A DNA stretch of 64,000 nt from a virus. Both the position numbers and the translations under genes were made by a program. This document shows positions 1 to 64,000 of the stretch, piece after piece (position 1 is the stretch's first letter; every line of letters begins with the position of its first letter). The notes below the pieces were generated by a model. It worked only from the letters and a program-made list of their open reading frames with translations, searched no databases and was not told where the DNA came from. The stretch is taken from positions 32,001 through 96,000 of IMG/VR virus record IMGVR_UViG_3300013006_000020. One strand, written 5' to 3'.

Positions 1-1
1 T

Positions 2-3000
2 TTACAAGAACTTAATCCATCGCGAAGGCTTCAAGCTGTAGCAAAACTTTTTCAGACACAGTTTGGTACTGAAACAGAAAAAGTATCAGCTATATCTCAA
101 TTTGTTGATGTCAGAAACGCCTCTCGTGTACTTGCCCTTTTTGAGGCGATAAATTCACAAGCCGAAAATCTAGAGAACACAGTAAACAAAGCCTCAGGAT
201 CTGTTCTTCGTGACGCAAAGACTCAGCTAGAAACAGTTGGAAAAGCATTAGAGAGGGCACAAGTTGCCCTTCAAGAGGCTGCGATTGGGCTTATTGACAA
301 TCCGTTCATAAAAGATATATTTAGATCTGGTGCTAATTTAGTCAGCGGTGCCATTGCTCCAGCTTTGAAAGCTACCGCACCAGTCGTAGGTCCAGCTGCT
401 GCAGCAACAGCAATATTCGCCCTTACCAACATTATTAAGGCTTCGTTCACCACGTATAGAGCGCTTATTAATAATAATAATAGATTGATTACTGGCCTTG
501 ATACAGTAAACCGTACGATATCGATACTTAATAATAACATAGCTGGTAGTCTTGGTGGTTCTTCAATTTCGCCTGGCGGTGCCGCTGGTGGCCGCGCTGG
601 TGGCGGCGCTGGTGGCGGAAAAGGTGGTCTTTTAAAGAGTACAATATTTTCGCCCCTAGGACAAGGAGCTGGTTTATTTCTTGCCTCCGCTGGTCTATCG
701 AAAATATCTGAAGTACTAACTAATCTTGAGGCCTCAAATGATCGACAAAGACTTGGGAACGAAGCAGTTGCAGCTGGAGTAAGTGTTGCTGGTGCTGGTC
801 TTGGTGGTGCTGGATTGGCTAGACTTTTTGGTCTTGGGGTGCGTGGAACAGCCGCTGGAGCCGCTGTTGGTGCTGGTCTTGAGATTATTAATCAGTTCAG
901 TCAAAAAAACCAACAATTAAGATTAAAGCAAGAGCAAAAAATCCAAGAGCAACAGTCTGCTAGACAAAATCTAACAGCTGAATTTATATCCACAGGAAAG
1001 ATAGCTCAAGGTGGAACCCCTACCTTTGGACCAAACATAGAACGGTTTTTCCTTGATAAAAATGGACTACCACAAAGAATAGACGCGTTAATATCTCTAA
1101 TAATTAAGAGAGAAGGAAATGTAACTGGCTCACTTGAAAATTTGGTTAGAAGATCTGATCCAAATTTAACGTCAGAAAAATTAGCAGAAACAGTCAAGGA
1201 TTTGGCTAGTCCTGAAGGTGGTGGCACTCAAGCCCTTGAATTGCTTCGCCAGTCATTAAAAAATGCTTTTGTAAGAGCGAGAAATCTTGGGTTAACAGGT
1301 GCTAAAGCAGACGAGTTTGTTAAAAAAGAGCTGCAGACATTACTTTCAAGACCATCAGAAGGTGTAATAGTACAAGGCGCTGAAATAGAAAAAGTATTTG
1401 GTGCTCTTGTTAAACAATTTGGCAGAGTAGGAAGGGCCTCACAAAATCTAGATGAGGTGCTTGATACGTACTCACAAAGTCTAGAGCTTTCTTCTGCAAA
1501 GATTTTTGCTTCTCTTGGTCAAGTTAATAGGTCATCGCAGCTTCGTCAAAACATAAGAGGTAGAAACGCTCTTGGGTCAGATGCCCTGTCTTCTGTATTT
1601 GGAACTAGCTCATTTACTCCAAGAGCAGCGGAGATTTCCCCATTTACATCTGACGCTTCGATGCTTCAGGGTTTTGGACTATCACCATTAGTCACACCAG
1701 CATTGCAGAAAAGCATAGATAAAATAAATACCTTGGCGGAACAGTTTAGGTCTGATAAGTTTGCTGGGGGCGCGCCACCACTTTTCGTTGCGCAACAAGC
1801 AGCATTGACTGCGTCACAGGCTGGTGATGAAACTACACAAGATCTTCGTGGTAGAGAATCTGAACTGCAAAAGCGTTTTGAGCAATTAGCTAAGTCTGGC
1901 GAGGCAAATGTTGGAGAAGCTTTACTAGGTATTGATAAATTAAGAGAGGCAAGAATAAGTTCTATTAATGAGCTTATTAAAGAGCAAAACGAATATTTAA
2001 AAGATGCCGTAGCTCTTTCTGATCTAGCAAACCAGAAAAGATTCCAACAGCTTGATGCACAAAAGCAAATAGTTGCCACACAAGATTCAATAAAAAGACA
2101 ATTGCTTGAGATAGATCGTGCGAGTGGAAATATTAACGAGAAGCAATTCCAAGCTGGTGTTCGTGCTATTAAACCACAGCTTCCTGGTGTTGCTACAGGG
2201 CTGTTGACTGGTGGACCTGGAGGATTTGCAGGACTTGGTGGTGTTCTTGCAGATGTTCAAAGGGCCTTTGCTAACTTTTCCGATAATATCTCTAGAGGTA
2301 ATTTTGCCCCTGGAAACAGGACTGGGTCCGCAAGCTCACCAGGTGCCTTTGGTTCTTTTATTAATAGTATAATACAGTCAAATAAATTAGCTGTTGGTAC
2401 AGTAAATGTAGCAGAAACAGACCCAAATAAGCTCATATCAGATGTCACAAGAGCCTTTAACGAAACTAAAGCTCTCATACCAAGACTTTTCGATGAGTTT
2501 GGAAACTATCTAGATGCTTCTAGACAAGGCGTACTTGAGCAAATTCAAATAGTTCAAGGTCAATTGCAGGCGAGTCTTGGTTTTAGCAAGGATATTGTAA
2601 GTAAGGCATTTGGTGGAACACCAGATGATCAAGCCCTTGCGCGACAAGAAATTGAAAAAAACCGAGATAACCTTAGAAGGCTGGCTTCTGAATTGCAAGG
2701 TGCTGGTTTTAAACCAGCAGATCTTACCCCAGAAAAAATAGTAAATAATCCAGCTCTTCAAGCAATTGCAGAAGATTTTGCTCGTAGGATTGGTGCAACT
2801 GGAGATTTCCTTGGAACTACTGGTTTAGCTCAAGGCGCTGGCAGCGCTACATTACAAGGCTTTGCTTTTACAGGCAATCAACTTAGTGATGTATTAAACT
2901 TCGGTCAGAATCTTGTGCCAAGCTTAACAGGTTTCAATACTGGAATAAAAGACAGCTTTAATGAAATAACAAAACTAAAAGCAGAGCTTACAAGTATTGG

Positions 3001-3304
3001 CCAATCTCAAATAGATCTGCAAAAAGAATCAATTAAAGTTATACAAGAACAAACTTCGCTAGTTCAGAAAACCGCAGATACTCTTGCAAAAGCCCTAGAG
3101 GGTGTTCCAGATACAATAACCTTTAAGTTTGAAGGCTTAAGCGATATTAATCTTAAATTTAACCTATCTAGTGCCGAACAGGATATCCAAAATATCAAAA
3201 ATGTTGTTGCTGTACAAGTAAGTGAGTATATCAAAAACGCACTTAATACAGCCGGCTTTAATATATCTTCATTTGTCTTCCCAGTAGCCCCACCAGCAAA
3301 GTAA
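2..3304 (+). CDS. Tail tape measure protein (5'-truncated; frame open from nt 2)
   Basis: Frame reads LQELNPSRRLQAVAKLF... without a stop into the 365..3304 ORF; >1100 aa, Ala/Gly/Gln-rich helical, followed by tail-like genes. Confidence 0.8.
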   Translation, partial: LQELNPSRRLQAVAKLFQTQFGTETEKVSAISQFVDVRNASRVLALFEAINSQAENLENTVNKASGSVLRDAKTQLETVGKALERAQVALQEAAIGLIDNPFIKDIFRSGANLVSGAIAPALKATAPVVGPAAAATAIFALTNIIKASFTTYRALINNNNRLITGLDTVNRTISILNNNIAGSLGGSSISPGGAAGGRAGGGAGGGKGGLLKSTIFSPLGQGAGLFLASAGLSKISEVLTNLEASNDRQRLGNEAVAAGVSVAGAGLGGAGLARLFGLGVRGTAAGAAVGAGLEIINQFSQKNQQLRLKQEQKIQEQQSARQNLTAEFISTGKIAQGGTPTFGPNIERFFLDKNGLPQRIDALISLIIKREGNVTGSLENLVRRSDPNLTSEKLAETVKDLASPEGGGTQALELLRQSLKNAFVRARNLGLTGAKADEFVKKELQTLLSRPSEGVIVQGAEIEKVFGALVKQFGRVGRASQNLDEVLDTYSQSLELSSAKIFASLGQVNRSSQLRQNIRGRNALGSDALSSVFGTSSFTPRAAEISPFTSDASMLQGFGLSPLVTPALQKSIDKINTLAEQFRSDKFAGGAPPLFVAQQAALTASQAGDETTQDLRGRESELQKRFEQLAKSGEANVGEALLGIDKLREARISSINELIKEQNEYLKDAVALSDLANQKRFQQLDAQKQIVATQDSIKRQLLEIDRASGNINEKQFQAGVRAIKPQLPGVATGLLTGGPGGFAGLGGVLADVQRAFANFSDNISRGNFAPGNRTGSASSPGAFGSFINSIIQSNKLAVGTVNVAETDPNKLISDVTRAFNETKALIPRLFDEFGNYLDASRQGVLEQIQIVQGQLQASLGFSKDIVSKAFGGTPDDQALARQEIEKNRDNLRRLASELQGAGFKPADLTPEKIVNNPALQAIAEDFARRIGATGDFLGTTGLAQGAGSATLQGFAFTGNQLSDVLNFGQNLVPSLTGFNTGIKDSFNEITKLKAELTSIGQSQIDLQKESIKVIQEQTSLVQKTADTLAKALEGVPDTITFKFEGLSDINLKFNLSSAEQDIQNIKNVVAVQVSEYIKNALNTAGFNISSFVFPVAPPAK

Positions 3305-3305
3305 A

Positions 3306-3908
3306 ATGACAATACAGAGCACAACAATCGCCAACCTGATTACCTATGGCGCTTACGGTGTCTCTAGTGGTACTGCAACTATATTTGCCTCTGGCTCTCC
3401 TGGTTTAAGCATAGGCGCCATGCCTATGTACATTGGCACTGTTGAAACACCAGCAACGGGCACCGCCACACTTTTTCTTTCCGCAATGGATCAGTGTGGC
3501 ATTTGGAATGGCGGACTGAGACAGCAGTGGGAAACATACAATAGCTCAGTACTAGAGCAATGGCAAGTAATACCTTCTAGCTGCACTCAGGGTGCGTATA
3601 TAACAAAGTCCACATCTGTTTTTATGTCTGGCACAAGTACAGGAAATTACAATGTACAAATGCCGTTGTTCTTGTACGCTAGTGGAGATGGCATTATCAC
3701 TAGTTCAACTACTGCTTTTATGTACGCGCCAGCCTTTCAAAGCGCTACTGGAACTGTATTTATTGGAGGATATGGTGTTGCTACTGGAGTTACAACAATA
3801 GCAATTTCAGGTGAATATGCTAGCTCTACAGGCACAGCAACCGCATTTATAGGTGGCCTTGAGGTATCAACTCTTGAGGTAGAACTTTATATTTCTGGTA
3901 TAGAATGA
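3306..3908 (+). CDS. Putative virion structural protein (Thr/Gly/Ser-rich beta repeats)
   Basis: Repeated T-x-T-x-F-I-x-G units; directly after tape measure. Confidence 0.55.
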   Translation: MTIQSTTIANLITYGAYGVSSGTATIFASGSPGLSIGAMPMYIGTVETPATGTATLFLSAMDQCGIWNGGLRQQWETYNSSVLEQWQVIPSSCTQGAYITKSTSVFMSGTSTGNYNVQMPLFLYASGDGIITSSTTAFMYAPAFQSATGTVFIGGYGVATGVTTIAISGEYASSTGTATAFIGGLEVSTLEVELYISGIE

Positions 3909-3909
3909 G

Positions 3910-3923
3910 GTGTATAAAATAAT
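3910..3923 (+). promoter_or_regulatory. GTGTAT promoter-like motif
   Basis: GTGTATAAAATAAT, 14 nt before ATG 3924. Confidence 0.6.
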
Positions 3924-4763
3924 ATGGGAACTTCATTTTTAGGACAAACTCCAAGTCAAACATATAAAGATATACTCCAGATATCTAATTCCAATAACGG
4001 CATGCCCACAACACTGCGCGCCGTTTCCGCTGGTAATGGAACTGACTCAGCTCTTCAAATATGCACCACTGGAATTGATGTAAATGGGGTTCTTTCAATT
4101 AGCGGCACCCGCTTAACAGCAACAGCAGCACAGTTAAATAAAATTAATATAAACGGATCAGATGGTGAGGTCGAATCCAACAGAGCCATTGTTGCTGGCT
4201 CTAATCGCGATGTTGCTTTTAACGGAGGAATTATAAGCATGGCTGGGTCTGGATTGTACCAAAATGGAACAATTAGAAATCTAGCCATTGAAAGCTTTGC
4301 GTTTGCTGGGTATCAAGTAAGCTCTACTGGATCTACTGCTACAGGATCTTTTGTTATTTATCCAGCAAGCGGTAGCACACAAAAAGTAATCCTTAATCAG
4401 CCACTAACCCAAGTATCAATTGCAAAATCACCTTTTCAAGATCAAGACGCAAGCGGAACCACAGGTCTTCCGTCCACGTACATGCGTGATTATAGGGTAA
4501 CTTTATTTACAGTTCAGGATGCGGCTGGTAATAGAGAGGTTGATTTTAATGCTTCTATTATTTGGCCAAGAGAACAATGGGCTAGCGGATACTCAAAACC
4601 TCGAATTAATTACCCAGTAACAGCAACAGGAACACAGATTGATGGATTTGAGTTTTATAGTTTTGATTATGGCACTACATGGTATGGAAATAAAATAATT
4701 TCTTCTATGGCAGGATCAAGTGCAGGACCATTAGACTCTATAATTGATGGTGGGACATATTAA
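3924..4763 (+). CDS. Tail fibre/baseplate-associated protein
   Basis: N-term GQTPSQTYKDILQI and C-term QDAAGNREVDF..IIWP and IIDGGTY motifs typical of phage fibre proteins. Confidence 0.55.
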   Translation: MGTSFLGQTPSQTYKDILQISNSNNGMPTTLRAVSAGNGTDSALQICTTGIDVNGVLSISGTRLTATAAQLNKININGSDGEVESNRAIVAGSNRDVAFNGGIISMAGSGLYQNGTIRNLAIESFAFAGYQVSSTGSTATGSFVIYPASGSTQKVILNQPLTQVSIAKSPFQDQDASGTTGLPSTYMRDYRVTLFTVQDAAGNREVDFNASIIWPREQWASGYSKPRINYPVTATGTQIDGFEFYSFDYGTTWYGNKIISSMAGSSAGPLDSIIDGGTY

Positions 4764-4774
4764 GGTAGGAACAA

Positions 4775-6352
4775 ATGGCAATAGTACTATATAACGGTAA
4801 ATATATTACCCCAGCACCGCTTTACAGCCTTTCCGAAAGCTTCACACGAACCTCGGATGGCACTGTACTATCATCACAATTTGAAATAACATTAAACGGC
4901 ACTCTTTTACCCGACAGAGGATCTCCAGGTCCGACAGGGCAACTTTTCACAACTTTTGCCACCGCAAATGCTGTTGATACATCCATAAACACAGACGATA
5001 AAAGATTTGGATCACTTGTAAAGAAGCAAAGAGCTTTAAGAGATCTTTTTACTATAAACCCAGGTGAGCCTGATACTGGAACTACAGCCGTAAAGAATGC
5101 AACAGAATATCTTCTCGAAATAAAAACTGATGATGGAACAACAACAGTTTTAAAATGTAAACCTCAAATAGCCAGCGTTTCTTTTGCTGATTCAATCCAT
5201 GTAATTAGGACTGACTATACAATAAGCGTTGTAACGAATGAAATTTTAATAGACGGATTTAATCCAGTAAATCCAACATTCTCTCAATTTGACGGATATA
5301 ACCTCAAATCAGCATCAGATTCGATAACTGTTTCTTCTGATAACGATTTTGAAAATTCTTATTCTGTAAATAGAACAGTATCCGCACAGTCATACAAGGC
5401 ATTTGCTACAGAATATGCAGCAACAGGAAACTATGCCCCGTTTTCAAAAGCTCAGGAATGGGTGGCTAAAAGAGTTTCTCAGACTGGTCTTATTAGCCCA
5501 ATAACTTTCTATAGTTTGTATTCACCCAAGTCTGGATATGAATACGTTGGTCACCAAACATCGGAGCAAATGGACCAGATTGGTGGTTCATATTCAATAC
5601 AGCAGTCTTGGAAATTTATAAAGACAACTACAAGCGGTGTGCAAGATGACTTTAATATAACAATGACATCTAGAGCTAGTGGACCAAATTCAATAAGCCG
5701 ATCTCATGGATACGATAAAGTATTTAGAGTTGCTGGTGCCATAAAGGGCATTGCCCCTGGTGCAACCGGATATCAAAAATCAAAAGACTATTTTGAAAAC
5801 ATTATTGCCGCAAATAATTTTGCCATCCTAAAGACTCGTATTACCGAAACAGGATCATTAACTAATCCGTATGTGACAGGATCAAGTTATATTTATGGAC
5901 CTTATGGGATGACGATTTCAGAGAATCGTCGTTCTGGTACTGTTAATTACGAAGGAGAATTCAAAGAAAAAACAATTGATCTTACCAGCACCTCCTTTAT
6001 TGATTTTGATGTGAATGTAAGTCAAAACACAAAAGAAAATTTTGTTGCAGAAATACCAGTTCCAGGAAGGACGGCTGGTCCTGTTATCCAAGATATAAAA
6101 ACCACAAACACAACGAAAAGAAACATCTCTGCTAGTTTTGTGATTGGCACAGGTACAAAAGCTGACTTTGATTCTGTAGAAACATATAGAACACAAGCCA
6201 AAACAGTCCTAAGTACATTAAAAGTCTATCCCACAGGAACCCAAGGTACACATTACTGGTTAACATCATTTAATGAATCTGTTGATATCTTTAAAGGAAC
6301 ATATTCTTTTAATGCTACAACTCTCACACCGGGTGATGGGGGCGCTTTATAA
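4775..6352 (+). CDS. Putative tail/baseplate structural protein
   Basis: 525 aa, beta-rich S/T composition, tail module position. Confidence 0.55.
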   Translation: MAIVLYNGKYITPAPLYSLSESFTRTSDGTVLSSQFEITLNGTLLPDRGSPGPTGQLFTTFATANAVDTSINTDDKRFGSLVKKQRALRDLFTINPGEPDTGTTAVKNATEYLLEIKTDDGTTTVLKCKPQIASVSFADSIHVIRTDYTISVVTNEILIDGFNPVNPTFSQFDGYNLKSASDSITVSSDNDFENSYSVNRTVSAQSYKAFATEYAATGNYAPFSKAQEWVAKRVSQTGLISPITFYSLYSPKSGYEYVGHQTSEQMDQIGGSYSIQQSWKFIKTTTSGVQDDFNITMTSRASGPNSISRSHGYDKVFRVAGAIKGIAPGATGYQKSKDYFENIIAANNFAILKTRITETGSLTNPYVTGSSYIYGPYGMTISENRRSGTVNYEGEFKEKTIDLTSTSFIDFDVNVSQNTKENFVAEIPVPGRTAGPVIQDIKTTNTTKRNISASFVIGTGTKADFDSVETYRTQAKTVLSTLKVYPTGTQGTHYWLTSFNESVDIFKGTYSFNATTLTPGDGGAL

Positions 6353-9300
6353 TGCCAGCAGACTCAACTATAGGATCACCAATAAAATTTCTTGGTTGTT
6401 CAGTTGTTAGCTTTAGTTGCACTCTTGGATTTAATGGATCGTCTTCAACACTTGATGTACAGTTGGTAGAAGACAATGGTGAAAGTTTTACTGGACATGG
6501 AACTCTTAATTATTCAAGCACAGAATCAGATCTAATTAAATCCATCAAAGGAGGTTCTGAATTTCTGTCAGGTAATCCAGGTAGCTATCATCTTTTTAAA
6601 AATGGAAATTTTAAATTTGGTGGCATAGTAACTTCTTGGAGAAGAACGCATTCACCATCAGGAAGATTAATAAATGTACAACTTACTGACCCAAGATCCA
6701 TACTTAAAGACATTCCAGTAATCACCGATCACTGCCCAGCTTTTAATAGCGGAGTAACCCAATGGGATGGGTACAACGTAGTAACACCACTTAATACATT
6801 TGCTAATGCTGTTGCGGCAAACTGGACTACTGATGGAATGATTTGGCGCAATATTTTGGACACAAGACTTCAGCAGCCAAAATATAATTTTTATGGCAAA
6901 GAATACAAGATAGCTTTTGACGACACATTTACTCTTAGAATTCCAGTAAATTACAGAGTTCAAATACAAAATGCAAGCGTAGAAGATTTTATCAATCGCG
7001 TTGCCAAAGATAATAATATTGATTGGTATGCCGTTTGTATTTCTGAAGAATCAGATTTAAAAATAATATCTATTCGCGGAATAAGCAGAGTAAACCAATA
7101 CGCTCTTACAAATGATTCAATAAACACATTTATAAGCTCCCTTTCAGATAAGCTTTCATCGTATGAAGTTGGTAGAGAGTTAAGATCAGATCCAACTAAG
7201 GCAATATTTATTGGAGATAACAAGCGAACGCTTCAAATCAATACAGATTTAAGTCAGGTTTATCACATTGGTGGTGATGGATACATATGCGATCAGCCAT
7301 TTATTGATCTATCATCAATACATTCAGAATCTTCATCTTTGATTGCTGATTTGCCAACCGTAACACTAGGAGCAATAAGATCCACAAAAACAAATGGTGC
7401 TGTTACTGGTTCCACAGTTGGAAACCCAACAACTAACAAAAACAAATCAGCAGTAACCAAAAAGGGTTATATTGCTACGGAAAGAATACTTCGCGCCGCC
7501 TTGCACAGCAAAGAATCTTGGGCCACAGCGATTTGGTACGCTTTTAGAAATATATATACTGATGGAATTACATATACAACTTATAGCAGCTTCCACAAAA
7601 ACAAATTTATAGCTGGTACACACGGAGGTGTTGAACAAACAATACCATTTGGTACTTTAAATTCAATACCTCTTAAAATGGGTATTTACTCACCACCATT
7701 CAATAGAGATGCGCCGTCATTCTCCGATGTACCCACTACGTTTGTAATCGGCTATATTCCAAGTCCACAAACAGAAGCACTAAAAGAAGCTTGCTACCAA
7801 GCAACCCTTAGGGTCGCTCAAGAATATTATGGAAAGGTGTTTGTTGGATTTATAGGTGACGATCCAGCTTTTACATCTATAACTGGTTCTGATACGGGAG
7901 GCGATCAAGGATCATATACATATTCTGGAAAAAAAATACCGCTTACATATGAAATTTGCGATGCTGCCCCAGACCTAAGGGATCCACAAAACGATTCACT
8001 TGTTCAAAGTTTATACGGTCTGCATCTTAATACAGACTCTGGTGCGTTTAAAAACGAACAGGGTTTATTTAGACAATATTGTGAAATAGACTTTGGGACC
8101 CTGTCAACAAACAGACCTGGAGCAAAATTAGAAAATTTAGATCCAGCTTCGTATTTAAAAATAAATAGAGCAAACACTTCATTTCCTGCAGACACATCCA
8201 ATTGTTACTTATTAAGATCTGACGTTTCTATTGAGCAATATAAATTTGATCCTAGATATTTTATTGCAACAATAAACGAGCCATTCCATGTTGGATTTGA
8301 TCCGTTTCGAGTTTGTTCTTTTACAGTTTACTCTTACTCTAATGATCAGACAACCATAGAGGGAAATCCACGACTGCTAGGCACCACTAAAACTGTTGAT
8401 TCAACATTTAATGCGATACCATCGTTGACAACTAAAAAAGACAAAAGTATAGGCACTCAAGAATTTTTAGCCTGGATATACAGTGATTACACTATTAGTG
8501 CCGTTACAGATGATATAATACCTTCCACTAAGGTAATTTCAGCCAAAAAATATATGGAGATGATTAATAGTTCATCTAAAATTTGGCAAGAAAAAATAGG
8601 TTTAGCCGAAAGACGATACACTCCTGCAATGGGTGCTGGATTTAAAGTTGCTATTCCATTAAAATGGAGATTTTTAAAGTATGGACCATTTGTTGGTACT
8701 AACACCAATATAAACTACAATTTACGACCAACACAGGTTATTGAAGATACTAGTCTTTCCCCATGGACTTATGGAAACATTGGCAATATGAATTCTGCTG
8801 GTAATATTCTTGCTGACAATTCTTCTGGACAGGTCTCGACTGTTGGATATGCCTCTATAACCGTGGCTGGATTGCCAGAGTATTCAATTGGTTATGAAAT
8901 ATCATCTGGTGGTGCTGTTGTTTCAAATCTAGCCGATATATCTCTATCATATGGCAGCAGCGGCTTTACCACAACATATAGGTTTAAAACCTTCTTTGGT
9001 CCAACTGGTTTCAGAAGAAAGCAAGAAATAGATTCTGAAAGATCCAATACTTTTAGGCTCGCTGATGCAAAGAAAGAGTTCATAAAGCTAGATTCAATAG
9101 TTAAAGATTATCAACCAGATTCAGGTAAAAAGTTTATCTATATCGATAGATCAAAATCGACACCAGCAACAGTGATAACTACAGGTCAGGATAAAAATAC
9201 TTCAGTCGATACAAGCTATCTAATGTGCAGTACATCGCCAGGAGCAGAAAAGCCCAATGTTTCTCTCATCTCAGGTGGTGCAATCAAAGAAATGGTAAAC

Positions 9301-9549
9301 GCTGATGTTAATGGCACATACATTGCATCTGCTTACGCTGGATTAAGTGAGATTTTTACACCAGTTGGGGGTGACTTACCTGAAAACCTAAGAGCATCTA
9401 ACACTATAATACCGAGTATACATGGTATACCGATTGGTGGCGGTGTAGCATTTACATCAACAGCCGCACCAGCATCAGTGGAATCTAAATATATACCAGT
9501 GTTTGAGGCTAAGGAATTTGAGGGAGAGGTATCTCTACCAAAGGCATAA
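6352..9549 (+). CDS. Putative tail-tip/baseplate hub protein
   Basis: 1065 aa; N-term FLGCSVVSFS..LG...SSTLDVQLVED, INVQLTDPR; C-term ISLSYGSSGFTTTY, hub-like. Confidence 0.6.
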   Translation: MPADSTIGSPIKFLGCSVVSFSCTLGFNGSSSTLDVQLVEDNGESFTGHGTLNYSSTESDLIKSIKGGSEFLSGNPGSYHLFKNGNFKFGGIVTSWRRTHSPSGRLINVQLTDPRSILKDIPVITDHCPAFNSGVTQWDGYNVVTPLNTFANAVAANWTTDGMIWRNILDTRLQQPKYNFYGKEYKIAFDDTFTLRIPVNYRVQIQNASVEDFINRVAKDNNIDWYAVCISEESDLKIISIRGISRVNQYALTNDSINTFISSLSDKLSSYEVGRELRSDPTKAIFIGDNKRTLQINTDLSQVYHIGGDGYICDQPFIDLSSIHSESSSLIADLPTVTLGAIRSTKTNGAVTGSTVGNPTTNKNKSAVTKKGYIATERILRAALHSKESWATAIWYAFRNIYTDGITYTTYSSFHKNKFIAGTHGGVEQTIPFGTLNSIPLKMGIYSPPFNRDAPSFSDVPTTFVIGYIPSPQTEALKEACYQATLRVAQEYYGKVFVGFIGDDPAFTSITGSDTGGDQGSYTYSGKKIPLTYEICDAAPDLRDPQNDSLVQSLYGLHLNTDSGAFKNEQGLFRQYCEIDFGTLSTNRPGAKLENLDPASYLKINRANTSFPADTSNCYLLRSDVSIEQYKFDPRYFIATINEPFHVGFDPFRVCSFTVYSYSNDQTTIEGNPRLLGTTKTVDSTFNAIPSLTTKKDKSIGTQEFLAWIYSDYTISAVTDDIIPSTKVISAKKYMEMINSSSKIWQEKIGLAERRYTPAMGAGFKVAIPLKWRFLKYGPFVGTNTNINYNLRPTQVIEDTSLSPWTYGNIGNMNSAGNILADNSSGQVSTVGYASITVAGLPEYSIGYEISSGGAVVSNLADISLSYGSSGFTTTYRFKTFFGPTGFRRKQEIDSERSNTFRLADAKKEFIKLDSIVKDYQPDSGKKFIYIDRSKSTPATVITTGQDKNTSVDTSYLMCSTSPGAEKPNVSLISGGAIKEMVNADVNGTYIASAYAGLSEIFTPVGGDLPENLRASNTIIPSIHGIPIGGGVAFTSTAAPASVESKYIPVFEAKEFEGEVSLPKA

Positions 9550-9550
9550 A

Positions 9551-10927
9551 ATGGAAATACCAAAAGATACACACGGATTAGTACCTGGCGACACTTCGTT
9601 CTCAAATCTAAGAAATAGGCCCGTCCCACAGGGAAATGCGCCTGGAACAATTAATCCATTTACAGCTAGATTTATTGGTTTAAGTGGGCCAGTAGCTATT
9701 GCTGGATGGGGATATGATATTTTTGGTCGCCCAGCCCCTGGTGCTGTTAACCTAGCCGAATTAAATGGAAGAGATGGGCAATCTAGAGACTATAGTCAAA
9801 CAAGATTTATAACTAAAGATGCTGGTGGGGCAAAATTTCCTCTTGGTGGAGAATCACTTCCCACACACCATGTCGGCGGTATGTTGGATGTAAGATACGA
9901 TCCGCGACACGGATTATGGAGAACCAATCATTTTTTCCTAGCTGAAATTACCGGAGTTGTTTCTACCGGAAATAGTATATTCTGTAATCGTTATGGTTGG
10001 CGTGAAATAGAAATTCATGAAATTAATCTTGCAGACCCAACAACAAAAAATTTTCCAATTAACACGTTTGAATTTCCATACCCAGCAAGATCATACGATG
10101 TCACTAATGGAATACAAAACTATGCAGTGAATCTAGCTGAAGCATCTGCAAATCAATACGACCGTATTTATCACAAAATACCATCTGGCACGATTGTACA
10201 GATGCGATCAATAAATGTTTTAAAAGCTAAGAATAGTAATGATCCTGTTCTTAATGATTATCAACCGTTGTATGTATTTGAACAAGCTGGATACAATAGT
10301 GTTTTCATAAAAATACTTGGATACGATGGCACTTATCCAGCAACGCTTTCTGAGTGGGATGCGTATCCAGTTGGTGATATAAACAATTACAATAGTGGTC
10401 GTATGCCCAATAGATGGATTTATCAGGGTGTAATAGTACAGTTTAGTGGTGGAAATTTTCAAGATAGTTCTTCTAGAGCAGGAATAACACCGTTTGGCGT
10501 CTTTGTAGAGGATGAATCAATACCATCTACGTATAGAAAAGTTCAATGTATAAATCTTATCGAGCTTGGAAACCCACCTGGCAAAAGAGGCATGATATGT
10601 CCTGGTGTTGTTACTGCTACAGGAAATTCAATAGCACCAAGTAATGTTTGGCCTAATGGTGTTCCGGGCAATATAACATTTACAGGTGGTACAAAGTCCG
10701 CATACCCCAAGGGTTTTGCCGTTCAACCAGTTTGCAGTGGAACAATTGTGGAGGCTCGTAGACTTCCAAATCCAAACGGTGTTGCAAATTACGGACCAAT
10801 ATATTATTTTCAAGTAGAAAACGCTCACGATGGTGGATGCGCAAGCGGAGTTTGGCCCTTCTACGGTCATACAACCCAAGCCCCAATGGAATATAGTTCT
10901 GCAAACGTTGTGAGACCTGGTGTATAA
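9551..10927 (+). CDS. Putative tail-tip/spike-associated protein
   Basis: ATG 9551 just after upstream TAA; GPVAIAGWGYD and LDVRYDPRHGLW motifs. Confidence 0.5.
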   Translation: MEIPKDTHGLVPGDTSFSNLRNRPVPQGNAPGTINPFTARFIGLSGPVAIAGWGYDIFGRPAPGAVNLAELNGRDGQSRDYSQTRFITKDAGGAKFPLGGESLPTHHVGGMLDVRYDPRHGLWRTNHFFLAEITGVVSTGNSIFCNRYGWREIEIHEINLADPTTKNFPINTFEFPYPARSYDVTNGIQNYAVNLAEASANQYDRIYHKIPSGTIVQMRSINVLKAKNSNDPVLNDYQPLYVFEQAGYNSVFIKILGYDGTYPATLSEWDAYPVGDINNYNSGRMPNRWIYQGVIVQFSGGNFQDSSSRAGITPFGVFVEDESIPSTYRKVQCINLIELGNPPGKRGMICPGVVTATGNSIAPSNVWPNGVPGNITFTGGTKSAYPKGFAVQPVCSGTIVEARRLPNPNGVANYGPIYYFQVENAHDGGCASGVWPFYGHTTQAPMEYSSANVVRPGV

Positions 10928-10933
10928 TACAAT
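10920..10933 (+). promoter_or_regulatory. GTGTAT promoter-like motif
   Basis: GTGTATAATACAAT, 14 nt before ATG 10934. Confidence 0.6.
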
Positions 10934-11578
10934 ATGGCAACAGTTACTTTTTACGCAAACGAAGGCATAGGCGCAATAAACAGCGGAAGCCAAAACTTAA
11001 ACGGCTCAGGAATTGGTTTTTTCGGTAATGGCGGCGCTTTTGCTAGTGTTCGCATTGGAGAATACCAAGACAGAACATTTGTTTGTGACGCCAATGGCAC
11101 AGCAGTTGGTGCGGAAATAGATAACGTAAAATATGTTAATGCAACTGGCGCTCTTATTAGCCGTGGCGGATCAACTGATGCGTCTTTACCATTGGTTAAT
11201 ATTCCGAATTATAAATCCACACTTAATATAAGATTTGACCACGGTTCTGCTGTTAGAACGCAGAACGCTAAAGTTCAAATTTACGATAGATCTAACGTTA
11301 ATAACGCTCCATCTGGAGTAATTTGTCAGGCAGCAGAAATAGTTCACCCTGAGGTATCTCAAGCTGTTGTAGGCTCTGGAGATACAACTTGGATTTCTTG
11401 CAGCGGATCTACCCCATATGTTGATTTGATTGCAAGCCCAGGAATTAGCGGTATTCGTGTTTCTGGATCTAATACAACGCAAATACAACACGACTGGTAT
11501 GTCTGCATATCCGCTTCGCCTACTGGTATTGGATCACATACTAACTTTGGTATTTATTTTACGACAGAGTATCTATAA
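10934..11578 (+). CDS. Putative virion structural protein (paralog of next gene)
   Basis: Shares YQ..TF, IPN...TLN.R, SPG..G and HDWY.C.S..P with 11578..12249. Confidence 0.55.
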   Translation: MATVTFYANEGIGAINSGSQNLNGSGIGFFGNGGAFASVRIGEYQDRTFVCDANGTAVGAEIDNVKYVNATGALISRGGSTDASLPLVNIPNYKSTLNIRFDHGSAVRTQNAKVQIYDRSNVNNAPSGVICQAAEIVHPEVSQAVVGSGDTTWISCSGSTPYVDLIASPGISGIRVSGSNTTQIQHDWYVCISASPTGIGSHTNFGIYFTTEYL

Positions 11579-12249
11579 TGCCCACATTTGCCCTATTTGG
11601 TCAGTTTGGAAATAATAAAGTCCAACAAATAGGAAACGAATTCATCTCCAAAAGCTCTTTTAGAAGCGCACTTGGTATGGGTATAATTAACGGAGATGGT
11701 AGCATTGGCTACCAGATAATTGGTAATTATCAAGAGGCCACATTTATATCAACAGCTGATTCTGTATCGGTTCTAGATAAAATTAATGATGTAAGATATA
11801 AAACCTCTAGCACCGCAGATGCTGTAAGTCCGAACATTGGCCCGTATAAAGATATAGAGGTTAGATATATACCAAACAGGGCGGCTACACTTAACTTAAG
11901 GATTTCAGATTTAACGCCCATTCGCGTTTCTTCTTGCAGGATGTATTTTCATGAAGGATCTTCTACAGGTGCGGCTAATTCTTTTTATAATACTCAATGG
12001 TATGAGTGCATACACACGAGTACAGATGAAACGCTTCCTGGATCAGGGGCCTCTACTTGGTCATCAATGCCAGCTAGCTCCACAGGATCTATAGTACTCA
12101 GAAGCAGCCCTGGTCCCACTGGATCAAACCCAACTGGAAGCACTGCCTTTGCAACAAGGCACGATTGGTATTTATGCCTGAGCGTAACTCCAGCTAAATC
12201 ATTTCCTCAATCCTCCATCAACATTTCGTGTATGATAGACTATGTGTGA
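11578..12249 (+). CDS. Putative virion structural protein (paralog of previous gene)
   Basis: Same motifs; TAATG translational coupling. Confidence 0.55.
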   Translation: MPTFALFGQFGNNKVQQIGNEFISKSSFRSALGMGIINGDGSIGYQIIGNYQEATFISTADSVSVLDKINDVRYKTSSTADAVSPNIGPYKDIEVRYIPNRAATLNLRISDLTPIRVSSCRMYFHEGSSTGAANSFYNTQWYECIHTSTDETLPGSGASTWSSMPASSTGSIVLRSSPGPTGSNPTGSTAFATRHDWYLCLSVTPAKSFPQSSINISCMIDYV

Positions 12250-12258
12250 GGTGTAATA

Positions 12259-12468
12259 ATGGAAGATAGTGGATGGCCCGAATATCGTAAATTAGTGCTC
12301 AGCGAGCTGCAAAGATCAAATGATCGTCTTTCTCGTATAGAAAACGACATTGGTGAAATCAAAGAAAAACTGGCAATACTGCAAACAAAAGTATACTTTA
12401 CATCTAGCTCGATCGCTTTTATGATTTCAACGATGGTGGCCTTTTTCACTACGTCCATGAGGGGCTAA
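12259..12468 (+). CDS. Small coiled-coil protein with C-terminal TM helix (holin/XhlA-like)
   Basis: RLSRIENDIGEIKEKLAILQ coiled coil, then hydrophobic C-terminus. Confidence 0.45.
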   Translation: MEDSGWPEYRKLVLSELQRSNDRLSRIENDIGEIKEKLAILQTKVYFTSSSIAFMISTMVAFFTTSMRG

Positions 12469-12469
12469 A

Positions 12470-13063
12470 ATGCAAGAAAATAAATCAATAGCTAAATTAA
12501 CAGAACTTTTAGTCCAGCAAAAACTCATAGCAAATGATGCTCAACTAGGCGTAGTTATGCCAAATCCATATGACACTCCACCTATTACTATTCCAGAAAT
12601 GGCGCCATTGTTTCCAGGAGTAAAGCCATGCGGATCTACCGAGCAAAATGATTCGTGCGCTGCCTGCGATGAGCTTGCTAGAATAACCGCTCGTATCGAA
12701 AGGGTATCAGATCCTATTGTAATAGGAAGGCTAATAAAAGCAAAAAACGCAATTGGAGATATGTGCGCTCTTATTCAGGGGTGTTCAACACAGCAAAGCG
12801 GAAATATAGCACCATATCAAGACGGTACAGTGTGTTTGTGTTCTGCATTTATGCAATTAATTACATCCTTTATAGGCACCGTTAATGCCGCTTTAGTTCA
12901 ACCTCAATGGAGTGACAAATCAAGAAAGGCATTGACAAAAACGCTTAACTCTCAAAAAGATACATTCCGCAGGACTATAACTGAATGCTATAGACGTTAT
13001 AGAATCTCAGATAATAAAACATCTCAAAATGAGATTTTAAAAATAATTAATACACACTCATGA
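12470..13063 (+). CDS. Cys-rich hypothetical protein with amphipathic N-terminal leader
   Basis: 197 aa, multiple Cys; leader ...QQKLIA then Pro-rich linker. Confidence 0.6.
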   Translation: MQENKSIAKLTELLVQQKLIANDAQLGVVMPNPYDTPPITIPEMAPLFPGVKPCGSTEQNDSCAACDELARITARIERVSDPIVIGRLIKAKNAIGDMCALIQGCSTQQSGNIAPYQDGTVCLCSAFMQLITSFIGTVNAALVQPQWSDKSRKALTKTLNSQKDTFRRTITECYRRYRISDNKTSQNEILKIINTHS

Positions 13064-13081
13064 GTATTGAGCAAAAAAGAT

Positions 13082-13561
13082 TTAGTCTCCACATCCAGCA
13101 AATGTGCTTGAGATTATATTTTTGCAAATCGTCTCAATAACAAATGCCTCAGCTACAGTTATTCGATGACCAGCCCAAAAACGCTGGTCTCCTTTTTTTG
13201 AGCTTACCTCAAAAGCAAATCCTTCGTCAAGCTTATAAAGCTTTAATATAACATTACCGCTTTTATTTTGATGAAAAAATCCCTTACCCTTTCCAGACTC
13301 ATCCGCCGCTCCAAGAAATGCCTTTCTTCCTGAAAGCACACACGCTATTTCAGCAGCCTCCTCTATATCAAGCTTTACTGTTTCCGAATCATCCTTCCAA
13401 GAAAAACGATTGTTTCCATCACCGTCTTTTTGGGCTTCTTGCTTCGCTATAGTCAGAAAAAAGTTGCATGTCTTATGATTCCATTCCCAACAAGACGCAC
13501 ACCCCTTTGTGTGATCTTTCATGTTTGGCTTGTATATACGATAAGAAGAGTTGTATTGCAT
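13082..13561 (-). CDS. Whirly/PC4-like ssDNA-binding protein (putative)
   Basis: FFLTIAKQ...RFSWKD...VKLDIEEAAEI pattern, repeated as HRITVAEAFVI. Confidence 0.45.
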   Translation of the reverse strand: MQYNSSYRIYKPNMKDHTKGCASCWEWNHKTCNFFLTIAKQEAQKDGDGNNRFSWKDDSETVKLDIEEAAEIACVLSGRKAFLGAADESGKGKGFFHQNKSGNVILKLYKLDEGFAFEVSSKKGDQRFWAGHRITVAEAFVIETICKNIISSTFAGCGD

Positions 13562-14382
13562 TAGAAGATTACCTCACCTTTAATTTGATCTGGAACTGTC
13601 TGCCCACCGTTTTCTGGTCCACGACTAAAACCATTTAGCACATTAATAACTTCATGCGATTGCTTATACGTTAGTGCGTGAATACTTTCAGCCTCAAGCC
13701 CACAGAATTTAATCAGCTTATTCTGATCAATTCCCATTCTGTTGCACATTGTATTAATAGCAATTTTTGCACTGTCAGAGATCGGCTTGTTATCATCAAT
13801 CATCATCGGATCCATTTCGTCCTTTGATGCGCTTTGATTTACTTCCTCGAGTGTGTAAACCTTCACAAGACCAATTGCCTTTCGAAGAGCGCGAGCTTCC
13901 GCCTTTGTAGCAGCTGTTGCTACAGCAGCATTGCAGTATGGAAATGGTGTATTGTCTGGGTTTACATCAAAAACATCGCTGACATATTCTGGACTAAATC
14001 CAGAAACCCCATGTCTACGGAATGTAATAGAGCAACGAACAGTTGCAGTTCTATCTGAAATAGTTGGTGACTTTAACACATCAATATCAACAGATGTAAT
14101 CTTACCAACTAATTTCTTAAAAATTCTGCGAAGGCCATCGCATGTTGGCATGCCATCCTTGCATTCTTTGTCAGTTAGCTGAGACATTACAAAATCTGAC
14201 CATTTTGGATCAGTGTCATCAAGCACACCAGTATCTGTTTTAACCGCATCGGGAACCTTTGTAGGCTCAGCATCTACCATCATTGCCTCTAGATCAGCCA
14301 TTGGAAGATCCGAAATCAATGCTTCATTCTTACCAAGTTCAACCAGTTTATTAATTAGTGCTTTTTTGTTCTTTCGTGGCAT
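13561..14382 (-). CDS. Rad52/Sak-like single-strand annealing protein (putative)
   Basis: ATVRCSITF...ATAATKAEARALRKAIGL; C-term ISDSAK..I and LTYKQSHEVI helices. Confidence 0.55.
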   Translation of the reverse strand: MPRKNKKALINKLVELGKNEALISDLPMADLEAMMVDAEPTKVPDAVKTDTGVLDDTDPKWSDFVMSQLTDKECKDGMPTCDGLRRIFKKLVGKITSVDIDVLKSPTISDRTATVRCSITFRRHGVSGFSPEYVSDVFDVNPDNTPFPYCNAAVATAATKAEARALRKAIGLVKVYTLEEVNQSASKDEMDPMMIDDNKPISDSAKIAINTMCNRMGIDQNKLIKFCGLEAESIHALTYKQSHEVINVLNGFSRGPENGGQTVPDQIKGEVIF

Positions 14383-14896
14383 ATTGTAATATCCTTATAT
14401 AGTCCTCTCCTGATTGTGGGAGTATGATCGCTGCTTTTCTATACATACCAGAGTATCTTGAATCAAATACTTGCTTGATGTATTCGTTTGGAAATATTAC
14501 AAGATCAGCTGATGAAAAAATATTTTCACTTGTGATATGTTCAATTTTCCAATCTTCCATGTCAGTTACCATTAGAATCAATGGCTTGGCTAAATTTATA
14601 TTTGATTTAACCGCATTAAATGCATTATAAGAAAAGCACAGGGTGGGTCCGTATATCGCACATAAATACGAAGCCGAAAAAACTGGAAATGATGGTACTG
14701 ATATTGTCGCAGTATCACTTAGGGTGAACAGATTAAATGATATTTTCTTAGATGTGGCCTCTGATGCAAACTTATTTATTTCATAGTATTTTTGAGTCAT
14801 ACAACCATCTAAAACAAAATTTAGATTGGCTCTCTTGTAAAGAGATCCTAGGAAAAATGTCTCATCAATACAATTTTCATTCATTACTGCTGTCAT
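14351..14896 (-). CDS. Hypothetical protein, possible degenerate GT-B domain
   Basis: ADLVIFPNEYIKQVF resembles GT4 N-domain segment; lies in GT cluster. Confidence 0.4.
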   Translation of the reverse strand: MTAVMNENCIDETFFLGSLYKRANLNFVLDGCMTQKYYEINKFASEATSKKISFNLFTLSDTATISVPSFPVFSASYLCAIYGPTLCFSYNAFNAVKSNINLAKPLILMVTDMEDWKIEHITSENIFSSADLVIFPNEYIKQVFDSRYSGMYRKAAIILPQSGEDYIRILQYATKEQKSTN

Positions 14897-14897
14897 T

Positions 14898-15572
14898 TTA
14901 TCTCCTGAGCATTGCGTGCTCTTTGTTTATGTCTTCTGAGCGAGAAACAACTGTTTTGTTTTGTCCATGTAAATAATAAGTAAAAAGCGGCATTGGTATT
15001 CTAAGACACATATAGTTTGCCGCAGATATTCGCATCCAGTAATCGTAGTCCTCAATTATTTTGATTGCTTCATTAAAGTAGCCAACTGTGTTTATAATGT
15101 CTCGTTTGATAAACGAATTTGTTGACACAATACAGTGCTGTTTAAGAATAGAAGGATCAAAATCCCTCTTTGCAGTATAAAACATTTTCTGTTCATTCAC
15201 CTCGATATAATCGGAATAGACCAATCCAACCTCTGAACCAAACTCTAAGTATTTTATGCTAAGCTCCGCTTTTTGTGGAGCATATTCATCATCAGCATCA
15301 AGAAAACCTATGTATTTTCCCGATGAGTTTACCATGCCAGCGTTTCTTGCGCTTGCAGTTCCTCCATTAGGTTTTTTGATAAGCTTGATATCGTGAGTCT
15401 TGTTTTTAGAGATTATATTCTGAGCGATAAGAAGCGAGTTGTCTTTACTGCCATCATCAACAATGATAATTTCATACTCTGATGGATTAAGAGTTTGCCT
15501 CATAGCACTGCTAACAGACCGCTCAAGAAAATGACCCTGGTTATAATTTGGTATGATTATAGAGCATTTCAT
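14898..15572 (-). CDS. Glycosyltransferase family 2
   Basis: SIIIPNYN, IIVDDGSKD, NGGTASARNAG, FLDADD, EDYDYW. Confidence 0.92.
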   Translation of the reverse strand: MKCSIIIPNYNQGHFLERSVSSAMRQTLNPSEYEIIIVDDGSKDNSLLIAQNIISKNKTHDIKLIKKPNGGTASARNAGMVNSSGKYIGFLDADDEYAPQKAELSIKYLEFGSEVGLVYSDYIEVNEQKMFYTAKRDFDPSILKQHCIVSTNSFIKRDIINTVGYFNEAIKIIEDYDYWMRISAANYMCLRIPMPLFTYYLHGQNKTVVSRSEDINKEHAMLRR

Positions 15573-16096
15573 ATTACTGCAACACGCTCCGTTTCACGAT
15601 TGAAAAGCTCTTCCTCGCTCATATCTTCGTATCTATAAATATTAAACGCTCCGTATTGCGAGAATCCAGGATCTGCAGATCTATGAAGTATTGGCTTTTT
15701 ATTTGTGGACAATGCTGAGATCAAATCATTAATTTTGTGAGCATACCTTTCATTTGACCATACGCAATGATCAAATCCAGCCTTTTTGTAAGGCATTTTT
15801 TGACTTTTCAAGTAATCATTCCATATAATGAATATTGCTGATTCAACGCGCTCCATTGTTGATGTCATGTTTGTATCTTTAAAGAAAATTTCTGAAATTC
15901 TTACAAATCTGACGTTTTTATAGTCGTTGTATTTTGAGCGCTTACAATCAAGCTCATCACCAGAGATTCCAATATCAACAAAAATATACTCGTACTCTAG
16001 ATTTATCTCAATTGTTTTTTTGCACTCAGCAGTTGTTCCAAAGTACATTGGTCCATTTCTGTTCTCTGTCAGAAAAATACAAATTACTGGTTTCAT
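15569..16096 (-). CDS. Hypothetical protein, possible degenerate GT2 N-terminus
   Basis: Start MKPVICIFL (ATGA overlap); YEYIFVDIGISGD resembles GT2 E.IVVD.GS.D. Confidence 0.4.
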   Translation of the reverse strand: MKPVICIFLTENRNGPMYFGTTAECKKTIEINLEYEYIFVDIGISGDELDCKRSKYNDYKNVRFVRISEIFFKDTNMTSTMERVESAIFIIWNDYLKSQKMPYKKAGFDHCVWSNERYAHKINDLISALSTNKKPILHRSADPGFSQYGAFNIYRYEDMSEEELFNRETERVAVI

Positions 16097-16539
16097 GTCT
16101 TCTTTGCCTCCACGTTTAAAACCCATTGGTGCGGACCATACCATGTTTTTGTGGGTTTAAACCCTGCGACTGACAGTGCTTCTACAAAAGACTGCTTATC
16201 AAAGAAAACCAAATACCCGCTTAATATTGAATTAAAAGTGTCTCTATCTATTGTCCCAGCAGATAGCGCATTTGACATGGCCTCAATATCAATGCATTTT
16301 GCCTTTATTAAGCATTCGCTAGATGAAAAGGAAGACCATGATTTAAGTACCTCTTGGTATCCAGCTTGACTTTTTTCTAGCGCCCCTGGGTGGCAAATAA
16401 TTTCATATATTTTGTCTTCGCCACTTACACTATTAATAACGTAATCGTTAACAACGTGGTCTGTTTTGAAAGAACTATTCTTTTCAAGATTTATGTATCC
16501 GTCTAGATAGTTTTCGTTGTGATTTATGTTCAGTTTCAT
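16093..16539 (-). CDS. Methyltransferase-like protein with degenerate SAM motif
   Basis: MKLNINHNENYLDGYINLE resembles phage MTase KLNLGCG..YL.GYIN.D; C-term LNVEAKK. Confidence 0.5.
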   Translation of the reverse strand: MKLNINHNENYLDGYINLEKNSSFKTDHVVNDYVINSVSGEDKIYEIICHPGALEKSQAGYQEVLKSWSSFSSSECLIKAKCIDIEAMSNALSAGTIDRDTFNSILSGYLVFFDKQSFVEALSVAGFKPTKTWYGPHQWVLNVEAKKT

Positions 16540-17558
16540 ATTACTCTTCCAATTCTAATTTCGTGTGCCAAGTCAAATACTTTATTCCATGCGTTGACAA
16601 AGTCACCTATATTATAGTTGTTTACTATTTGATTACGACAATGCGAGCCAATTTTAACTGCATATTCTTTATCGTTGCAAATTTTCACAATTTGAGCGGC
16701 CATTTGATCAAGATCATTAGTGCAAACATCATCATTTTGCATTATTTTTGGTATTTCTTGCTTGGCGCTTGAAACACATGGTGCTCCACAAGACATTGCT
16801 TCCATAAGAGACATAGGCACAGGCGAAAGTCGTGATGTGTTTATGTAGCAAGCGCACTTATTTATTGATGCCACAAGCATTTTTTCATTTGAGATTGGTT
16901 GACTTACGCCAGGATTTTCCCCAATTAAAGCAAACTTGATAGAAGGATCAATTGCTTCAACCTTTTCTTTTACAGCAGACCATTCTGTAAACCCACAGAA
17001 TTGGTCCCTTGACTCTAGACCGTTAACTATATATAGAACATATTTCACATCCCCATCAGCTGGACCAGTCCAACCGTTGAAGTCATCTGTTCTTATTCCA
17101 TGCTTTACAACAATAGAATCATTAAGGCCCCAGGACTTTTGATTATGCTCAGTGATAAATACATTTATGTCAGCTTTAAACGACCTCATATGGTCAAACT
17201 GCTCTTGTGGCCAGTTGTTTAGCTGCGGCTCTATATGCTCAAGATGAATGATTGGTATGCGAAGACTTTTTGAAATTTCCTGCGCAAATTGTATTTGACC
17301 AAATCTCTCTTGAGATAAAACAAAATCTATATCATATTCAGTGTCTGTAATGGCATTGAATATATGGGTATTTTTTGGAAGTGGCTTGTATTTCTCCTCC
17401 CAAATCTTGTTGCCACCACCACGATTAAATAAAATAAATTCATGTCCAGTCTCAGCTAGATTGGTTTGGTATGACTCGTGTGTTGGAAAAGACAATATTC
17501 TGTACTTGTCTTTCTTTGGTGCGTTTACTCGGTTTAAAATTGAAACTATTGGATTCAT
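16536..17558 (-). CDS. Glycosyltransferase family 4 (GT-B)
   Basis: YINTSRLSPVPMSLMEAMSCGAPCVS. Confidence 0.85.
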   Translation of the reverse strand: MNPIVSILNRVNAPKKDKYRILSFPTHESYQTNLAETGHEFILFNRGGGNKIWEEKYKPLPKNTHIFNAITDTEYDIDFVLSQERFGQIQFAQEISKSLRIPIIHLEHIEPQLNNWPQEQFDHMRSFKADINVFITEHNQKSWGLNDSIVVKHGIRTDDFNGWTGPADGDVKYVLYIVNGLESRDQFCGFTEWSAVKEKVEAIDPSIKFALIGENPGVSQPISNEKMLVASINKCACYINTSRLSPVPMSLMEAMSCGAPCVSSAKQEIPKIMQNDDVCTNDLDQMAAQIVKICNDKEYAVKIGSHCRNQIVNNYNIGDFVNAWNKVFDLAHEIRIGRVI

Positions 17559-17560
17559 TT

Positions 17561-18667
17561 TTATCTCAGCATTGAAATTAGTTTTGGACCGACCGAAGAG
17601 TATGAGAATTTATTGTGCATATGCTTAATATTTTCAATAGCTAATTTTTTAAATTCTCCATTCATTGCTCTTCTCATTTTTACCATCATTTCTGTAAGCG
17701 AACCCTCCATCCACACACCATTGTGTGAATAAAGCCCTGGTATAATTGCATTCTTCGACATAGCAAACACAGGCTTGCTTATCATTTCTTTTACTGTTGG
17801 CTCGTAATCACTAGGGAACATTCTTCTTATTCCATTGAAGTGAGTTGCTATTACGGGCTTGCCCATAGCAGCAGCATCAAACGCTGGTATACATTCACCC
17901 TCACCACGCGAGGCTGTAACATAACAGTCACCCGTGTTATGTATTGCGCTAATGCCATCATCTGAAAGCATGTCTGTTATAAGAAATATTTTTGGATGCA
18001 GCTTGTCTGGTCTTTTAATTTCTGCTTTTATCGACTCTATAGAAGCTTTTACTGCCTCAAGAGATTCAACTGGATTTTTGCCATCAATGTATGTTTTTAC
18101 TATTAATGAGACATTGTCTCTTGATGTAAACTCTGACAAAAACGCGGCAATAGTTCCAGATACGTTTTTCCTATACGAGTAATCAGAAATGGTATAGAAC
18201 TTATACGTATCTTTGATTTCATCTGGGAGATCAAGATGACTATGCCAAGTGTCGTATTTTGAGAAATCTGCTGGTCTAGTTGTCATACCAATGGGTGTGG
18301 TTACCCTAGAATTGACAGCAGCCTCTATTTGTTCTTGGGTGGTCATCCATATCTCGTCCATTAGATTGCACGAGTATTGCCACCCAGAGTCTTTAAAGGA
18401 CGATGTCTCCCAATAAAATAGACCTACGTTCTTGACCCCTTCCACTCTAACAAATGTATTTGGGATTGTGTGTTGAATTACGACATCAACGCCATCTAGA
18501 GATCCGCCCTCTTTAATTTGATTGTCAATAAAGTTCGGTCTTTGGTTCAGACTAAACCAAATAGGAACCACATCGACACCATGAGCCTGCATGCATTTAA
18601 TAAAATCTCTAGCAGAATTTGCGTAACCAGTACCATCTCTATAAACGGATATATATGCTACTTTCAT
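17561..18667 (-). CDS. Glycosyltransferase family 4 (GT-B)
   Basis: TGYANSAR, YRKNV, YVTASRGEGECIPAFDAAAMGKPVI. Confidence 0.88.
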   Translation of the reverse strand: MKVAYISVYRDGTGYANSARDFIKCMQAHGVDVVPIWFSLNQRPNFIDNQIKEGGSLDGVDVVIQHTIPNTFVRVEGVKNVGLFYWETSSFKDSGWQYSCNLMDEIWMTTQEQIEAAVNSRVTTPIGMTTRPADFSKYDTWHSHLDLPDEIKDTYKFYTISDYSYRKNVSGTIAAFLSEFTSRDNVSLIVKTYIDGKNPVESLEAVKASIESIKAEIKRPDKLHPKIFLITDMLSDDGISAIHNTGDCYVTASRGEGECIPAFDAAAMGKPVIATHFNGIRRMFPSDYEPTVKEMISKPVFAMSKNAIIPGLYSHNGVWMEGSLTEMMVKMRRAMNGEFKKLAIENIKHMHNKFSYSSVGPKLISMLR

Positions 18668-20331
18668 ATTAGCTTTGAGTTCCCTGTATTTTGGACAACA
18701 GCCTTTTTCTTTACGTTGCTAAAGTATCTGTTTTGTTCAAAATTATTTCTATCAAACACTTCTTTGTTGGCAATATTATTTAACTTTTCAAGATCTATTT
18801 CGTTACCAGTGAAAGCTGCATTTTTGTTCATTACATCAGATATAGCGGCCATCTGAAATGGCGAACCTTGCATGCAACCTTTTGTAAACGCCTCTGATGC
18901 TATGGTACAAGCCTTGAAAGCATCATATGCGCCATTGCTTTGTAAATTTATATAGTTTGAGTGTTTGGGTGTTGCAAACCATCTAAACGGGTTTTTATTT
19001 GGTATTGATGAAAATATCTCATCCCATTTTTTAGCAAACCCATCACTTGAGTGATATTTTTCAGCGGTATCACGTGCAAGCTCACGCATAAGTTCTCTTT
19101 TTTCACTACCCTCTTGTAAAAAGCTAGTCAATATTTCTTCTAGATGCTTATCATCTGGAACACCACGTATTTGGCTAGTTTCACGTACTGACTCCTGCTT
19201 CCATCCCGCCATTCTAACTTGACCGTATCCACCACCAAGCCTAGCAAGCTCATATGGCGCGGCATATTCTACGGAGACAACTGGAACGCCACAAGCCTTT
19301 GCCTCTATGATCGGTATCTCCAAAGCACCAGCTACGCTATATTGCAAATACAAATCGGCAAGATTGTAAATCTTTGCAAGCTCTTCTCTTGTTGATCCAT
19401 TTGATGTATTTGCCATAGCACAGGCTTTTGCCCTGCACTTTGGGCAATATTTTCGATCACCAGCATAGAAACCAGGGGTGGATTGTTTACAGGTTTGACA
19501 ATAGTATGTTACAATAACTCTGTTACCAATACCATATCTAATCATCTCCTTTGGTATATCAAAACCACAGTCAGGATTGCCCGTATGCAAATAAAGGTAT
19601 GTCTTATCTGCAATAGAATCTAAGCCCATGCTGTATAGATTGTCAAGGGCGTTTGCAAACGCACTCATAATGCTTGGAAACAGCTTACGAGGCTGATTTC
19701 TCATGACGGTCATAATTATATTTGCGTCTTGAGGAATTCCATACTCAGCACGGATCTTCGCTCTATCCATTGGCTTAAATGTCTCAATGTCAACACCAGG
19801 CATTGTGTCAAGGTTTGAAACATTGAGTTTGCCGCCACCATATTTACGTAAAACGTTTAAACCCCATTGAGTGTAAGAAGTAAGCAAATCAACTGTAGAA
19901 AATGTTGACATCCATTCATCACGTGGTGGCTCAGAGTCAATACAAGCAGACCATATATATGTGTAGTATGGTCTAGAAGGAGACTTTGTAATAAATTCAT
20001 CATGCCAATAATCTCGATATGAAAAAACAATATCTGGCTTAAAATGATTTACCGCACTTTCGAACCGCAGACCGCCAAATTGCGCTGTCTGATATTCACG
20101 ATGATATCGTTCCATTTCTTCTTTTTTAGAATGTGATGGAATAACAGGATATACCTTCCATGGAAGTTGATTTATCCGTGGATCATCATCAGATACATAA
20201 GACGCAAGCTCAGCCACCTCATATTTGCCGCTATTATGAAGACGAGAAAGTACATCATATGCCATAACAGAAAAGCCTGTATTTAGCAGGCTAAACTCAC
20301 TAACAAGCAAGATTCTTTTTTTATCGCTCAC
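18664..20331 (-). CDS. Glycosyltransferase family 4 with Zn-ribbon insertion
   Basis: TGFS, RNQPRK, LEIPIIEAKACGVPVV; CQTC...CPKC insertion. Confidence 0.85.
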   Translation of the reverse strand: MSDKKRILLVSEFSLLNTGFSVMAYDVLSRLHNSGKYEVAELASYVSDDDPRINQLPWKVYPVIPSHSKKEEMERYHREYQTAQFGGLRFESAVNHFKPDIVFSYRDYWHDEFITKSPSRPYYTYIWSACIDSEPPRDEWMSTFSTVDLLTSYTQWGLNVLRKYGGGKLNVSNLDTMPGVDIETFKPMDRAKIRAEYGIPQDANIIMTVMRNQPRKLFPSIMSAFANALDNLYSMGLDSIADKTYLYLHTGNPDCGFDIPKEMIRYGIGNRVIVTYYCQTCKQSTPGFYAGDRKYCPKCRAKACAMANTSNGSTREELAKIYNLADLYLQYSVAGALEIPIIEAKACGVPVVSVEYAAPYELARLGGGYGQVRMAGWKQESVRETSQIRGVPDDKHLEEILTSFLQEGSEKRELMRELARDTAEKYHSSDGFAKKWDEIFSSIPNKNPFRWFATPKHSNYINLQSNGAYDAFKACTIASEAFTKGCMQGSPFQMAAISDVMNKNAAFTGNEIDLEKLNNIANKEVFDRNNFEQNRYFSNVKKKAVVQNTGNSKLI

Positions 20332-20497
20332 CGGTTGTAAACCCTTTAAATTTTCCTAAGTTTTTTGCACTTGCCTTTGTTGAAAGACTAAGTTCTTTTT
20401 CAATTTCTTCAGCTAGTAAGTCAAGCTGGCCAGGGGCTTGAAGTAAACCCCTGGCCTGCAAGATCTCAAGAACCTTAAGTATCTTGATTGATGACAT
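20321..20497 (-). CDS. Small hypothetical protein (58 aa, MSSIKILKVLEILQARG...)
   Basis: Translated by hand; TGATG coupling to ssb, fills the gap to the GT gene. Confidence 0.55.
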   Translation of the reverse strand: MSSIKILKVLEILQARGLLQAPGQLDLLAEEIEKELSLSTKASAKNLGKFKGFTTGER

Positions 20498-20928
20498 CAG
20501 AATGGGATGTCCTGTAAATCAGATTGCTTCTTATTTACCTTCGAGGAGGTCTTTTGAGAAGCTCTTGGCTCTTCCTTTTGCTCTTCACCGCCACCACCAC
20601 GACGAGATAGGAACTCAAAGTCTTCAATGCTTACGAGAATCTTACTTCTCTTTTCGCCGTCCTTGTTTTCCCAATTCTCTTGCTTGAGATGGCCCTCAAC
20701 TAGAATTGGATCTGCCTTCTTTACATATTCAGAAATGACTCCAGCTCTAGCGCCCCACATTTCGCAATCAATGTATGTGGTCTCTTCCTTCTTTTCACCA
20801 GACTTAGTGGTGTAACGACGATTAATCGCCATTCTGAAACGAACGACATTGTTGTTATCGCCAATTTCCTTAAGTTCTGGATCGCTGACTAGATTACCGA
20901 CTAAAACGACTTTGTTAAAATTTGACAT
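20497..20928 (-). CDS. ssb: Single-stranded DNA-binding protein
   Basis: NKVVLVGNLVSDPEL, ILVEGHL, acidic C-terminal DIPF. Confidence 0.95.
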   Translation of the reverse strand: MSNFNKVVLVGNLVSDPELKEIGDNNNVVRFRMAINRRYTTKSGEKKEETTYIDCEMWGARAGVISEYVKKADPILVEGHLKQENWENKDGEKRSKILVSIEDFEFLSRRGGGGEEQKEEPRASQKTSSKVNKKQSDLQDIPF

Positions 20929-20979
20929 GTTTTTACCTGTGATATATTGTAGTTACTTACTTAAATTTTGACCATTAAA

Positions 20980-22524
20980 TCAACTGATTTCTGTTAAAGA
21001 CTCTACTGACCAACCATTTCCAGTGCCTCTTATAGTGAACTCATATTTGCCATCCTTTCTAATTTTAGCTTTATGTTTTGCGTAAGCATTTGGAAAAACA
21101 ACAATTCTAATGCTCCCGCTTGAATCCGTGATATTTATCTGACACATTTCCTGCCCAGGATTTTCACCCTTCTTTGTTACAGTAAATGTGGTATCAACAA
21201 TTGATGCTATTACTCGTTTTGTGACGCCCTTGTTATTACGTAGCATTCTGTGGCAATCTTTGCAAGTGAAATCTGATATATCTTTGTACTCGTCCACGGC
21301 GCTGCAAGTCATTGCAATTGATAATAGCTCTTGCTCGCTTGATGCCTTCCAATCAATCATATCTTTGCTGTTTTCATCGATTGCATCAGCTTCAGACTTC
21401 ACAATGGGCTTTCTCTTTTTGGTGCTAATAAGCTCAGAGCATTCAACCATTTTATCTTTTATTAGGGAGATGGAGTTATTTGGGCCATCCTTACTAATAC
21501 CGTCAATTACATGCTTGACTTCTCTTGCTGTAAGTTCGTTCAAAGCACCAATTACATCAAGCATTGTTTTGCGACCAATACCATATATATCGCAAGCACC
21601 ACTTTTAATTAATGATTCAACACCTAGAGAACGCAGCGAGTCCTTTTCCTTATAAGAAAGACACAGAAAATCAGAGAAATATTCGGGCCGTTTGTCCTTG
21701 ATTGTTTCCCAGTCCTTCTCGCCAAATTGCTTAATATGGCTAAGACCAAAAATAATAGCTCTTTTACTATCATGTTGGACTATTTTAAAATCCTTTGATG
21801 ATGAAATGACGGTTGGTGGAAGTATTGTAATACCACACAGCTTAGCCTCATTAATCATATCATGAAGTTCTTCTCTAGATCGCTGTCTCGCCTTTGAGTA
21901 TGTTAGATATGTGCAGTAGAATTCGTATGGGAAATTAGCTTTCATATACGCGGTTCGATAAGACCAAACTGCGTACTTTTTTGCGTGAGCATCATTGAAA
22001 GCATATCGCCCTGCGCTTTCAATCATTGAAAAAAGCTGTTCAGCAAGATCTTTTGACTTACCATTTTTTACGCAACCAGAAACGAACTTCTCACGAAGAT
22101 CATTAATTACTTTGTAGTCTTTTTTACCAATACCTTTACGAAGCTTATCAACAATAACCAATCGGTCAATATATGGCATATCACGCCATGCAATTTCACC
22201 ACCGAACTTCATAAGCTGCTCTTGGTAGATCAAGACGCCACTAGTTGGTTGGAGAATGCGATCAACATCTTCATCTCCAAATTTATGAGCAACATCAAGA
22301 CCATTTTTTACACGAGCATATTTCTCAGTCATTCCCGACTCAAGACATGCTGGACGAATTAAAGCAAGTACCGCACTAAGCTCGTTTATATTCTTCGGCT
22401 TGATTTTAGAAGCCCATTGCTTTCCAAGCTCGCTTTCCAATTGGAAAACACCACCTGTATTGCCAGATTGAATAAGCCTCCACGTTTTGTCGTTCTTAAA
22501 GTTTACTTCTTCTATGTTAAACAT
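20980..22524 (-). CDS. dnaE: DNA polymerase III alpha subunit, C-terminal half (fingers/HhH/OB)
   Basis: GNTGGVFQLES, ALIRPA, LIYQEQLM, LRKGIGKK, YAFNDAHA, FGLSHIK, OB-fold. Confidence 0.92.
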   Translation of the reverse strand: MFNIEEVNFKNDKTWRLIQSGNTGGVFQLESELGKQWASKIKPKNINELSAVLALIRPACLESGMTEKYARVKNGLDVAHKFGDEDVDRILQPTSGVLIYQEQLMKFGGEIAWRDMPYIDRLVIVDKLRKGIGKKDYKVINDLREKFVSGCVKNGKSKDLAEQLFSMIESAGRYAFNDAHAKKYAVWSYRTAYMKANFPYEFYCTYLTYSKARQRSREELHDMINEAKLCGITILPPTVISSSKDFKIVQHDSKRAIIFGLSHIKQFGEKDWETIKDKRPEYFSDFLCLSYKEKDSLRSLGVESLIKSGACDIYGIGRKTMLDVIGALNELTAREVKHVIDGISKDGPNNSISLIKDKMVECSELISTKKRKPIVKSEADAIDENSKDMIDWKASSEQELLSIAMTCSAVDEYKDISDFTCKDCHRMLRNNKGVTKRVIASIVDTTFTVTKKGENPGQEMCQINITDSSGSIRIVVFPNAYAKHKAKIRKDGKYEFTIRGTGNGWSVESLTEIS

Positions 22525-22531
22525 GCGTTTC

Positions 22532-23167
22532 TCAGTTTGCTATCTTGATCTTAGGACGAATTCTAAAGTTCATAAACGACATATATCGCTTAAACATCTC
22601 AGCGGTGATTTTTACATCTTCAAGTGCATCGTGTGTTTCTGCGGTTCTTTTCATACCTAATAGACCGGCATATGTATCCAGCTTATTGTTTTTAAGGTTG
22701 TCTCTACCAAATATAGAAAACATCATTGGTAGCATATCAAGTTTAATATTTGACCACGGACAGTCATTACGGCTAGTAATAATCTTGTACTTTCTCATCC
22801 AGAACTCAATAAACTTATCGTCAAAATTGCAGTTATTATAACCAACAATTATTGGATATTCCCAAGGATTTTCTGACGGGTTAGATATTGCAAGATACTC
22901 TCGAAATTTTCGAAGTGCTGTTTTTGGGTGCATGCCCTCATTTTGAGCCTTAGTCCATAGATCTTGGCCAATCACTTGTATTGCTTTGGCGTCAGCCTTT
23001 TCAGGACTTTGTGGCTGAACGGTAACGCAAAAATCTGGTATAGACTTTGAAATTTCATAATCTGAGTAGTTTAGTGTTACCGCAGCAATCTGAACTATCT
23101 CCGCACCATTTTCATAATCGAGGCCAGTTGTTTCAATATCGTAAACAACGAAGTTCCGCTTGTTCAT
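22532..23167 (-). CDS. dnaQ: DEDDh 3'-5' exonuclease (DnaQ/epsilon-like)
   Basis: VYDIETTG, GYNNCNFD, HDALED. Confidence 0.9.
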   Translation of the reverse strand: MNKRNFVVYDIETTGLDYENGAEIVQIAAVTLNYSDYEISKSIPDFCVTVQPQSPEKADAKAIQVIGQDLWTKAQNEGMHPKTALRKFREYLAISNPSENPWEYPIIVGYNNCNFDDKFIEFWMRKYKIITSRNDCPWSNIKLDMLPMMFSIFGRDNLKNNKLDTYAGLLGMKRTAETHDALEDVKITAEMFKRYMSFMNFRIRPKIKIAN

Positions 23168-23200
23168 ATCTCATTGTAGGATTGGTGTATATTACTATTG
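23168..23200. promoter_or_regulatory. Back-to-back promoters: TACAAT (-) for dnaQ, GTGTAT (+) for island gene
   Basis: TACAAT 23178-23173 (-), 5 nt before ATG 23167; GTGTATATT from 23185 (+), 16 nt before ATG 23201. Confidence 0.55.
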
Positions 23201-23896
23201 ATGGATCATCGCGCTAAAGTTATTAAAAAACATTTAAACGCTGTCGCAAAACAAGTTGTTGTTCCTCCACAACCTACGCGATTCGATGAGCCTAATCTGC
23301 CACTCGATACAACTCCAGGCCCTTGGTATGATCCTACGCCATCACGTTGGCAATTTTCAATGCTAGATCTGTTGCGAGCGTTTTATAATGGGGTTGACTC
23401 TTTAAGAGCATACATTCAAAAGTGGCTTATAAGCCTTGGTTTAACACCAAGCCTTGCTAGAATATTAACAATAAATCTTACTCTAACAAGCGAAACAATA
23501 TATACTATTGCTAATTGGATTTTAAGACCAGGAAGCGTAAATTTACCACGTGATCTTTTTCAAAACTTACTTAGGGAGCTTTTGTGGCAATTGCTTCCCG
23601 CTAATGTTGTAACCTCCATAGACAGCGATGTATGGGATACTTTTTATTATTTTGAAAACAGAGGCGTGTTTTTCTTTGGTGAAATTGCTGCAGCTATCAA
23701 CAGGGGTTGGACATTACAACAAATAATAAGCTGGTTAAAATTTTCAATTGAAAGAATGATGAATGATAGCGATTGGACTTTTTATTGGCCAGAAACAGTA
23801 GAAGAGGCGCAAGAGTTTATAGATTCTTACGGGGAAAATAATGATACAAACGGACCTGGTGATCTAGTGAATCCAGAACAGCCACCAGTTCCATAA
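23201..23896 (+). CDS. Hypothetical protein with leader + PQPTRF motif
   Basis: Trp-rich helical body; leader MDHRAKVIKKHLNAVA. Confidence 0.65.
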   Translation: MDHRAKVIKKHLNAVAKQVVVPPQPTRFDEPNLPLDTTPGPWYDPTPSRWQFSMLDLLRAFYNGVDSLRAYIQKWLISLGLTPSLARILTINLTLTSETIYTIANWILRPGSVNLPRDLFQNLLRELLWQLLPANVVTSIDSDVWDTFYYFENRGVFFFGEIAAAINRGWTLQQIISWLKFSIERMMNDSDWTFYWPETVEEAQEFIDSYGENNDTNGPGDLVNPEQPPVP

Positions 23897-23909
23897 TCAG
23901 GATATTAAA

Positions 23910-24482
23910 ATGAATAAATTTGAGCAAATATTACGCAAAAACATTCAGGCCGTTACCTTAGATACAGTTCAAAGACAAACAGATCAGGTTGAGAGATTTC
24001 CTGCTGATAAATTTCCATGCAACGTTCCAGGTACTGCAGTTCTAGATGTAAACGCTGTATGTACAGCTGTTAATCAATTAAGTTCAACTGCTGGTAATCC
24101 AGGAAATAATAAGTGCGCCAAGTTAATTAAAAAATATAACACTACGGCGTGCATTGACAGGGACTATATAAAAGCAGATACAGTCATACGTAAATGTGAT
24201 GATTACGTTAACTCCGTGGTCTCCGCGCTGTCTAACAATGCTACAGATGCAAAAAGAGCAGAAGCTAGAAGAAAAGCAAAATGCGATTGTCTAAATTTTG
24301 CCATATACGGAAGACCAGTATTAACTTCTGTTACCTTCCCAGCTGGAGTTATGAATAAGCAAATTGCGGATTTTGATAATGCGTATTGCTCTTATACATA
24401 TCTTGCAAGAGTCTGCGATGAAAGAAGGAAAGTTTCAGATGCCTTAAATGCTATTAGTCCCGTTTGTCGCTTCCCTCTATAA
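23910..24482 (+). CDS. Cys-rich hypothetical protein with leader
   Basis: 190 aa, about 10 Cys; leader MNKFEQILRKNIQA. Confidence 0.65.
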   Translation: MNKFEQILRKNIQAVTLDTVQRQTDQVERFPADKFPCNVPGTAVLDVNAVCTAVNQLSSTAGNPGNNKCAKLIKKYNTTACIDRDYIKADTVIRKCDDYVNSVVSALSNNATDAKRAEARRKAKCDCLNFAIYGRPVLTSVTFPAGVMNKQIADFDNAYCSYTYLARVCDERRKVSDALNAISPVCRFPL

Positions 24483-25098
24483 TTGATTCTAGTTCCCGTG
24501 GAACTTTGTGAAACCGTCCTTTAAGGGATGGTTTTACTTTATTCATTACAGAGCGTCTTTTTTCTAGCGTATCGCCCATCCATTTTCCAGTCTTGCACAA
24601 AACCCAATACTTATATAAAGTGATTGCTGCACCTCGCTTGTATTGCTCCACATTTATTGGAAGTCTAAATTTTTTGATGGTTTTTACAGCGCGCCTTTCG
24701 CAGTCCAGCTCACAAGCTATTGTTTTTTTGGTATATACATTACGTAGTCGTTTGTTGTAATCAGCCTGCCCATTTTCTAAAAGGCTTAATTTATATGTTG
24801 CGTCTTCACCATTACGCAAAAATGTATTGGTATAAGCTGGACAACTCTCTATCCATTGAAGCATATGGCAATACTCATGAACTAAAAAACCAAGCCATTC
24901 ACTAATAGGTCTTTCGCCCCGTGCCACAACTATTGTTTTTTTATTAGAAGATTCAAGAAAATAACCACAGCAAAGTGTGTTTCCTGCTGGCTCTCTTACA
25001 TGTTTAGTATTTTTAATTTTAATTTTGACGCCGTGTTCTTTGGCGACCTTACGGACATGAGCAATAAAGGCATCTACCCTAGTTCCGTAGCTCTTCAT
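24454..25098 (-). CDS. HEXXH zinc metallopeptidase-like protein
   Basis: LVHEYCH plus downstream CELDCERRA. Confidence 0.65.
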   Translation of the reverse strand: MKSYGTRVDAFIAHVRKVAKEHGVKIKIKNTKHVREPAGNTLCCGYFLESSNKKTIVVARGERPISEWLGFLVHEYCHMLQWIESCPAYTNTFLRNGEDATYKLSLLENGQADYNKRLRNVYTKKTIACELDCERRAVKTIKKFRLPINVEQYKRGAAITLYKYWVLCKTGKWMGDTLEKRRSVMNKVKPSLKGRFHKVPRELESIIEGSDKRD

Positions 25099-25172
25099 AT
25101 CCTATAATACACTTAGAAGGATCTTGTTGATCTTTAAAGTGCTTAAATCCCATTTCGTGTATATTTAATGTA
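25099..25172. promoter_or_regulatory. Divergent pair of GTGTAT motifs
   Basis: GTGTATTAT from 25112 (-), 14 nt before ATG 25098; GTGTATATT from 25157 (+), 16 nt before ATG 25173. Confidence 0.6.
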
Positions 25173-27026
25173 ATGGCAAGAATAAAGACAAAAAACTCCA
25201 CAACTTCTACATCCGTACCAGCCAGCGGTTCTTTGCTACGGGGAGAGATTGCGGTAAACATAACAGACAAAAAACTTTTTGTTGGTGACGCATCAGGAAA
25301 TCCAGTAGAAATCACAAACCAGGGCGTTACCGCTGTATACGGCTCAACAAGCGGTATTTACGTTACGCAAGCAACTGGATCGACAGTAATAGGTCTTGAT
25401 CCGGACATTTACGTTAGTGGAGTTTTGCAAGTTAGCGGTGTTATTTCCACAACCGGAACCGCTGGTAGTTTGTTTAACGATACAGCTCTGAGTGTAAATA
25501 TTGGCGGTGGCGCAAGCGGTGTACAGATTGGTCACCCGACCGGAACCGTGGTGATGGGAAACATCGCGGTGAACAGCGGAACCATTTCAACAACCGCGTT
25601 AGCCGGTGATATATTTAACGCTACAGCGGCAAGAATAAACATTGGCGCTGGTGCAAGCGGTGTTCTTATAGGTCACGCCACGGGTGTGGTCACAGTTGGC
25701 GACCTTGCTGTAAATTACGGAACCATTTCAACAACCGCCACTGGTGTCAGTATATTTGACGCGACTGCGCTTCGTGTAAACATAGGCGGTGGCGCAAGCG
25801 GTGTACAGATAGGTCATCCAACTGGAACCGTTGTGATGGGCAACATCGCGGTGAACAGCGGAACCATTTCAACAACTGCGTTAGCCGGCGATATATTTAA
25901 CGCTACAGCAGCACGAATAAACATTGGCGCTGCAGCAAGCGGTGTTAAAATAGGAAACGCGACCGGCGTAGTGGTTGTTGGTGACATTGCCGTTAACAAC
26001 GGAGCGATCACTACAACTGCTGCTACAGCAACACTGTTTAATGCTACAGCTTCTCGTGTAAACATTGGCGCTGGTGCAAGCGGGGTTCTTATAGGTCACG
26101 CTACTGGTGTCGTTACTGTTGGTGATATTGCTGTCAACGACGGAACCATTTCTACAACTGCCGCAACAGCCACACTTTTTGACGCAACAGCCACCACCAT
26201 AACAATTGGCAGCGCTGCTACAACAACAAACATAGCAGCTATTACCGGTAGTCAAACCATCAATATTGGTGCTGGAAATACTGCGGTTTTTACCACCAAA
26301 ACCATAAACATTGGCACAAATGGAGCGGCTGGAAGTATTTCTAACGTAAACATTGGAAATACGGTCGCGGGAGGAACTGTTACAATAAACGGCACATTAG
26401 CTGTGAACAGTGGAACTCTCACAACAGCTAATTCCACAGGCTTCATATTTAACGCAGGCACTTCTCGCGTAAACATTGGTGGCGCAGCAAGTGGTGTAAT
26501 GATTGGTAACGCTACTGGTGTCGTGACAGTTGGTGATATTGCCGTTAACAACGGAGCAATTACTACGACAGCAGCCACCGCAACACTATTCAATGCTACG
26601 GCTTCTCGCGTAAACATTGGCGCTGGCGCTAGTGGTGTGCAAATTGGACATCCAACTGGAACAGTTGTGATGGGAAACATTAGTGCTACTGGACATGTTT
26701 CTGCGGCAAGTGGATATAGAATTGCATCAGCGGCAATCAATGCACAAACAGCAACTGGTTATACGCTAGTTTCTACAGATAATGGTAAAATAATAACCTT
26801 TGATAGCGCCGCCACGCACACGCTAAGAATACCAACTGGTCTGGATATTGGATTTAATGCCACAATAATTCAACTTGGAACTGGACAAGTTACCTGTACT
26901 GGTTTAGCTGGAGCAACAGTCAACTGCTACGCATCTGGAAACAAAATACTAGGACAGCACGGATCTGCAAGCGTACTATGCTATGCTAGCAATGTCTATA
27001 ATTTAGCAGGAACACTCGGAATATGA
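25173..27026 (+). CDS. Tail fibre protein with 47-aa tandem repeats
   Basis: N-term VPASGSLLRGEIAVNITDKKLFVGD; C-term YTLVSTDNGKII...IPTGL..GF...IIQLGTGQVT fibre domain. Confidence 0.8.
   Translation: MARIKTKNSTTSTSVPASGSLLRGEIAVNITDKKLFVGDASGNPVEITNQGVTAVYGSTSGIYVTQATGSTVIGLDPDIYVSGVLQVSGVISTTGTAGSLFNDTALSVNIGGGASGVQIGHPTGTVVMGNIAVNSGTISTTALAGDIFNATAARINIGAGASGVLIGHATGVVTVGDLAVNYGTISTTATGVSIFDATALRVNIGGGASGVQIGHPTGTVVMGNIAVNSGTISTTALAGDIFNATAARINIGAAASGVKIGNATGVVVVGDIAVNNGAITTTAATATLFNATASRVNIGAGASGVLIGHATGVVTVGDIAVNDGTISTTAATATLFDATATTITIGSAATTTNIAAITGSQTINIGAGNTAVFTTKTINIGTNGAAGSISNVNIGNTVAGGTVTINGTLAVNSGTLTTANSTGFIFNAGTSRVNIGGAASGVMIGNATGVVTVGDIAVNNGAITTTAATATLFNATASRVNIGAGASGVQIGHPTGTVVMGNISATGHVSAASGYRIASAAINAQTATGYTLVSTDNGKIITFDSAATHTLRIPTGLDIGFNATIIQLGTGQVTCTGLAGATVNCYASGNKILGQHGSASVLCYASNVYNLAGTLGI
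25437..26690 (+). repeat. About 8 copies of a 141-bp (47-aa) intragenic repeat; copy 6 expanded
   Basis: ggaaccatttcaacaac at 25578, 25719 and 25860 (141-nt period). Confidence 0.85.
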
Positions 27027-27931
27027 TTGTAATACCAAGCGCAAAGCCACGATTAACATATAATCCAAGAGCAGAAATAGCAGAGTTTGGCACAAAGAGA
27101 TCATCTGGTACATTTGGAGCACTTGGTTCATTTCAAGTAGGCTCTTATACTGGATGGTTTAAGGTTAATTGGTGGGATGGAACATCCACTCTTTATAATC
27201 CTGGCATTGGTGTCTCAAGCGCATCAAAGGCTATTTCTGCGCCATATGATACAACAGCTGAAAAAAGATTTTCAATTATACCAACAAACTCATCTGGTGT
27301 TCAGATTGGCCAATTAAGCAATATTGCTTTTGGCAACAGCAGTCTTTCTCCAATAAGTTATGTTGATGTTCTTGGTTTATCTAAACTTGAGAATTTCGCT
27401 TGTGATCCAGGAACTAATTTAACGTCGTACACACACAATGGAAGAATAAAATATTTAACTCTTAGTAATATTTCACTTACATCTATTTCAATTCCACCTG
27501 GAAGCTTAACTCAGAGGATTACAATAGTTGGCAGTACAACCTTTACTACTTTAAACGGCCTAGATAATGTAAAAAACACATTACAAGAATTTGAATTGTC
27601 AACCTGTACATCGTTTACATCTGCTATAGATCTTTCCAACTTCTTAGCGTTATACCACATTGATATTAAGAGCAGTGCAATAACTTCGATTAGAGCGCAA
27701 AACTGCGCGCTAAATCTTGTATACTATTCTGACTATAATAATTTTTCTGGAGGTGCCGAATTTGATGGCTCAAATTTAGATAGAACGGCAATAGTTCAAT
27801 TTTTTAATGATCTTGCAAACGGAAATGGCTATCTTGATGTTTCTGGTACGATAGGCGCAGCATCTTTAACCGCATCTGACATTTTGATTGCAACTAATAA
27901 GGGGTACACAGTACTTAACATCCCAAGCTAA
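27023..27931 (+). CDS. LRR-like/beta-rich fibre-associated protein
   Basis: VNWWDG, LRR-like IDLSNFLALYHIDI..SAITSI, C-term IATNKGYTV. Confidence 0.5.
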   Translation: MIVIPSAKPRLTYNPRAEIAEFGTKRSSGTFGALGSFQVGSYTGWFKVNWWDGTSTLYNPGIGVSSASKAISAPYDTTAEKRFSIIPTNSSGVQIGQLSNIAFGNSSLSPISYVDVLGLSKLENFACDPGTNLTSYTHNGRIKYLTLSNISLTSISIPPGSLTQRITIVGSTTFTTLNGLDNVKNTLQEFELSTCTSFTSAIDLSNFLALYHIDIKSSAITSIRAQNCALNLVYYSDYNNFSGGAEFDGSNLDRTAIVQFFNDLANGNGYLDVSGTIGAASLTASDILIATNKGYTVLNIPS

Positions 27932-28575
27932 TGTCTTATTTTATAACACCAAACTATAGCGTCGCATTTATACCAAAATCTGGTTGTTCAACGATTTCTC
28001 GTGCTGTAATTAAAGCTTTTCAAACAGATGAAGAGTTGCTTATAACAACTGCTTCGTATCCTGTTGGTAAAAATGCAGATAACTCAATGTGGCAAGGTTT
28101 TGTGAAAAGAGAAAAATATCCATCAAAATCAATACTTGCAATGATAAGAAATCCAATAGAAAGATTTCGATCAGCAATAGCCCAATTTCATGCCGTTGAT
28201 GTTAACGCGGTAATTGATTCATTAATTAATGGATCAAAATTTGTATCTGGAACAGCGAGAGCAAGGGAAATAAATGCAAGCACTAATGCACATTTTAAAC
28301 CTCAAATACTATGGGTTGATGCAAACACTAAATTATATAAATTCCCAGATCATATAAATGAGGCGGCTGTTGAAATAGGCTTTACCTTACCGCTTCCACA
28401 AATTAACGTCGCTAGTTTTACAAAGCCAACGCTTGACGAGCAGCAAACGGCAATACTAGAGTCTTACTACGCAGAGGATATAGTCCTGTTTAATTCTATC
28501 ACATCGCCTGGCATAATTAGTGGAGTTATTTCTGCAAATCCACCAAACTTAACTCCACCAAGCGGTGAAGAGTAA
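27931..28575 (+). CDS. Sulfotransferase family 2-like protein
   Basis: FIPKSGCSTI (5'-PSB), IRNPIERFRSA (3'-PB), HFKPQ, YYAEDIVLF. Confidence 0.75.
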   Translation: MSYFITPNYSVAFIPKSGCSTISRAVIKAFQTDEELLITTASYPVGKNADNSMWQGFVKREKYPSKSILAMIRNPIERFRSAIAQFHAVDVNAVIDSLINGSKFVSGTARAREINASTNAHFKPQILWVDANTKLYKFPDHINEAAVEIGFTLPLPQINVASFTKPTLDEQQTAILESYYAEDIVLFNSITSPGIISGVISANPPNLTPPSGEE

Positions 28576-28577
28576 TT

Positions 28578-28591
28578 GTGTATATTAAACT
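28578..28591 (+). promoter_or_regulatory. GTGTAT promoter-like motif
   Basis: GTGTATATTAAACT, 14 nt before ATG 28592. Confidence 0.6.
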
Positions 28592-28873
28592 ATGAAAGCA
28601 AATAGCCATAAAGTAAAGAGGGCGCTTCGTGCCTTGCAGATAGCAATGGGTATGGAGGTGACTTCATACAAAGGAATTAATGTTGGAGACAGAGTTAAGG
28701 ACATTAATCAACAATGCATGCACTTTGGAAGTATTGGTGTAGTTACAGAGATTGAGCCGCTTCCAAACAATAGTGGTTATCTTATTCATTATACGGTTGA
28801 GAATGATGGGCCTTCTTATAGCCCAGGCACAGTACTAACAAAAACAGAAGATCAATTGGAGAAAATATCATGA
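28592..28873 (+). CDS. SH3/KOW-like small protein with leader
   Basis: VGDRVKDIN..C.HFGSIGVVTEI; paralog of next gene. Confidence 0.6.
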   Translation: MKANSHKVKRALRALQIAMGMEVTSYKGINVGDRVKDINQQCMHFGSIGVVTEIEPLPNNSGYLIHYTVENDGPSYSPGTVLTKTEDQLEKIS

Positions 28874-29115
28874 GCGAAGAAGAAAACGAATACTCTTACA
28901 CACCACCACAGCAGCCACAGCAGCCACAAGTGGCTAGCATTTCCGAGGGCGATATAGTTAGCTGCGGAAACAAGGACTCAGTTAACTTCGGCGTTTGGGG
29001 CGAGGTTTTAGAAATTAACTCTGGGATTGCAACGATTAAAATAATGAATCCTGAGTTTCCACGCAACACTGGATGGAATATAGCGGAAAGTGTTGAGAGT
29101 CTGGAGAAGTTATGA
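28870..29115 (+). CDS. SH3/KOW-like small protein
   Basis: EGDIVSCGN....FGVWGEVLEI; C-term LEKL matches LEKIS of previous gene. Confidence 0.55.
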   Translation: MSEEENEYSYTPPQQPQQPQVASISEGDIVSCGNKDSVNFGVWGEVLEINSGIATIKIMNPEFPRNTGWNIAESVESLEKL

Positions 29116-29492
29116 CCGAATCTGAACTTGACGTAATTTTTGCAGCTGAGCAAACGCAAGCCGTTGAGTATCAGGGCAAGAAAGTTACCCTTAACCAACC
29201 AAGGCGAATAGGCAAGGGTGATCCAGGTTACGGCAAGAAGAAGTTTTATGTTTATGTAAAGAATGATCGCGGCAATGTTGTTCGCGTGATGTTTGGTGAT
29301 CCTAATATGGAAATCCGTCGTGACGATCCACAAAGACGAAAAAACTACAGATCTCGTCACGGATGCAGTAATCCAGGACCAAAGTGGAAAGCAAACTATT
29401 GGTCATGTAGGATGTGGGAAGCTAAAAAATCCGTTACTGATTATACTAGTAGCGGATTAATTAAGGCTTTTATACGTGCAATAAATTCTTGA
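29112..29492 (+). CDS. Conserved basic viral hypothetical protein
   Basis: KKFYVYV...V.FGDPNM...RRKNYRSRHGC...ANYWSC signature. Confidence 0.7.
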   Translation: MTESELDVIFAAEQTQAVEYQGKKVTLNQPRRIGKGDPGYGKKKFYVYVKNDRGNVVRVMFGDPNMEIRRDDPQRRKNYRSRHGCSNPGPKWKANYWSCRMWEAKKSVTDYTSSGLIKAFIRAINS

Positions 29493-30287
29493 TTACACAG
29501 TGTTATCAGGTGGTTGATTGTTGCCTTGGTTTTGTTGCAACCAAATACCTAGAGCAATTATTGTTGCCGCGACTGTACCAACTGCAATACCAGCTGGTAA
29601 ACCCAAGCCTGTTAAATCTAGAACAAATGATCCAGCGGCTAAAGCTACGCCAAGAGCAATTATGGCTGCTACGGTTAGACCTAGACCAGCCAACCAATTA
29701 GCAAGTTGTTCGTTGCCACCGTTTGCCAACACATACATTCTAATAGCAGCATTTTGAGCGCCTGTTCGAAGATAGATGGCGGCTATTGCAATAAGACCTT
29801 CCTCGGTTTTATCCTTTAATCTTTCTAAAACTTCATCGGGTGTAAGCCCTAAGCCGTCAGCCGCAACCCCTATTCTGATTTTCACTTCATTAAGAGATAA
29901 AAACTCTGCCCTGCACTCATCGTCTAATTTATCGATTACGTCTTTTAGAATTGAAAATAACTCAACGGCATCCATCCCAGGTTCAGGCTTAGAATTTTTT
30001 ATTCTTCTTATTAATATATCTAAAGCCTTTTTTGCACAAGCACCTGTACCAGACTGATTTTCTTTATATAATTGGTATAATTTACGTAACAGGGGAATTA
30101 AAAGCAAGCCAAGTGTTGGTAATAAGACTGTAACCCACGTGTAATCTTTAGGTTCTTCTTGTCTTATTGAGTCATCAGATTCTAGAGGTCCAATGCCCTC
30201 AAATGTATTTGGCGCTATAACTGTATCGCCTTTACGTGCGGCGATCTTGGCAATGTAGTTGAATAGACGAATGTCGTTTTCTCTCAT
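29493..30287 (-). CDS. Membrane protein with leader, one TM and long C-terminal hydrophobic hairpin
   Basis: WVTVLLPTLGLLLIPLL; about 55-aa Ala/Gly/Leu-rich C-terminal segment. Confidence 0.65.
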   Translation of the reverse strand: MRENDIRLFNYIAKIAARKGDTVIAPNTFEGIGPLESDDSIRQEEPKDYTWVTVLLPTLGLLLIPLLRKLYQLYKENQSGTGACAKKALDILIRRIKNSKPEPGMDAVELFSILKDVIDKLDDECRAEFLSLNEVKIRIGVAADGLGLTPDEVLERLKDKTEEGLIAIAAIYLRTGAQNAAIRMYVLANGGNEQLANWLAGLGLTVAAIIALGVALAAGSFVLDLTGLGLPAGIAVGTVAATIIALGIWLQQNQGNNQPPDNTV

Positions 30288-31276
30288 GTTGATGGCACCA
30301 GTCCTCTAGCTATCTTCTCTAATATCTCTTGTATTCTTTGTAGCGCAGCAGGATTTAATGCTGCCCCAGCCGCACTTGCTGCAGAGGCAGCAGCATTCGC
30401 TGCAGTTGAAGACAACCATACACCAAGAGTGGCAAGGCTTCCACCACCAAGCAAGAATGCGCTGAGGGCAACAAGACCCGCAGCAAGCGCCGCCACTAGA
30501 ACTGTAGAGCCGACGCCATATGAATCACTAAATCCACTTACAAGAAGTGTAGCGGCATCAACAGCTAAAGCTGTAGTCATGGCAGAACCAACACCAATTA
30601 CAAAAGCGTAAGCAAAAGCTTCTAGATCGCCATCATTAAAATATTTATCAATAGCGAATCTAATTTTATCAAGAATACCTTGTGGTAAGTTTGGAAGTCT
30701 ATCTGTTACATACTTTTTAAAAATATCTTTAACAAGTCCAGGAAATGATGTGATACAATTTCTTAGTTTTTTACGAATATCCGACATTTCTTCTGGACTA
30801 TCAACATTATTTATACCTCTAACATTGTCTATTGCTGTACCTATTTGGGTCATAGCAGTACCCCCCTCTTTAAACGCGTCCCACGCCGTTCTTAGCGCTA
30901 TAAGAAGTTCTGTTAATCCCATATTTGATGTTAAACTTTGACCAGTCTGCGATCCAAGAGAACCACCAAGACTTGTCCTGAAGGCATTTGAAACTATTCT
31001 TATAATATCTTCTTTTAACCATCTATTTATTAATTTTGCGCACTCTTTAAACTTTTTTATATTTTGACTTTTAGCCCAAGCAAATGCAACAACTGCACTA
31101 AGCCCAAGTGCCTTAGCTAGCGATATAAAAAAACTATAATCATCAGAATCACTAACCGGCGCATCTTCTTCCATTGGTTCAGCAGTATATAAAACTGTTG
31201 GAATAGGACTATTAACAGCAAATGCGTAATTGTTAGCTATAGAATTTAGTGATTTAATGAAGCGTTGGTTGTTCAC
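30284..31276 (-). CDS. Membrane protein with leader + PIPTVLY, one TM and long C-terminal hydrophobic region
   Basis: Same architecture as neighbour; GTG start 14 nt after GTGTAT at 31290. Confidence 0.65.
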   Translation of the reverse strand: MNNQRFIKSLNSIANNYAFAVNSPIPTVLYTAEPMEEDAPVSDSDDYSFFISLAKALGLSAVVAFAWAKSQNIKKFKECAKLINRWLKEDIIRIVSNAFRTSLGGSLGSQTGQSLTSNMGLTELLIALRTAWDAFKEGGTAMTQIGTAIDNVRGINNVDSPEEMSDIRKKLRNCITSFPGLVKDIFKKYVTDRLPNLPQGILDKIRFAIDKYFNDGDLEAFAYAFVIGVGSAMTTALAVDAATLLVSGFSDSYGVGSTVLVAALAAGLVALSAFLLGGGSLATLGVWLSSTAANAAASAASAAGAALNPAALQRIQEILEKIARGLVPST

Positions 31277-31292
31277 AATAAATAATACACAA

Positions 31293-31499
31293 TCAGATTT
31301 GCAGTAAAAAGAACTTCTTTTTGTGATGAGCCATTTTTGCGTACTTTAGCACATCTATTACAGTATCTATTTCTTCTATAGAAGACAGGAGAACTGATGA
31401 TCCACCTGATTTTAATTCAATACCATGTTCTCTTTCAATTATTTCAATTCCACGAACACGATGAGAGGCTTTAATTTCACCAAAATTATTAGGACTCAT
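31293..31499 (-). CDS. Hypothetical protein
   Basis: ORF from MSPNNFGEIK, overlapping the end of the upstream gene. Confidence 0.5.
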   Translation of the reverse strand: MSPNNFGEIKASHRVRGIEIIEREHGIELKSGGSSVLLSSIEEIDTVIDVLKYAKMAHHKKKFFLLQI

Positions 31500-31680
31500 T
31501 GGATTCTTTATTGCAGTTGATCTCAACACCATCTACCTTTGTAAAGGTTTTAGCGTAATCAATAGCCCTATTCCATAAGTCAATATCCATTTCTTTCGTG
31601 TACTCAGCAAACTTCAGACCAAATACAATCATCGCCTTAGCAAGTCTCGGATCCATATCGTTCATATCTATTTCGTCCAT
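31489..31680 (-). CDS. Hypothetical protein
   Basis: AGGAGG RBS before ATG 31680. Confidence 0.6.
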   Translation of the reverse strand: MDEIDMNDMDPRLAKAMIVFGLKFAEYTKEMDIDLWNRAIDYAKTFTKVDGVEINCNKESNES

Positions 31681-31690
31681 AAATCCTCCT

Positions 31691-31725
31691 AAAAAGCCCA
31701 CCAGAACAGTTACGGACTGATGGGC
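31691..31725 (-). terminator. Rho-independent terminator
   Basis: GCCCATCAG-loop-CTGGTGGGC followed by TTTTT on - strand. Confidence 0.7.
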
Positions 31726-31777
31726 GAACTACGCGTGTAACTCAGACGAGCCTAAGATGCCCGAATAGCGTAATCAC
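31691..31777 (-). ncRNA. Candidate ~85-nt structured small RNA or attenuator
   Basis: GC-richer gap between GTGTAT motif (31789) and terminator; GATTACGC/GCGTAGTT stem. Confidence 0.35.
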
Positions 31778-31789
31778 CTATATATACAC

Positions 31790-33673
31790 TTAATCATAAT
31801 ACGAGTATGAAAACTCCCCAAACTCAATTTCATCAAGTTTGAAATTAATCATGCGCTGTATTTGCAAGACTTTTTCAAGAGCCGTCACACCAAGGATATC
31901 AAATTTAACACCACCTAAATATTCAATATCAGCTCCTTCAACATCAATTACCATAGAGTCTAGCTTTTCTGAATATACCATTGGAAATAGATTGCTTAGT
32001 GGTTGATCGGCAATAATTATTCCTGCAGCGTGTACACTTTCATTTCTTGGAACTTCCTCAATACGAAGTGCGTAGTCAAATGCTTCTTTGAACTGCTCGT
32101 AATATTCAGCAATAGATTTGATATTATCAATATTCCAACGAATAATGCCGTATGATGGATCTTCCTTTTGCATTTCAACAAGATCATCAGTAATCTTTGC
32201 CTCTTCAGCAAACTTTTTAGTGATCTGATTTGAAACATCAAAATAGTCTTGCGTTGGCTTCAAAAGCTTAAATACTTCTTTTATTGCGCCGCGACCCTTA
32301 AACCTTGAGTGAGTAATAATATGACCAACGCAATCGTTTCCGTATTTTTCCCTAATATATCCAATAAGTGACTCTCTAAAAGACGGGGGTACATCCATGT
32401 CAATATCTGGTAGTGATACGTTTTCTTTAGTGTTTCTGCCTTCATTGTAAAATCTTTCAAACGGCAATTCTCTTCCCAGATCGTATCCAAGTGTTGGATC
32501 TGGGCGCATTGGATCAACTGAGGATATGCCTATTAAGTAAGAGATCATGCATCCAGAAGAAGAACCTCTGATATCAGCCGGGACCCCCTTTGATCGCAGA
32601 CTATTTATAATGTCATGTACAATGAGGAAGTAAGACGACATGCCTGCCTGTTTAAACACCTCTAGCTCATGCTGAATTCTTTTGATATAAGCGTCTTTTA
32701 GTGCTGGATCTTGCTTAAACTCATCCAGAAGACCAGTTGACTTAAACCCTGTACGACAAAGCTGGCGCAAATACTCGTGTGAATCGGTAATTTTATGATC
32801 GCCAACCTTAAAACTAGGAAGGATTGGGCGTTCCTGGATAGTGTAATCTTCAACTAGATCAAGCAGCTTGAGGGTCTTTTCACCATTCTTAAGCTCTTTA
32901 GACAGGTATCCGCGCGCCCATCGCTTGTCAAATATTCTCGAATCGCTGATAGCATCACAGCACGAGCCACCATCATCCTTGGCTTTAGTCAATAGTTCGT
33001 GAAGCTCAAGATCTTCTTTATTTAGATAGTGAATATTATGTGCTGGCATAGAATCAGAAAATTCTTCGCTGATTTTTTTACCCAATACAAGATGTACTGG
33101 TAGAAAGCTTACATCATATGTAAGAAAAACATGCTCATATTTCTTACGATAATTTGCTAGGACTTTTTCAACGCGAATCTTCCAGTCTTTATACAGTAGC
33201 TTTTCGCAATCTTCTACAGAGTCGCTTGCATACGCCATTTCATAATTTACAAAAGCGCTAGAGTATATTTCGCTACGCAGATCACCAATAAGACAAATCA
33301 GTCCAGCCTTATACGGATAAAGTGTTTCTACTTGAGTACGGGGCATACCATTAAAAGCAAGGGCTTCTTTGGTTCTAGCCATAGAAACAAGCTTAACTAT
33401 ATTTTTATATCCAATCTTGTTTTTGGCTAGTAGCGTAATGCGACCAACAAATTCTTCGCCATTGTATGTATCAAGCTCCACGCCAATAATTGGTTTGACT
33501 CCCGAGTCTTTGCATTCCTTAAAGAAGGGGACTACACCTTTAATATTGTTGTGATCGGTCATACAAATTGCTGGTATGCCGTATTCTTTGCATTTGGAAA
33601 CAAGAGAATCAATGGTGACAACGCTATCAAGAAGTGACCATGAAGTATGTACGTGAATAGGAATGTAGCTCAT
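31790..33673 (-). CDS. dnaE: DNA polymerase III alpha subunit, N-terminal half (PHP + palm)
   Basis: HVHTSWSLLDS, TDHNN, RGSSSG, FERF, PDIDMD, HAAGII, KFDILG then stop. Confidence 0.93.
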   Translation of the reverse strand: MSYIPIHVHTSWSLLDSVVTIDSLVSKCKEYGIPAICMTDHNNIKGVVPFFKECKDSGVKPIIGVELDTYNGEEFVGRITLLAKNKIGYKNIVKLVSMARTKEALAFNGMPRTQVETLYPYKAGLICLIGDLRSEIYSSAFVNYEMAYASDSVEDCEKLLYKDWKIRVEKVLANYRKKYEHVFLTYDVSFLPVHLVLGKKISEEFSDSMPAHNIHYLNKEDLELHELLTKAKDDGGSCCDAISDSRIFDKRWARGYLSKELKNGEKTLKLLDLVEDYTIQERPILPSFKVGDHKITDSHEYLRQLCRTGFKSTGLLDEFKQDPALKDAYIKRIQHELEVFKQAGMSSYFLIVHDIINSLRSKGVPADIRGSSSGCMISYLIGISSVDPMRPDPTLGYDLGRELPFERFYNEGRNTKENVSLPDIDMDVPPSFRESLIGYIREKYGNDCVGHIITHSRFKGRGAIKEVFKLLKPTQDYFDVSNQITKKFAEEAKITDDLVEMQKEDPSYGIIRWNIDNIKSIAEYYEQFKEAFDYALRIEEVPRNESVHAAGIIIADQPLSNLFPMVYSEKLDSMVIDVEGADIEYLGGVKFDILGVTALEKVLQIQRMINFKLDEIEFGEFSYSYYD

Positions 33674-34668
33674 TGGTCGTCTTTAAATGTATTTCTTCTG
33701 TCAGAAGTCTTTAGTGCTTTTTCTTCAGCTTTGCTCTTACGAACCTCTCCGACCCTTAGTATAGTTTTGTCGATTCCGTTAGCAATTAGATAGTTAAATA
33801 CATTATCGCATACGCTGCAACCATTTGCAGTCTTCGTTTTTCCGAAGTGGCAAGTGGTCTTACATTTCCATGCTTGAGAGCCGTTTACTTCTTTAATTCT
33901 AGTTGGCAAATGATTGCCCTTAATCGTGTTGAACTGCTCTTTAATTATGTTAAGCGTTTCTTTACGCTGATCATCATCAAAACAAACAGTAAACGGCCCA
34001 CCATCATTAACAAAGTGAATTGTAAGAAGTCTTGTTTTGTATTGAGGATACAGCATGGAGACAGCAAGATCGTACATACGAAGCTGTATATCTTTGCTCG
34101 CAAAGTAGTCGTATTCCTTAAGCTCTCCAGTTTCCCATGACTTTCTCGATCCTGTTTTCCAATCTATAATTTCTAGTGTTTGGTCGTCAAGCTTGGTAAT
34201 AAGATCTATTGTTCCACGAATCTCATAATTACCAGCGGTTGTTTTTTTACTAAGAACATCGTAGTACTCAAAGGTAAAACCAGGGAGTGTTAGAGGAATT
34301 CTAAACTGCCGCTCAGTATGAAGCACCTTGAGATTTCTTGGATCGTATTTAGTTCCTAGAACTTTTTCTATTGATTTAAGACAAAACTTTTTGTCAGCAC
34401 CGTCCGCTAACTCAATCTTGCCCGTATTTTCAGTCTTATATCTCTTCCAGCAAATATCAAGAAGCTTAACATGATCAAGCAAAAGGCCGTCTTTATGACC
34501 TAGTTTTGTGGCTCTAGCCATTATTTCAAGCACATGGTGAACTATTGTACCGAGCAATGCTTTTTTACCAGAGCCACTTGGTATTTCTAGAATTGAATCA
34601 AGAAAAAATTGAAACTGACAACCTTCATATGTTTTAATGGATGATGCTCTTAGATATTGAATGTTCAT
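33670..34668 (-). CDS. PD-(D/E)XK exonuclease, Cas4/RecB-like with probable Fe-S Cys
   Basis: GTIVH, RGTIDL, IIDWKTG, QLRMY; N-terminal Cys plus C-terminal C..TC...C. Confidence 0.85.
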   Translation of the reverse strand: MNIQYLRASSIKTYEGCQFQFFLDSILEIPSGSGKKALLGTIVHHVLEIMARATKLGHKDGLLLDHVKLLDICWKRYKTENTGKIELADGADKKFCLKSIEKVLGTKYDPRNLKVLHTERQFRIPLTLPGFTFEYYDVLSKKTTAGNYEIRGTIDLITKLDDQTLEIIDWKTGSRKSWETGELKEYDYFASKDIQLRMYDLAVSMLYPQYKTRLLTIHFVNDGGPFTVCFDDDQRKETLNIIKEQFNTIKGNHLPTRIKEVNGSQAWKCKTTCHFGKTKTANGCSVCDNVFNYLIANGIDKTILRVGEVRKSKAEEKALKTSDRRNTFKDDQ

Positions 34669-35120
34669 CTGCTGCTCTTTTCAATGACAGGCTCTACTCT
34701 AACGATTGGTTGATTAAATATTCGCTCTGAGTTTTTTATAACTACAAGCTCATTTGCCGTCGTTTCTATAAAGTCCTGTGTTGATTTTATCTTTTTGGGG
34801 GAGTATCCTCCACCGTTTTTTACAAACTTTTGCTTCGATAGCTTCAAGATTTCTTTATATACTTTTTGTATTTGTGGAGGCCATCGTTCCTCTATTCCTT
34901 TGAATGGAATATATATAACATATGGTATTTCATTTTCATGACAAGCGTATATAAAATCTAATTCAAAGCCTATTGATGCACGTACTATGCATATTGAATC
35001 ATCGGTATCAATAGCACTGAGATGCGCAATCATTTGATTGCGAACAAATAATCTAACTGGGTCGTTAAGATCATATGCTCCGTTAAAGTTAACCGCCTCT
35101 GACTTTACGCCAATTATCAT
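34665..35120 (-). CDS. SLOG/YspA-like protein (divergent)
   Basis: IPYVIYIPFKGIEERWP..Q..Y..IL. Confidence 0.5.
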   Translation of the reverse strand: MIIGVKSEAVNFNGAYDLNDPVRLFVRNQMIAHLSAIDTDDSICIVRASIGFELDFIYACHENEIPYVIYIPFKGIEERWPPQIQKVYKEILKLSKQKFVKNGGGYSPKKIKSTQDFIETTANELVVIKNSERIFNQPIVRVEPVIEKSSR

Positions 35121-35755
35121 ATATAAAGCTCTAGTATTTTTTTAATGGCGTCATTTTTCTCTTCCATGTCCATATCATCATTTTGTATGAAATGAAATTT
35201 TTTGATATTACTGAAGTCATAATTATCAAGAGCCGTTTCGCTTTCGTGTTGATTATTAAGTGGATTGCGTGTGAACTTTATCACTATTGGTTCGTAAAAT
35301 GTTGCGTAATTTATTTCATTTGGGAATCGCGCATCTGAGATCAATGCAAAATCAAGGTTTTCCTCTTTGATTTTCTTAATGGTGGCTTGAACCCAACAGT
35401 CTTGATAAAATCTTCTAAAGATATTTGTACCAAAAACTTGCATTACGTCTCGTGCAGTCATATGGTCAGTTAATTTAGACATTGGCTTATTTTGCATTAT
35501 CATTGCAATATCACTTCCAGACATTGGTAAATCAGACCACTTGAATTGTGTTAAAGTGTTTTTATCCGAGTTTTCACCCCAGCATTGATTATATTCAAGA
35601 CCAAGTATATTAACGCATACTTGTTTAAGAGAATCAGCAAATGGATAGATTTTTGATGAATAGCCATGTTCTTTTAGAAAGCCTCTAACATAAGAACAAG
35701 CTGTGTCTTTTCCACTCTGCGCCTTGCCAGTCATTATAACAATTTGTGTTTTCAT
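35117..35755 (-). CDS. Deoxynucleoside monophosphate kinase
   Basis: GKAQSGKDT, FADSLK, RDVMQVFGT, ISDARFPNE, HESETALD. Confidence 0.88.
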   Translation of the reverse strand: MKTQIVIMTGKAQSGKDTACSYVRGFLKEHGYSSKIYPFADSLKQVCVNILGLEYNQCWGENSDKNTLTQFKWSDLPMSGSDIAMIMQNKPMSKLTDHMTARDVMQVFGTNIFRRFYQDCWVQATIKKIKEENLDFALISDARFPNEINYATFYEPIVIKFTRNPLNNQHESETALDNYDFSNIKKFHFIQNDDMDMEEKNDAIKKILELYI

Positions 35756-36789
35756 TTAGTGAGTACCTGTATTTGTGGAAGTACCTGAGACTCAAAATCC
35801 TCTCTCGAGAGCATATCTGGATCTTTATTGTCGGTAAGTATTTTAGATATTGAAAATCTAGAATTAAACAAAGACTTTATTCTTGACGCAGCTTTTATTC
35901 CCGCTTCGTCAGAATCCATCATAAGACCTAATTTATTTGCTCCTACAGACTGTAATAGATCAGCCTGTCGATTAGATAATGAAGAACCCATTACGGCAAC
36001 AACGTTTCTGACGCCGTACATATGCATTCTCCAACAGTCAAATGGACCCTCAACTATTACAGCAAATCCGGTTTTTTTAATTTCGCTTGCGGCATTATGG
36101 ATGTTATATATCTCAATTGATTTATTGAATCCTTTGGGATAGTTACGCCACTTTCCATAAAGTTTTCTGTAAGTCTCATCTATGGTATACTTTTCAGGAA
36201 AATACCATCCAAGGTTATTTTTTTCAAAGATTGATCTGCCCGTGATGCCAACAAGATTTCCATTAATATTTCTGATTGGAATCATTAATCTGTGGTGGTA
36301 GGTTTTGCCGTTAGTGGAAACACCAGCCTCAAAAAACTTGCATAATTCTGGAGAAAAACCTCTAGACTTTATGAAATTATGGTTTTGGTCTAGCTTTGAT
36401 AGCCTTGCGTCTGAGATTATTTTGTTATCAGCAAGCTCTTGTCTATTTCTAGCAACAATAGCATCTGCGAAATCATCTGACTCAATCACTGACTGTATCC
36501 AATCAATAGCATCAGAAAAGCTTATTTTCTTTAAACCTCGCACAAGACCAATTATGTCATTTCCATATTTATGGTGGCACCCATGCGTAAAGCAAGACCA
36601 GCAACATTTTCCAAAATGATAGCTAAATGCTGTCTGGTTATCACCACCGTGAACAGGGCATTCTTGTTGAACAGCAGTGCTTCCATTAAATTCAAAACCA
36701 AGAGCCTGCAAGATCTTGTAATCGTTCTCGCAGGCAATCTTTTTGAAGATTTTTAATTCTTCAGAATTCAATGTCGTCTTCGTCGTCAT
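35752..36789 (-). CDS. dnaG: DNA primase (CHC2 Zn finger + TOPRIM)
   Basis: CPVHGGDN..WSCFTHGC, RLMIPI, IVEGPFD, MDSDEAG. Confidence 0.92.
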   Translation of the reverse strand: MTTKTTLNSEELKIFKKIACENDYKILQALGFEFNGSTAVQQECPVHGGDNQTAFSYHFGKCCWSCFTHGCHHKYGNDIIGLVRGLKKISFSDAIDWIQSVIESDDFADAIVARNRQELADNKIISDARLSKLDQNHNFIKSRGFSPELCKFFEAGVSTNGKTYHHRLMIPIRNINGNLVGITGRSIFEKNNLGWYFPEKYTIDETYRKLYGKWRNYPKGFNKSIEIYNIHNAASEIKKTGFAVIVEGPFDCWRMHMYGVRNVVAVMGSSLSNRQADLLQSVGANKLGLMMDSDEAGIKAASRIKSLFNSRFSISKILTDNKDPDMLSREDFESQVLPQIQVLTK

Positions 36790-38200
36790 CTTGGTTTATG
36801 TTGTTACCTGATTCTAGTATTTCAAAATTAAATTTGCCCTCAACCATTTCGGATCTCTCAAGATTTGAAACAATATTGATGTACTCCGAGGATGCATCCA
36901 TTCCGCCACCATATCTAGTATCTATTACAATTAGCTTTCTATCGCCATTTGCCTTGCTGTCTCCAGCAGCCACATCTTCGTCTGTCTTTTTCTTTATATA
37001 AGCAAGGCTAGAGCAAAGCCATAGGATTCTGTCGCTGCCAGAAACCACGCTGCTATCTTCCTTGCTAATTCCATCACGATTGAGCTGAACCGTGGCAAGT
37101 ACTGGAACGTCATTCTTTACCGCAAAATTGTGAAGCTTAGTGATAAAATCACCAAGATATTGATATTCCTGGAAATCTCCTACATCAGCAAGATCCATCG
37201 TTTTAAGATAGTCAAGCATAATCAGGCAGTCTTTTGTGTTTCCACCCTCATCGCGCCCAACAACAGAAGATATCCAACGACGAGCTATCGACATTATTTC
37301 TTCTGGTTTTTTACCAGCAATACTAATGTGATAAAACGGCATGGTTTTGATTGCAGAAAGAGCTTGATCAATAGAAAACTTAAGATTTTCTTTTTGAGAG
37401 AACTGTCCAGTTTCAATCGATTGTTGATCAACACCAGAATGTAAAGAAACCCACTTAACTGATTGAGTTTCTTTTTTCATCTCTGTATCTAGATACAAAA
37501 CTGGAATGCCCTGCTTTGCCATGTTAGCCGCAACATTTAGGCAGAATGTGCTTTTACCAACTTTGGGTCTAGCACCAACTACGTTTACTGTGCCACGACG
37601 ATATCCACCGCCAATGGTTTGATCGTAGCGTGGATATCCTGTAGGAATGCCAGCAGATTTTACAGGATTCTCTGCTAAATATTTAATGTGACCTTCTGCA
37701 AACTGACCAATCTGCACAAGATCATTTTCACTAGTTACCTCTGGAATAAACTCAAAGACAGAAGATTCAACTGTTGATGCCACATCGACAATGCTTTCTG
37801 ATCCACTCAAATCACCAATGGACTTGATTCCAGACTCAAGTTTCTTCTTCAAAGAACGGCATAGACTCCAAAACTTTACCTGTCTTGCAAAGTGTTGATA
37901 ATCTACTCTTTCAGAGTCTATTGCTTGAATAGCGGCTATAGACTGTGATTCTTTTGCAGAAACCTGGCCAGTCTTTGATATTTCAGATATCAGCAGTTGA
38001 GGGCTAATCTTTGATGAATTTCCAGCCTCAGCTAGCGTGGCAATGGCAAAGAAGCATTTACCAAGAAGTGGATCACCAAAGTCAGAGTCTACTATCGTAA
38101 TATCACTAGAGTAAATAATATCAGCGCCACTGTTCATGGCGCATGATATCAAGCTTTCTTCGCAAACGGATTGATTATATGACTTTACTTTGCTCTGCAT
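36761..38200 (-). CDS. dnaB: Replicative DNA helicase
   Basis: GIPTGY, GARPKVGKS, LDTEM, LDYLK, VQLNR. Confidence 0.93.
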   Translation of the reverse strand: MQSKVKSYNQSVCEESLISCAMNSGADIIYSSDITIVDSDFGDPLLGKCFFAIATLAEAGNSSKISPQLLISEISKTGQVSAKESQSIAAIQAIDSERVDYQHFARQVKFWSLCRSLKKKLESGIKSIGDLSGSESIVDVASTVESSVFEFIPEVTSENDLVQIGQFAEGHIKYLAENPVKSAGIPTGYPRYDQTIGGGYRRGTVNVVGARPKVGKSTFCLNVAANMAKQGIPVLYLDTEMKKETQSVKWVSLHSGVDQQSIETGQFSQKENLKFSIDQALSAIKTMPFYHISIAGKKPEEIMSIARRWISSVVGRDEGGNTKDCLIMLDYLKTMDLADVGDFQEYQYLGDFITKLHNFAVKNDVPVLATVQLNRDGISKEDSSVVSGSDRILWLCSSLAYIKKKTDEDVAAGDSKANGDRKLIVIDTRYGGGMDASSEYINIVSNLERSEMVEGKFNFEILESGNNINQDDDEDDIEF

Positions 38201-38670
38201 TTATTGCACTTTATCTTGATGGAACTATCAGATTGTAGCATCCCAGCAGGGTACTCTTTGTTAAAATCAAATGTGGTTGAGCAAACCTCGCACTTTCTCA
38301 TATTGGCCTTATAAGCATCTCTGTATTGCTTTTTACGGTTACTTAACTTTTTGACTTCTTCATTGTAATTTGGAAGCGCATCTTCAGGCAGCTCAAACTC
38401 TTTACTAGATATGAATCGTTGATCCCCAGAGTCTTCTGTGTCTTGATCTTCTTTAATATCATCTGCTACATATTCGTAATTAGAATCATCAACTAGATCA
38501 TTCAGTATAATTTTTCGAATTGCTTCTAGCTTTTCGCTATCTAATGAGTTTGCTGGTTGAGCAATAACTATTGGTGCTGTTTCACCAAATATAGTTGAAT
38601 AAAACTCTCGTACCGCCTCCATGTTATTTGTCATGATGGCCTTTTGAAGAAAACCTTTAAGATCTTTCAT
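38185..38670 (-). CDS. Hypothetical protein with C-terminal Zn ribbon
   Basis: CEVC...CNKC; GAGG RBS before ATG 38670. Confidence 0.6.
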   Translation of the reverse strand: MKDLKGFLQKAIMTNNMEAVREFYSTIFGETAPIVIAQPANSLDSEKLEAIRKIILNDLVDDSNYEYVADDIKEDQDTEDSGDQRFISSKEFELPEDALPNYNEEVKKLSNRKKQYRDAYKANMRKCEVCSTTFDFNKEYPAGMLQSDSSIKIKCNKCRAK

Positions 38671-39121
38671 TTGTTCCTCTCTTTTCAAAACAAAGATTTT
38701 TTATTGAAGAAGCCATAAACTCAATCTTCTTGTCTATGTCTTCTATTGTTCGTAACTGAACTTCGCAAAGCGTTTTTATTGATTCGAGTTCCTTTGCAAT
38801 AGAATCATTTCGCTTAATTATAAGTGACTTTTCTGCAAGTCCATAACCGTTTGTATTTGGAAGCTCACGACCAACAATTGAATTAATATTGGCGTCGCAC
38901 CAAGAAATATTAGCTCTGAGTCTATTCGCCTCAGTCTTTATATAAAGCCCATACTGCGAAAGTCTGATACAGTCAATGGCGAGATCTTCTCGATTGGCAG
39001 ACTTTAAATAATCACGAGTCATCCCAAGAAGTCTGTCAACTTCTGGTGGAACCATGACTGCCGCAAACTTAAATCTATCGCGGAATTCAGCCATCTTCTT
39101 TTGTATTTCAGATCGGTCCAT
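38657..39121 (-). CDS. Helical protein, possible UvsY-like recombination mediator
   Basis: Coiled-coil pattern, position between recA and dnaB; start uncertain. Confidence 0.4.
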   Translation of the reverse strand: MDRSEIQKKMAEFRDRFKFAAVMVPPEVDRLLGMTRDYLKSANREDLAIDCIRLSQYGLYIKTEANRLRANISWCDANINSIVGRELPNTNGYGLAEKSLIIKRNDSIAKELESIKTLCEVQLRTIEDIDKKIEFMASSIKNLCFEKRGTNERS

Positions 39122-39527
39122 TAGATTTGTGGATTCCAAAATGCACCTCTGCTTCCTTTAAAGAGTGTAGCGTTACAAGACGAATGTTATTTAATTCGCA
39201 AAACAATTCCTTAAGAGCATCTCTATGTTTCTGCCCCTCAAAGTCAGCAACTGTTTCATGAAAAAATGGATTCATTTCTGTATGCTGTTCACCTTGTATT
39301 TCAAAGGCAATTTTTCGTTGAGGCAAATAAAAGTCAAGTGAGAGCCTTGTATCTGGTATTGTTACATCCTCTAGAATTGGATCTAAAGGATATTTGGATA
39401 ATATCATTTGCCCAATAGCATACTGTATTTTTGATCGACAAGCCGCACGGCTTTTCATCGGCCAAACACCTTTGCGAAGATCCCATACTATCTTCTTATC
39501 AGGACTATTTACTGAAATCACTTGCAT
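39108..39527 (-). CDS. Vsr/DUF559-like endonuclease
   Basis: LDFYLP...AFEIQGEQH...RD..K..FC..NNI.L. Confidence 0.75.
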   Translation of the reverse strand: MQVISVNSPDKKIVWDLRKGVWPMKSRAACRSKIQYAIGQMILSKYPLDPILEDVTIPDTRLSLDFYLPQRKIAFEIQGEQHTEMNPFFHETVADFEGQKHRDALKELFCELNNIRLVTLHSLKEAEVHFGIHKSNGPI

Positions 39528-40498
39528 GGCATTGCCATCGTTTCTACTTGTGAAAGCAATGAGGTGTAAAGCTTTTCATCCTTCTTCAGCAGCTCTACGA
39601 CAGCGAGTTGTCCTTGAATCTTTTCTTTTGCACCACCAACGCTATACCAGGCACCAGCCTTTTGAATCAGGCCAAGCTCACAGCAAATGTTAAAGAGATC
39701 CATGTGCTCATCTACACCACGACCATAAATAATTGGCACGGTAACTTCCGATCCTGGGGCACCTAGCGCTGAAGCAATTACGTCAAAGTGCGCATTTTGA
39801 CCAATTGTCTTGTTTGCTGAGTCATTAATATCCTGCTTCCAAGCCGCCTCTAGCCAAACCGATGCGCCATATTGTGCAGCATTACCACCTACCGTTGCGC
39901 TCTTCTTTCCGGGTCCTGGATTTGGATTGGCAATCATGTGAGTAAGCGCTATGAACGTACTATGGGTAACAGGAAGTATTTGGCTAACTCTGCGGAATAT
40001 TTTGTACATAAGCGTTGCAGTTCCAGCCATCTTAACAGAGTCACCAATATTAGAAGACAGCTCGCCCTCTGGGCACAACGCAGCAATTGAGTCAAGTATG
40101 CAAATGGAATGTTCATTGTCTTTAAGGGTTTGAAAAATTAGATTAAGATAATCTTCAGCACTCAAGATTTTGCTTGAGTTTGATCTGACTATACTTAAAT
40201 TTTCTTTATTGATATCTGGAAAACACGAAAGAAGCTCTGTGCGCAGGCGACCCTCTACATCAAAGAAGAAAGCCTTTTTAGATGGGTCTTTCCGGTGACA
40301 TTGCTGTACATAATGAAGAGCAAGGGTGGTTTTACCGACCTTTGGCTTTCCACTCAGCAAAACGCTAGTACCCTCTGGAATACCACCAGAAAGCGCGATA
40401 TCTAGAGATATTGTAGTTCTAAATACGCGGCCCTCTTCTTCGCGTAGTAGTTCTGATGGAATAAGAAAATCTTCAACTGCAAGTGGTTTTGTTGTCAT
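39518..40498 (-). CDS. recA: RecA/UvsX recombinase
   Basis: LDIALSGGIPEG, GKPKVGKTT, FDVEGR, ILDSIAAL, GLIQKAGAWY. Confidence 0.92.
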   Translation of the reverse strand: MTTKPLAVEDFLIPSELLREEEGRVFRTTISLDIALSGGIPEGTSVLLSGKPKVGKTTLALHYVQQCHRKDPSKKAFFFDVEGRLRTELLSCFPDINKENLSIVRSNSSKILSAEDYLNLIFQTLKDNEHSICILDSIAALCPEGELSSNIGDSVKMAGTATLMYKIFRRVSQILPVTHSTFIALTHMIANPNPGPGKKSATVGGNAAQYGASVWLEAAWKQDINDSANKTIGQNAHFDVIASALGAPGSEVTVPIIYGRGVDEHMDLFNICCELGLIQKAGAWYSVGGAKEKIQGQLAVVELLKKDEKLYTSLLSQVETMAMPCK

Positions 40499-40953
40499 AT
40501 AAGTCCTTTACGTAGTTTAGGCAGTCTTCGCGTATCTTCAACGACTATGTTAGAATCATCAAAGGTGTTTTTCTTCTTTTCTAGTTTGGCTTTTTCAAAC
40601 TCAACTTGTTCGTTAAAAAGATTAAACACCATTGCTTTTTGCTTGTCCGATGTTAGGAATCTAATTGTGATAATGCCTCTTGTTTTGATGTATTTAATTA
40701 ACACCGAAGCACTGAAAACATGAAGTAGATTTTTTACATAGCTAAGCTCAAGGCGAAACTTCTCTGCAAGAGTTTTAAGTTCTGGAGTAGTTTGTGCGTT
40801 CTTTCTCCAAAAAGGAGAAATTGGCTTTGACGCCAATATTCCTTTCTTGATCTTCCATTCTATGTCGTTTAGTATAATCAGTTCTGTTATATAGGCTGAT
40901 GTTTTAATTTTCAAGCCTGAGACGAAATTGCTATCGTGTTCTTGTTCTTGCAT
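40495..40953 (-). CDS. Hypothetical protein
   Basis: Coupled ORF; start uncertain. Confidence 0.55.
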   Translation of the reverse strand: MQEQEHDSNFVSGLKIKTSAYITELIILNDIEWKIKKGILASKPISPFWRKNAQTTPELKTLAEKFRLELSYVKNLLHVFSASVLIKYIKTRGIITIRFLTSDKQKAMVFNLFNEQVEFEKAKLEKKKNTFDDSNIVVEDTRRLPKLRKGLI

Positions 40954-41351
40954 CTTATTAGTGAGAATCCGCAGTCTTCTGGTCTGCGCTCCTCAAACAT
41001 CATAGCTTCGAGCAAATGATTATACCAGGTGATTTTAACGACATCACCTTCTAAATAGCCAGCTCCAATAAACTCTTGTGAGCCACCATCACCAAATGTT
41101 ATAGATGCTCGTTTGCCAAAAAAGTAGCCGTCTTTATTTGTTCCGATAGAAACTGATGTGATGTGTTCTTGTGGAAAATTTTTCTTTACCCAAAGCGCCA
41201 TTGATGTGATTTCTTCGGAGCCAGAATTAACAGCATCTGTTAACTTAAACCACTCAGCTCCATCTTCGTTGATCTTGTCAAACCATGTTTTTTCTGACTG
41301 AAGATTTACAGACCAAAAAACATTTAAATTTGGATCTATGCTTTGATTCAT
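40911..41351 (-). CDS. Hypothetical protein
   Basis: ORF in operon. Confidence 0.6.
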   Translation of the reverse strand: MNQSIDPNLNVFWSVNLQSEKTWFDKINEDGAEWFKLTDAVNSGSEEITSMALWVKKNFPQEHITSVSIGTNKDGYFFGKRASITFGDGGSQEFIGAGYLEGDVVKITWYNHLLEAMMFEERRPEDCGFSLIRCKNKNTIAISSQA

Positions 41352-41352
41352 A

Positions 41353-41637
41353 TTATCGACCGTTCATACTATCAAATTTTTCGGAGGCGGACTTAGTATG
41401 AACATAAGCACCTCTTTCTTCTGCGGCGGAACCTGTTTTAAAAATAGAAGACTTGGGTTCTGCAAGCTTTACTGCTTCGGTATCGATTAGATCTTGATCA
41501 CTAGTTTGTTTAGCGATCAACTCTAAAACTTCTTCCATTTGCTCTTTAGTAAGCCTTGTTTCCTCAGCATCATCAAATATTGTATTGATGGTTTTTTTAC
41601 ACTGTGTAAGGATTGATTTTAATATTGTTTTTTTCAT
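41353..41637 (-). CDS. Hypothetical protein
   Basis: ATGA-coupled ORF. Confidence 0.55.
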   Translation of the reverse strand: MKKTILKSILTQCKKTINTIFDDAEETRLTKEQMEEVLELIAKQTSDQDLIDTEAVKLAEPKSSIFKTGSAAEERGAYVHTKSASEKFDSMNGR

Positions 41638-41969
41638 CGCTTCACCGCCAACTCGACTCTCTTTAGTAGCAATGGATTTTTTGTTCGAAGATACTCAGAA
41701 TATGCATCAAAGGCTTCTTTTGAGCATTCTGTTAGCTTAAATTCTGATTCCGATCTACCTGGCAGTTTTTTATAAAAGTCATCAATTATTGGATTGAAAA
41801 CTTTTCGTTGCGCACTGCTTTGCAGCACATAATATTTTGTTCCAGATTCTGAAATCTGCATTTTTGCACAAGCTTTATTCTCATCGGATGAATTGCCGTA
41901 TTCATTTACATACTCGCTTGAGTATTTTTTTTCACCACTAATTTCATCTATTGATTTTATAAATTTCAT
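41634..41969 (-). CDS. Hypothetical protein
   Basis: ATGA-coupled ORF. Confidence 0.6.
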   Translation of the reverse strand: MKFIKSIDEISGEKKYSSEYVNEYGNSSDENKACAKMQISESGTKYYVLQSSAQRKVFNPIIDDFYKKLPGRSESEFKLTECSKEAFDAYSEYLRTKNPLLLKRVELAVKR

Positions 41970-42265
41970 TTTTGTTTTACAAAAGCTGTTAGCTTTATAT
42001 CTCCAGATATTTGATCTGTCATGAAGTCAACTATTTCGGTATTGAAACGAGAATCTTCAATTGGTGTGCAGGACAAAACACCTTCTATCTCAAATGGGCC
42101 TGATCCAATATATCCACTTTCAAACCACTTGGCTTCAACAGTTTGCCTTGGCATTTTTTCACCAATGGATCGCGACCAAATATTAACCATTCGTTTTCCA
42201 GTATCATTACAGATAAATGTGTAACACGAAAGCTCATCATCGATTTTTTTTATTTCAACACTCAT
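41966..42265 (-). CDS. Hypothetical protein
   Basis: ATGA-coupled ORF. Confidence 0.55.
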   Translation of the reverse strand: MSVEIKKIDDELSCYTFICNDTGKRMVNIWSRSIGEKMPRQTVEAKWFESGYIGSGPFEIEGVLSCTPIEDSRFNTEIVDFMTDQISGDIKLTAFVKQK

Positions 42266-42612
42266 GGCATTTTCCCTTCCATAATATAGGCAGTTTTTTG
42301 TGTTGGTGTCATTTGAGAAATTGACTTTGCTTTATTTTTAGCTTCCCGTTTCTTTTTTCTGTTTGACTCCCAATCAAGGGCACTCTTTGGAAGCTCTCCT
42401 CTTTTTACTGCATCTTCAGTATTTTTATTTGCTAGATCACCAATTGTTTTTGGTTGAGATGAGTCAACCACGGCATTGATACCAGAAAAATCACGAGCCA
42501 AACATTCATTGCAACCACAGGATGGGCATTGAATTGGTTTTTCGTCTGACATCTTAAGCCAGATTTCAAAGTGATGTTGGCAGCTTTGGCAATCGAATGG
42601 GTATATAGGCAT
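42262..42612 (-). CDS. FmdB-family zinc ribbon protein
   Basis: MPIYPFDCQSCQHHFE...CPSCG. Confidence 0.8.
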   Translation of the reverse strand: MPIYPFDCQSCQHHFEIWLKMSDEKPIQCPSCGCNECLARDFSGINAVVDSSQPKTIGDLANKNTEDAVKRGELPKSALDWESNRKKKREAKNKAKSISQMTPTQKTAYIMEGKMP

Positions 42613-42980
42613 TACTTGCCCTTAACGTATTTTTTAAACTTGGGAATAACTTTAAAATCCCAATCTATTATAGCCTCGTAAATGTCCCCATTACGTGTAA
42701 GTTTTCCAGCTTTTACAAATTCTTCGCATAGCATTATGCTGTAAAGTTCTTCTACAAGCTGAGAATCTTTTGGCTTTAAAAAAGCAAGATTAATTGGAAA
42801 ATCAACCTCTCCACTTAAGTACTTGTGTACAACTATTGTTTTTTTACAAATATCTTTTTTGTTTCTATCATCTAATTTTTTATCAAACACTTCGCAGGAA
42901 AGCTCCTCTGAAGACAATATTTGTGAGTATATTGAAAGGAGTGAGCCACGATTTTCATTTATATATTTCTCTGCGCTCAT
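42612..42980 (-). CDS. Hypothetical protein
   Basis: ATG 15 nt after GTGTAT at 42995. Confidence 0.55.
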   Translation of the reverse strand: MSAEKYINENRGSLLSIYSQILSSEELSCEVFDKKLDDRNKKDICKKTIVVHKYLSGEVDFPINLAFLKPKDSQLVEELYSIMLCEEFVKAGKLTRNGDIYEAIIDWDFKVIPKFKKYVKGK

Positions 42981-42994
42981 CAATCATAAATACA

Positions 42995-43423
42995 CTAGAC
43001 CCCAGTGTGCCCGAACCCACCAGTGCCACGCTCTGTTGTTGATAACTCTCGAGCCTCAACAAACTCAGGTTTAATCACTTTTGCAAAAACCATTTGCGCA
43101 ATCCTATCACCAATATGTACCTCAAAAGTCTTTTCACCGAAGTTAGCAAGTATTACACCGACATCTCCACGATAATCTGAATCAATTGTTCCAGGTGCAT
43201 TGAGAACAAAGATTCCATTTTTAATTGCCAAACCACTTCTAGAGCGTATTTGTCCCTCAATGTTTGGCGGCATCTCAAGTGATAAATTTGTTTTTACAAG
43301 AGCGATTTTTCCAGGTTCGATGGTCACCGCAGCTGCTGAGCACAAATCAACACCAGCAGATCCAGCCGTGGCATATGAAGGAATTTTTGCATTTTCAGAA
43401 AACGTTTTTATTTTAATAATCAT
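42995..43423 (-). CDS. dut: Trimeric dUTPase
   Basis: AGVDL, RSRSGLA, GTIDSDYRG, GDRIAQ, RGTGGFGHTG. Confidence 0.96.
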   Translation of the reverse strand: MIIKIKTFSENAKIPSYATAGSAGVDLCSAAAVTIEPGKIALVKTNLSLEMPPNIEGQIRSRSGLAIKNGIFVLNAPGTIDSDYRGDVGVILANFGEKTFEVHIGDRIAQMVFAKVIKPEFVEARELSTTERGTGGFGHTGV

Positions 43424-45336
43424 GTGATATCAACCAGTTCGCATTTATCGCCACTACACGCAAATGTTTGTGTGCCGATAGTGGAATCAGTCTTTTCGTA
43501 AGAAGTTAATTTTGACCAATCAAAATCTATTGGCATAGAAACAAGCACTTTCTCGTATTCTTCCTTAGAGCAGTCCTGATATGGTGCCTGTCTATAAGAA
43601 TGGTCTGAGTGTGGTAAGAAGGAAATTCCACTGATCTCGTCAAAGTGGTTATATACCCAAGCACCAACTTCCATCCATTCGTGTTCTTTGACTGTTACAG
43701 TAATAGACGGCTTATGTTCACACCAGTTTCTTTGATACATTAGCCAAGCATCAAGATGCTGTATTGCAGTGAATGAATTTCTAGTTCTCGAGCCTTCCGC
43801 TTTCATGGGGAATGAGAAAACCATTGTTGTGTCTGGCTTCATTACACATGCCTCGTAGGGAAAGCCATTGTCAATCATTAGCTTACACAATGGATCCTTC
43901 TTATCAGCCCGAACAGTTCTGATATAGTAGTTATTATGGCGTGGATGAATGCCAGAGGCAGCATCAACAAGTTGAGAAACAGTACCGCTTGGTTTTACAC
44001 AAGTGATTGCTGCTGCTGCATTTATGCCGACTTCCTTTGCAAATTTTTTATTTGTATCAATAGCAACTTGCTTTACTCTTTTTAGCATATCTTCGGTTTC
44101 AGGACATACAGTACCCATCATTTGATTGTCCATTATTCCTGTAAGTGAAACGCCGAGTAGAGCCTCTTCATCACAATTGTTCTTCCATTCTGATGAAAGA
44201 TATGGGAAATATGTTAGTGAGGCCTGAAATGTTCCAAGGATGGTGGCCAATCTCGTCTTTCTAGAAAGGGATTCCTCTGTGTCGTCGTGACGAACAATAA
44301 CCTCTGTTAGATTGCAGAACTCACGATCTCTTAGGATAATTTCAGAACATGGGTTGGTTCCGAACTCATAGGATGCGTCTCTTCGATCTCCTAGTTTTTC
44401 AACAGTCTTTTTGCATGCCTCACGATTGAAGATACCGCGTTCGCCACTTTTGCTCTTGTAAAGCGAAACCCATTCTTCCATAAAGATACCAATGTCTGGT
44501 CTTTCCTTGTAGGCAACGGAGTTATTTGCAAGACCGCGTTGTGGATTTTCATTCCACCAAGCCCCAGACTTTGCGTCTCGCATTCTTTCATCAGTAAGAT
44601 TGCTGAGCGATATAAGTGCAGATCTTCGCACACCTCCAACCACGACAACTTCTGCAATCTTACAGACCACATCGTGGCACTCGATTGAAGTGAGTTTTCT
44701 TCCTGCAGCCTTCTTAAAAGTATCAATAGTGAATCTAAAGAGATCTTCCAGTGGCCCCGGACCAGATGCACGTCCACCAAATGTCTTGAGTCTTGCGCCA
44801 GAAGCACGAACTTTTGACACGTCCCATTTTGGAATTTGGCCTCCAATAAGTAGGGATACCAGTTCTCTGTATGCCTTAGCCCAGCCAGCCTTGCTATCTT
44901 GAACGACAATAGTAGTCTCGCTGTTTGTAAACTCTTCAGCGATAGTTGGGAGCTTTTCGACGTATTGTCGCTCAACAGAAAATCCAACTCCCGTGCCGCA
45001 CAGGAGAATGTATAAGATTTCGTCAAACGCCCTGACTCGGCTGACCGTGACATATGAACAATTATACCCCGCAACATTATCTCGCTTCAAGGCTTCACCG
45101 GCGGTCATCAGCGCCCGCATGCTTGGCATAATTTCAAGATTAAGTACAGCTGTTTTAAGCTCTGTAACCAAATCTTTGTTAATATTATAAGATTGATTTG
45201 TCTTTAGATGATTAACAAAAAAATCAAAGTATCTGTCAACAGTTTCAATCCACGTTTCACGACGGCCAAGCTCATCGCGAAATCTTGAGTATCTTGATAA
45301 ATGAATAAACTGTTGGTACTGTGTTGGTAGACTCAT
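43420..45336 (-). CDS. nrdJ: Class II (B12-dependent) ribonucleotide reductase
   Basis: YNCS, GTGVGFS, GGVRRSA, TNPCSEI, TCVKPSGT, C-terminal CSGDKC; no beta subunit nearby. Confidence 0.92.
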   Translation of the reverse strand: MSLPTQYQQFIHLSRYSRFRDELGRRETWIETVDRYFDFFVNHLKTNQSYNINKDLVTELKTAVLNLEIMPSMRALMTAGEALKRDNVAGYNCSYVTVSRVRAFDEILYILLCGTGVGFSVERQYVEKLPTIAEEFTNSETTIVVQDSKAGWAKAYRELVSLLIGGQIPKWDVSKVRASGARLKTFGGRASGPGPLEDLFRFTIDTFKKAAGRKLTSIECHDVVCKIAEVVVVGGVRRSALISLSNLTDERMRDAKSGAWWNENPQRGLANNSVAYKERPDIGIFMEEWVSLYKSKSGERGIFNREACKKTVEKLGDRRDASYEFGTNPCSEIILRDREFCNLTEVIVRHDDTEESLSRKTRLATILGTFQASLTYFPYLSSEWKNNCDEEALLGVSLTGIMDNQMMGTVCPETEDMLKRVKQVAIDTNKKFAKEVGINAAAAITCVKPSGTVSQLVDAASGIHPRHNNYYIRTVRADKKDPLCKLMIDNGFPYEACVMKPDTTMVFSFPMKAEGSRTRNSFTAIQHLDAWLMYQRNWCEHKPSITVTVKEHEWMEVGAWVYNHFDEISGISFLPHSDHSYRQAPYQDCSKEEYEKVLVSMPIDFDWSKLTSYEKTDSTIGTQTFACSGDKCELVDIT

Positions 45337-45387
45337 GTTAGTAGTTATTATAGGATTATTAGTTTCGCATACACCTTGATCGTGGAT

Positions 45388-46365
45388 TCAAATTGCATAT
45401 TCTGCTGCGATTTTTTGCGCGTAAATATCCACACCGTACTTCTTGTAGAGATCGAAATTCTTCATGCCAATACTTTGTCGATCTTGTGCCGAAATAGACG
45501 CCATCTTTTTTGTGCGATCTAGTAGATCTTCAAAGTCCTTGCACAACCATTCTTCACTCTCAAAAAGTTCTGGTATGGCAGAGTCTGCATAAGAAAGAAC
45601 TGGCTTGCCGTGAGAAAAAGCCTCTAGTATAGAGAAACAGAATGCCTCATTTGAGGATGGGTAGTGGTATACATCACAAGAGTTGAGGATATTAAGCTTT
45701 TGCTCTTCATTGATGTTTGCCATAACCATTGCATTTTGTGCGTTAGTATGATTTAAATATGCTGCAACGCCATCAAAATATGCACGATCTAGTATTTCGC
45801 CGCCAATAATAAACTGATTCTCTGGCATTCGTGCGGCGCAATAAATAGTATCGTGAATCATTTTTGAAGGACAGAAACTTGAGACACGACCAAAAACTGG
45901 AACTTCTGATTGTTCTTTAATTGTCTCTGAGGAATTAATTCCATACTTAACAATTTCCCCATTAGTAACCCATGGGCTAAGAGACTTTTGATATTCTGAG
46001 CTAAAGAAAACTTTATTGAATTGTGTGTGATCAAAACCGACTTGTTGCCCACAAAGTATACTAGCAAAGCGCTTGCACTTTGGAAGGTTACTAAAGAAGG
46101 ATGGATTTTGTGAGCCTGGAAGGAACACATGAATTACATCTGGATTGAACTTATGAATATAATCCACACAAGAGTTATCATAATCAAAACCCTTATCTAG
46201 GTATAGTCGAGTTTCCCCTAGTTTAGAGAACTTTTCCCTATAAGGGCCATCAATACAACCAATAAATGTCATTTCATTGTTTGCAGACAATTGTTTTGCT
46301 AGGTTAAAAGAGGCTAAAGATGAGCCTCCCGAGTTAAAGAAGTTGTTGACGAAAGCTATTCGCAT
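45388..46365 (-). CDS. Glycosyltransferase family 4
   Basis: MRIAFVNNFFNSGG; YPSSNEAFCFSILEAFSHGKPV. Confidence 0.85.
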   Translation of the reverse strand: MRIAFVNNFFNSGGSSLASFNLAKQLSANNEMTFIGCIDGPYREKFSKLGETRLYLDKGFDYDNSCVDYIHKFNPDVIHVFLPGSQNPSFFSNLPKCKRFASILCGQQVGFDHTQFNKVFFSSEYQKSLSPWVTNGEIVKYGINSSETIKEQSEVPVFGRVSSFCPSKMIHDTIYCAARMPENQFIIGGEILDRAYFDGVAAYLNHTNAQNAMVMANINEEQKLNILNSCDVYHYPSSNEAFCFSILEAFSHGKPVLSYADSAIPELFESEEWLCKDFEDLLDRTKKMASISAQDRQSIGMKNFDLYKKYGVDIYAQKIAAEYAI

Positions 46366-46399
46366 ATTAGAGTATAGGTGTATAAATAAAAGTACAGCT
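46366..46399. promoter_or_regulatory. Back-to-back promoters: TATACT (-) and GTGTAT (+)
   Basis: TATACT 46376-46371 (-), 5 nt before ATG 46365; GTGTATAAATA from 46378 (+). Confidence 0.55.
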
Positions 46400-47002
46400 A
46401 TGGATACCAAAGAACCCGACTATATTTTTACAACTCGTGAAGCTGCCGAAAACATGGCAAAGAAACTTGACTGTGGCGGCACGCAGGAGTTTTATAACAT
46501 AGATGGCAAGCAAAGTGGATTAAAAGCAAATACAACCTATTATCTGCCGTGCTCTTCACGTGAGGCACTTCACGATAATTTGGCGAAGTATAAAAAGAAA
46601 ATGTCAAAAGCTGAAGCTGTTGACACAGATGAAATTGATTTTCCAGAGTGCGAAGGGCCAGTTTCATTTGATGCTTTCCTAAAATCTTATTTTACACAGG
46701 GCGGCGACTATGTTAGTGACTCTGTTAAAAATTCTCTTAAGAAAAAGGCTGAAGATTATAATAAAAAAGGAAAACACAAGATACGAACGTCAACACTTGT
46801 GACGGTTTTTAGAAGAGGTATTGGTGCTTACAAAACAAATCCTCAGAGCGTAAGACCAAATGTACGAAGTGCAGATCAATGGGGATACGGAAGAGTAAAT
46901 GGTTTCTTGCACGCTCTAAGAACAGGGTCATTTAAGAGAAAACCATTTGATACAGATTTGTTACCAGCATCACATAGCCTATCATCTAAAGGCAAAAAAT
47001 GA
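46400..47002 (+). CDS. Conserved viral hypothetical protein
   Basis: ATG 46400; L..VFRRGIGAYKTNP.SVRP.V.SA.QWGY.RVN.FL signature. Confidence 0.7.
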   Translation: MDTKEPDYIFTTREAAENMAKKLDCGGTQEFYNIDGKQSGLKANTTYYLPCSSREALHDNLAKYKKKMSKAEAVDTDEIDFPECEGPVSFDAFLKSYFTQGGDYVSDSVKNSLKKKAEDYNKKGKHKIRTSTLVTVFRRGIGAYKTNPQSVRPNVRSADQWGYGRVNGFLHALRTGSFKRKPFDTDLLPASHSLSSKGKK

Positions 47003-47952
47003 AATTAGAAGACCAAATTCGCAAATTAATTGCGTTTAAAAAACCAGAGCCAACTGCGTTATATGAGCCAACGCCAATGGTAGATGAGCCTGTTGTTGAT
47101 TCTATTAAACCAAAAGGTGGTAGTGGATTACGCGGGGCAGAAACATGCAGCTACTGGGATGGTGGGCCATGGGCATGGCCAATGCTGGCTAATCCCATGT
47201 GCAAAATATGTGACACAAATCCACAGCCATTTTGTGATTGCTTGAGGGCTTATAACAATCCATGCTATAGAGAGCATATACCATGGCGGAACCATCCTGA
47301 TCCACAACCACCTACACTGCCTCCAGCTTTTCCAAATATGCCAGAGGGCTGTCCTAGTATTGAACAGATGGACGGTCCTGGATACACCGAGGAGGAATGG
47401 GTTGGTAATCCAGAAACACTTAGTGGCGAAAGATATATATGGAATAGCTGGCCTTGGTTAACAAGAACCGCCGATGGTAAACTAGGCGAATATGATTTTC
47501 ACGGGCTATACAATTGGCCTGGAGATCCAGAAACAGATGGTGGTAGCAATCCAAATTTTCATCCACTTGATCCAGACAGCTTATGGAGCACAGATATTGA
47601 TGGACGGCGCTGGTACATGCGTGATATATGGGCTTATTGGTTTGGGCCTAACGGAGGTGGTACTTTTTATCCAACACTTCGAGATAGGAGAATGAAGGAA
47701 ATGGGATGCTTTGGTATTCCTCTTTTGCGCACCAATGGTGCGTGTTGCGCGCCCGCTGGAGAGTTTGGTGGCTTTACGTGTAGCTCAACCACTAGTAATC
47801 AATGTAATGGGACTTTTTATCCTGGAAGGAACTGCGCGGATATTGGAGGCGATAATTGTGGTTTGGCACGAAATCCCATTCAAGAAAGCAATCAAGTAAA
47901 AAGACCGAAAGAAGCAATGGATATGGTGGTTTCATTACTGAAGAGAAAATAA
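46999..47952 (+). CDS. Cys/Trp/Pro-rich array paralog 1 (core A + GACC module)
   Basis: GACCAPAGEFGGFTC...FYPG.NCADIGGDNCG. Confidence 0.8.
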   Translation: MKLEDQIRKLIAFKKPEPTALYEPTPMVDEPVVDSIKPKGGSGLRGAETCSYWDGGPWAWPMLANPMCKICDTNPQPFCDCLRAYNNPCYREHIPWRNHPDPQPPTLPPAFPNMPEGCPSIEQMDGPGYTEEEWVGNPETLSGERYIWNSWPWLTRTADGKLGEYDFHGLYNWPGDPETDGGSNPNFHPLDPDSLWSTDIDGRRWYMRDIWAYWFGPNGGGTFYPTLRDRRMKEMGCFGIPLLRTNGACCAPAGEFGGFTCSSTTSNQCNGTFYPGRNCADIGGDNCGLARNPIQESNQVKRPKEAMDMVVSLLKRK

Positions 47953-47953
47953 A

Positions 47954-48940
47954 ATGAAAAGATCATTAGAATCAATACTAAATAAACTTATAGCCAAAGT
48001 TGAACTAGCGCCCTTATACGACCCTGTTCCATTAGAGCCAGAGGTAGGCCCTGGTGAAGTAGCACAAAAAGGCGGCGGGAGACCTGGAGAACGTGGTTGC
48101 GGATATGCCGTACTTGGAATGGGTCAACCTGGTTTATGGGGTGGTCGTGAGCCAGGATCTTATAACTCAACTGTAAATTATAGTATTGCATATGGAGATT
48201 GCCCGCTTTGCAGGGGAGCTTCACCACCAGCATTTTGTGCTTGCATAGCTGCTTATAGCAATCCGTGTTATAACTGGCACTGGAGTAATGGTACTGGTAA
48301 TTTGAATCCTGATCAAACTAATCCAACCTGGGATCCTCCAGCGTATTCTTCTTATCCGCCTGGATGCCCAAGTAAAGAAGAATTAGAAGGGTTTGGATAT
48401 ACCGAAGAAGAATGGATTGGCAATCCAGAAACTCTTACTGGCCAGCGATACAGATGGTTTGCTTGGGATTATTTAACAAGAATAAGAAACCCAGATGGTA
48501 GCTGGTCTCCTAGTCAACATGCTCCATTGGGATATGAAACTATATGGGGATACGGCCAGGCAAACCCATTTGATCCAGAAGCATACGCTTCTAGCATTCC
48601 AAGAATAACTATGCGTCAACTGTGGGAAGAGTTTTTTTCAGGAATTTATGGTAGATATCGCCCAACATTACTGCAGAGAAAAATGTTGGAGAGCGGATGC
48701 AACGGAAATCCAGGCGAGCAGATAGGCGCTTGCTGCAGTCCAGATGGTGAATTTGGCGGTTTTAGATGTTCTCAAACTTACGGCCATGAATGTCAGGGAA
48801 CCTTTCATTCTGGAAAAACATGCGCAGATATCGGTGGCGATAATTGCGGTTCTGCAATGAATCCCATCCAACAAAACGACCAAACAAAAAAGACAAAAGA
48901 AGCAATGGACATGGTGATGTCTTTACTTAAAAAAAAATAA
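47954..48940 (+). CDS. Array paralog 2 (core A + GACC module)
   Basis: Shares GCPS.E...G.GYTEEEW.GNPETL.G.RY with paralog 1. Confidence 0.8.
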   Translation: MKRSLESILNKLIAKVELAPLYDPVPLEPEVGPGEVAQKGGGRPGERGCGYAVLGMGQPGLWGGREPGSYNSTVNYSIAYGDCPLCRGASPPAFCACIAAYSNPCYNWHWSNGTGNLNPDQTNPTWDPPAYSSYPPGCPSKEELEGFGYTEEEWIGNPETLTGQRYRWFAWDYLTRIRNPDGSWSPSQHAPLGYETIWGYGQANPFDPEAYASSIPRITMRQLWEEFFSGIYGRYRPTLLQRKMLESGCNGNPGEQIGACCSPDGEFGGFRCSQTYGHECQGTFHSGKTCADIGGDNCGSAMNPIQQNDQTKKTKEAMDMVMSLLKKK

Positions 48941-48941
48941 A

Positions 48942-49703
48942 ATGAAAAGATCAATAGAAGACATTATTAAATTAGTGGCTGTAAAACAAGCGGCTCCTCC
49001 ACCAACCCGTTTAGAAAAGCCTAGTACGGTAAAAGAAGATCCGACGCGGCCTATGGCCACTCTTTGTGGAATAACATATCCAGCAGAATATGACAATGGT
49101 ATAGCAGTTGGCCACTACGACGTGCGAGAAGTTTACCGAGATATAATACCTTGGATGTATTGCAGACCTCTACCAGAGGGTGGATGCGAACCACTATACC
49201 CTTCAGAACCTATCGACTCGATGCCATCTCAACAAACCGTAACGGATAGGGATTTGCCTTTGACTTGGCAAAGGGAACACCCAGAGTTTAATCCTAACGA
49301 TCCGGCAACATGGGGTTCCGTATTTGGTCCTGGTGGTTTTGTTGATCGTATGATAAGATACGCTAATTGCCCAAGGGACGAAAACTATCAACCAATACCT
49401 TGTCATAGTGAGGAAACTATTCGTGAATTTATTGATATTGTTCGTCAGTTTTACGCCGTTAGATGCGGATTTGTAGCTTCTCAGACTGGCGCTTGCTGTA
49501 GTCCTGATGGAGAATTTGGCGGATTTAGATGTGATTCAACCACAAGCACTGGATGTGTGGGAAATTTTTATCCTGGAAAGAGCTGTGCAGACATCAATGG
49601 AAACAATTGTGGTTTAGCACCAAATCCGCTTCAGCAAAGCAATCAAGTGAAAAGACCGAAAGAAGCAATAGATATGGTTATGTCCTCACTTAAAAGGTCA
49701 TAA
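48942..49703 (+). CDS. Array paralog 3 (core B + GACC module)
   Basis: VTDRDLPLTWQR.HPEF.P.DP.TWGSVFGPGG shared with paralog 4. Confidence 0.8.
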   Translation: MKRSIEDIIKLVAVKQAAPPPTRLEKPSTVKEDPTRPMATLCGITYPAEYDNGIAVGHYDVREVYRDIIPWMYCRPLPEGGCEPLYPSEPIDSMPSQQTVTDRDLPLTWQREHPEFNPNDPATWGSVFGPGGFVDRMIRYANCPRDENYQPIPCHSEETIREFIDIVRQFYAVRCGFVASQTGACCSPDGEFGGFRCDSTTSTGCVGNFYPGKSCADINGNNCGLAPNPLQQSNQVKRPKEAIDMVMSSLKRS

Positions 49704-49750
49704 AAATTAAGTTGGTATCTGAATAGGTGTATTTTATACAGGTAAATAAA

Positions 49751-50557
49751 ATGTCAGATTCAATTGAAAATAAACTCCGTAATATTTCAAAGTCAGTTAA
49801 AGCACCGCCAATTCCAACTCTTTTACGAAGGCCTGAAAAAGTAGATGAAAGTCTCATGGTCGGTGGAGGCGGTGGTGGCTCTTATAGCATTTGTGGAGTA
49901 GAAATTCCAAATGATGATAATTACACTATATTTATGGTGTACACCACTATAATTAGTGCCATGTATTGCAGAGAAGCACCGGTCGCCGGGTGCTACACCG
50001 TGTTCGTTGGCCAACCATTTGATGGTTCGATAACTGGCGAAGGCCAAGTTACTGACCGAGATCTGCCTTTAACTTGGCAAAGAAACCACCCTGAATTTGA
50101 CCCTGCAGATCCAGGCACTTGGGGTTCCGTATTTGGTCCTGGTGGTCTAGCTGAAAGATATGTAAGATTCTGGAATTGCAACGAGGCTGATGGCGGTATG
50201 GACGGAAATGGACCATGCTCCAACGGCTATGATCTTGCTAAAATTGCACGACTGGTTGAGATAATTCGTCAGCTTTATATTGCTAAATGCGGATTTGCTG
50301 TATCTTCAGCGGGAGCTTGTTGCGCGCCAGCTGGAGAATTTGGTGGCTTTACTTGTACAGAAGTCGCTGGAACAAATAACTGTCAGGGGAATTTTTACCC
50401 AGGACAAAGCTGTCAACAAATCGGTGGCAACAATTGCGGTTTAGCGCCAAATCCACTTCAGCAAAACCCAAACGAGCAAAAGATGCGAAACCGAGACGAG
50501 CAAAAGAAAGTTGCTGGTGAGTTAATAAAACAACTGAGGTTATTTACAAAAAAATAA
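49751..50557 (+). CDS. Array paralog 4 (core B + GACC module)
   Basis: ATG 49751; own GTGTAT motif at 49727. Confidence 0.8.
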   Translation: MSDSIENKLRNISKSVKAPPIPTLLRRPEKVDESLMVGGGGGGSYSICGVEIPNDDNYTIFMVYTTIISAMYCREAPVAGCYTVFVGQPFDGSITGEGQVTDRDLPLTWQRNHPEFDPADPGTWGSVFGPGGLAERYVRFWNCNEADGGMDGNGPCSNGYDLAKIARLVEIIRQLYIAKCGFAVSSAGACCAPAGEFGGFTCTEVAGTNNCQGNFYPGQSCQQIGGNNCGLAPNPLQQNPNEQKMRNRDEQKKVAGELIKQLRLFTKK

Positions 50558-50561
50558 AACA

Positions 50562-50918
50562 ATGAAAAACTACATCGCAAAACTTAATATTGCTGCTGCA
50601 GAGTACTTTACAGTTGCCGGTATGGCAAGACACGTTTGCGTATATTGCTCAGCTTCAGGTTCAGCCTCAGGTTTTTATAAACCAGACCGTGTTATTGTTA
50701 GTGCGACAGGCGATAGATGTAGAGGAAACTATACGCTATCTTATGATATACCAGCAAGCCCTTCTGGAACCTGCGAATACGCTTTTTGCCAGAACGTATC
50801 TGGTGTTGTAATAGGGCGTATTGGGGCTTATTATTGCTCATCACAGCCCCCTGTTTTTAGTACACCAATTCCATCGAGAGTTACACCACAAGCTGCACCG
50901 CCATTTAGAATGATGTAA
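50562..50918 (+). CDS. Small Cys-rich protein with leader
   Basis: MKNYIAKLNIAAA; 6 Cys. Confidence 0.6.
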   Translation: MKNYIAKLNIAAAEYFTVAGMARHVCVYCSASGSASGFYKPDRVIVSATGDRCRGNYTLSYDIPASPSGTCEYAFCQNVSGVVIGRIGAYYCSSQPPVFSTPIPSRVTPQAAPPFRMM

Positions 50919-50921
50919 AGA

Positions 50922-51398
50922 TTATCTTATAAAACTTTCTATGGGCCTGAGTACACGCTGCTCAAGCCCATATGTTTTTCCATAACCAAGATCAATCAAG
51001 TTTTTGTCTTGTATAAGATCTGCAGAAGAACACCATCCAACTATGTTATAGTTTGGTCGCTGACCAACAATTAAAACGTAAACATCTGAAGGTGTTTCGC
51101 TCTTGGATCGTCTAGCCAAAAGTTTACCGGATTTATACTTAGTTGTTTTAATATCAATCTTCTTGCCGTTAAATAGTACATCATCACCGCCCTTTCGGGG
51201 GCTAATTGACATATCTGGATACAGATTTACCGCCTTGCAAAAGGCAAACTCTCCACATATTCCCTCTAGGTCTGTTTCTTCACATGACTGAGGACCAATC
51301 TTTTTATCAGAAACGCCCCCGTTTCTATTGGAGGCGTATCTGTTTTTCGCAAGCCATTCACATATTTTTATTTCAGATTCAGTTAGCTTTACTATCAT
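50922..51398 (-). CDS. Putative PD-(D/E)XK-fold protein
   Basis: G..GEFAF...GGDD....KIDIKTT...DVYVL. Confidence 0.5.
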   Translation of the reverse strand: MIVKLTESEIKICEWLAKNRYASNRNGGVSDKKIGPQSCEETDLEGICGEFAFCKAVNLYPDMSISPRKGGDDVLFNGKKIDIKTTKYKSGKLLARRSKSETPSDVYVLIVGQRPNYNIVGWCSSADLIQDKNLIDLGYGKTYGLEQRVLRPIESFIR

Positions 51399-52569
51399 TT
51401 TTAGGAACTTTCATTACACAAAGATTTTCATTAAGTCCTTCAAGTATAACAGGCCGTCTTCCATTTGAAGTGGCAATTTCATAAAACCCAAGTGTGGCAG
51501 CATACACAGTTCTAAATTTAAAATCATCAATTGCAACAATAATATCACCACTAAATTGCAATGTGTTTTTCATATCTTCTAATGCTGTTTCGTAGGAATG
51601 ACCACCATCAATAAAAATAAATGCTGTTTTGTCTGGGTTATTTATTTTTTCAATTACACCTGGAAGAGTTTGTGTGGACGCTCCTTGTACAAGTGAGATT
51701 GATGTTGATGGACTAAATAGTGGTGATATAGTATTGACAATATCTTTGGCTTCTTCTATTGATAGAGGCTTTTCCTCTGGCGGAAGTTCGTTGACTGATG
51801 CGGAATCAAAAAGATCTAGGAAAAAATACGAAGTTGCTTGTGATGACATCAGTACATCTATCGATGTTCCAAGTCTATAGCACCCAATTTCAATATAAAA
51901 ATCTGGATTGAAATATTTAACGCACTTTATAATGTCATCTAATTTATCTAAAAGAATGCTTTTGATCTTCTTTGCGTTTTCATTTCGCTTAAAAAGAACG
52001 TCAATTTGAACTATGGTTTTACCAAATTTATTTTCACCAACAACATAATGTGGAAGGAAACCAATAGACATCATCTTCTTGGTTATTCCCTGCATTCTTT
52101 CCGAACCTTTATTGTACTCAACAACAGGAAGCTCAAGAAGAACCCACTTTGCCTTTTGTATAACACTTTCGCCACCACAAATTATTGGCATTTCCGATCC
52201 CTGAGTATCGATTTTAATTAGATCAAAATCGCTATCACCAAGAAGATCATCAAGTCTGATTGTCTCTAAATTAATAGTATCGTATTGTCCATCCTCGTAA
52301 AATTGAGTATTTTCTTTAAAGAAAGAAGCGCCTTGACAGGTTTTTTCGGAGCTATTAATAAAGAAGCTTTTGTTTGTTTGTTCGTTACCAAGAGCACAAA
52401 TTAAATAGTCAGCACCACACTCCCGCAATGAGTCTTCGCATCTTGGATTTGCTTCAATAGACAAGATCTTTGCTTGCGGATTTATTGATTTATACTCAAG
52501 AAAGGTTTGTCCTATATTGGCCCCTATGTCAAGTATCTTTTTTGATTCTTTAATTATTTGCTCAAGCAT
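51379..52569 (-). CDS. FkbM-family methyltransferase fused to a second class I MTase domain
   Basis: LDIGANIG, IKIDTQGSE; second domain YIEIGCY..FIFIDGGHSYE..IDD. Confidence 0.85.
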   Translation of the reverse strand: MLEQIIKESKKILDIGANIGQTFLEYKSINPQAKILSIEANPRCEDSLRECGADYLICALGNEQTNKSFFINSSEKTCQGASFFKENTQFYEDGQYDTINLETIRLDDLLGDSDFDLIKIDTQGSEMPIICGGESVIQKAKWVLLELPVVEYNKGSERMQGITKKMMSIGFLPHYVVGENKFGKTIVQIDVLFKRNENAKKIKSILLDKLDDIIKCVKYFNPDFYIEIGCYRLGTSIDVLMSSQATSYFFLDLFDSASVNELPPEEKPLSIEEAKDIVNTISPLFSPSTSISLVQGASTQTLPGVIEKINNPDKTAFIFIDGGHSYETALEDMKNTLQFSGDIIVAIDDFKFRTVYAATLGFYEIATSNGRRPVILEGLNENLCVMKVPKNDSKAN

Positions 52570-53461
52570 TTATTTTTCTCGCTTGCAATATTTTAGCCAT
52601 TTGATTAAATGAGTCTATGCCGTGATTTGGATTTTGAATATCTGCAAAACCAAAGCTGCAGGCTCCAACATTTTCATTTACTAATAGCCGGCAACCACAC
52701 ATTGATGCTTCTACAACGGTACGCGCAGAAGCCTCTTTCCAATTGGGCAAATGCAAGAAGAATTTTGCTGCATTCATTGCTTTGGCAACTTCTTCTGGTG
52801 TTCCAACCCCTATATAGTTTTCTGGATCTATAAGAGATAGATCTCCTCGTCCTATAAACTTTATGTTGTTTCCAAACATATATTGAGCCTCAACAACACC
52901 TTTTGCTTCAGTTATTGCTCCAACGTAAAGTACATTTATAGGTCTTTCGGATTCTGTGTTGTAGAATATCTTGTGATCCACCTTTTGAAAGTAGTTAAAT
53001 CCATTTGGAATAATACCACCAATAAAACGACACCACTCGTGATAATGAAGTGGACTCAAGAAGATATTTGCAAAACTATTGCTCATAAGAGCAGCCATAA
53101 ATGTTTTTATAGCATTAGGTTGATATCTATCACTATCAGCAAGTCTCCAGCCACCGTAATCTTCTGGTGTTGCACCAGTGTATGCGCATTCAAAAACAAC
53201 TGTTGGGGTCTTAGTATTTAAGAATTGTTTTTGCTCGCTAGGACCAAACCATTTTGATCCGCTTGGGTCGTTAAATAGATCAAAGAAAATACAAAGATCA
53301 GCTCTTTCAGGTTCTTGAAATTGATCATTTGGAGTTATAATATTGACGTAATAACCAACGTTCTTAAGAGCCTGTATCAAATCTCTTCCAGTTGTATGAC
53401 CACCGCTCAAATAATAATCATCGCTAAGTGGGCTTATAATAGTATATATATTTGCTATCAC
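52562..53461 (-). CDS. Glycosyltransferase family 4-like
   Basis: LYVGAITEAKG, HLPNWKEASARTVVEASMCG. Confidence 0.8.
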   Translation of the reverse strand: MIANIYTIISPLSDDYYLSGGHTTGRDLIQALKNVGYYVNIITPNDQFQEPERADLCIFFDLFNDPSGSKWFGPSEQKQFLNTKTPTVVFECAYTGATPEDYGGWRLADSDRYQPNAIKTFMAALMSNSFANIFLSPLHYHEWCRFIGGIIPNGFNYFQKVDHKIFYNTESERPINVLYVGAITEAKGVVEAQYMFGNNIKFIGRGDLSLIDPENYIGVGTPEEVAKAMNAAKFFLHLPNWKEASARTVVEASMCGCRLLVNENVGACSFGFADIQNPNHGIDSFNQMAKILQARKINA

Positions 53462-53475
53462 GAGTATAGTATAGC

Positions 53476-53498
53476 AAAAACCGGCATTTCTGCCGGTT
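53476..53498 (-). terminator. Rho-independent terminator closing the 53.5-55.1 kb island
   Basis: AACCGGCA-GAAA-TGCCGGTT plus T-run on - strand. Confidence 0.75.
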
Positions 53499-53522
53499 CT
53501 TGTTTTAAGTGTTTAGTTTTAT

Positions 53523-53903
53523 TTACTTATCGCCAATAAAGTTATCTCTCACTGCAGAAATGTAATCTGCAGCAAGTGTTATTTTACCAAGCATCCAAGC
53601 TTCTATTTCTTTACCCTGTTCTACATGCTGAGCAATCTCGCCAGCGTTTACAATAAGTGCGTTTATATCACTCATAAACATTTCTTTGGTTTCTTCATCG
53701 ACCTCAGAAGTGTCCATTTCTTCCATTTCTGGCATCTCTTCTTCGCCCATCTCCATAGGCATTTGCATAGCCTCTGGAGACATAGCAGGGGCATCATCAC
53801 CCATTTGAGTCTGCTGCATCATCATTGGCATTTGTGTCATGCCCATCTCGTCTTGACCAACGGCGTGTTGAAGTTTTGAAATCAGGTCTTTAATATTTGA
53901 CAT
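53523..53903 (-). CDS. Putative internal head protein (Met/Glu-rich)
   Basis: Leader MSNIKDLISKLQHA; C-term EAWMLGKITLAADYISAVRD motif recalled from large-phage proteins. Confidence 0.55.
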   Translation of the reverse strand: MSNIKDLISKLQHAVGQDEMGMTQMPMMMQQTQMGDDAPAMSPEAMQMPMEMGEEEMPEMEEMDTSEVDEETKEMFMSDINALIVNAGEIAQHVEQGKEIEAWMLGKITLAADYISAVRDNFIGDK

Positions 53904-53911
53904 GTTTATCC

Positions 53912-54517
53912 TTATTCTAGGTAGTTATTGTTTCTAGTTCCAGGGATTATTCTTCTGGCCTTAATGCTAAACATTACACCCGAAGCTTCATCTGGAGTTC
54001 CTTCAAACTTTAAACCAACGGATTGGTTTCTAGCAACAGTTCTAGCAGTATCTGATAGCAAAACGCCAGTTGCAACGGTGTGAGCCGCTGTTGTTAAACT
54101 CATCGCAGAAGTAATGGCTGTACCATTATCAAAAGCAGTTCCGCTATTTGATTTGAAGAGTGTTGCTGAAAGTGAGGCAACGTTTGGGCTGCTTGATCTA
54201 AATCTTATGCTGTCAATGATGAAATCGTGCTCTGCTATAAATATTCCACCATTACCAGTAAAGCACTCTGATGGAGAGTTAAACTTAATGGAAATAGTTT
54301 CATCATCATCATCCATCTGCATTGATCTACCGCCGAATGATTCTGTGGTACCAGCTGAAACTTGCAGTTGTTTTGGACCTCTAAAGGAAGTAAACGCCTT
54401 GCTTGGCTGTGTGTTAAACACGGATTGATTTTCAATACCGTTGTTAATACCAACGTCTCTCCCAGAGCCTTTAAAGACGCTTTTATTGTTATTTAATGTT
54501 GTTATGTTTGTTGACAT
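53912..54517 (-). CDS. Putative virion structural protein
   Basis: Beta-rich S/T composition, in GTGTAT-led island. Confidence 0.5.
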   Translation of the reverse strand: MSTNITTLNNNKSVFKGSGRDVGINNGIENQSVFNTQPSKAFTSFRGPKQLQVSAGTTESFGGRSMQMDDDDETISIKFNSPSECFTGNGGIFIAEHDFIIDSIRFRSSSPNVASLSATLFKSNSGTAFDNGTAITSAMSLTTAAHTVATGVLLSDTARTVARNQSVGLKFEGTPDEASGVMFSIKARRIIPGTRNNNYLE

Positions 54518-54529
54518 TTTTTATGCCTT

Positions 54530-55144
54530 TTATCCTTTGCCTACGCTGAATACTTCAACCCCACCTATTGATTTGTTTCCGCCAGTGTACTTTGTGTAGT
54601 AAGTAAGACCCTTATTTCTAACGTATGTCTCATTACCAGAGGCTGTATCTGCATTAAAAGTTGTGGATGTGGGTTCAGCGTTAGCGGCTTTGTCGCCAAG
54701 AATTGCTATGTTAGATCCGTTAACTTCAAGAACACGACCGTAAAGATCTATCCATCTAGTGTTTTCACCATCCTGCTTGTTCTCTTTAAGATCGTATTGT
54801 TTAATTAGGCTGTATGTTCTTGTGCCGCCATCAGGAACTCGCTCTACACTGCCAGCCAATGGCTGAGCAGAAGCGAGAGCTGTATCCCCAGGCTTTCTTC
54901 GGAATTCTGACTGGGCGAAGCCAGCAACTCTTGCAGTGAATGAACCAGCAGCAAAAGTTCTTTCTACATAGCTTGGTACAGAGACATCTGCCTTTGAAAG
55001 GCTAGAAAAATTACCAAGCTTATCAAATGTTGCGCTTGGTGGAGTGTCTTGATTTCTTCTGATACCAAGGCCGCGAGCGGTCTGAGCGTAGTTTGATTCA
55101 GCGGTTGTGTATGTGGTTGCACTAGAAGTTGATTTGGTTGCCAT
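54530..55144 (-). CDS. Putative virion structural protein
   Basis: GTGTAT at 55170 plus GAGGA RBS; S/T/A-rich. Confidence 0.5.
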   Translation of the reverse strand: MATKSTSSATTYTTAESNYAQTARGLGIRRNQDTPPSATFDKLGNFSSLSKADVSVPSYVERTFAAGSFTARVAGFAQSEFRRKPGDTALASAQPLAGSVERVPDGGTRTYSLIKQYDLKENKQDGENTRWIDLYGRVLEVNGSNIAILGDKAANAEPTSTTFNADTASGNETYVRNKGLTYYTKYTGGNKSIGGVEVFSVGKG

Positions 55145-55191
55145 TTTTATCCTCTTGTTTTAAAATACACTAGTTTGTTTTTTAATACCAA

Positions 55192-55869
55192 TCATAATTT
55201 ATCTAGTAGAAGCTTTGGAATTGCCGCCGATGGAGTTCCTACAAGCTTATATCCCATGTCAAATATGGTAAATATATTCCCTATTTTATTAGGGACAGAA
55301 CCAAAGTATTCGTAGTTTTCAAAACCAGACACCTTACATATTTTGGATGCCTGCTTTATCTCTTTGAGGTCTTTTGGATTAGAAAGAAAACCAGAAAAAA
55401 CAAGCCGTATATCTTCATACGGAGCAATTACACTAAGAAGCTTAGACAGTTGCTCGTCGGATTTAAGCCAAGAAAACTCCACCGCAACTCTCTTTTCAAC
55501 CGCAGATAAATCAGATAGCTCAAGCAAAAACTCCCTTATTTTTTCGTAATTACAAGACTCAACATCATTTTTATCTAAACTAGTAATTACCCCCATACAC
55601 GAACTACCCCTAATAGAAAAGGTCTTAACAAGACAGTCTAGTACACTATCTTTGCTAAGACCCTGATACGGGTAGTTGATTGACGCTATAAGGTGGTTAT
55701 TTTGTGGAAGTCCAGGCTCAAATAAATCTAAAGACGCAGTATCAACAACACAGCCATAAAAGCCATGTTCGTTGACAAATGCGTAATCATAAACAATCTT
55801 ATTGCCGTTCGACTTTAGCGACAGGCTTGTTATGATTATTTTCTCTAGTAGTTCCTGCCGTTTTGACAT
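55192..55869 (-). CDS. DeoC-like TIM-barrel protein (divergent)
   Basis: GCVVD...LIASINYPYQG resembles DeoC V..FP.G; C-term GYKLVGTPS. Confidence 0.45.
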   Translation of the reverse strand: MSKRQELLEKIIITSLSLKSNGNKIVYDYAFVNEHGFYGCVVDTASLDLFEPGLPQNNHLIASINYPYQGLSKDSVLDCLVKTFSIRGSSCMGVITSLDKNDVESCNYEKIREFLLELSDLSAVEKRVAVEFSWLKSDEQLSKLLSVIAPYEDIRLVFSGFLSNPKDLKEIKQASKICKVSGFENYEYFGSVPNKIGNIFTIFDMGYKLVGTPSAAIPKLLLDKL

Positions 55870-56572
55870 TTTTTAACTGCTCCCAACAAACCGGAAATAA
55901 CGGCGCGATTATCTTACTTATTGCGTCGGCATATTCTCTAACTTCCCACTGCGCGTGCTGGTCAGATCTTTGTAGATATACACGTGAGTAAGCCGCCAAA
56001 GAACCTGTCCACCACCATTCCGTGTAAGTTCCTTGGGGAAGCACTGATCTTGCTTGCTCTGGAGCAACACCATGAGCTAATAGTTCTTCATAACTCCACA
56101 TAGATTCCTCGACTGCCATTTGGTAGTGACGATTAATAGTATCAAGATCCTCATTAAATTCAAGAAAATCTTCTGACCCTTGCTTTGCCCCATTGACTGG
56201 AGCACCACGCCAACGCGGCTGATATACCTGTGGCGTATCTGAAACATAACGACGACTTACTTCATTTTCAGTAAAACCAACCTTGTGCTTAAAAAGCTGT
56301 GTGCGTACAAAGATTGGAGCTTTAATTCGCAGAGTAATCTGAGGATGCGAAAATGGTGTCCAGTGCTTGTGTTCAGCAAGATATTTAATTAGATTCTTGT
56401 CTTTTTGTGAAAGTGTTTTAACTGGGCTTTCATCACTTTCCCCGAATGGATAGTCCATCGCCCAATCACTCTCTTTGTTAAAAGACACTCGAGCTGAATT
56501 TACAACCGTTAAATCACTACCCATATGCTCAACAAGCTGAACATGTCCGTGGTCAAGAATCTTTATCTTCAT
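55799..56572 (-). CDS. thyX: Flavin-dependent thymidylate synthase
   Basis: VNSARVSF, HWTPFSH, KHK....NEVSRRY, EQARSVLP, HAQWEVR. Confidence 0.93.
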   Translation of the reverse strand: MKIKILDHGHVQLVEHMGSDLTVVNSARVSFNKESDWAMDYPFGESDESPVKTLSQKDKNLIKYLAEHKHWTPFSHPQITLRIKAPIFVRTQLFKHKVGFTENEVSRRYVSDTPQVYQPRWRGAPVNGAKQGSEDFLEFNEDLDTINRHYQMAVEESMWSYEELLAHGVAPEQARSVLPQGTYTEWWWTGSLAAYSRVYLQRSDQHAQWEVREYADAISKIIAPLFPVCWEQLKNVKTAGTTRENNHNKPVAKVERQ

Positions 56573-56996
56573 TTTCTTTCGCTTTCTCGCTTATATGATC
56601 TCTATATGCTTTATTAAACTGCTGTTTTATTTGAGTTTCATCAAACTGCTCTGCTATTGTCACGAACATTCGATAGGGTGATTTTACTAATATTTTCTCT
56701 ACACCATCTATGGAACCAAGTGAATCAGCCATATCATAAGTGATGGGAAAATTTACAAACACCATAAAGTCATTACTTTTTCTAAAAGCACATTGCGGAC
56801 TAAAAAGAGGCAGGAGGTCTCCATTTACTTCTATTGTCTTTGGAAACGGAGAATCCTCATCAGCGGAATCAAATATTCTCTTAGAATTTGGATCGTGACA
56901 TCTGCTCATTTCACCAGTTGGTTCATTACAGATAGGACATAATTTTTTTTCCCAGCGAATCTCTGGCTTTTTTGTCCAGTCAACTTTCTTTTTCAT
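56553..56996 (-). CDS. Hypothetical protein
   Basis: CPIC motif; IDGVEKI...SPYR. Confidence 0.55.
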   Translation of the reverse strand: MKKKVDWTKKPEIRWEKKLCPICNEPTGEMSRCHDPNSKRIFDSADEDSPFPKTIEVNGDLLPLFSPQCAFRKSNDFMVFVNFPITYDMADSLGSIDGVEKILVKSPYRMFVTIAEQFDETQIKQQFNKAYRDHISEKAKENEDKDS

Positions 56997-57069
56997 TTTG
57001 TTTCTTGTATATTGTGGCGCACAAGCTTGGTAAAAACAACAAAACTTTTCTCTTTTACCATATCAATTA

Positions 57070-57183
57070 TTATTTTTTGTATGTCTCTTTAAAGTAAATT
57101 AAGACTTCTGCAATCCCAAGAGCAATGAAGGGTAGTAAGGTGGCACAAGCAAACCACCAAAATGGTACGGTTTGTTCTACCAT
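57070..57183 (-). CDS. Small membrane peptide (37 aa)
   Basis: Hand-translated MVEQTVPFWWFACATLLPFIALGIAEVLIYF; TAATG-coupled. Confidence 0.45.
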   Translation of the reverse strand: MVEQTVPFWWFACATLLPFIALGIAEVLIYFKETYKK

Positions 57184-57338
57184 TAGACTTCACATCCTGT
57201 TTTTCTTCTCTTTGTGATAAATTGTTTTATCATTCCTTCAATGCCACCAAATAGCATAAAAGGAATTATAATCATAAAACAAATAGTGAGTACAGACACT
57301 CTTTTAAATTCTTCAATAAAAAGATCAATGGATCGCAT
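57183..57338 (-). CDS. Small membrane protein (51 aa)
   Basis: Hand-translated MRSIDLF...VLTICFMIIIPFMLFGG. Confidence 0.45.
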   Translation of the reverse strand: MRSIDLFIEEFKRVSVLTICFMIIIPFMLFGGIEGMIKQFITKRRKTGCEV

Positions 57339-58083
57339 AGGTGTCCAGTTTTAAAGATCCATCTGAGTCTTCGTAAAGAAATGTGCAGTTGTCTTTCTCT
57401 GTCCAGCAGCCGCAGTTAGCATATGTAATATTATTTACAGTATACAACCTTGGTTCGTGCAAATGCCCACAGATAACTCCATCATATTTCTTTTCCTTGG
57501 CGTATTTAATAACAACGCTTTCAAAGCTTTCGATGAACTGGGCCGCTCTCTTTACTTTGATCTTCACATACTTGGAGACAGACCAGTATCGCATTCCCAT
57601 CATTCTTCTGCACCAGTTGAACCAATCATTAATTTCCAATATCAACTCGTATCCATAGTCACCGAGTTTATAAATATAAGAGCTGACTGGAAACTTTGTG
57701 AGGAAATCAAATTGGTGTCCGTGAAGAACAAGAAACTTCTTTCCTGAAGAAGTAGTATATTCTTCTCGTTCACTCAAACTGACATTACCAAAGATATGAT
57801 GACCTGAAAACTTTGCCATGAACTCATCATGATTTCCATAGATGTAATGAATCTTTGTACCCTTACGAGAAAGTTTCAACAATCTTTCGATCACTTCCAT
57901 ATGATGATTTTGTTTCTCAGAATTCATGGAGAAGGCTTGCTTAAACCTCCAAATATCAATAATATCTCCAACCAAAAAGATATTATCAAATTCATTGTTC
58001 TTGAGAAACGCAATTAAAGGTTTTGTTTTAGCTTTTTTAGAAGCTAAATGGAAGTCTGAAAGAAAGACGGTTTTGTAATGCAT
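57325..58083 (-). CDS. LpxH-like (UDP-2,3-diacylglucosamine diphosphatase family) metallophosphoesterase
   Basis: SDFHL, VGDIID, GNHDE, HGHQFD, CGHLH, NCGCW. Confidence 0.8.
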   Translation of the reverse strand: MHYKTVFLSDFHLASKKAKTKPLIAFLKNNEFDNIFLVGDIIDIWRFKQAFSMNSEKQNHHMEVIERLLKLSRKGTKIHYIYGNHDEFMAKFSGHHIFGNVSLSEREEYTTSSGKKFLVLHGHQFDFLTKFPVSSYIYKLGDYGYELILEINDWFNWCRRMMGMRYWSVSKYVKIKVKRAAQFIESFESVVIKYAKEKKYDGVICGHLHEPRLYTVNNITYANCGCWTEKDNCTFLYEDSDGSLKLDTYAIH

Positions 58084-58091
58084 TATATTAT

Positions 58092-58301
58092 TTATTTGTC
58101 TTTTCGGAACCTGTTCATAAATTCACATTTACAATGCTGGAACTCAACTTCATCGGTATGAATGAGAAGCCCATCCCAATCATCGCACCAATGCCATCCA
58201 TCGGCTAGTTCCTGTGCTGTCAGTATGAAGCTCTCATCGCCATCAAATGGCTGCATAAGATAGTCCCAACGCTCTTGGGTCATTTTGTGTTTATTAGTCA
58301 T
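58092..58301 (-). CDS. Hypothetical protein
   Basis: GWHWCDDWDGLLI...CKC; start uncertain. Confidence 0.5.
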   Translation of the reverse strand: MTNKHKMTQERWDYLMQPFDGDESFILTAQELADGWHWCDDWDGLLIHTDEVEFQHCKCEFMNRFRKDK

Positions 58302-58677
58302 CGGTGCGATCCTTATAACAGTCCCACTTTCGTAGGTCGGCATAACGATATGCGGAGATAGTGTTGTCAAAGTTAAATGTCTTGAGATCGCATACTTCTC
58401 GTCTCGCATCGTCGCGCTCAGATCTCAATTCAATTATCTGCGCCAACAATTCATCATGTGCTGTGAAATAAGTTTCGCGTTCTTCCTGCAATTTCTTGTT
58501 CATTAAGCCAACAGGTTCGCAGGCATTACAACAGCCCTCAAAGCCCTCTTTGATTTCGTTAAGTTCATAGGCAAGATGCACAATATCCTCACGGAGTGTT
58601 TTAATCATTTGCAATAGAACATCAGTCGGAGGAACTGTATCACCGTGATCATTGTCGCCTACGAAGTTAACAGCCAT
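58294..58677 (-). CDS. Coiled-coil hypothetical protein
   Basis: GCCNACEPVG; ERDDARREVC...WDCY. Confidence 0.55.
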   Translation of the reverse strand: MAVNFVGDNDHGDTVPPTDVLLQMIKTLREDIVHLAYELNEIKEGFEGCCNACEPVGLMNKKLQEERETYFTAHDELLAQIIELRSERDDARREVCDLKTFNFDNTISAYRYADLRKWDCYKDRTDD

Positions 58678-58784
58678 TAGAGTTCTTTCTTGGATAAACA
58701 AGTACATATAAAAAAATTCCAACACAAATTGATACTACAACTAGTGTTATGACGAGATTGATATGGTAGTTTTCCATGAGAGGG

Positions 58785-58967
58785 TTACTTTCCAAAGGTA
58801 ATAGTGATCTTTTCTGCTATCTGAATACACAACATAAGCATCATAAATGCTGTCCCGAGAAACATAGTGGTGACGGCGACATTCATGATGAGTGCTAGCA
58901 CACCTTGTTCTGGAAAGAGGCTCAAAGTTTTAGTGGAAGTCTTGGTTTTCTTTTTCTTAGTAGTCAT
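58785..58967 (-). CDS. Small membrane protein
   Basis: Basic N-terminus plus TM segment. Confidence 0.5.
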   Translation of the reverse strand: MTTKKKKTKTSTKTLSLFPEQGVLALIMNVAVTTMFLGTAFMMLMLCIQIAEKITITFGK

Positions 58968-59200
58968 TGGTTTTTCTTATCGGTTTTATTGAAATATTCG
59001 CACTTCTCTCGCACTTCTGTCGCACTTTTATTCAAATGAAGAAGCAGATCAGTAGTACTCATTGGATAATGTTTAGTTACTCTTCGCGCCCGTTCTCTAA
59101 TATAAATTGGAACTTTAGGCGTGGCCTTGGAGTTCATTAAATCATACAAGAAAACTCTTGCTGATTCAATCGCTCGTATCATTTCTTCGTTCGTTGTCAT
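58964..59200 (-). CDS. Hypothetical protein (BrnA/BPSL0761-like)
   Basis: ARVFLYDL...TPKVP..IRERARRV.KHYP. Confidence 0.55.
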   Translation of the reverse strand: MTTNEEMIRAIESARVFLYDLMNSKATPKVPIYIRERARRVTKHYPMSTTDLLLHLNKSATEVREKCEYFNKTDKKNQ

Positions 59201-59477
59201 TATTTAAAAATACAGTTTGTATTACTGTGTCTGACGGATCATTACGAGACTCAATTAACGTTGATGATTTTTCAAGAACACCCTTTACCATTGCTTGTGT
59301 CTTTTCAAGACCAATTATTGGAGCAAGTGCATCGGCGGCATCAAGAAAACAGTCCTTTGAAATTTGAGAACAGTATAATATTCTATACGCCAAATCATCG
59401 GTGATCTCTGATTCATCATCATATTCTATCTCTGTTGAGTAATCATCGCCATCAATTTCGAAGTGAACCGATATCAT
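59166..59477 (-). CDS. Hypothetical acidic protein
   Basis: ORF in operon. Confidence 0.5.
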   Translation of the reverse strand: MISVHFEIDGDDYSTEIEYDDESEITDDLAYRILYCSQISKDCFLDAADALAPIIGLEKTQAMVKGVLEKSSTLIESRNDPSDTVIQTVFLNNDNERRNDTSD

Positions 59478-59700
59478 CAATTGTCCTTTCCTCAAGAGCA
59501 ATACAATGAACTATTACACTTTCCTTGTAGTTGATGTCTGCCCATTGATGAGTTGGTTTTACGCTGTAGCTCTTGCCGATTTCTGGAGAGAACTTATTGA
59601 ATCGGCAATACAGCTCATGATGTCCATTGTTGTATTTTGCTGGCTGGTCTACTGAAAAGATTTGAGGGTTTTCTGTTTCGCGCTTTACTTTAACAATCAT
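59452..59700 (-). CDS. Hypothetical protein
   Basis: ORF in operon. Confidence 0.5.
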   Translation of the reverse strand: MIVKVKRETENPQIFSVDQPAKYNNGHHELYCRFNKFSPEIGKSYSVKPTHQWADINYKESVIVHCIALEERTIDDIGSLRN

Positions 59701-59702
59701 TA

Positions 59703-60323
59703 TTATTCTCCAAAGATTTTAGATGTATTGAGTGCAGAATACTTGTACGGCTTGCTCAGCTTTTCGCTCCAGAACGATGGAAGACCCATCTTTACTTTCT
59801 GTGGACGATCAAGTTGATTCGGACAATACAATATAGCCTCTTCTTGTGCAAGCTTGAAGGTCGATGGCATGATGTTGTGATTTTTATGTGCAATAATTTT
59901 CTTGATAATGCTGCCCTGCTTTACCATGTTGAAATCTAGGTTCTTTATGAGCCATGTATCAACATATGACTCCATTCCTTTATTGATCCAACGGGTATCG
60001 CTAGTTGAAAATACAAGAGTAATGTCACGTTGTCTAGCCAGGGAACACATCATCAACAGCGCATCATTGTTTCGTCTTTCATACTTGGGGAATACGAGTT
60101 GTGGTTCGTCAACCCAAATAACACAGTCCGAAACATCCTCAAAAGAAATGGATGGTATATTTTGCACACCACTTCCTTCTAACGCCTCTGGAAACGGGTG
60201 ATCAACAATATAAGTCTTTCTGTCCTTTACAGCAGATAAAATATTAAAACAAGCAGCGGTTTTTCCGCTGCCTGTATTTCCAACGACCGATACGACTTTA
60301 GTTTTATCCCAGTTGAAGCTCAT
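59703..60323 (-). CDS. P-loop ATPase (FtsK/HerA/Zot-like)
   Basis: GNTGSGKT, VIWVDEPQ, ARQR (Arg-finger position). Confidence 0.75.
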   Translation of the reverse strand: MSFNWDKTKVVSVVGNTGSGKTAACFNILSAVKDRKTYIVDHPFPEALEGSGVQNIPSISFEDVSDCVIWVDEPQLVFPKYERRNNDALLMMCSLARQRDITLVFSTSDTRWINKGMESYVDTWLIKNLDFNMVKQGSIIKKIIAHKNHNIMPSTFKLAQEEAILYCPNQLDRPQKVKMGLPSFWSEKLSKPYKYSALNTSKIFGE

Positions 60324-60324
60324 G

Positions 60325-60561
60325 TCACATTGTAGCTTGTGGAATTGCGGACTTAAATCGAACGCCACCATTCTTGCCACGCTTGAATTCAATCTTATCG
60401 CCATACTTTGCGATAATCATATCACGCATGTCATTGGGGTAAATATTGTAAGTTTGTGCAAGTGCTACTAGCTTTGCTGTACCACTGCTAACCATACCTT
60501 CAAATTCACTCCAATTGATTTGAACTACTGACGGATCGTTCTTTGATATTCTCTTCTTCAT
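60325..60561 (-). CDS. Small basic protein (in-frame upstream Cys-rich extension possible)
   Basis: AAGGAG RBS before ATG 60561; FKRGKNGGVRF. Confidence 0.55.
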   Translation of the reverse strand: MKKRISKNDPSVVQINWSEFEGMVSSGTAKLVALAQTYNIYPNDMRDMIIAKYGDKIEFKRGKNGGVRFKSAIPQATM

Positions 60562-60790
60562 CTTATTCTCCTTTGTGTTTTTAGGGGCTTCAATCCAAGC
60601 AATGTCGCGTAAACATTTTACGCATATAGGGCTTACATACTTTCCATACGAAAAAGGTAAATGATCCAACTTCTGATAGCAGTGCCTGCATAAACAACCC
60701 TCAGGCTTTCCTTCATTGTTGGTGGTGACGAGTACCATACTCCCATCACCTTGATTCATATCAGTATAGCTAAATTGTTTCGCTATCTTT

Positions 60791-61207
60791 TTATTTTCGG
60801 TTTTTCTTTGCTCGAATTCTTCCAAGATCTGGTCCAACGAACGGAATATCCATTTTGACTCGGTACTTTGAATAATTGTCATTTAGTGAAATCTCGCTTG
60901 ATATATGACGGATGGATTCCCACGGAAGTAAATACCACGTGTCTGTGATCGGGTTGTATGCCGCCAAGAAATTAAAATCGCCTTCTTCATAAGGAACCTT
61001 TTTATTCCTGCCGGCTTTTTTGCGAATGTCACATCGGAATGATTCTTTGTTTTTGTCATAGTAACATTGTTTTACTTGAATTGTTACAAACTCATCACGT
61101 AGAATACCACGAACCACAAAATCATAATGAAGTTCTTCTAGCAGAGGACGGGCACATTCCCATCCATTTAAATGACAAACAGATGGGAACAACATCTGCG
61201 CGTACAT
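60791..61207 (-). CDS. PD-(D/E)XK endonuclease, group I intron-associated type
   Basis: YDFVV...TIQVK...Y..GDFNFLAAY.P..DTWYLLP; start uncertain. Confidence 0.7.
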   Translation of the reverse strand: MYAQMLFPSVCHLNGWECARPLLEELHYDFVVRGILRDEFVTIQVKQCYYDKNKESFRCDIRKKAGRNKKVPYEEGDFNFLAAYNPITDTWYLLPWESIRHISSEISLNDNYSKYRVKMDIPFVGPDLGRIRAKKNRK

Positions 61208-61221
61208 TCCGCTATTAAACT

Positions 61222-61689
61222 TTAGCTTTTTGCCTTGCGCTTTTGCTTTTGTGGTTTTTGATCGTTGTTGACTTCGTCGAGCAGAAGAAATATTAGTGCT
61301 GTTCGCCATTTATATCCTGGTTTATTGGCACGATAGGTGCCGTTCTTATATTGTAGCGCAGTCCACTCAAGAATGAACTCAATATCCTTTGCTTTTTCCT
61401 GGGAGATTCCGGTTTGTTGAGAAATTACAAAAGCTTCTACGGCAAGCATTGCTGCTGAAACCGTGATTTGTTTTTCCCATTCCTTGTCGTACATCACAAT
61501 CGATTCAAGAACTGTATAGATAAAGGAGAAGCTCTTCTTCAGCTCTTTTGCAATGATGCTGTATTCTCTTTCTGCAGCATTCATCGTTTGGTGATTGCCA
61601 ATCGTGGACTGCATATGAAGCGCTAGGTTAGTGGTGATGTGAACAAAAAGAATTTCAGTTGGAACTGATTTGTCGGACTTTTCAATCAT
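61222..61689 (-). CDS. Hypothetical protein
   Basis: Coupled ORF. Confidence 0.55.
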   Translation of the reverse strand: MIEKSDKSVPTEILFVHITTNLALHMQSTIGNHQTMNAAEREYSIIAKELKKSFSFIYTVLESIVMYDKEWEKQITVSAAMLAVEAFVISQQTGISQEKAKDIEFILEWTALQYKNGTYRANKPGYKWRTALIFLLLDEVNNDQKPQKQKRKAKS

Positions 61690-62096
61690 TATTGCTCTCG
61701 CACATCCTGCTTAAGTTTCTTTGAAACCTCTTTACCTTTTTCCGTGAGGTTTACTACGGTAGCTCCGTCTTCTTTACGAACGACTGAGGCAAGACCCGCT
61801 CTTTCGAGGTCGTGTATCTTGCTTTCAATAAGTATTGCAATTGCCAGCTCACTATCTATTTCTGACAATACTGTATCTAAATTATTTTTTATGAACTTAT
61901 CTATGGCTGAAACCATAGGTGAAACACCAGAAAGATATCTCCAAACTACAGTATAGTAAGCCGCCTTGGCTGAAACCTGTTCTGGAGTAAGCTCACTTTC
62001 TTGTGTCTCAATTTGGGTACAAACAAGACTATATGCAGACATTATATTTTTATAGTCTGCAAATAAAATCTTTTTTGCGTCATTGTACCTTTTCAT
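61689..62096 (-). CDS. Hypothetical protein, C-terminal wHTH-like
   Basis: LERAGLA...VNLTEKGK; GTGTAT at 62111, 15 nt before ATG. Confidence 0.5.
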   Translation of the reverse strand: MKRYNDAKKILFADYKNIMSAYSLVCTQIETQESELTPEQVSAKAAYYTVVWRYLSGVSPMVSAIDKFIKNNLDTVLSEIDSELAIAILIESKIHDLERAGLASVVRKEDGATVVNLTEKGKEVSKKLKQDVREQ

Positions 62097-62650
62097 TAAT
62101 TATTAATACACCTTTTGCCGTCTTCACAAGCTCTAGAAATGACCTGATATATCTTCTGTTTACTGCAATTAATCTTCCTGGCAATAGCATCAATGGTCAT
62201 GTCATCTACAAATCGCATCTTCATAATCTGAGCGTGTTCTGGTTTAATCTTGCCAAGGATTTTCTCAATCTGCTCTACTGACTCATTGATTGATTTTTCC
62301 ATATAAAAGTTCCTAGGTCGCTCTTCAAAAATCTTTGAGGCTACCCTATAAATTTTATTTTTCTTAGTAAGTAGATCCTTTACTACCCCACGACCGCGAT
62401 TAAAGGCGTATGTAGAAAAGTCCGCCTTTTCTGGATCATATCGGAAACGATTTTCCCATAGATCAATATAAATTTCTTGAACCGCATCATCTCTTTCGGA
62501 AATGGGTAGTTTACCAATGAGCGGTCCACTTCTAGGAAATCTATTCTTAATATAGCAAATGATATAATCATTAGCCTGCGTATCGCTCATTTGTACAAAC
62601 ACAGGTCGTCTTTCAAGTGTCGCCATTGTTTTACTCCGTTTCTTTTTCAT
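62096..62650 (-). CDS. Sigma-70-family (ECF-like) sigma factor
   Basis: DDAVQEIYIDLW...YDPEKADFSTYA (region 2); IMKMRF...MTIDAIARKINCSKQKIYQ (region 4). Confidence 0.85.
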   Translation of the reverse strand: MKKKRSKTMATLERRPVFVQMSDTQANDYIICYIKNRFPRSGPLIGKLPISERDDAVQEIYIDLWENRFRYDPEKADFSTYAFNRGRGVVKDLLTKKNKIYRVASKIFEERPRNFYMEKSINESVEQIEKILGKIKPEHAQIMKMRFVDDMTIDAIARKINCSKQKIYQVISRACEDGKRCINN

Positions 62651-62674
62651 CGCGCTCTATCTTTAATGGTCAAG

Positions 62675-62748
62675 CGTTCCCGGTTGGACTCGAACCAACG
62701 ACCTGCCGCTTAGAAGGCGGCTGCTCTATCCAGCTGAGCTACGGGAAC
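62675..62748 (-). tRNA. tRNA-Arg (anticodon TCT), CCA not encoded
   Basis: GTTCCCG/CGGGAAC acceptor, GCCGC-CTTCTAA-GCGGC anticodon arm, GGTTCGAGTCC T-arm. Confidence 0.95.
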
Positions 62749-62754
62749 AGTGCT

Positions 62755-62964
62755 TTAGTATGATACTACACGACATCCATCAAAGATGCCACGCCAAAAC
62801 TCTCGAATTTTCAAAAGTTCTTTTTTTGTGCACTGATATGAAACTGTACTGTATCCATAACTTGAAGAAACATTGAGGTGTTCAATATCAAAATTTTTGA
62901 TTGCTGCACCGAATGTAATCATATCTTCTGGCGTATTTATCTTGACTTCAACTATAGCTGTCAT
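62755..62964 (-). CDS. Hypothetical protein
   Basis: GAGGG RBS, 69 aa. Confidence 0.5.
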   Translation of the reverse strand: MTAIVEVKINTPEDMITFGAAIKNFDIEHLNVSSSYGYSTVSYQCTKKELLKIREFWRGIFDGCRVVSY

Positions 62965-62984
62965 AGTGATCCCTCTCTCATCTT

Positions 62985-63101
62985 ATTAAAGATAAGGCAG
63001 AAAATAACTGCCTTGGACATAAAAAGTGTTACGTGAATAAGAATAGCAGCAGCCATTTCTGATGGCGTCCAGGTCTTTCCGTTTTGATCTGTGAATTCCA
63101 T
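62985..63101 (-). CDS. Small hydrophobic peptide (38 aa)
   Basis: Hand-translated MEFTDQNGKTWTPSEMAAAILIHV; TAATG-coupled. Confidence 0.35.
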
Positions 63102-63667
63102 TAGTTATTTTCCAGTCCCATCTTGTCCATTACTTGCATTAGTGAAATTGGCATATAGTTATTTACATCAACACCAACATCATATCTATTTTTAATTGTA
63201 GAAAATAGCTTACCGTGCGTGTGTCCGTGAAGATGAACCGATCCAAAATTCTGACTACTCCATGACTCAATCGGATAATGCATCAGAATTACTTTTGTGT
63301 GTCGTCTATTCTCAGGCATTGAAAGAAACAAATGCTTTCCTGAAATTTCTTGATATTCGTATATGCCCTTGAATGAAGTAGTTCGATTGTTAGCATATGT
63401 AGCGGATGGGTCGTGATTGCCACACAAAAGATAAACATTCTTGCACTTAATGCGATCAAGAATTCTATTTACCTCAGTCTCCCATCTCTTTCCATTTGAG
63501 TGAAAACAAAAGTCACCAAGATGATAAAGATCATCACGCTCACTAACCATTGAGTTAATGTTATTTACAATAACTTCTTCCATTTGCTCCATTGAAGAAA
63601 ATGGTCTATTGCAGTACTTAATAATGTTTGAGTGCCCAAAGTGTGTGTCAGATGTTAGCCAGATCAT
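63101..63667 (-). CDS. Calcineurin-like metallophosphoesterase
   Basis: TSDTHFGH, HLGDF, GNHD, MHYP, HGHTH, DVGVD. Confidence 0.9.
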   Translation of the reverse strand: MIWLTSDTHFGHSNIIKYCNRPFSSMEQMEEVIVNNINSMVSERDDLYHLGDFCFHSNGKRWETEVNRILDRIKCKNVYLLCGNHDPSATYANNRTTSFKGIYEYQEISGKHLFLSMPENRRHTKVILMHYPIESWSSQNFGSVHLHGHTHGKLFSTIKNRYDVGVDVNNYMPISLMQVMDKMGLENN

Positions 63668-63784
63668 GTTAATTTAAATCAGTATGCTGTAGAAATAACC
63701 GCAGCAGCAACAAGCAGCATTGGTATTATTACAAAGAAAATGGTAATTATTATAGCTGTATATGAAACTACTTCTTCAAAAATT

Positions 63785-63979
63785 TCAGCTTTTGTTTTTC
63801 TTCTTTGGGTAGTTTGGGTATCCCCAGTCCCGTGGTTCTGTAACTGCTTTTTCTTTGTCACAAAATCCACATATTCCTGTATGGTATGTTGATACTCGTA
63901 TTGCTTTTTTGGCATTTATTTCTTTCGCGCAGTCATTGCAGATCCACGCGGGATAATTATCTTCGGTGAATTTTTTCAT
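63785..63979 (-). CDS. Small Zn-ribbon protein
   Basis: ICNDC...STYHTGICGFC...VTEPRDWGY. Confidence 0.6.
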   Translation of the reverse strand: MKKFTEDNYPAWICNDCAKEINAKKAIRVSTYHTGICGFCDKEKAVTEPRDWGYPNYPKKKNKS

Positions 63980-63982
63980 AAA

Positions 63983-64000
63983 TAGGGCCGGTGGGATTCG
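63983..64000 (-). tRNA. 3' end of a tRNA truncated by the window edge (identity unknown)
   Basis: Minus strand CGAATCCCAC-CGGCCCT-A = T-loop/T-stem, acceptor 3' strand, discriminator. Confidence 0.6.

Follow-up and report, generated by a model that had tools for sequence, protein, structure and literature searches.

Why would about 15 to 20 late proteins of one phage, most of them unknown, open with a similar short helix and a proline hinge? The phage in question is uncultured, has a genome of 122 kb, and has no cultured relative that we could find; the locus that raised the question lies in a 64,000-nucleotide stretch of that genome (the window). An initial annotation had proposed that a modular N-terminal tag loads a variable set of effectors into the head for delivery to the host. 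Our analysis indicates that the shared leader is real but degenerate. By analogy with the capsid-targeting sequence (CTS) of T4 or the DarB signal of P1, its likeliest role is that of a tag addressing proteins to the capsid or virion, a reading to which we give a probability of roughly 0.45.

The tag consists of a basic amphipathic helix of 12 to 18 residues with the core Φ-x-K/R/S-L-x-x-Φ-Φ-x-A, followed by a proline hinge, either A-P or P-x-P-T, and then by a Pro-rich linker of 10 to 35 residues. A cut after the Ala, at the "hydrophobic-x-Ala" site, would leave Pro at P1′, where most serine proteases avoid it. The N-termini quoted in the initial annotation all translate as written (12/12); the start codon of 31276, on the minus strand, is GTG, and an earlier start is possible at 49727 for the ORF that starts at 49751. 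Net charge ranges from 0 to +5 and is positive in 20 of the 22 leaders, and the mean hydrophobic moment is 1.53 versus 0.74. Judged from Kyte-Doolittle means and residue pattern, the leaders do not resemble Sec or Tat signals (a basic n-region followed by a hydrophobic core of about 10 to 15 residues, or a twin-arginine motif), in line with the initial annotation: the means (−0.95 to +0.65) are too low for Sec, and charged or polar residues recur every 3 to 4 positions.

Beyond the window, ten further tagged late genes form a second cluster (genome positions 3699 to 9304) adjoining the head genes. The bodies behind the leaders had been described as unrelated, and 15 tagged proteins are indeed singletons, but BLASTP with the first 30 residues removed also joined two body families: 46999/47954/48942/49751 (family A) and, outside the window, G7094/G7632/G7927. 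Four of the six examples presented as carrying the full tag are paralogues. The C-terminal helices quoted alongside them all exist, but GLIKAFIRAINS is the end of 29112-29492, a protein without the N-terminal tag.

Table 1. Tagged genes and associated features, with scores from a matrix trained without the gene's own family. Counts of untagged ORFs reaching a score are biased because the family list was picked by eye.
Feature	Coordinates	Strand	Description	Left-out score (bits)	Untagged ORFs reaching score	Shuffle fraction
Tagged protein	12470..13063	+	197 aa, 8 Cys; leader MQENKSIAKLTELLVQQK, then Pro-rich stretch	10.8	0/166	0.0011
Tagged protein	23201..23896	+	231 aa, acidic, no Cys; leader MDHRAKVIKKHLNAVAKQ; hinge PPQPT, P.PT at residue 23; own GTGTAT at 23185	14.7	0/166	0.0000
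Doubtful member	23910..24482	+	190 aa, 10 Cys; second gene of 23185 unit	−2.0	17/166	
Doubtful member	28592..28873	+	93 aa; own GTGTAT at 28578	−0.9	14/166	
Multi-TM protein	29493..30287	−	264 aa, 3 hydrophobic segments; weakly tag-like leader MRENDIRLFNYIAKIAAR ... VIAPNTF	2.4	4/166	
Multi-TM protein	30284..31276	−	330 aa, 3 hydrophobic segments; leader end NSPIPTV; own GTGTAT at 31290	−0.2	13/166	
Untagged first gene of unit	46400-47002	+	200 aa; GTGTAT late promoter at 46378			
Family A, four Cys-rich tagged paralogues	46999-47952, 47954-48940, 48942-49703, 49751-50557	+	Second GTGTAT in this stretch at 49727	9.8/10.2/9.7/6.1	0/166	
Tagged protein	50562..50918	+	118 aa, 6 Cys; leader MKNYIAKLNIAAAEY	6.8	0/166	0.0066
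Tagged acidic, Met-rich protein	53523..53903	−	126 aa; leader MSNIKDLISKLQHAVGQDEMG; last gene of unit	10.0	0/166	0.0013
GTGTAT late promoter	55165..55170	−	Leads unit 54530-55144 / 53912-54517 / 53523-53903			
Tagged GH24/T4-lysozyme-like protein	genome 8459-9304		Identified by phmmer, Pfam, and PHROG			

Almost half of the GTGTAT copies (32 of 65) lie 10 to 40 nt upstream of a same-strand start, versus 1.6 expected, and the late units that they lead also hold the portal, protease, capsid, sheath-like, and tape-measure genes. The claim that all tagged genes belong to such units held up: each has its own copy (10 of 22) or lies downstream in a same-strand run, which identifies the tagged genes as late genes. 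We detected three terminator-plus-promoter cassettes upstream of tagged genes; two of the three share a 119-nt promoter-plus-leader cassette that is 96% identical between them.

An unbiased pairwise comparison of N-termini yielded a component of 15 members, 13 of which are tagged ORFs; unrelated components in a control genome were equally large. With one representative per leader family, the pairwise signal did not stand out from shuffles (26 edges versus 10 to 24; largest component of 4 versus 2 to 6). We also built a leave-one-family-out position-specific scoring matrix from 15 families (37 sequences) and compared it with 166 untagged ORFs and with shuffles. In the nine families that passed, the score of the best member from this genome was reached by at most 1 of the 166 untagged ORFs and the shuffle fractions were at most 0.011; given a family list chosen by eye, only the latter are a fair measure. 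Six families had a member with a shuffle fraction of at most 0.0025, versus 0.45 families expected (about 13-fold; P ~8e-6). The six families that failed were G5288, 23910, 28592, 30287, 31276, and G4523. The helix of 31276 is unsupported, and the G001 orthologue of 23910 scored 7.9 bits (0/166, on the same biased comparison).

The motif is N-terminal, reaching at least 8 bits in 24 of 2068 N-terminal windows versus 13 of 33762 internal windows under a self-trained model. It is rare in early genes, the exception on the early/middle strand being 13561-14382 (−), whose N-terminus is tag-like at 8.9 bits, and a 154-kb control relative does not have it (best score, 10.5 bits over all starts and 8.2 bits over 238 ORFs). 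A model made from the six in-window examples of the initial annotation ranked two unseen genes outside the window, G6381 and G4577, first among nonseeds, and tagged genes accounted for 9 of its top 17 nonseed matches, all with E ≥ 0.15. Across 15 orthologue pairs the leader was no better kept than the body (49.1% versus 47.6% identity). The shared tag as originally described survives in the nine families that beat the shuffles, but it is degenerate and looser than claimed.

P.PT occurs six times within the first 35 aa, versus 0.79 expected and a maximum of 5 in 200 shuffles; counted by family, the number is four (P ~0.009). Over the whole proteome the motif is not unusual (12 versus 5.0 expected; maximum, 14), and its enrichment is confined to N-termini. 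The heptapeptide NSPIPTV is found just after the protease domain of the phage's protease-scaffold protein and at the end of the 31276 leader, and it is the only nonparalogous exact 7-mer shared in the proteome (of 59 shared 7-mers). Of 14 protease homologues, 9 keep P-x-P-T or PPT at the post-protease-domain site; P-x-P-T is missing from the G001 orthologue of 31276, and no processing-type motif was seen at the N-terminus of the major capsid protein. The hinge is a candidate site for the assemblin-fold prohead protease.

That the phage encodes such a protease, as the initial annotation implied, was borne out by an AF2 model (pLDDT 84.4). Its top four matches among 48,161 chains were the proteases of T4 (gp21; Z 9.0, rmsd 3.2, 137 aligned), VZV (Z 8.8), HCMV (Z 6.7), and KSHV (Z 5.8), followed by the next unrelated chain at Z 5.4. 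In sequence the protein is only 7 to 13% identical to the proteases of herpesviruses and T4, and Foldseek with the model returned nothing at E ≤ 0.001. All 99 homologues keep His101 and Ser180. The gene joins the protease to a coiled-coil scaffold and contains a nested scaffold start, in frame and with its own GTGTAT; the protease-scaffold family has 1919 database relatives.

The same leader precedes a T4-lysozyme-like domain, multi-TM proteins, and Cys-rich ORFans, in agreement with the variable Cys-rich and pore-like bodies first described, and this assortment fits ejected cargo. Three tagged proteins have 3 to 5 hydrophobic segments, and Cys content is 3.05% in tagged proteins versus 1.67% in other ORFs. 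The tagged lysozyme matched T4 lysozyme in the PDB (phmmer E 1.3e-6, stretches 58-96 and 162-233) over both lobes with the catalytic Glu-Asp-Thr region, as expected for GH24. It scored 21.1 bits with Pfam PF00959, slightly below the cutoff of 22.3, and its PHROG matches were endolysin (E 4.6e-7) and "internal virion lysozyme motif" (E 5e-5). It is the only peptidoglycan hydrolase found in a Pfam scan of 151 ORFs (nearly all those of at least 70 aa), and it could therefore simply be the endolysin. In family A, the leader helix is followed in each member by PxPT (three of four) or LAPLY; in an alignment of 21 sequences, P21 is invariant and T22 is present in at least 90%. The family A C-terminal helix, ...MDMVMSLLKRK, resembles the scaffold C-terminus (ranks 1, 3, and 5 of 187). 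Among family A homologues, leader variants are found exchanged from one body to another, as local recombination could produce.

In T4, where the prohead protease gp21 removes it, the leader has a length of about 10 residues and ends at a Glu-type gp21 site (hydrophobic-x-Glu). Like the T4 CTS system (IPI-III, Alt; gp21), this phage has a short N-terminal leader on diverse late proteins and a prohead protease with the gp21 fold. Unlike that of T4, its leader is a 12- to 18-residue basic helix that ends in A or K, then Pro, with no Φ-x-E at its end, and is much more degenerate; the head module also differs, the protease being fused to the scaffold and the capsid protein (354 aa) having weak Pfam matches. 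The cited part of the T4 literature describes diverse internal proteins in which the leader alone is conserved (PMC3012670); here, the same leader stands on unrelated bodies in late units in nine of 15 families, and six fail. In the myovirus P1, according to the cited section, DarB's N-terminal 30 residues are enough for targeting to the capsid of the head, a signal described there for one protein and here for about 15 to 20 (PMC9024508). By eye, the DarB helix is similar in ending in ...RAP, and the first 45 residues of DarB showed no measurable likeness to the tag model (1.4 bits, rank 12 of 33 P1 proteins).

In phiKZ-like giant phages, cleavage sites follow Glu and genomes are at least twice as large. 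In these phages (e.g., SPN3US), an essential prohead protease cuts many head-internal proteins, the propeptide-bearing ejection or inner-body proteins, which are delivered to the cell by ejection, and the cited sections describe no shared helix plus P-x-P-T module (PMC7411985, PMC10052503). N-terminal leaders also load unrelated payloads into the phage-tail-like particle of Photorhabdus PVC and eCIS; as set out in the cited sections, PVC loading depends on the AAA ATPase Pvc15 and places the payload in the tube lumen (PMC11495950, PMC10097599). Among the 151 Pfam-scanned ORFs we found no Pvc15-like AAA ATPase, only RecA, a DnaB-type protein, and a small AAA_33-like protein, and unlike the PVC tube, the phage tube should hold a tape measure of 1907 aa. 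Encapsulin cargo-loading peptides use a short terminal peptide and a flexible Pro/Ala-rich linker to tether unrelated cargo inside an HK97-fold shell; they are usually C-terminal and uncleaved, and their consensus differs from the phage tag. The protease gene, rather than the tag, resembles herpesvirus UL26/UL26.5, which the cited section describes as an assemblin-fold protease, linker, and scaffold with a nested in-frame scaffold gene under its own promoter (PMC11565193); the phage gene has the same protease-linker-scaffold fusion and a nested scaffold start with its own promoter. In the phage, release-site and maturation-site cleavages would be putative.

We propose, as a tentative reading held at somewhat below even odds, that this phage lineage sets the tag before a variety of late proteins as an address-and-tether module. 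The helix would steer tagged proteins into the particle as it assembles, with the procapsid core of the protease-scaffold fusion as the probable destination, and the hinge may be cut by the assemblin-fold prohead protease. The cargo, possibly an envelope-directed set that comprises the T4-lysozyme-like hydrolase, the three multi-TM proteins, and several small proteins rich in disulfides, would travel in the virion until its release at infection. The sequence data show the leader in about nine families, the late expression signals, the kinds of body, the protease fold, and the common heptapeptide; loading, cleavage, ejection, and a place in the head instead of in the tail or on the surface are inferred. 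A more elaborate version, which we consider doubtful, starts from the herpesvirus-like protease-scaffold: a release-site-type hinge (NSPIPTV/P-x-P-T) and a docking helix would have been copied onto fast-evolving terminator-promoter-leader-body cassettes, giving a diversified "ejectosome" whose proteins (a lysozyme, membrane inserters, and disulfide-rich members) enter the procapsid, are clipped free by the protease, and are injected; this capsid-cargo addressing code would share no sequence relationship with the T4 CTS. The scaffold-mimicking C-terminal helix of family A would then be the second hand of a two-handed tether.

The resemblance could also have arisen with no addressing at all, through duplication and fast divergence of small Cys-rich proteins combined with the amphipathic N-terminal helices common in short proteins and the A-rich opening codons of highly expressed late genes. 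Nine of the 22 tagged proteins belong to two leader families (family A and a five-protein group, all starting MSLE), and the pairwise signal lost once paralogues were reduced, the equal conservation of leader and body, the six failed families, and the leader swaps in family A are as this explanation predicts. We nevertheless think it unlikely: six independent families lie far above shuffle expectation, protein interiors and early genes seldom contain the motif and the control genome lacks it, P-x-P-T is enriched at N-termini only, and the lysozyme fold that carries leader and hinge cannot be a diverged paralogue of Cys-rich proteins.

Two other roles would keep an active helix. As an uncleaved anchor, it would plug into the capsid, neck, or baseplate exterior, and the Pro-rich, possibly glycosylated linker would present a variable disulfide-stabilized adhesin or decoration. 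The Cys-rich bodies, Pro/Thr-rich linkers, and lack of visible leader processing are compatible with such display, as are the surroundings: at least six genes of glycosyltransferase families together with a GDP-mannose dehydratase and FkbM methyltransferases, some of them beside family A, baseplate/fibre genes directly before 12470, and a fibre-like protein with an Mtd_N-type N-terminus in the 23-31 kb island. It does not seem a probable role to us, however, since a 15-residue helix is a small anchor beside known fibre adaptors, the lysozyme and the three proteins with hydrophobic segments better suit delivered or membrane-acting roles, and the protease-scaffold link (NSPIPTV and the family A C-terminus) points inward. 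Alternatively, the helix could be an in-plane membrane binder common to endolysin, holin-like proteins, and accessory proteins of the periplasm, all working from inside the cell as infection ends. The sole hydrolase, the multi-TM proteins, and the charge and amphipathicity of the leaders would suit this function, but we regard it as very unlikely: a separate TM protein and lipoprotein pair between portal and protease looks like lysis genes, the multi-TM tagged proteins (264 to 330 aa) exceed typical holins, and this role would leave unexplained a dozen tagged proteins that are soluble and Cys-rich or acidic, as well as the protease-scaffold heptapeptide.

If the tag is a loading signal, a widespread group of uncultured phages would have a second, sequence-unrelated answer to the problem for which T4 uses its CTS. 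The signal would explain the purpose of about 20 ORFan late genes, offer a transferable label with which to pack proteins into capsids other than that of T4, and make the use of herpesvirus-style release-site motifs by phage prohead proteases directly testable. If it is not, the case is a caution that short amphipathic N-termini and paralogy can mimic a "tag."

Individual genes compared with G001 differ in how they are kept. The orthologue of 12470 retains the leader and SAPTQ, 53523..53903 is 79% identical, and in 29493..30287 the leader is 61% identical and the body 24%.

Proteins are called tagged here when they begin with a basic amphipathic helix, a proline hinge (A-P or P-x-P-T) and a Pro-rich linker; bare numbers are window positions, and G plus four digits names a tagged gene outside the window by its genome position. 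All 12 N-termini quoted in the initial annotation translate exactly as written. We also found a second tagged cluster adjoining the head genes, with ten further late genes that have similar starts (e.g., MSLEKSIQKLTQVIQAAK, MNSLKAKIEVLRVAVSAAPPPS, and MDFSAINKLNILLGIAKPEPTVF). The claim that the tagged bodies are unrelated stands for 15 proteins, which are singletons in BLASTP with the 30 N-terminal residues cut, but not for G7094/G7632/G7927 or for family A (the Cys-rich proteins 46999, 47954, 48942, and 49751), each joined in that search. Because the four family A proteins are joined, four of the six "full" examples put forward initially, although present, are mutually paralogous.

When all N-termini were compared pairwise without bias, one component of 15 members emerged, 13 of them tagged ORFs. 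With one representative per leader family, the graph fell to the shuffle level (26 edges versus 10 to 24; largest component 4 versus 2 to 6), and a control genome gave components comparably large but unrelated; the eye-catching leader identity therefore owes much to paralogy. A family-weighted position-specific scoring matrix (PSSM) was then built from 15 families (22 proteins here and 15 orthologues in the related record G001), leaving out each family in turn. It supported nine: family A, the MSLE group (five proteins beginning MSLE), G4577, G5902, G8459, 12470, 23201, 50562, and 53903. In each of these, no more than 1 of the 166 untagged ORFs scored as high as the best member, and shuffle fractions were ≤0.011. 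It failed for G5288, 23910, 28592, 30287, 31276, and G4523. Choosing the families by eye leaves the shuffle comparison as the one unbiased measure: six families had a member with a fraction of ≤0.0025, against 0.45 expected among 181 family-reduced ORFs (P ~8e-6).

The motif is N-terminal, reaching at least 8 bits in 24 of 2,068 N-terminal windows and 13 of 33,762 internal windows under a self-trained model; in the 154-kb relative G004 (capsid identity, 39%) all starts scored ≤10.5 bits. A model from the six initial examples alone placed two out-of-window genes at the top of the non-seed list, and 9 of the top 17 non-seeds were tagged, all at E ≥ 0.15. Within the first 35 residues, P-x-P-T was counted six times (0.79 expected; maximum of 5 in 200 shuffles), or four by independent family (P ~0.009). 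The hydrophobic moment of the leaders was twice that of other N-termini (1.53 versus 0.74), and their net charge, 0 to +5, was above zero in 20 of the 22. Every leader is too weakly hydrophobic for Sec, in agreement with the initial annotation. Our own EM motif finder, run over all N-termini, over-fitted and returned no clean motif.

Only one untagged ORF has an N-terminal score of at least 8 bits; its 273-aa product is encoded on the early/middle strand (start, MPRKNKKALINKLVELGK; 8.9 bits; kept in G001). Portal residues 18 to 34, LNKLGKAMAGQDMAVAG, reach 8.1 bits in the tag model and resemble the 53903 leader, LISKLQHAVGQDEMGM. Next to the tagged cluster, a 342-aa late protein contains a strong internal tag-like stretch, LLNKLAAAVHAQPSVS, at residue 105 (12.6 bits); two internal repeats (…WYED..FY…) come after it, and the protein may have a polyprotein-like arrangement.

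Orthologues of 15 tagged proteins were found in G001 at 25 to 80% identity, and these keep the helix pattern and the hinge (A-P or P-x-P-T). Extra conservation of the leader was not seen in this comparison (residues 1 to 18, 49.1%; bodies, 47.6%); leader identity was clearly above that of the body only in G6741 (89 versus 18%), 30287 (61 versus 24%), and 23201 (44 versus 25%). In a family A alignment of 21 sequences, P21 is invariant, T22 and L24 occur in at least 90%, and leader variants have apparently been swapped between bodies.

GTGTAT occurs 65 times, and 32 copies sit 10 to 40 nt 5' of a start on the same strand, where position alone would give 1.6; it precedes the genes for the portal, the 644-aa protein described below, the minor capsid protein, a sheath-like protein, and the tape measure. 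The "GTGTAT-led units" of the initial annotation are thus late transcription units. Of the 22 tagged genes, ten are led by a copy of their own, and the remainder lie downstream of one within a same-strand run. A rough sorting of genes into operons, which put 15 of 22 tagged genes and 70 of 166 others in "late units," was discarded as unreliable; it overlooked a GTGTATC promoter as well as two gene starts, and it overran long minus-strand operons. In front of three tagged genes of the second cluster stands a repeated 71-nt cassette in which a G+C-rich hairpin with its T-run leads straight into GTGTAT, so each of these genes forms its own terminator-to-promoter unit. Two of them share a 119-nt promoter and leader cassette at 96% identity. 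Candidates for recognition of the late promoter are two sigma-70-family proteins, of which one is solid (regions 2 and 4) and the other weak.

The 644-aa protein, encoded between the portal and capsid genes, consists of an N-terminal domain kept in all relatives, a variable linker, and a coiled-coil C-terminus, for which an in-frame ATG with its own GTGTAT and ribosome-binding site provides a separate gene start. The N-terminal domain has 1,919 database relatives, mostly of ~530 aa and without meaningful Pfam annotation, and His101 and Ser180 are invariant in a 99-sequence alignment. An AF2 model from that alignment (pLDDT 84.4) best matched, among 48,161 PDB chains, T4 gp21 (Z 9.0; rmsd 3.2 over 137 residues), followed by the VZV (Z 8.8), HCMV (Z 6.7), and KSHV (Z 5.8) proteases; the fifth match was an unrelated MCE domain (Z 5.4). 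Because of these matches, we identify the protein as an assemblin-fold prohead protease fused to its scaffold, with a nested scaffold gene. Foldseek returned nothing at E ≤ 0.001 for this model, though several herpesvirus proteases were listed, nor for an earlier, poor model from 14 sequences (pLDDT 52). No match was found in a profile search of PDB sequences or among named phages, and Pfam gave only a stray Peptidase_S7 match in 3 of 14 homologues. The arrangement is like herpesvirus UL26/UL26.5, which PMC11565193 describes as a protease-scaffold fusion with a nested scaffold gene; in the phage, the nested start has its own promoter. Also under a late promoter, between the portal and protease genes, are a 144-aa membrane protein and a 99-aa lipoprotein-like protein (MKSIPKLIWPIFLSYSMVAC...), which may be a spanin or holin pair.

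Directly after the protease domain comes ...AQDLMNANSPIPTVQEP, in which NSPIPTV is also the end of the 31276 leader. Of 59 exact 7-mers common to different proteins of the proteome, this is the only one outside the family A bodies and the MSLE leader, and P-x-P-T or PPT is kept at that place in 9 of 14 homologues. Among 187 C-termini, those of family A (ranks 1, 3, and 5) best match the scaffold's own conserved C-terminal helix (...DVAKNLIAHALRRK). NSPIPTV and this helix both suggest interaction partners common to the tagged proteins and the core. The resemblance of the family A helix (...MDMVMSLLKRK) to that of the scaffold (...NLIAHALRRK) may reflect a scaffold-mimicking capsid-binding tail. 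Complex prediction for the capsid protein (13-row alignment) with family A residues 1 to 45 (21 rows) scored 0.00 in both runs, a result that does not bear on binding. The capsid protein N-terminus, AAKQL (also in one leader), showed no sign of a shared cleavage site; distant relatives retain it as a fold element.

In the G8459 protein, the leader and a 35-residue Pro/Lys linker precede a T4-lysozyme-like domain (phmmer against PDB, E 1.3e-6, both lobes matched), with PHROG matches to endolysin and "internal virion lysozyme motif." Three proteins (G3699, 29493-30287, and 30284-31276) have three to five hydrophobic segments each, the majority of the others are small and Cys-rich (3.05% Cys versus 1.67% in other ORFs), and the 53903 protein is acidic and Met-rich. 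A Pfam scan assigned no family to any tagged protein. Family A has just 23 relatives, none of them named or assigned a Pfam domain, and searching the named-phage collection gave no match; for 48942 and 23201, a protein-language-model atlas produced nothing usable.

We regard the shared leader as real but degenerate, borne by about nine, at most 15, protein families. Our preferred reading, held tentatively at a probability of roughly 0.45, is an address-and-tether module: the leader would give varied envelope-acting proteins entry to the particle, which is probably the procapsid, and the hinge would be a possible clipping site. We infer loading, location, cleavage, and ejection of these proteins, and a leader-based virion-loading system, as read from sequence, is unproven. 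The tag would work like the T4 capsid targeting sequence (described in PMC3012670) but is not a member of that class, being without the Glu-type end. It would likewise resemble the P1 DarB signal (PMC9024508) but is not a member; a likeness noticed by eye was unsupported, with DarB scoring 1.4 bits in the tag model (rank 12 of 33). PVC-type loading differs in that its ATPase did not turn up here in Pfam scans covering 151 ORFs. We found no relevant report of a helix-type packaging signal on ejection proteins in open-access papers and bioRxiv.

That the leader is an uncleaved anchor for virion proteins that are exposed and perhaps glycosylated seems unlikely to us; the Pro/Thr hinges and linkers could be O-glycosylation sites, and the hinge motif recurs behind the protease domain. 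Equally doubtful is that an addressing function is absent and there is only paralogy with generic helices, a reading that has the collapse of the N-terminal graph on its side and the shuffle comparison on the other. That these are late membrane or lysis proteins is the least probable explanation; the lysozyme domain and hydrophobic segments are compatible with it, and the likenesses to the head core speak more for the address-and-tether module.

Locations of features in the virus record (L006 and L007 are genome pieces)
Feature	Location	Strand	Remark
Second tagged cluster	genome 3699-9304		
342-aa late protein	L006:2644-3672	-	
71-nt cassettes	L006:7009-7079, 7547-7617, 8389-8459		three copies
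Sigma-70-family protein	L006:10396-10992		
Sigma-70-family protein	window 62096-62650	-	
Portal N-terminus	L006:15662-15780		
Membrane and lipoprotein-like proteins	L006:17340-18070		
644-aa protein	genome 19039-20973		L006:19039-20000 and L007:1-973; not in the window
Nested ATG	genome 20476		
Scaffold C-terminal helix	L007:~930-973		
Baseplate/fibre genes	window 3306-12249		Pfam and PHROGs
Untagged 273-aa ORF	window 13561-14382	-	
Sugar genes	window 14898-20331, 45388-46410, 51379-53461; L006:11815-12837		
Sulfotransferase-like protein	window 27931-28575		counted among sugar genes
PolIII alpha, finger, HhH, and OB half	window 20980-22524	-	
Late-gene island	window 23198-31701		
PolIII alpha, PHP and NTPase half	window 31790-33673	-	
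Family A C-terminal helices	window 46999-50557		last 13-18 codons per gene
53903 leader	window 53903-53840	-	

The record (121,997 bp, of which the window is bases 32001 to 96000) has direct terminal repeats, and mechanical calling gave 187 ORFs of at least 45 aa, plus one added by hand (188). Megablast found no close named relative, only a single 150-nt match, and the terminase reaches at best 25 to 28% identity to named phages. By Pfam and PHROGs, the terminase, portal, 644-aa protein, minor capsid, capsid, sheath-like, and 1,907-aa tape measure genes lie upstream of the window and reach into it; the minus strand encodes glycosyltransferases, SSB, a split PolIII alpha, primase, helicase, RecA, RNR, and ThyX. 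Contigs with capsid-protein relatives (34 to 52% identity; L061 to L069) were binned into MAGs of Gemmataceae, SAR202, Balneolaceae, Saprospiraceae, Omnitrophota, and others; because they are spread over many phyla, the host of the phage group cannot be read from binning. Family A was not found in five of these MAGs. Sugar genes are unusually numerous for a phage: one GT2 and four GT1-type glycosyltransferases, a double FkbM/methyltransferase, and a GDP-mannose 4,6-dehydratase. The two genes for DNA polymerase III alpha are ~9 kb apart, with an exonuclease gene and the late-gene island between them.
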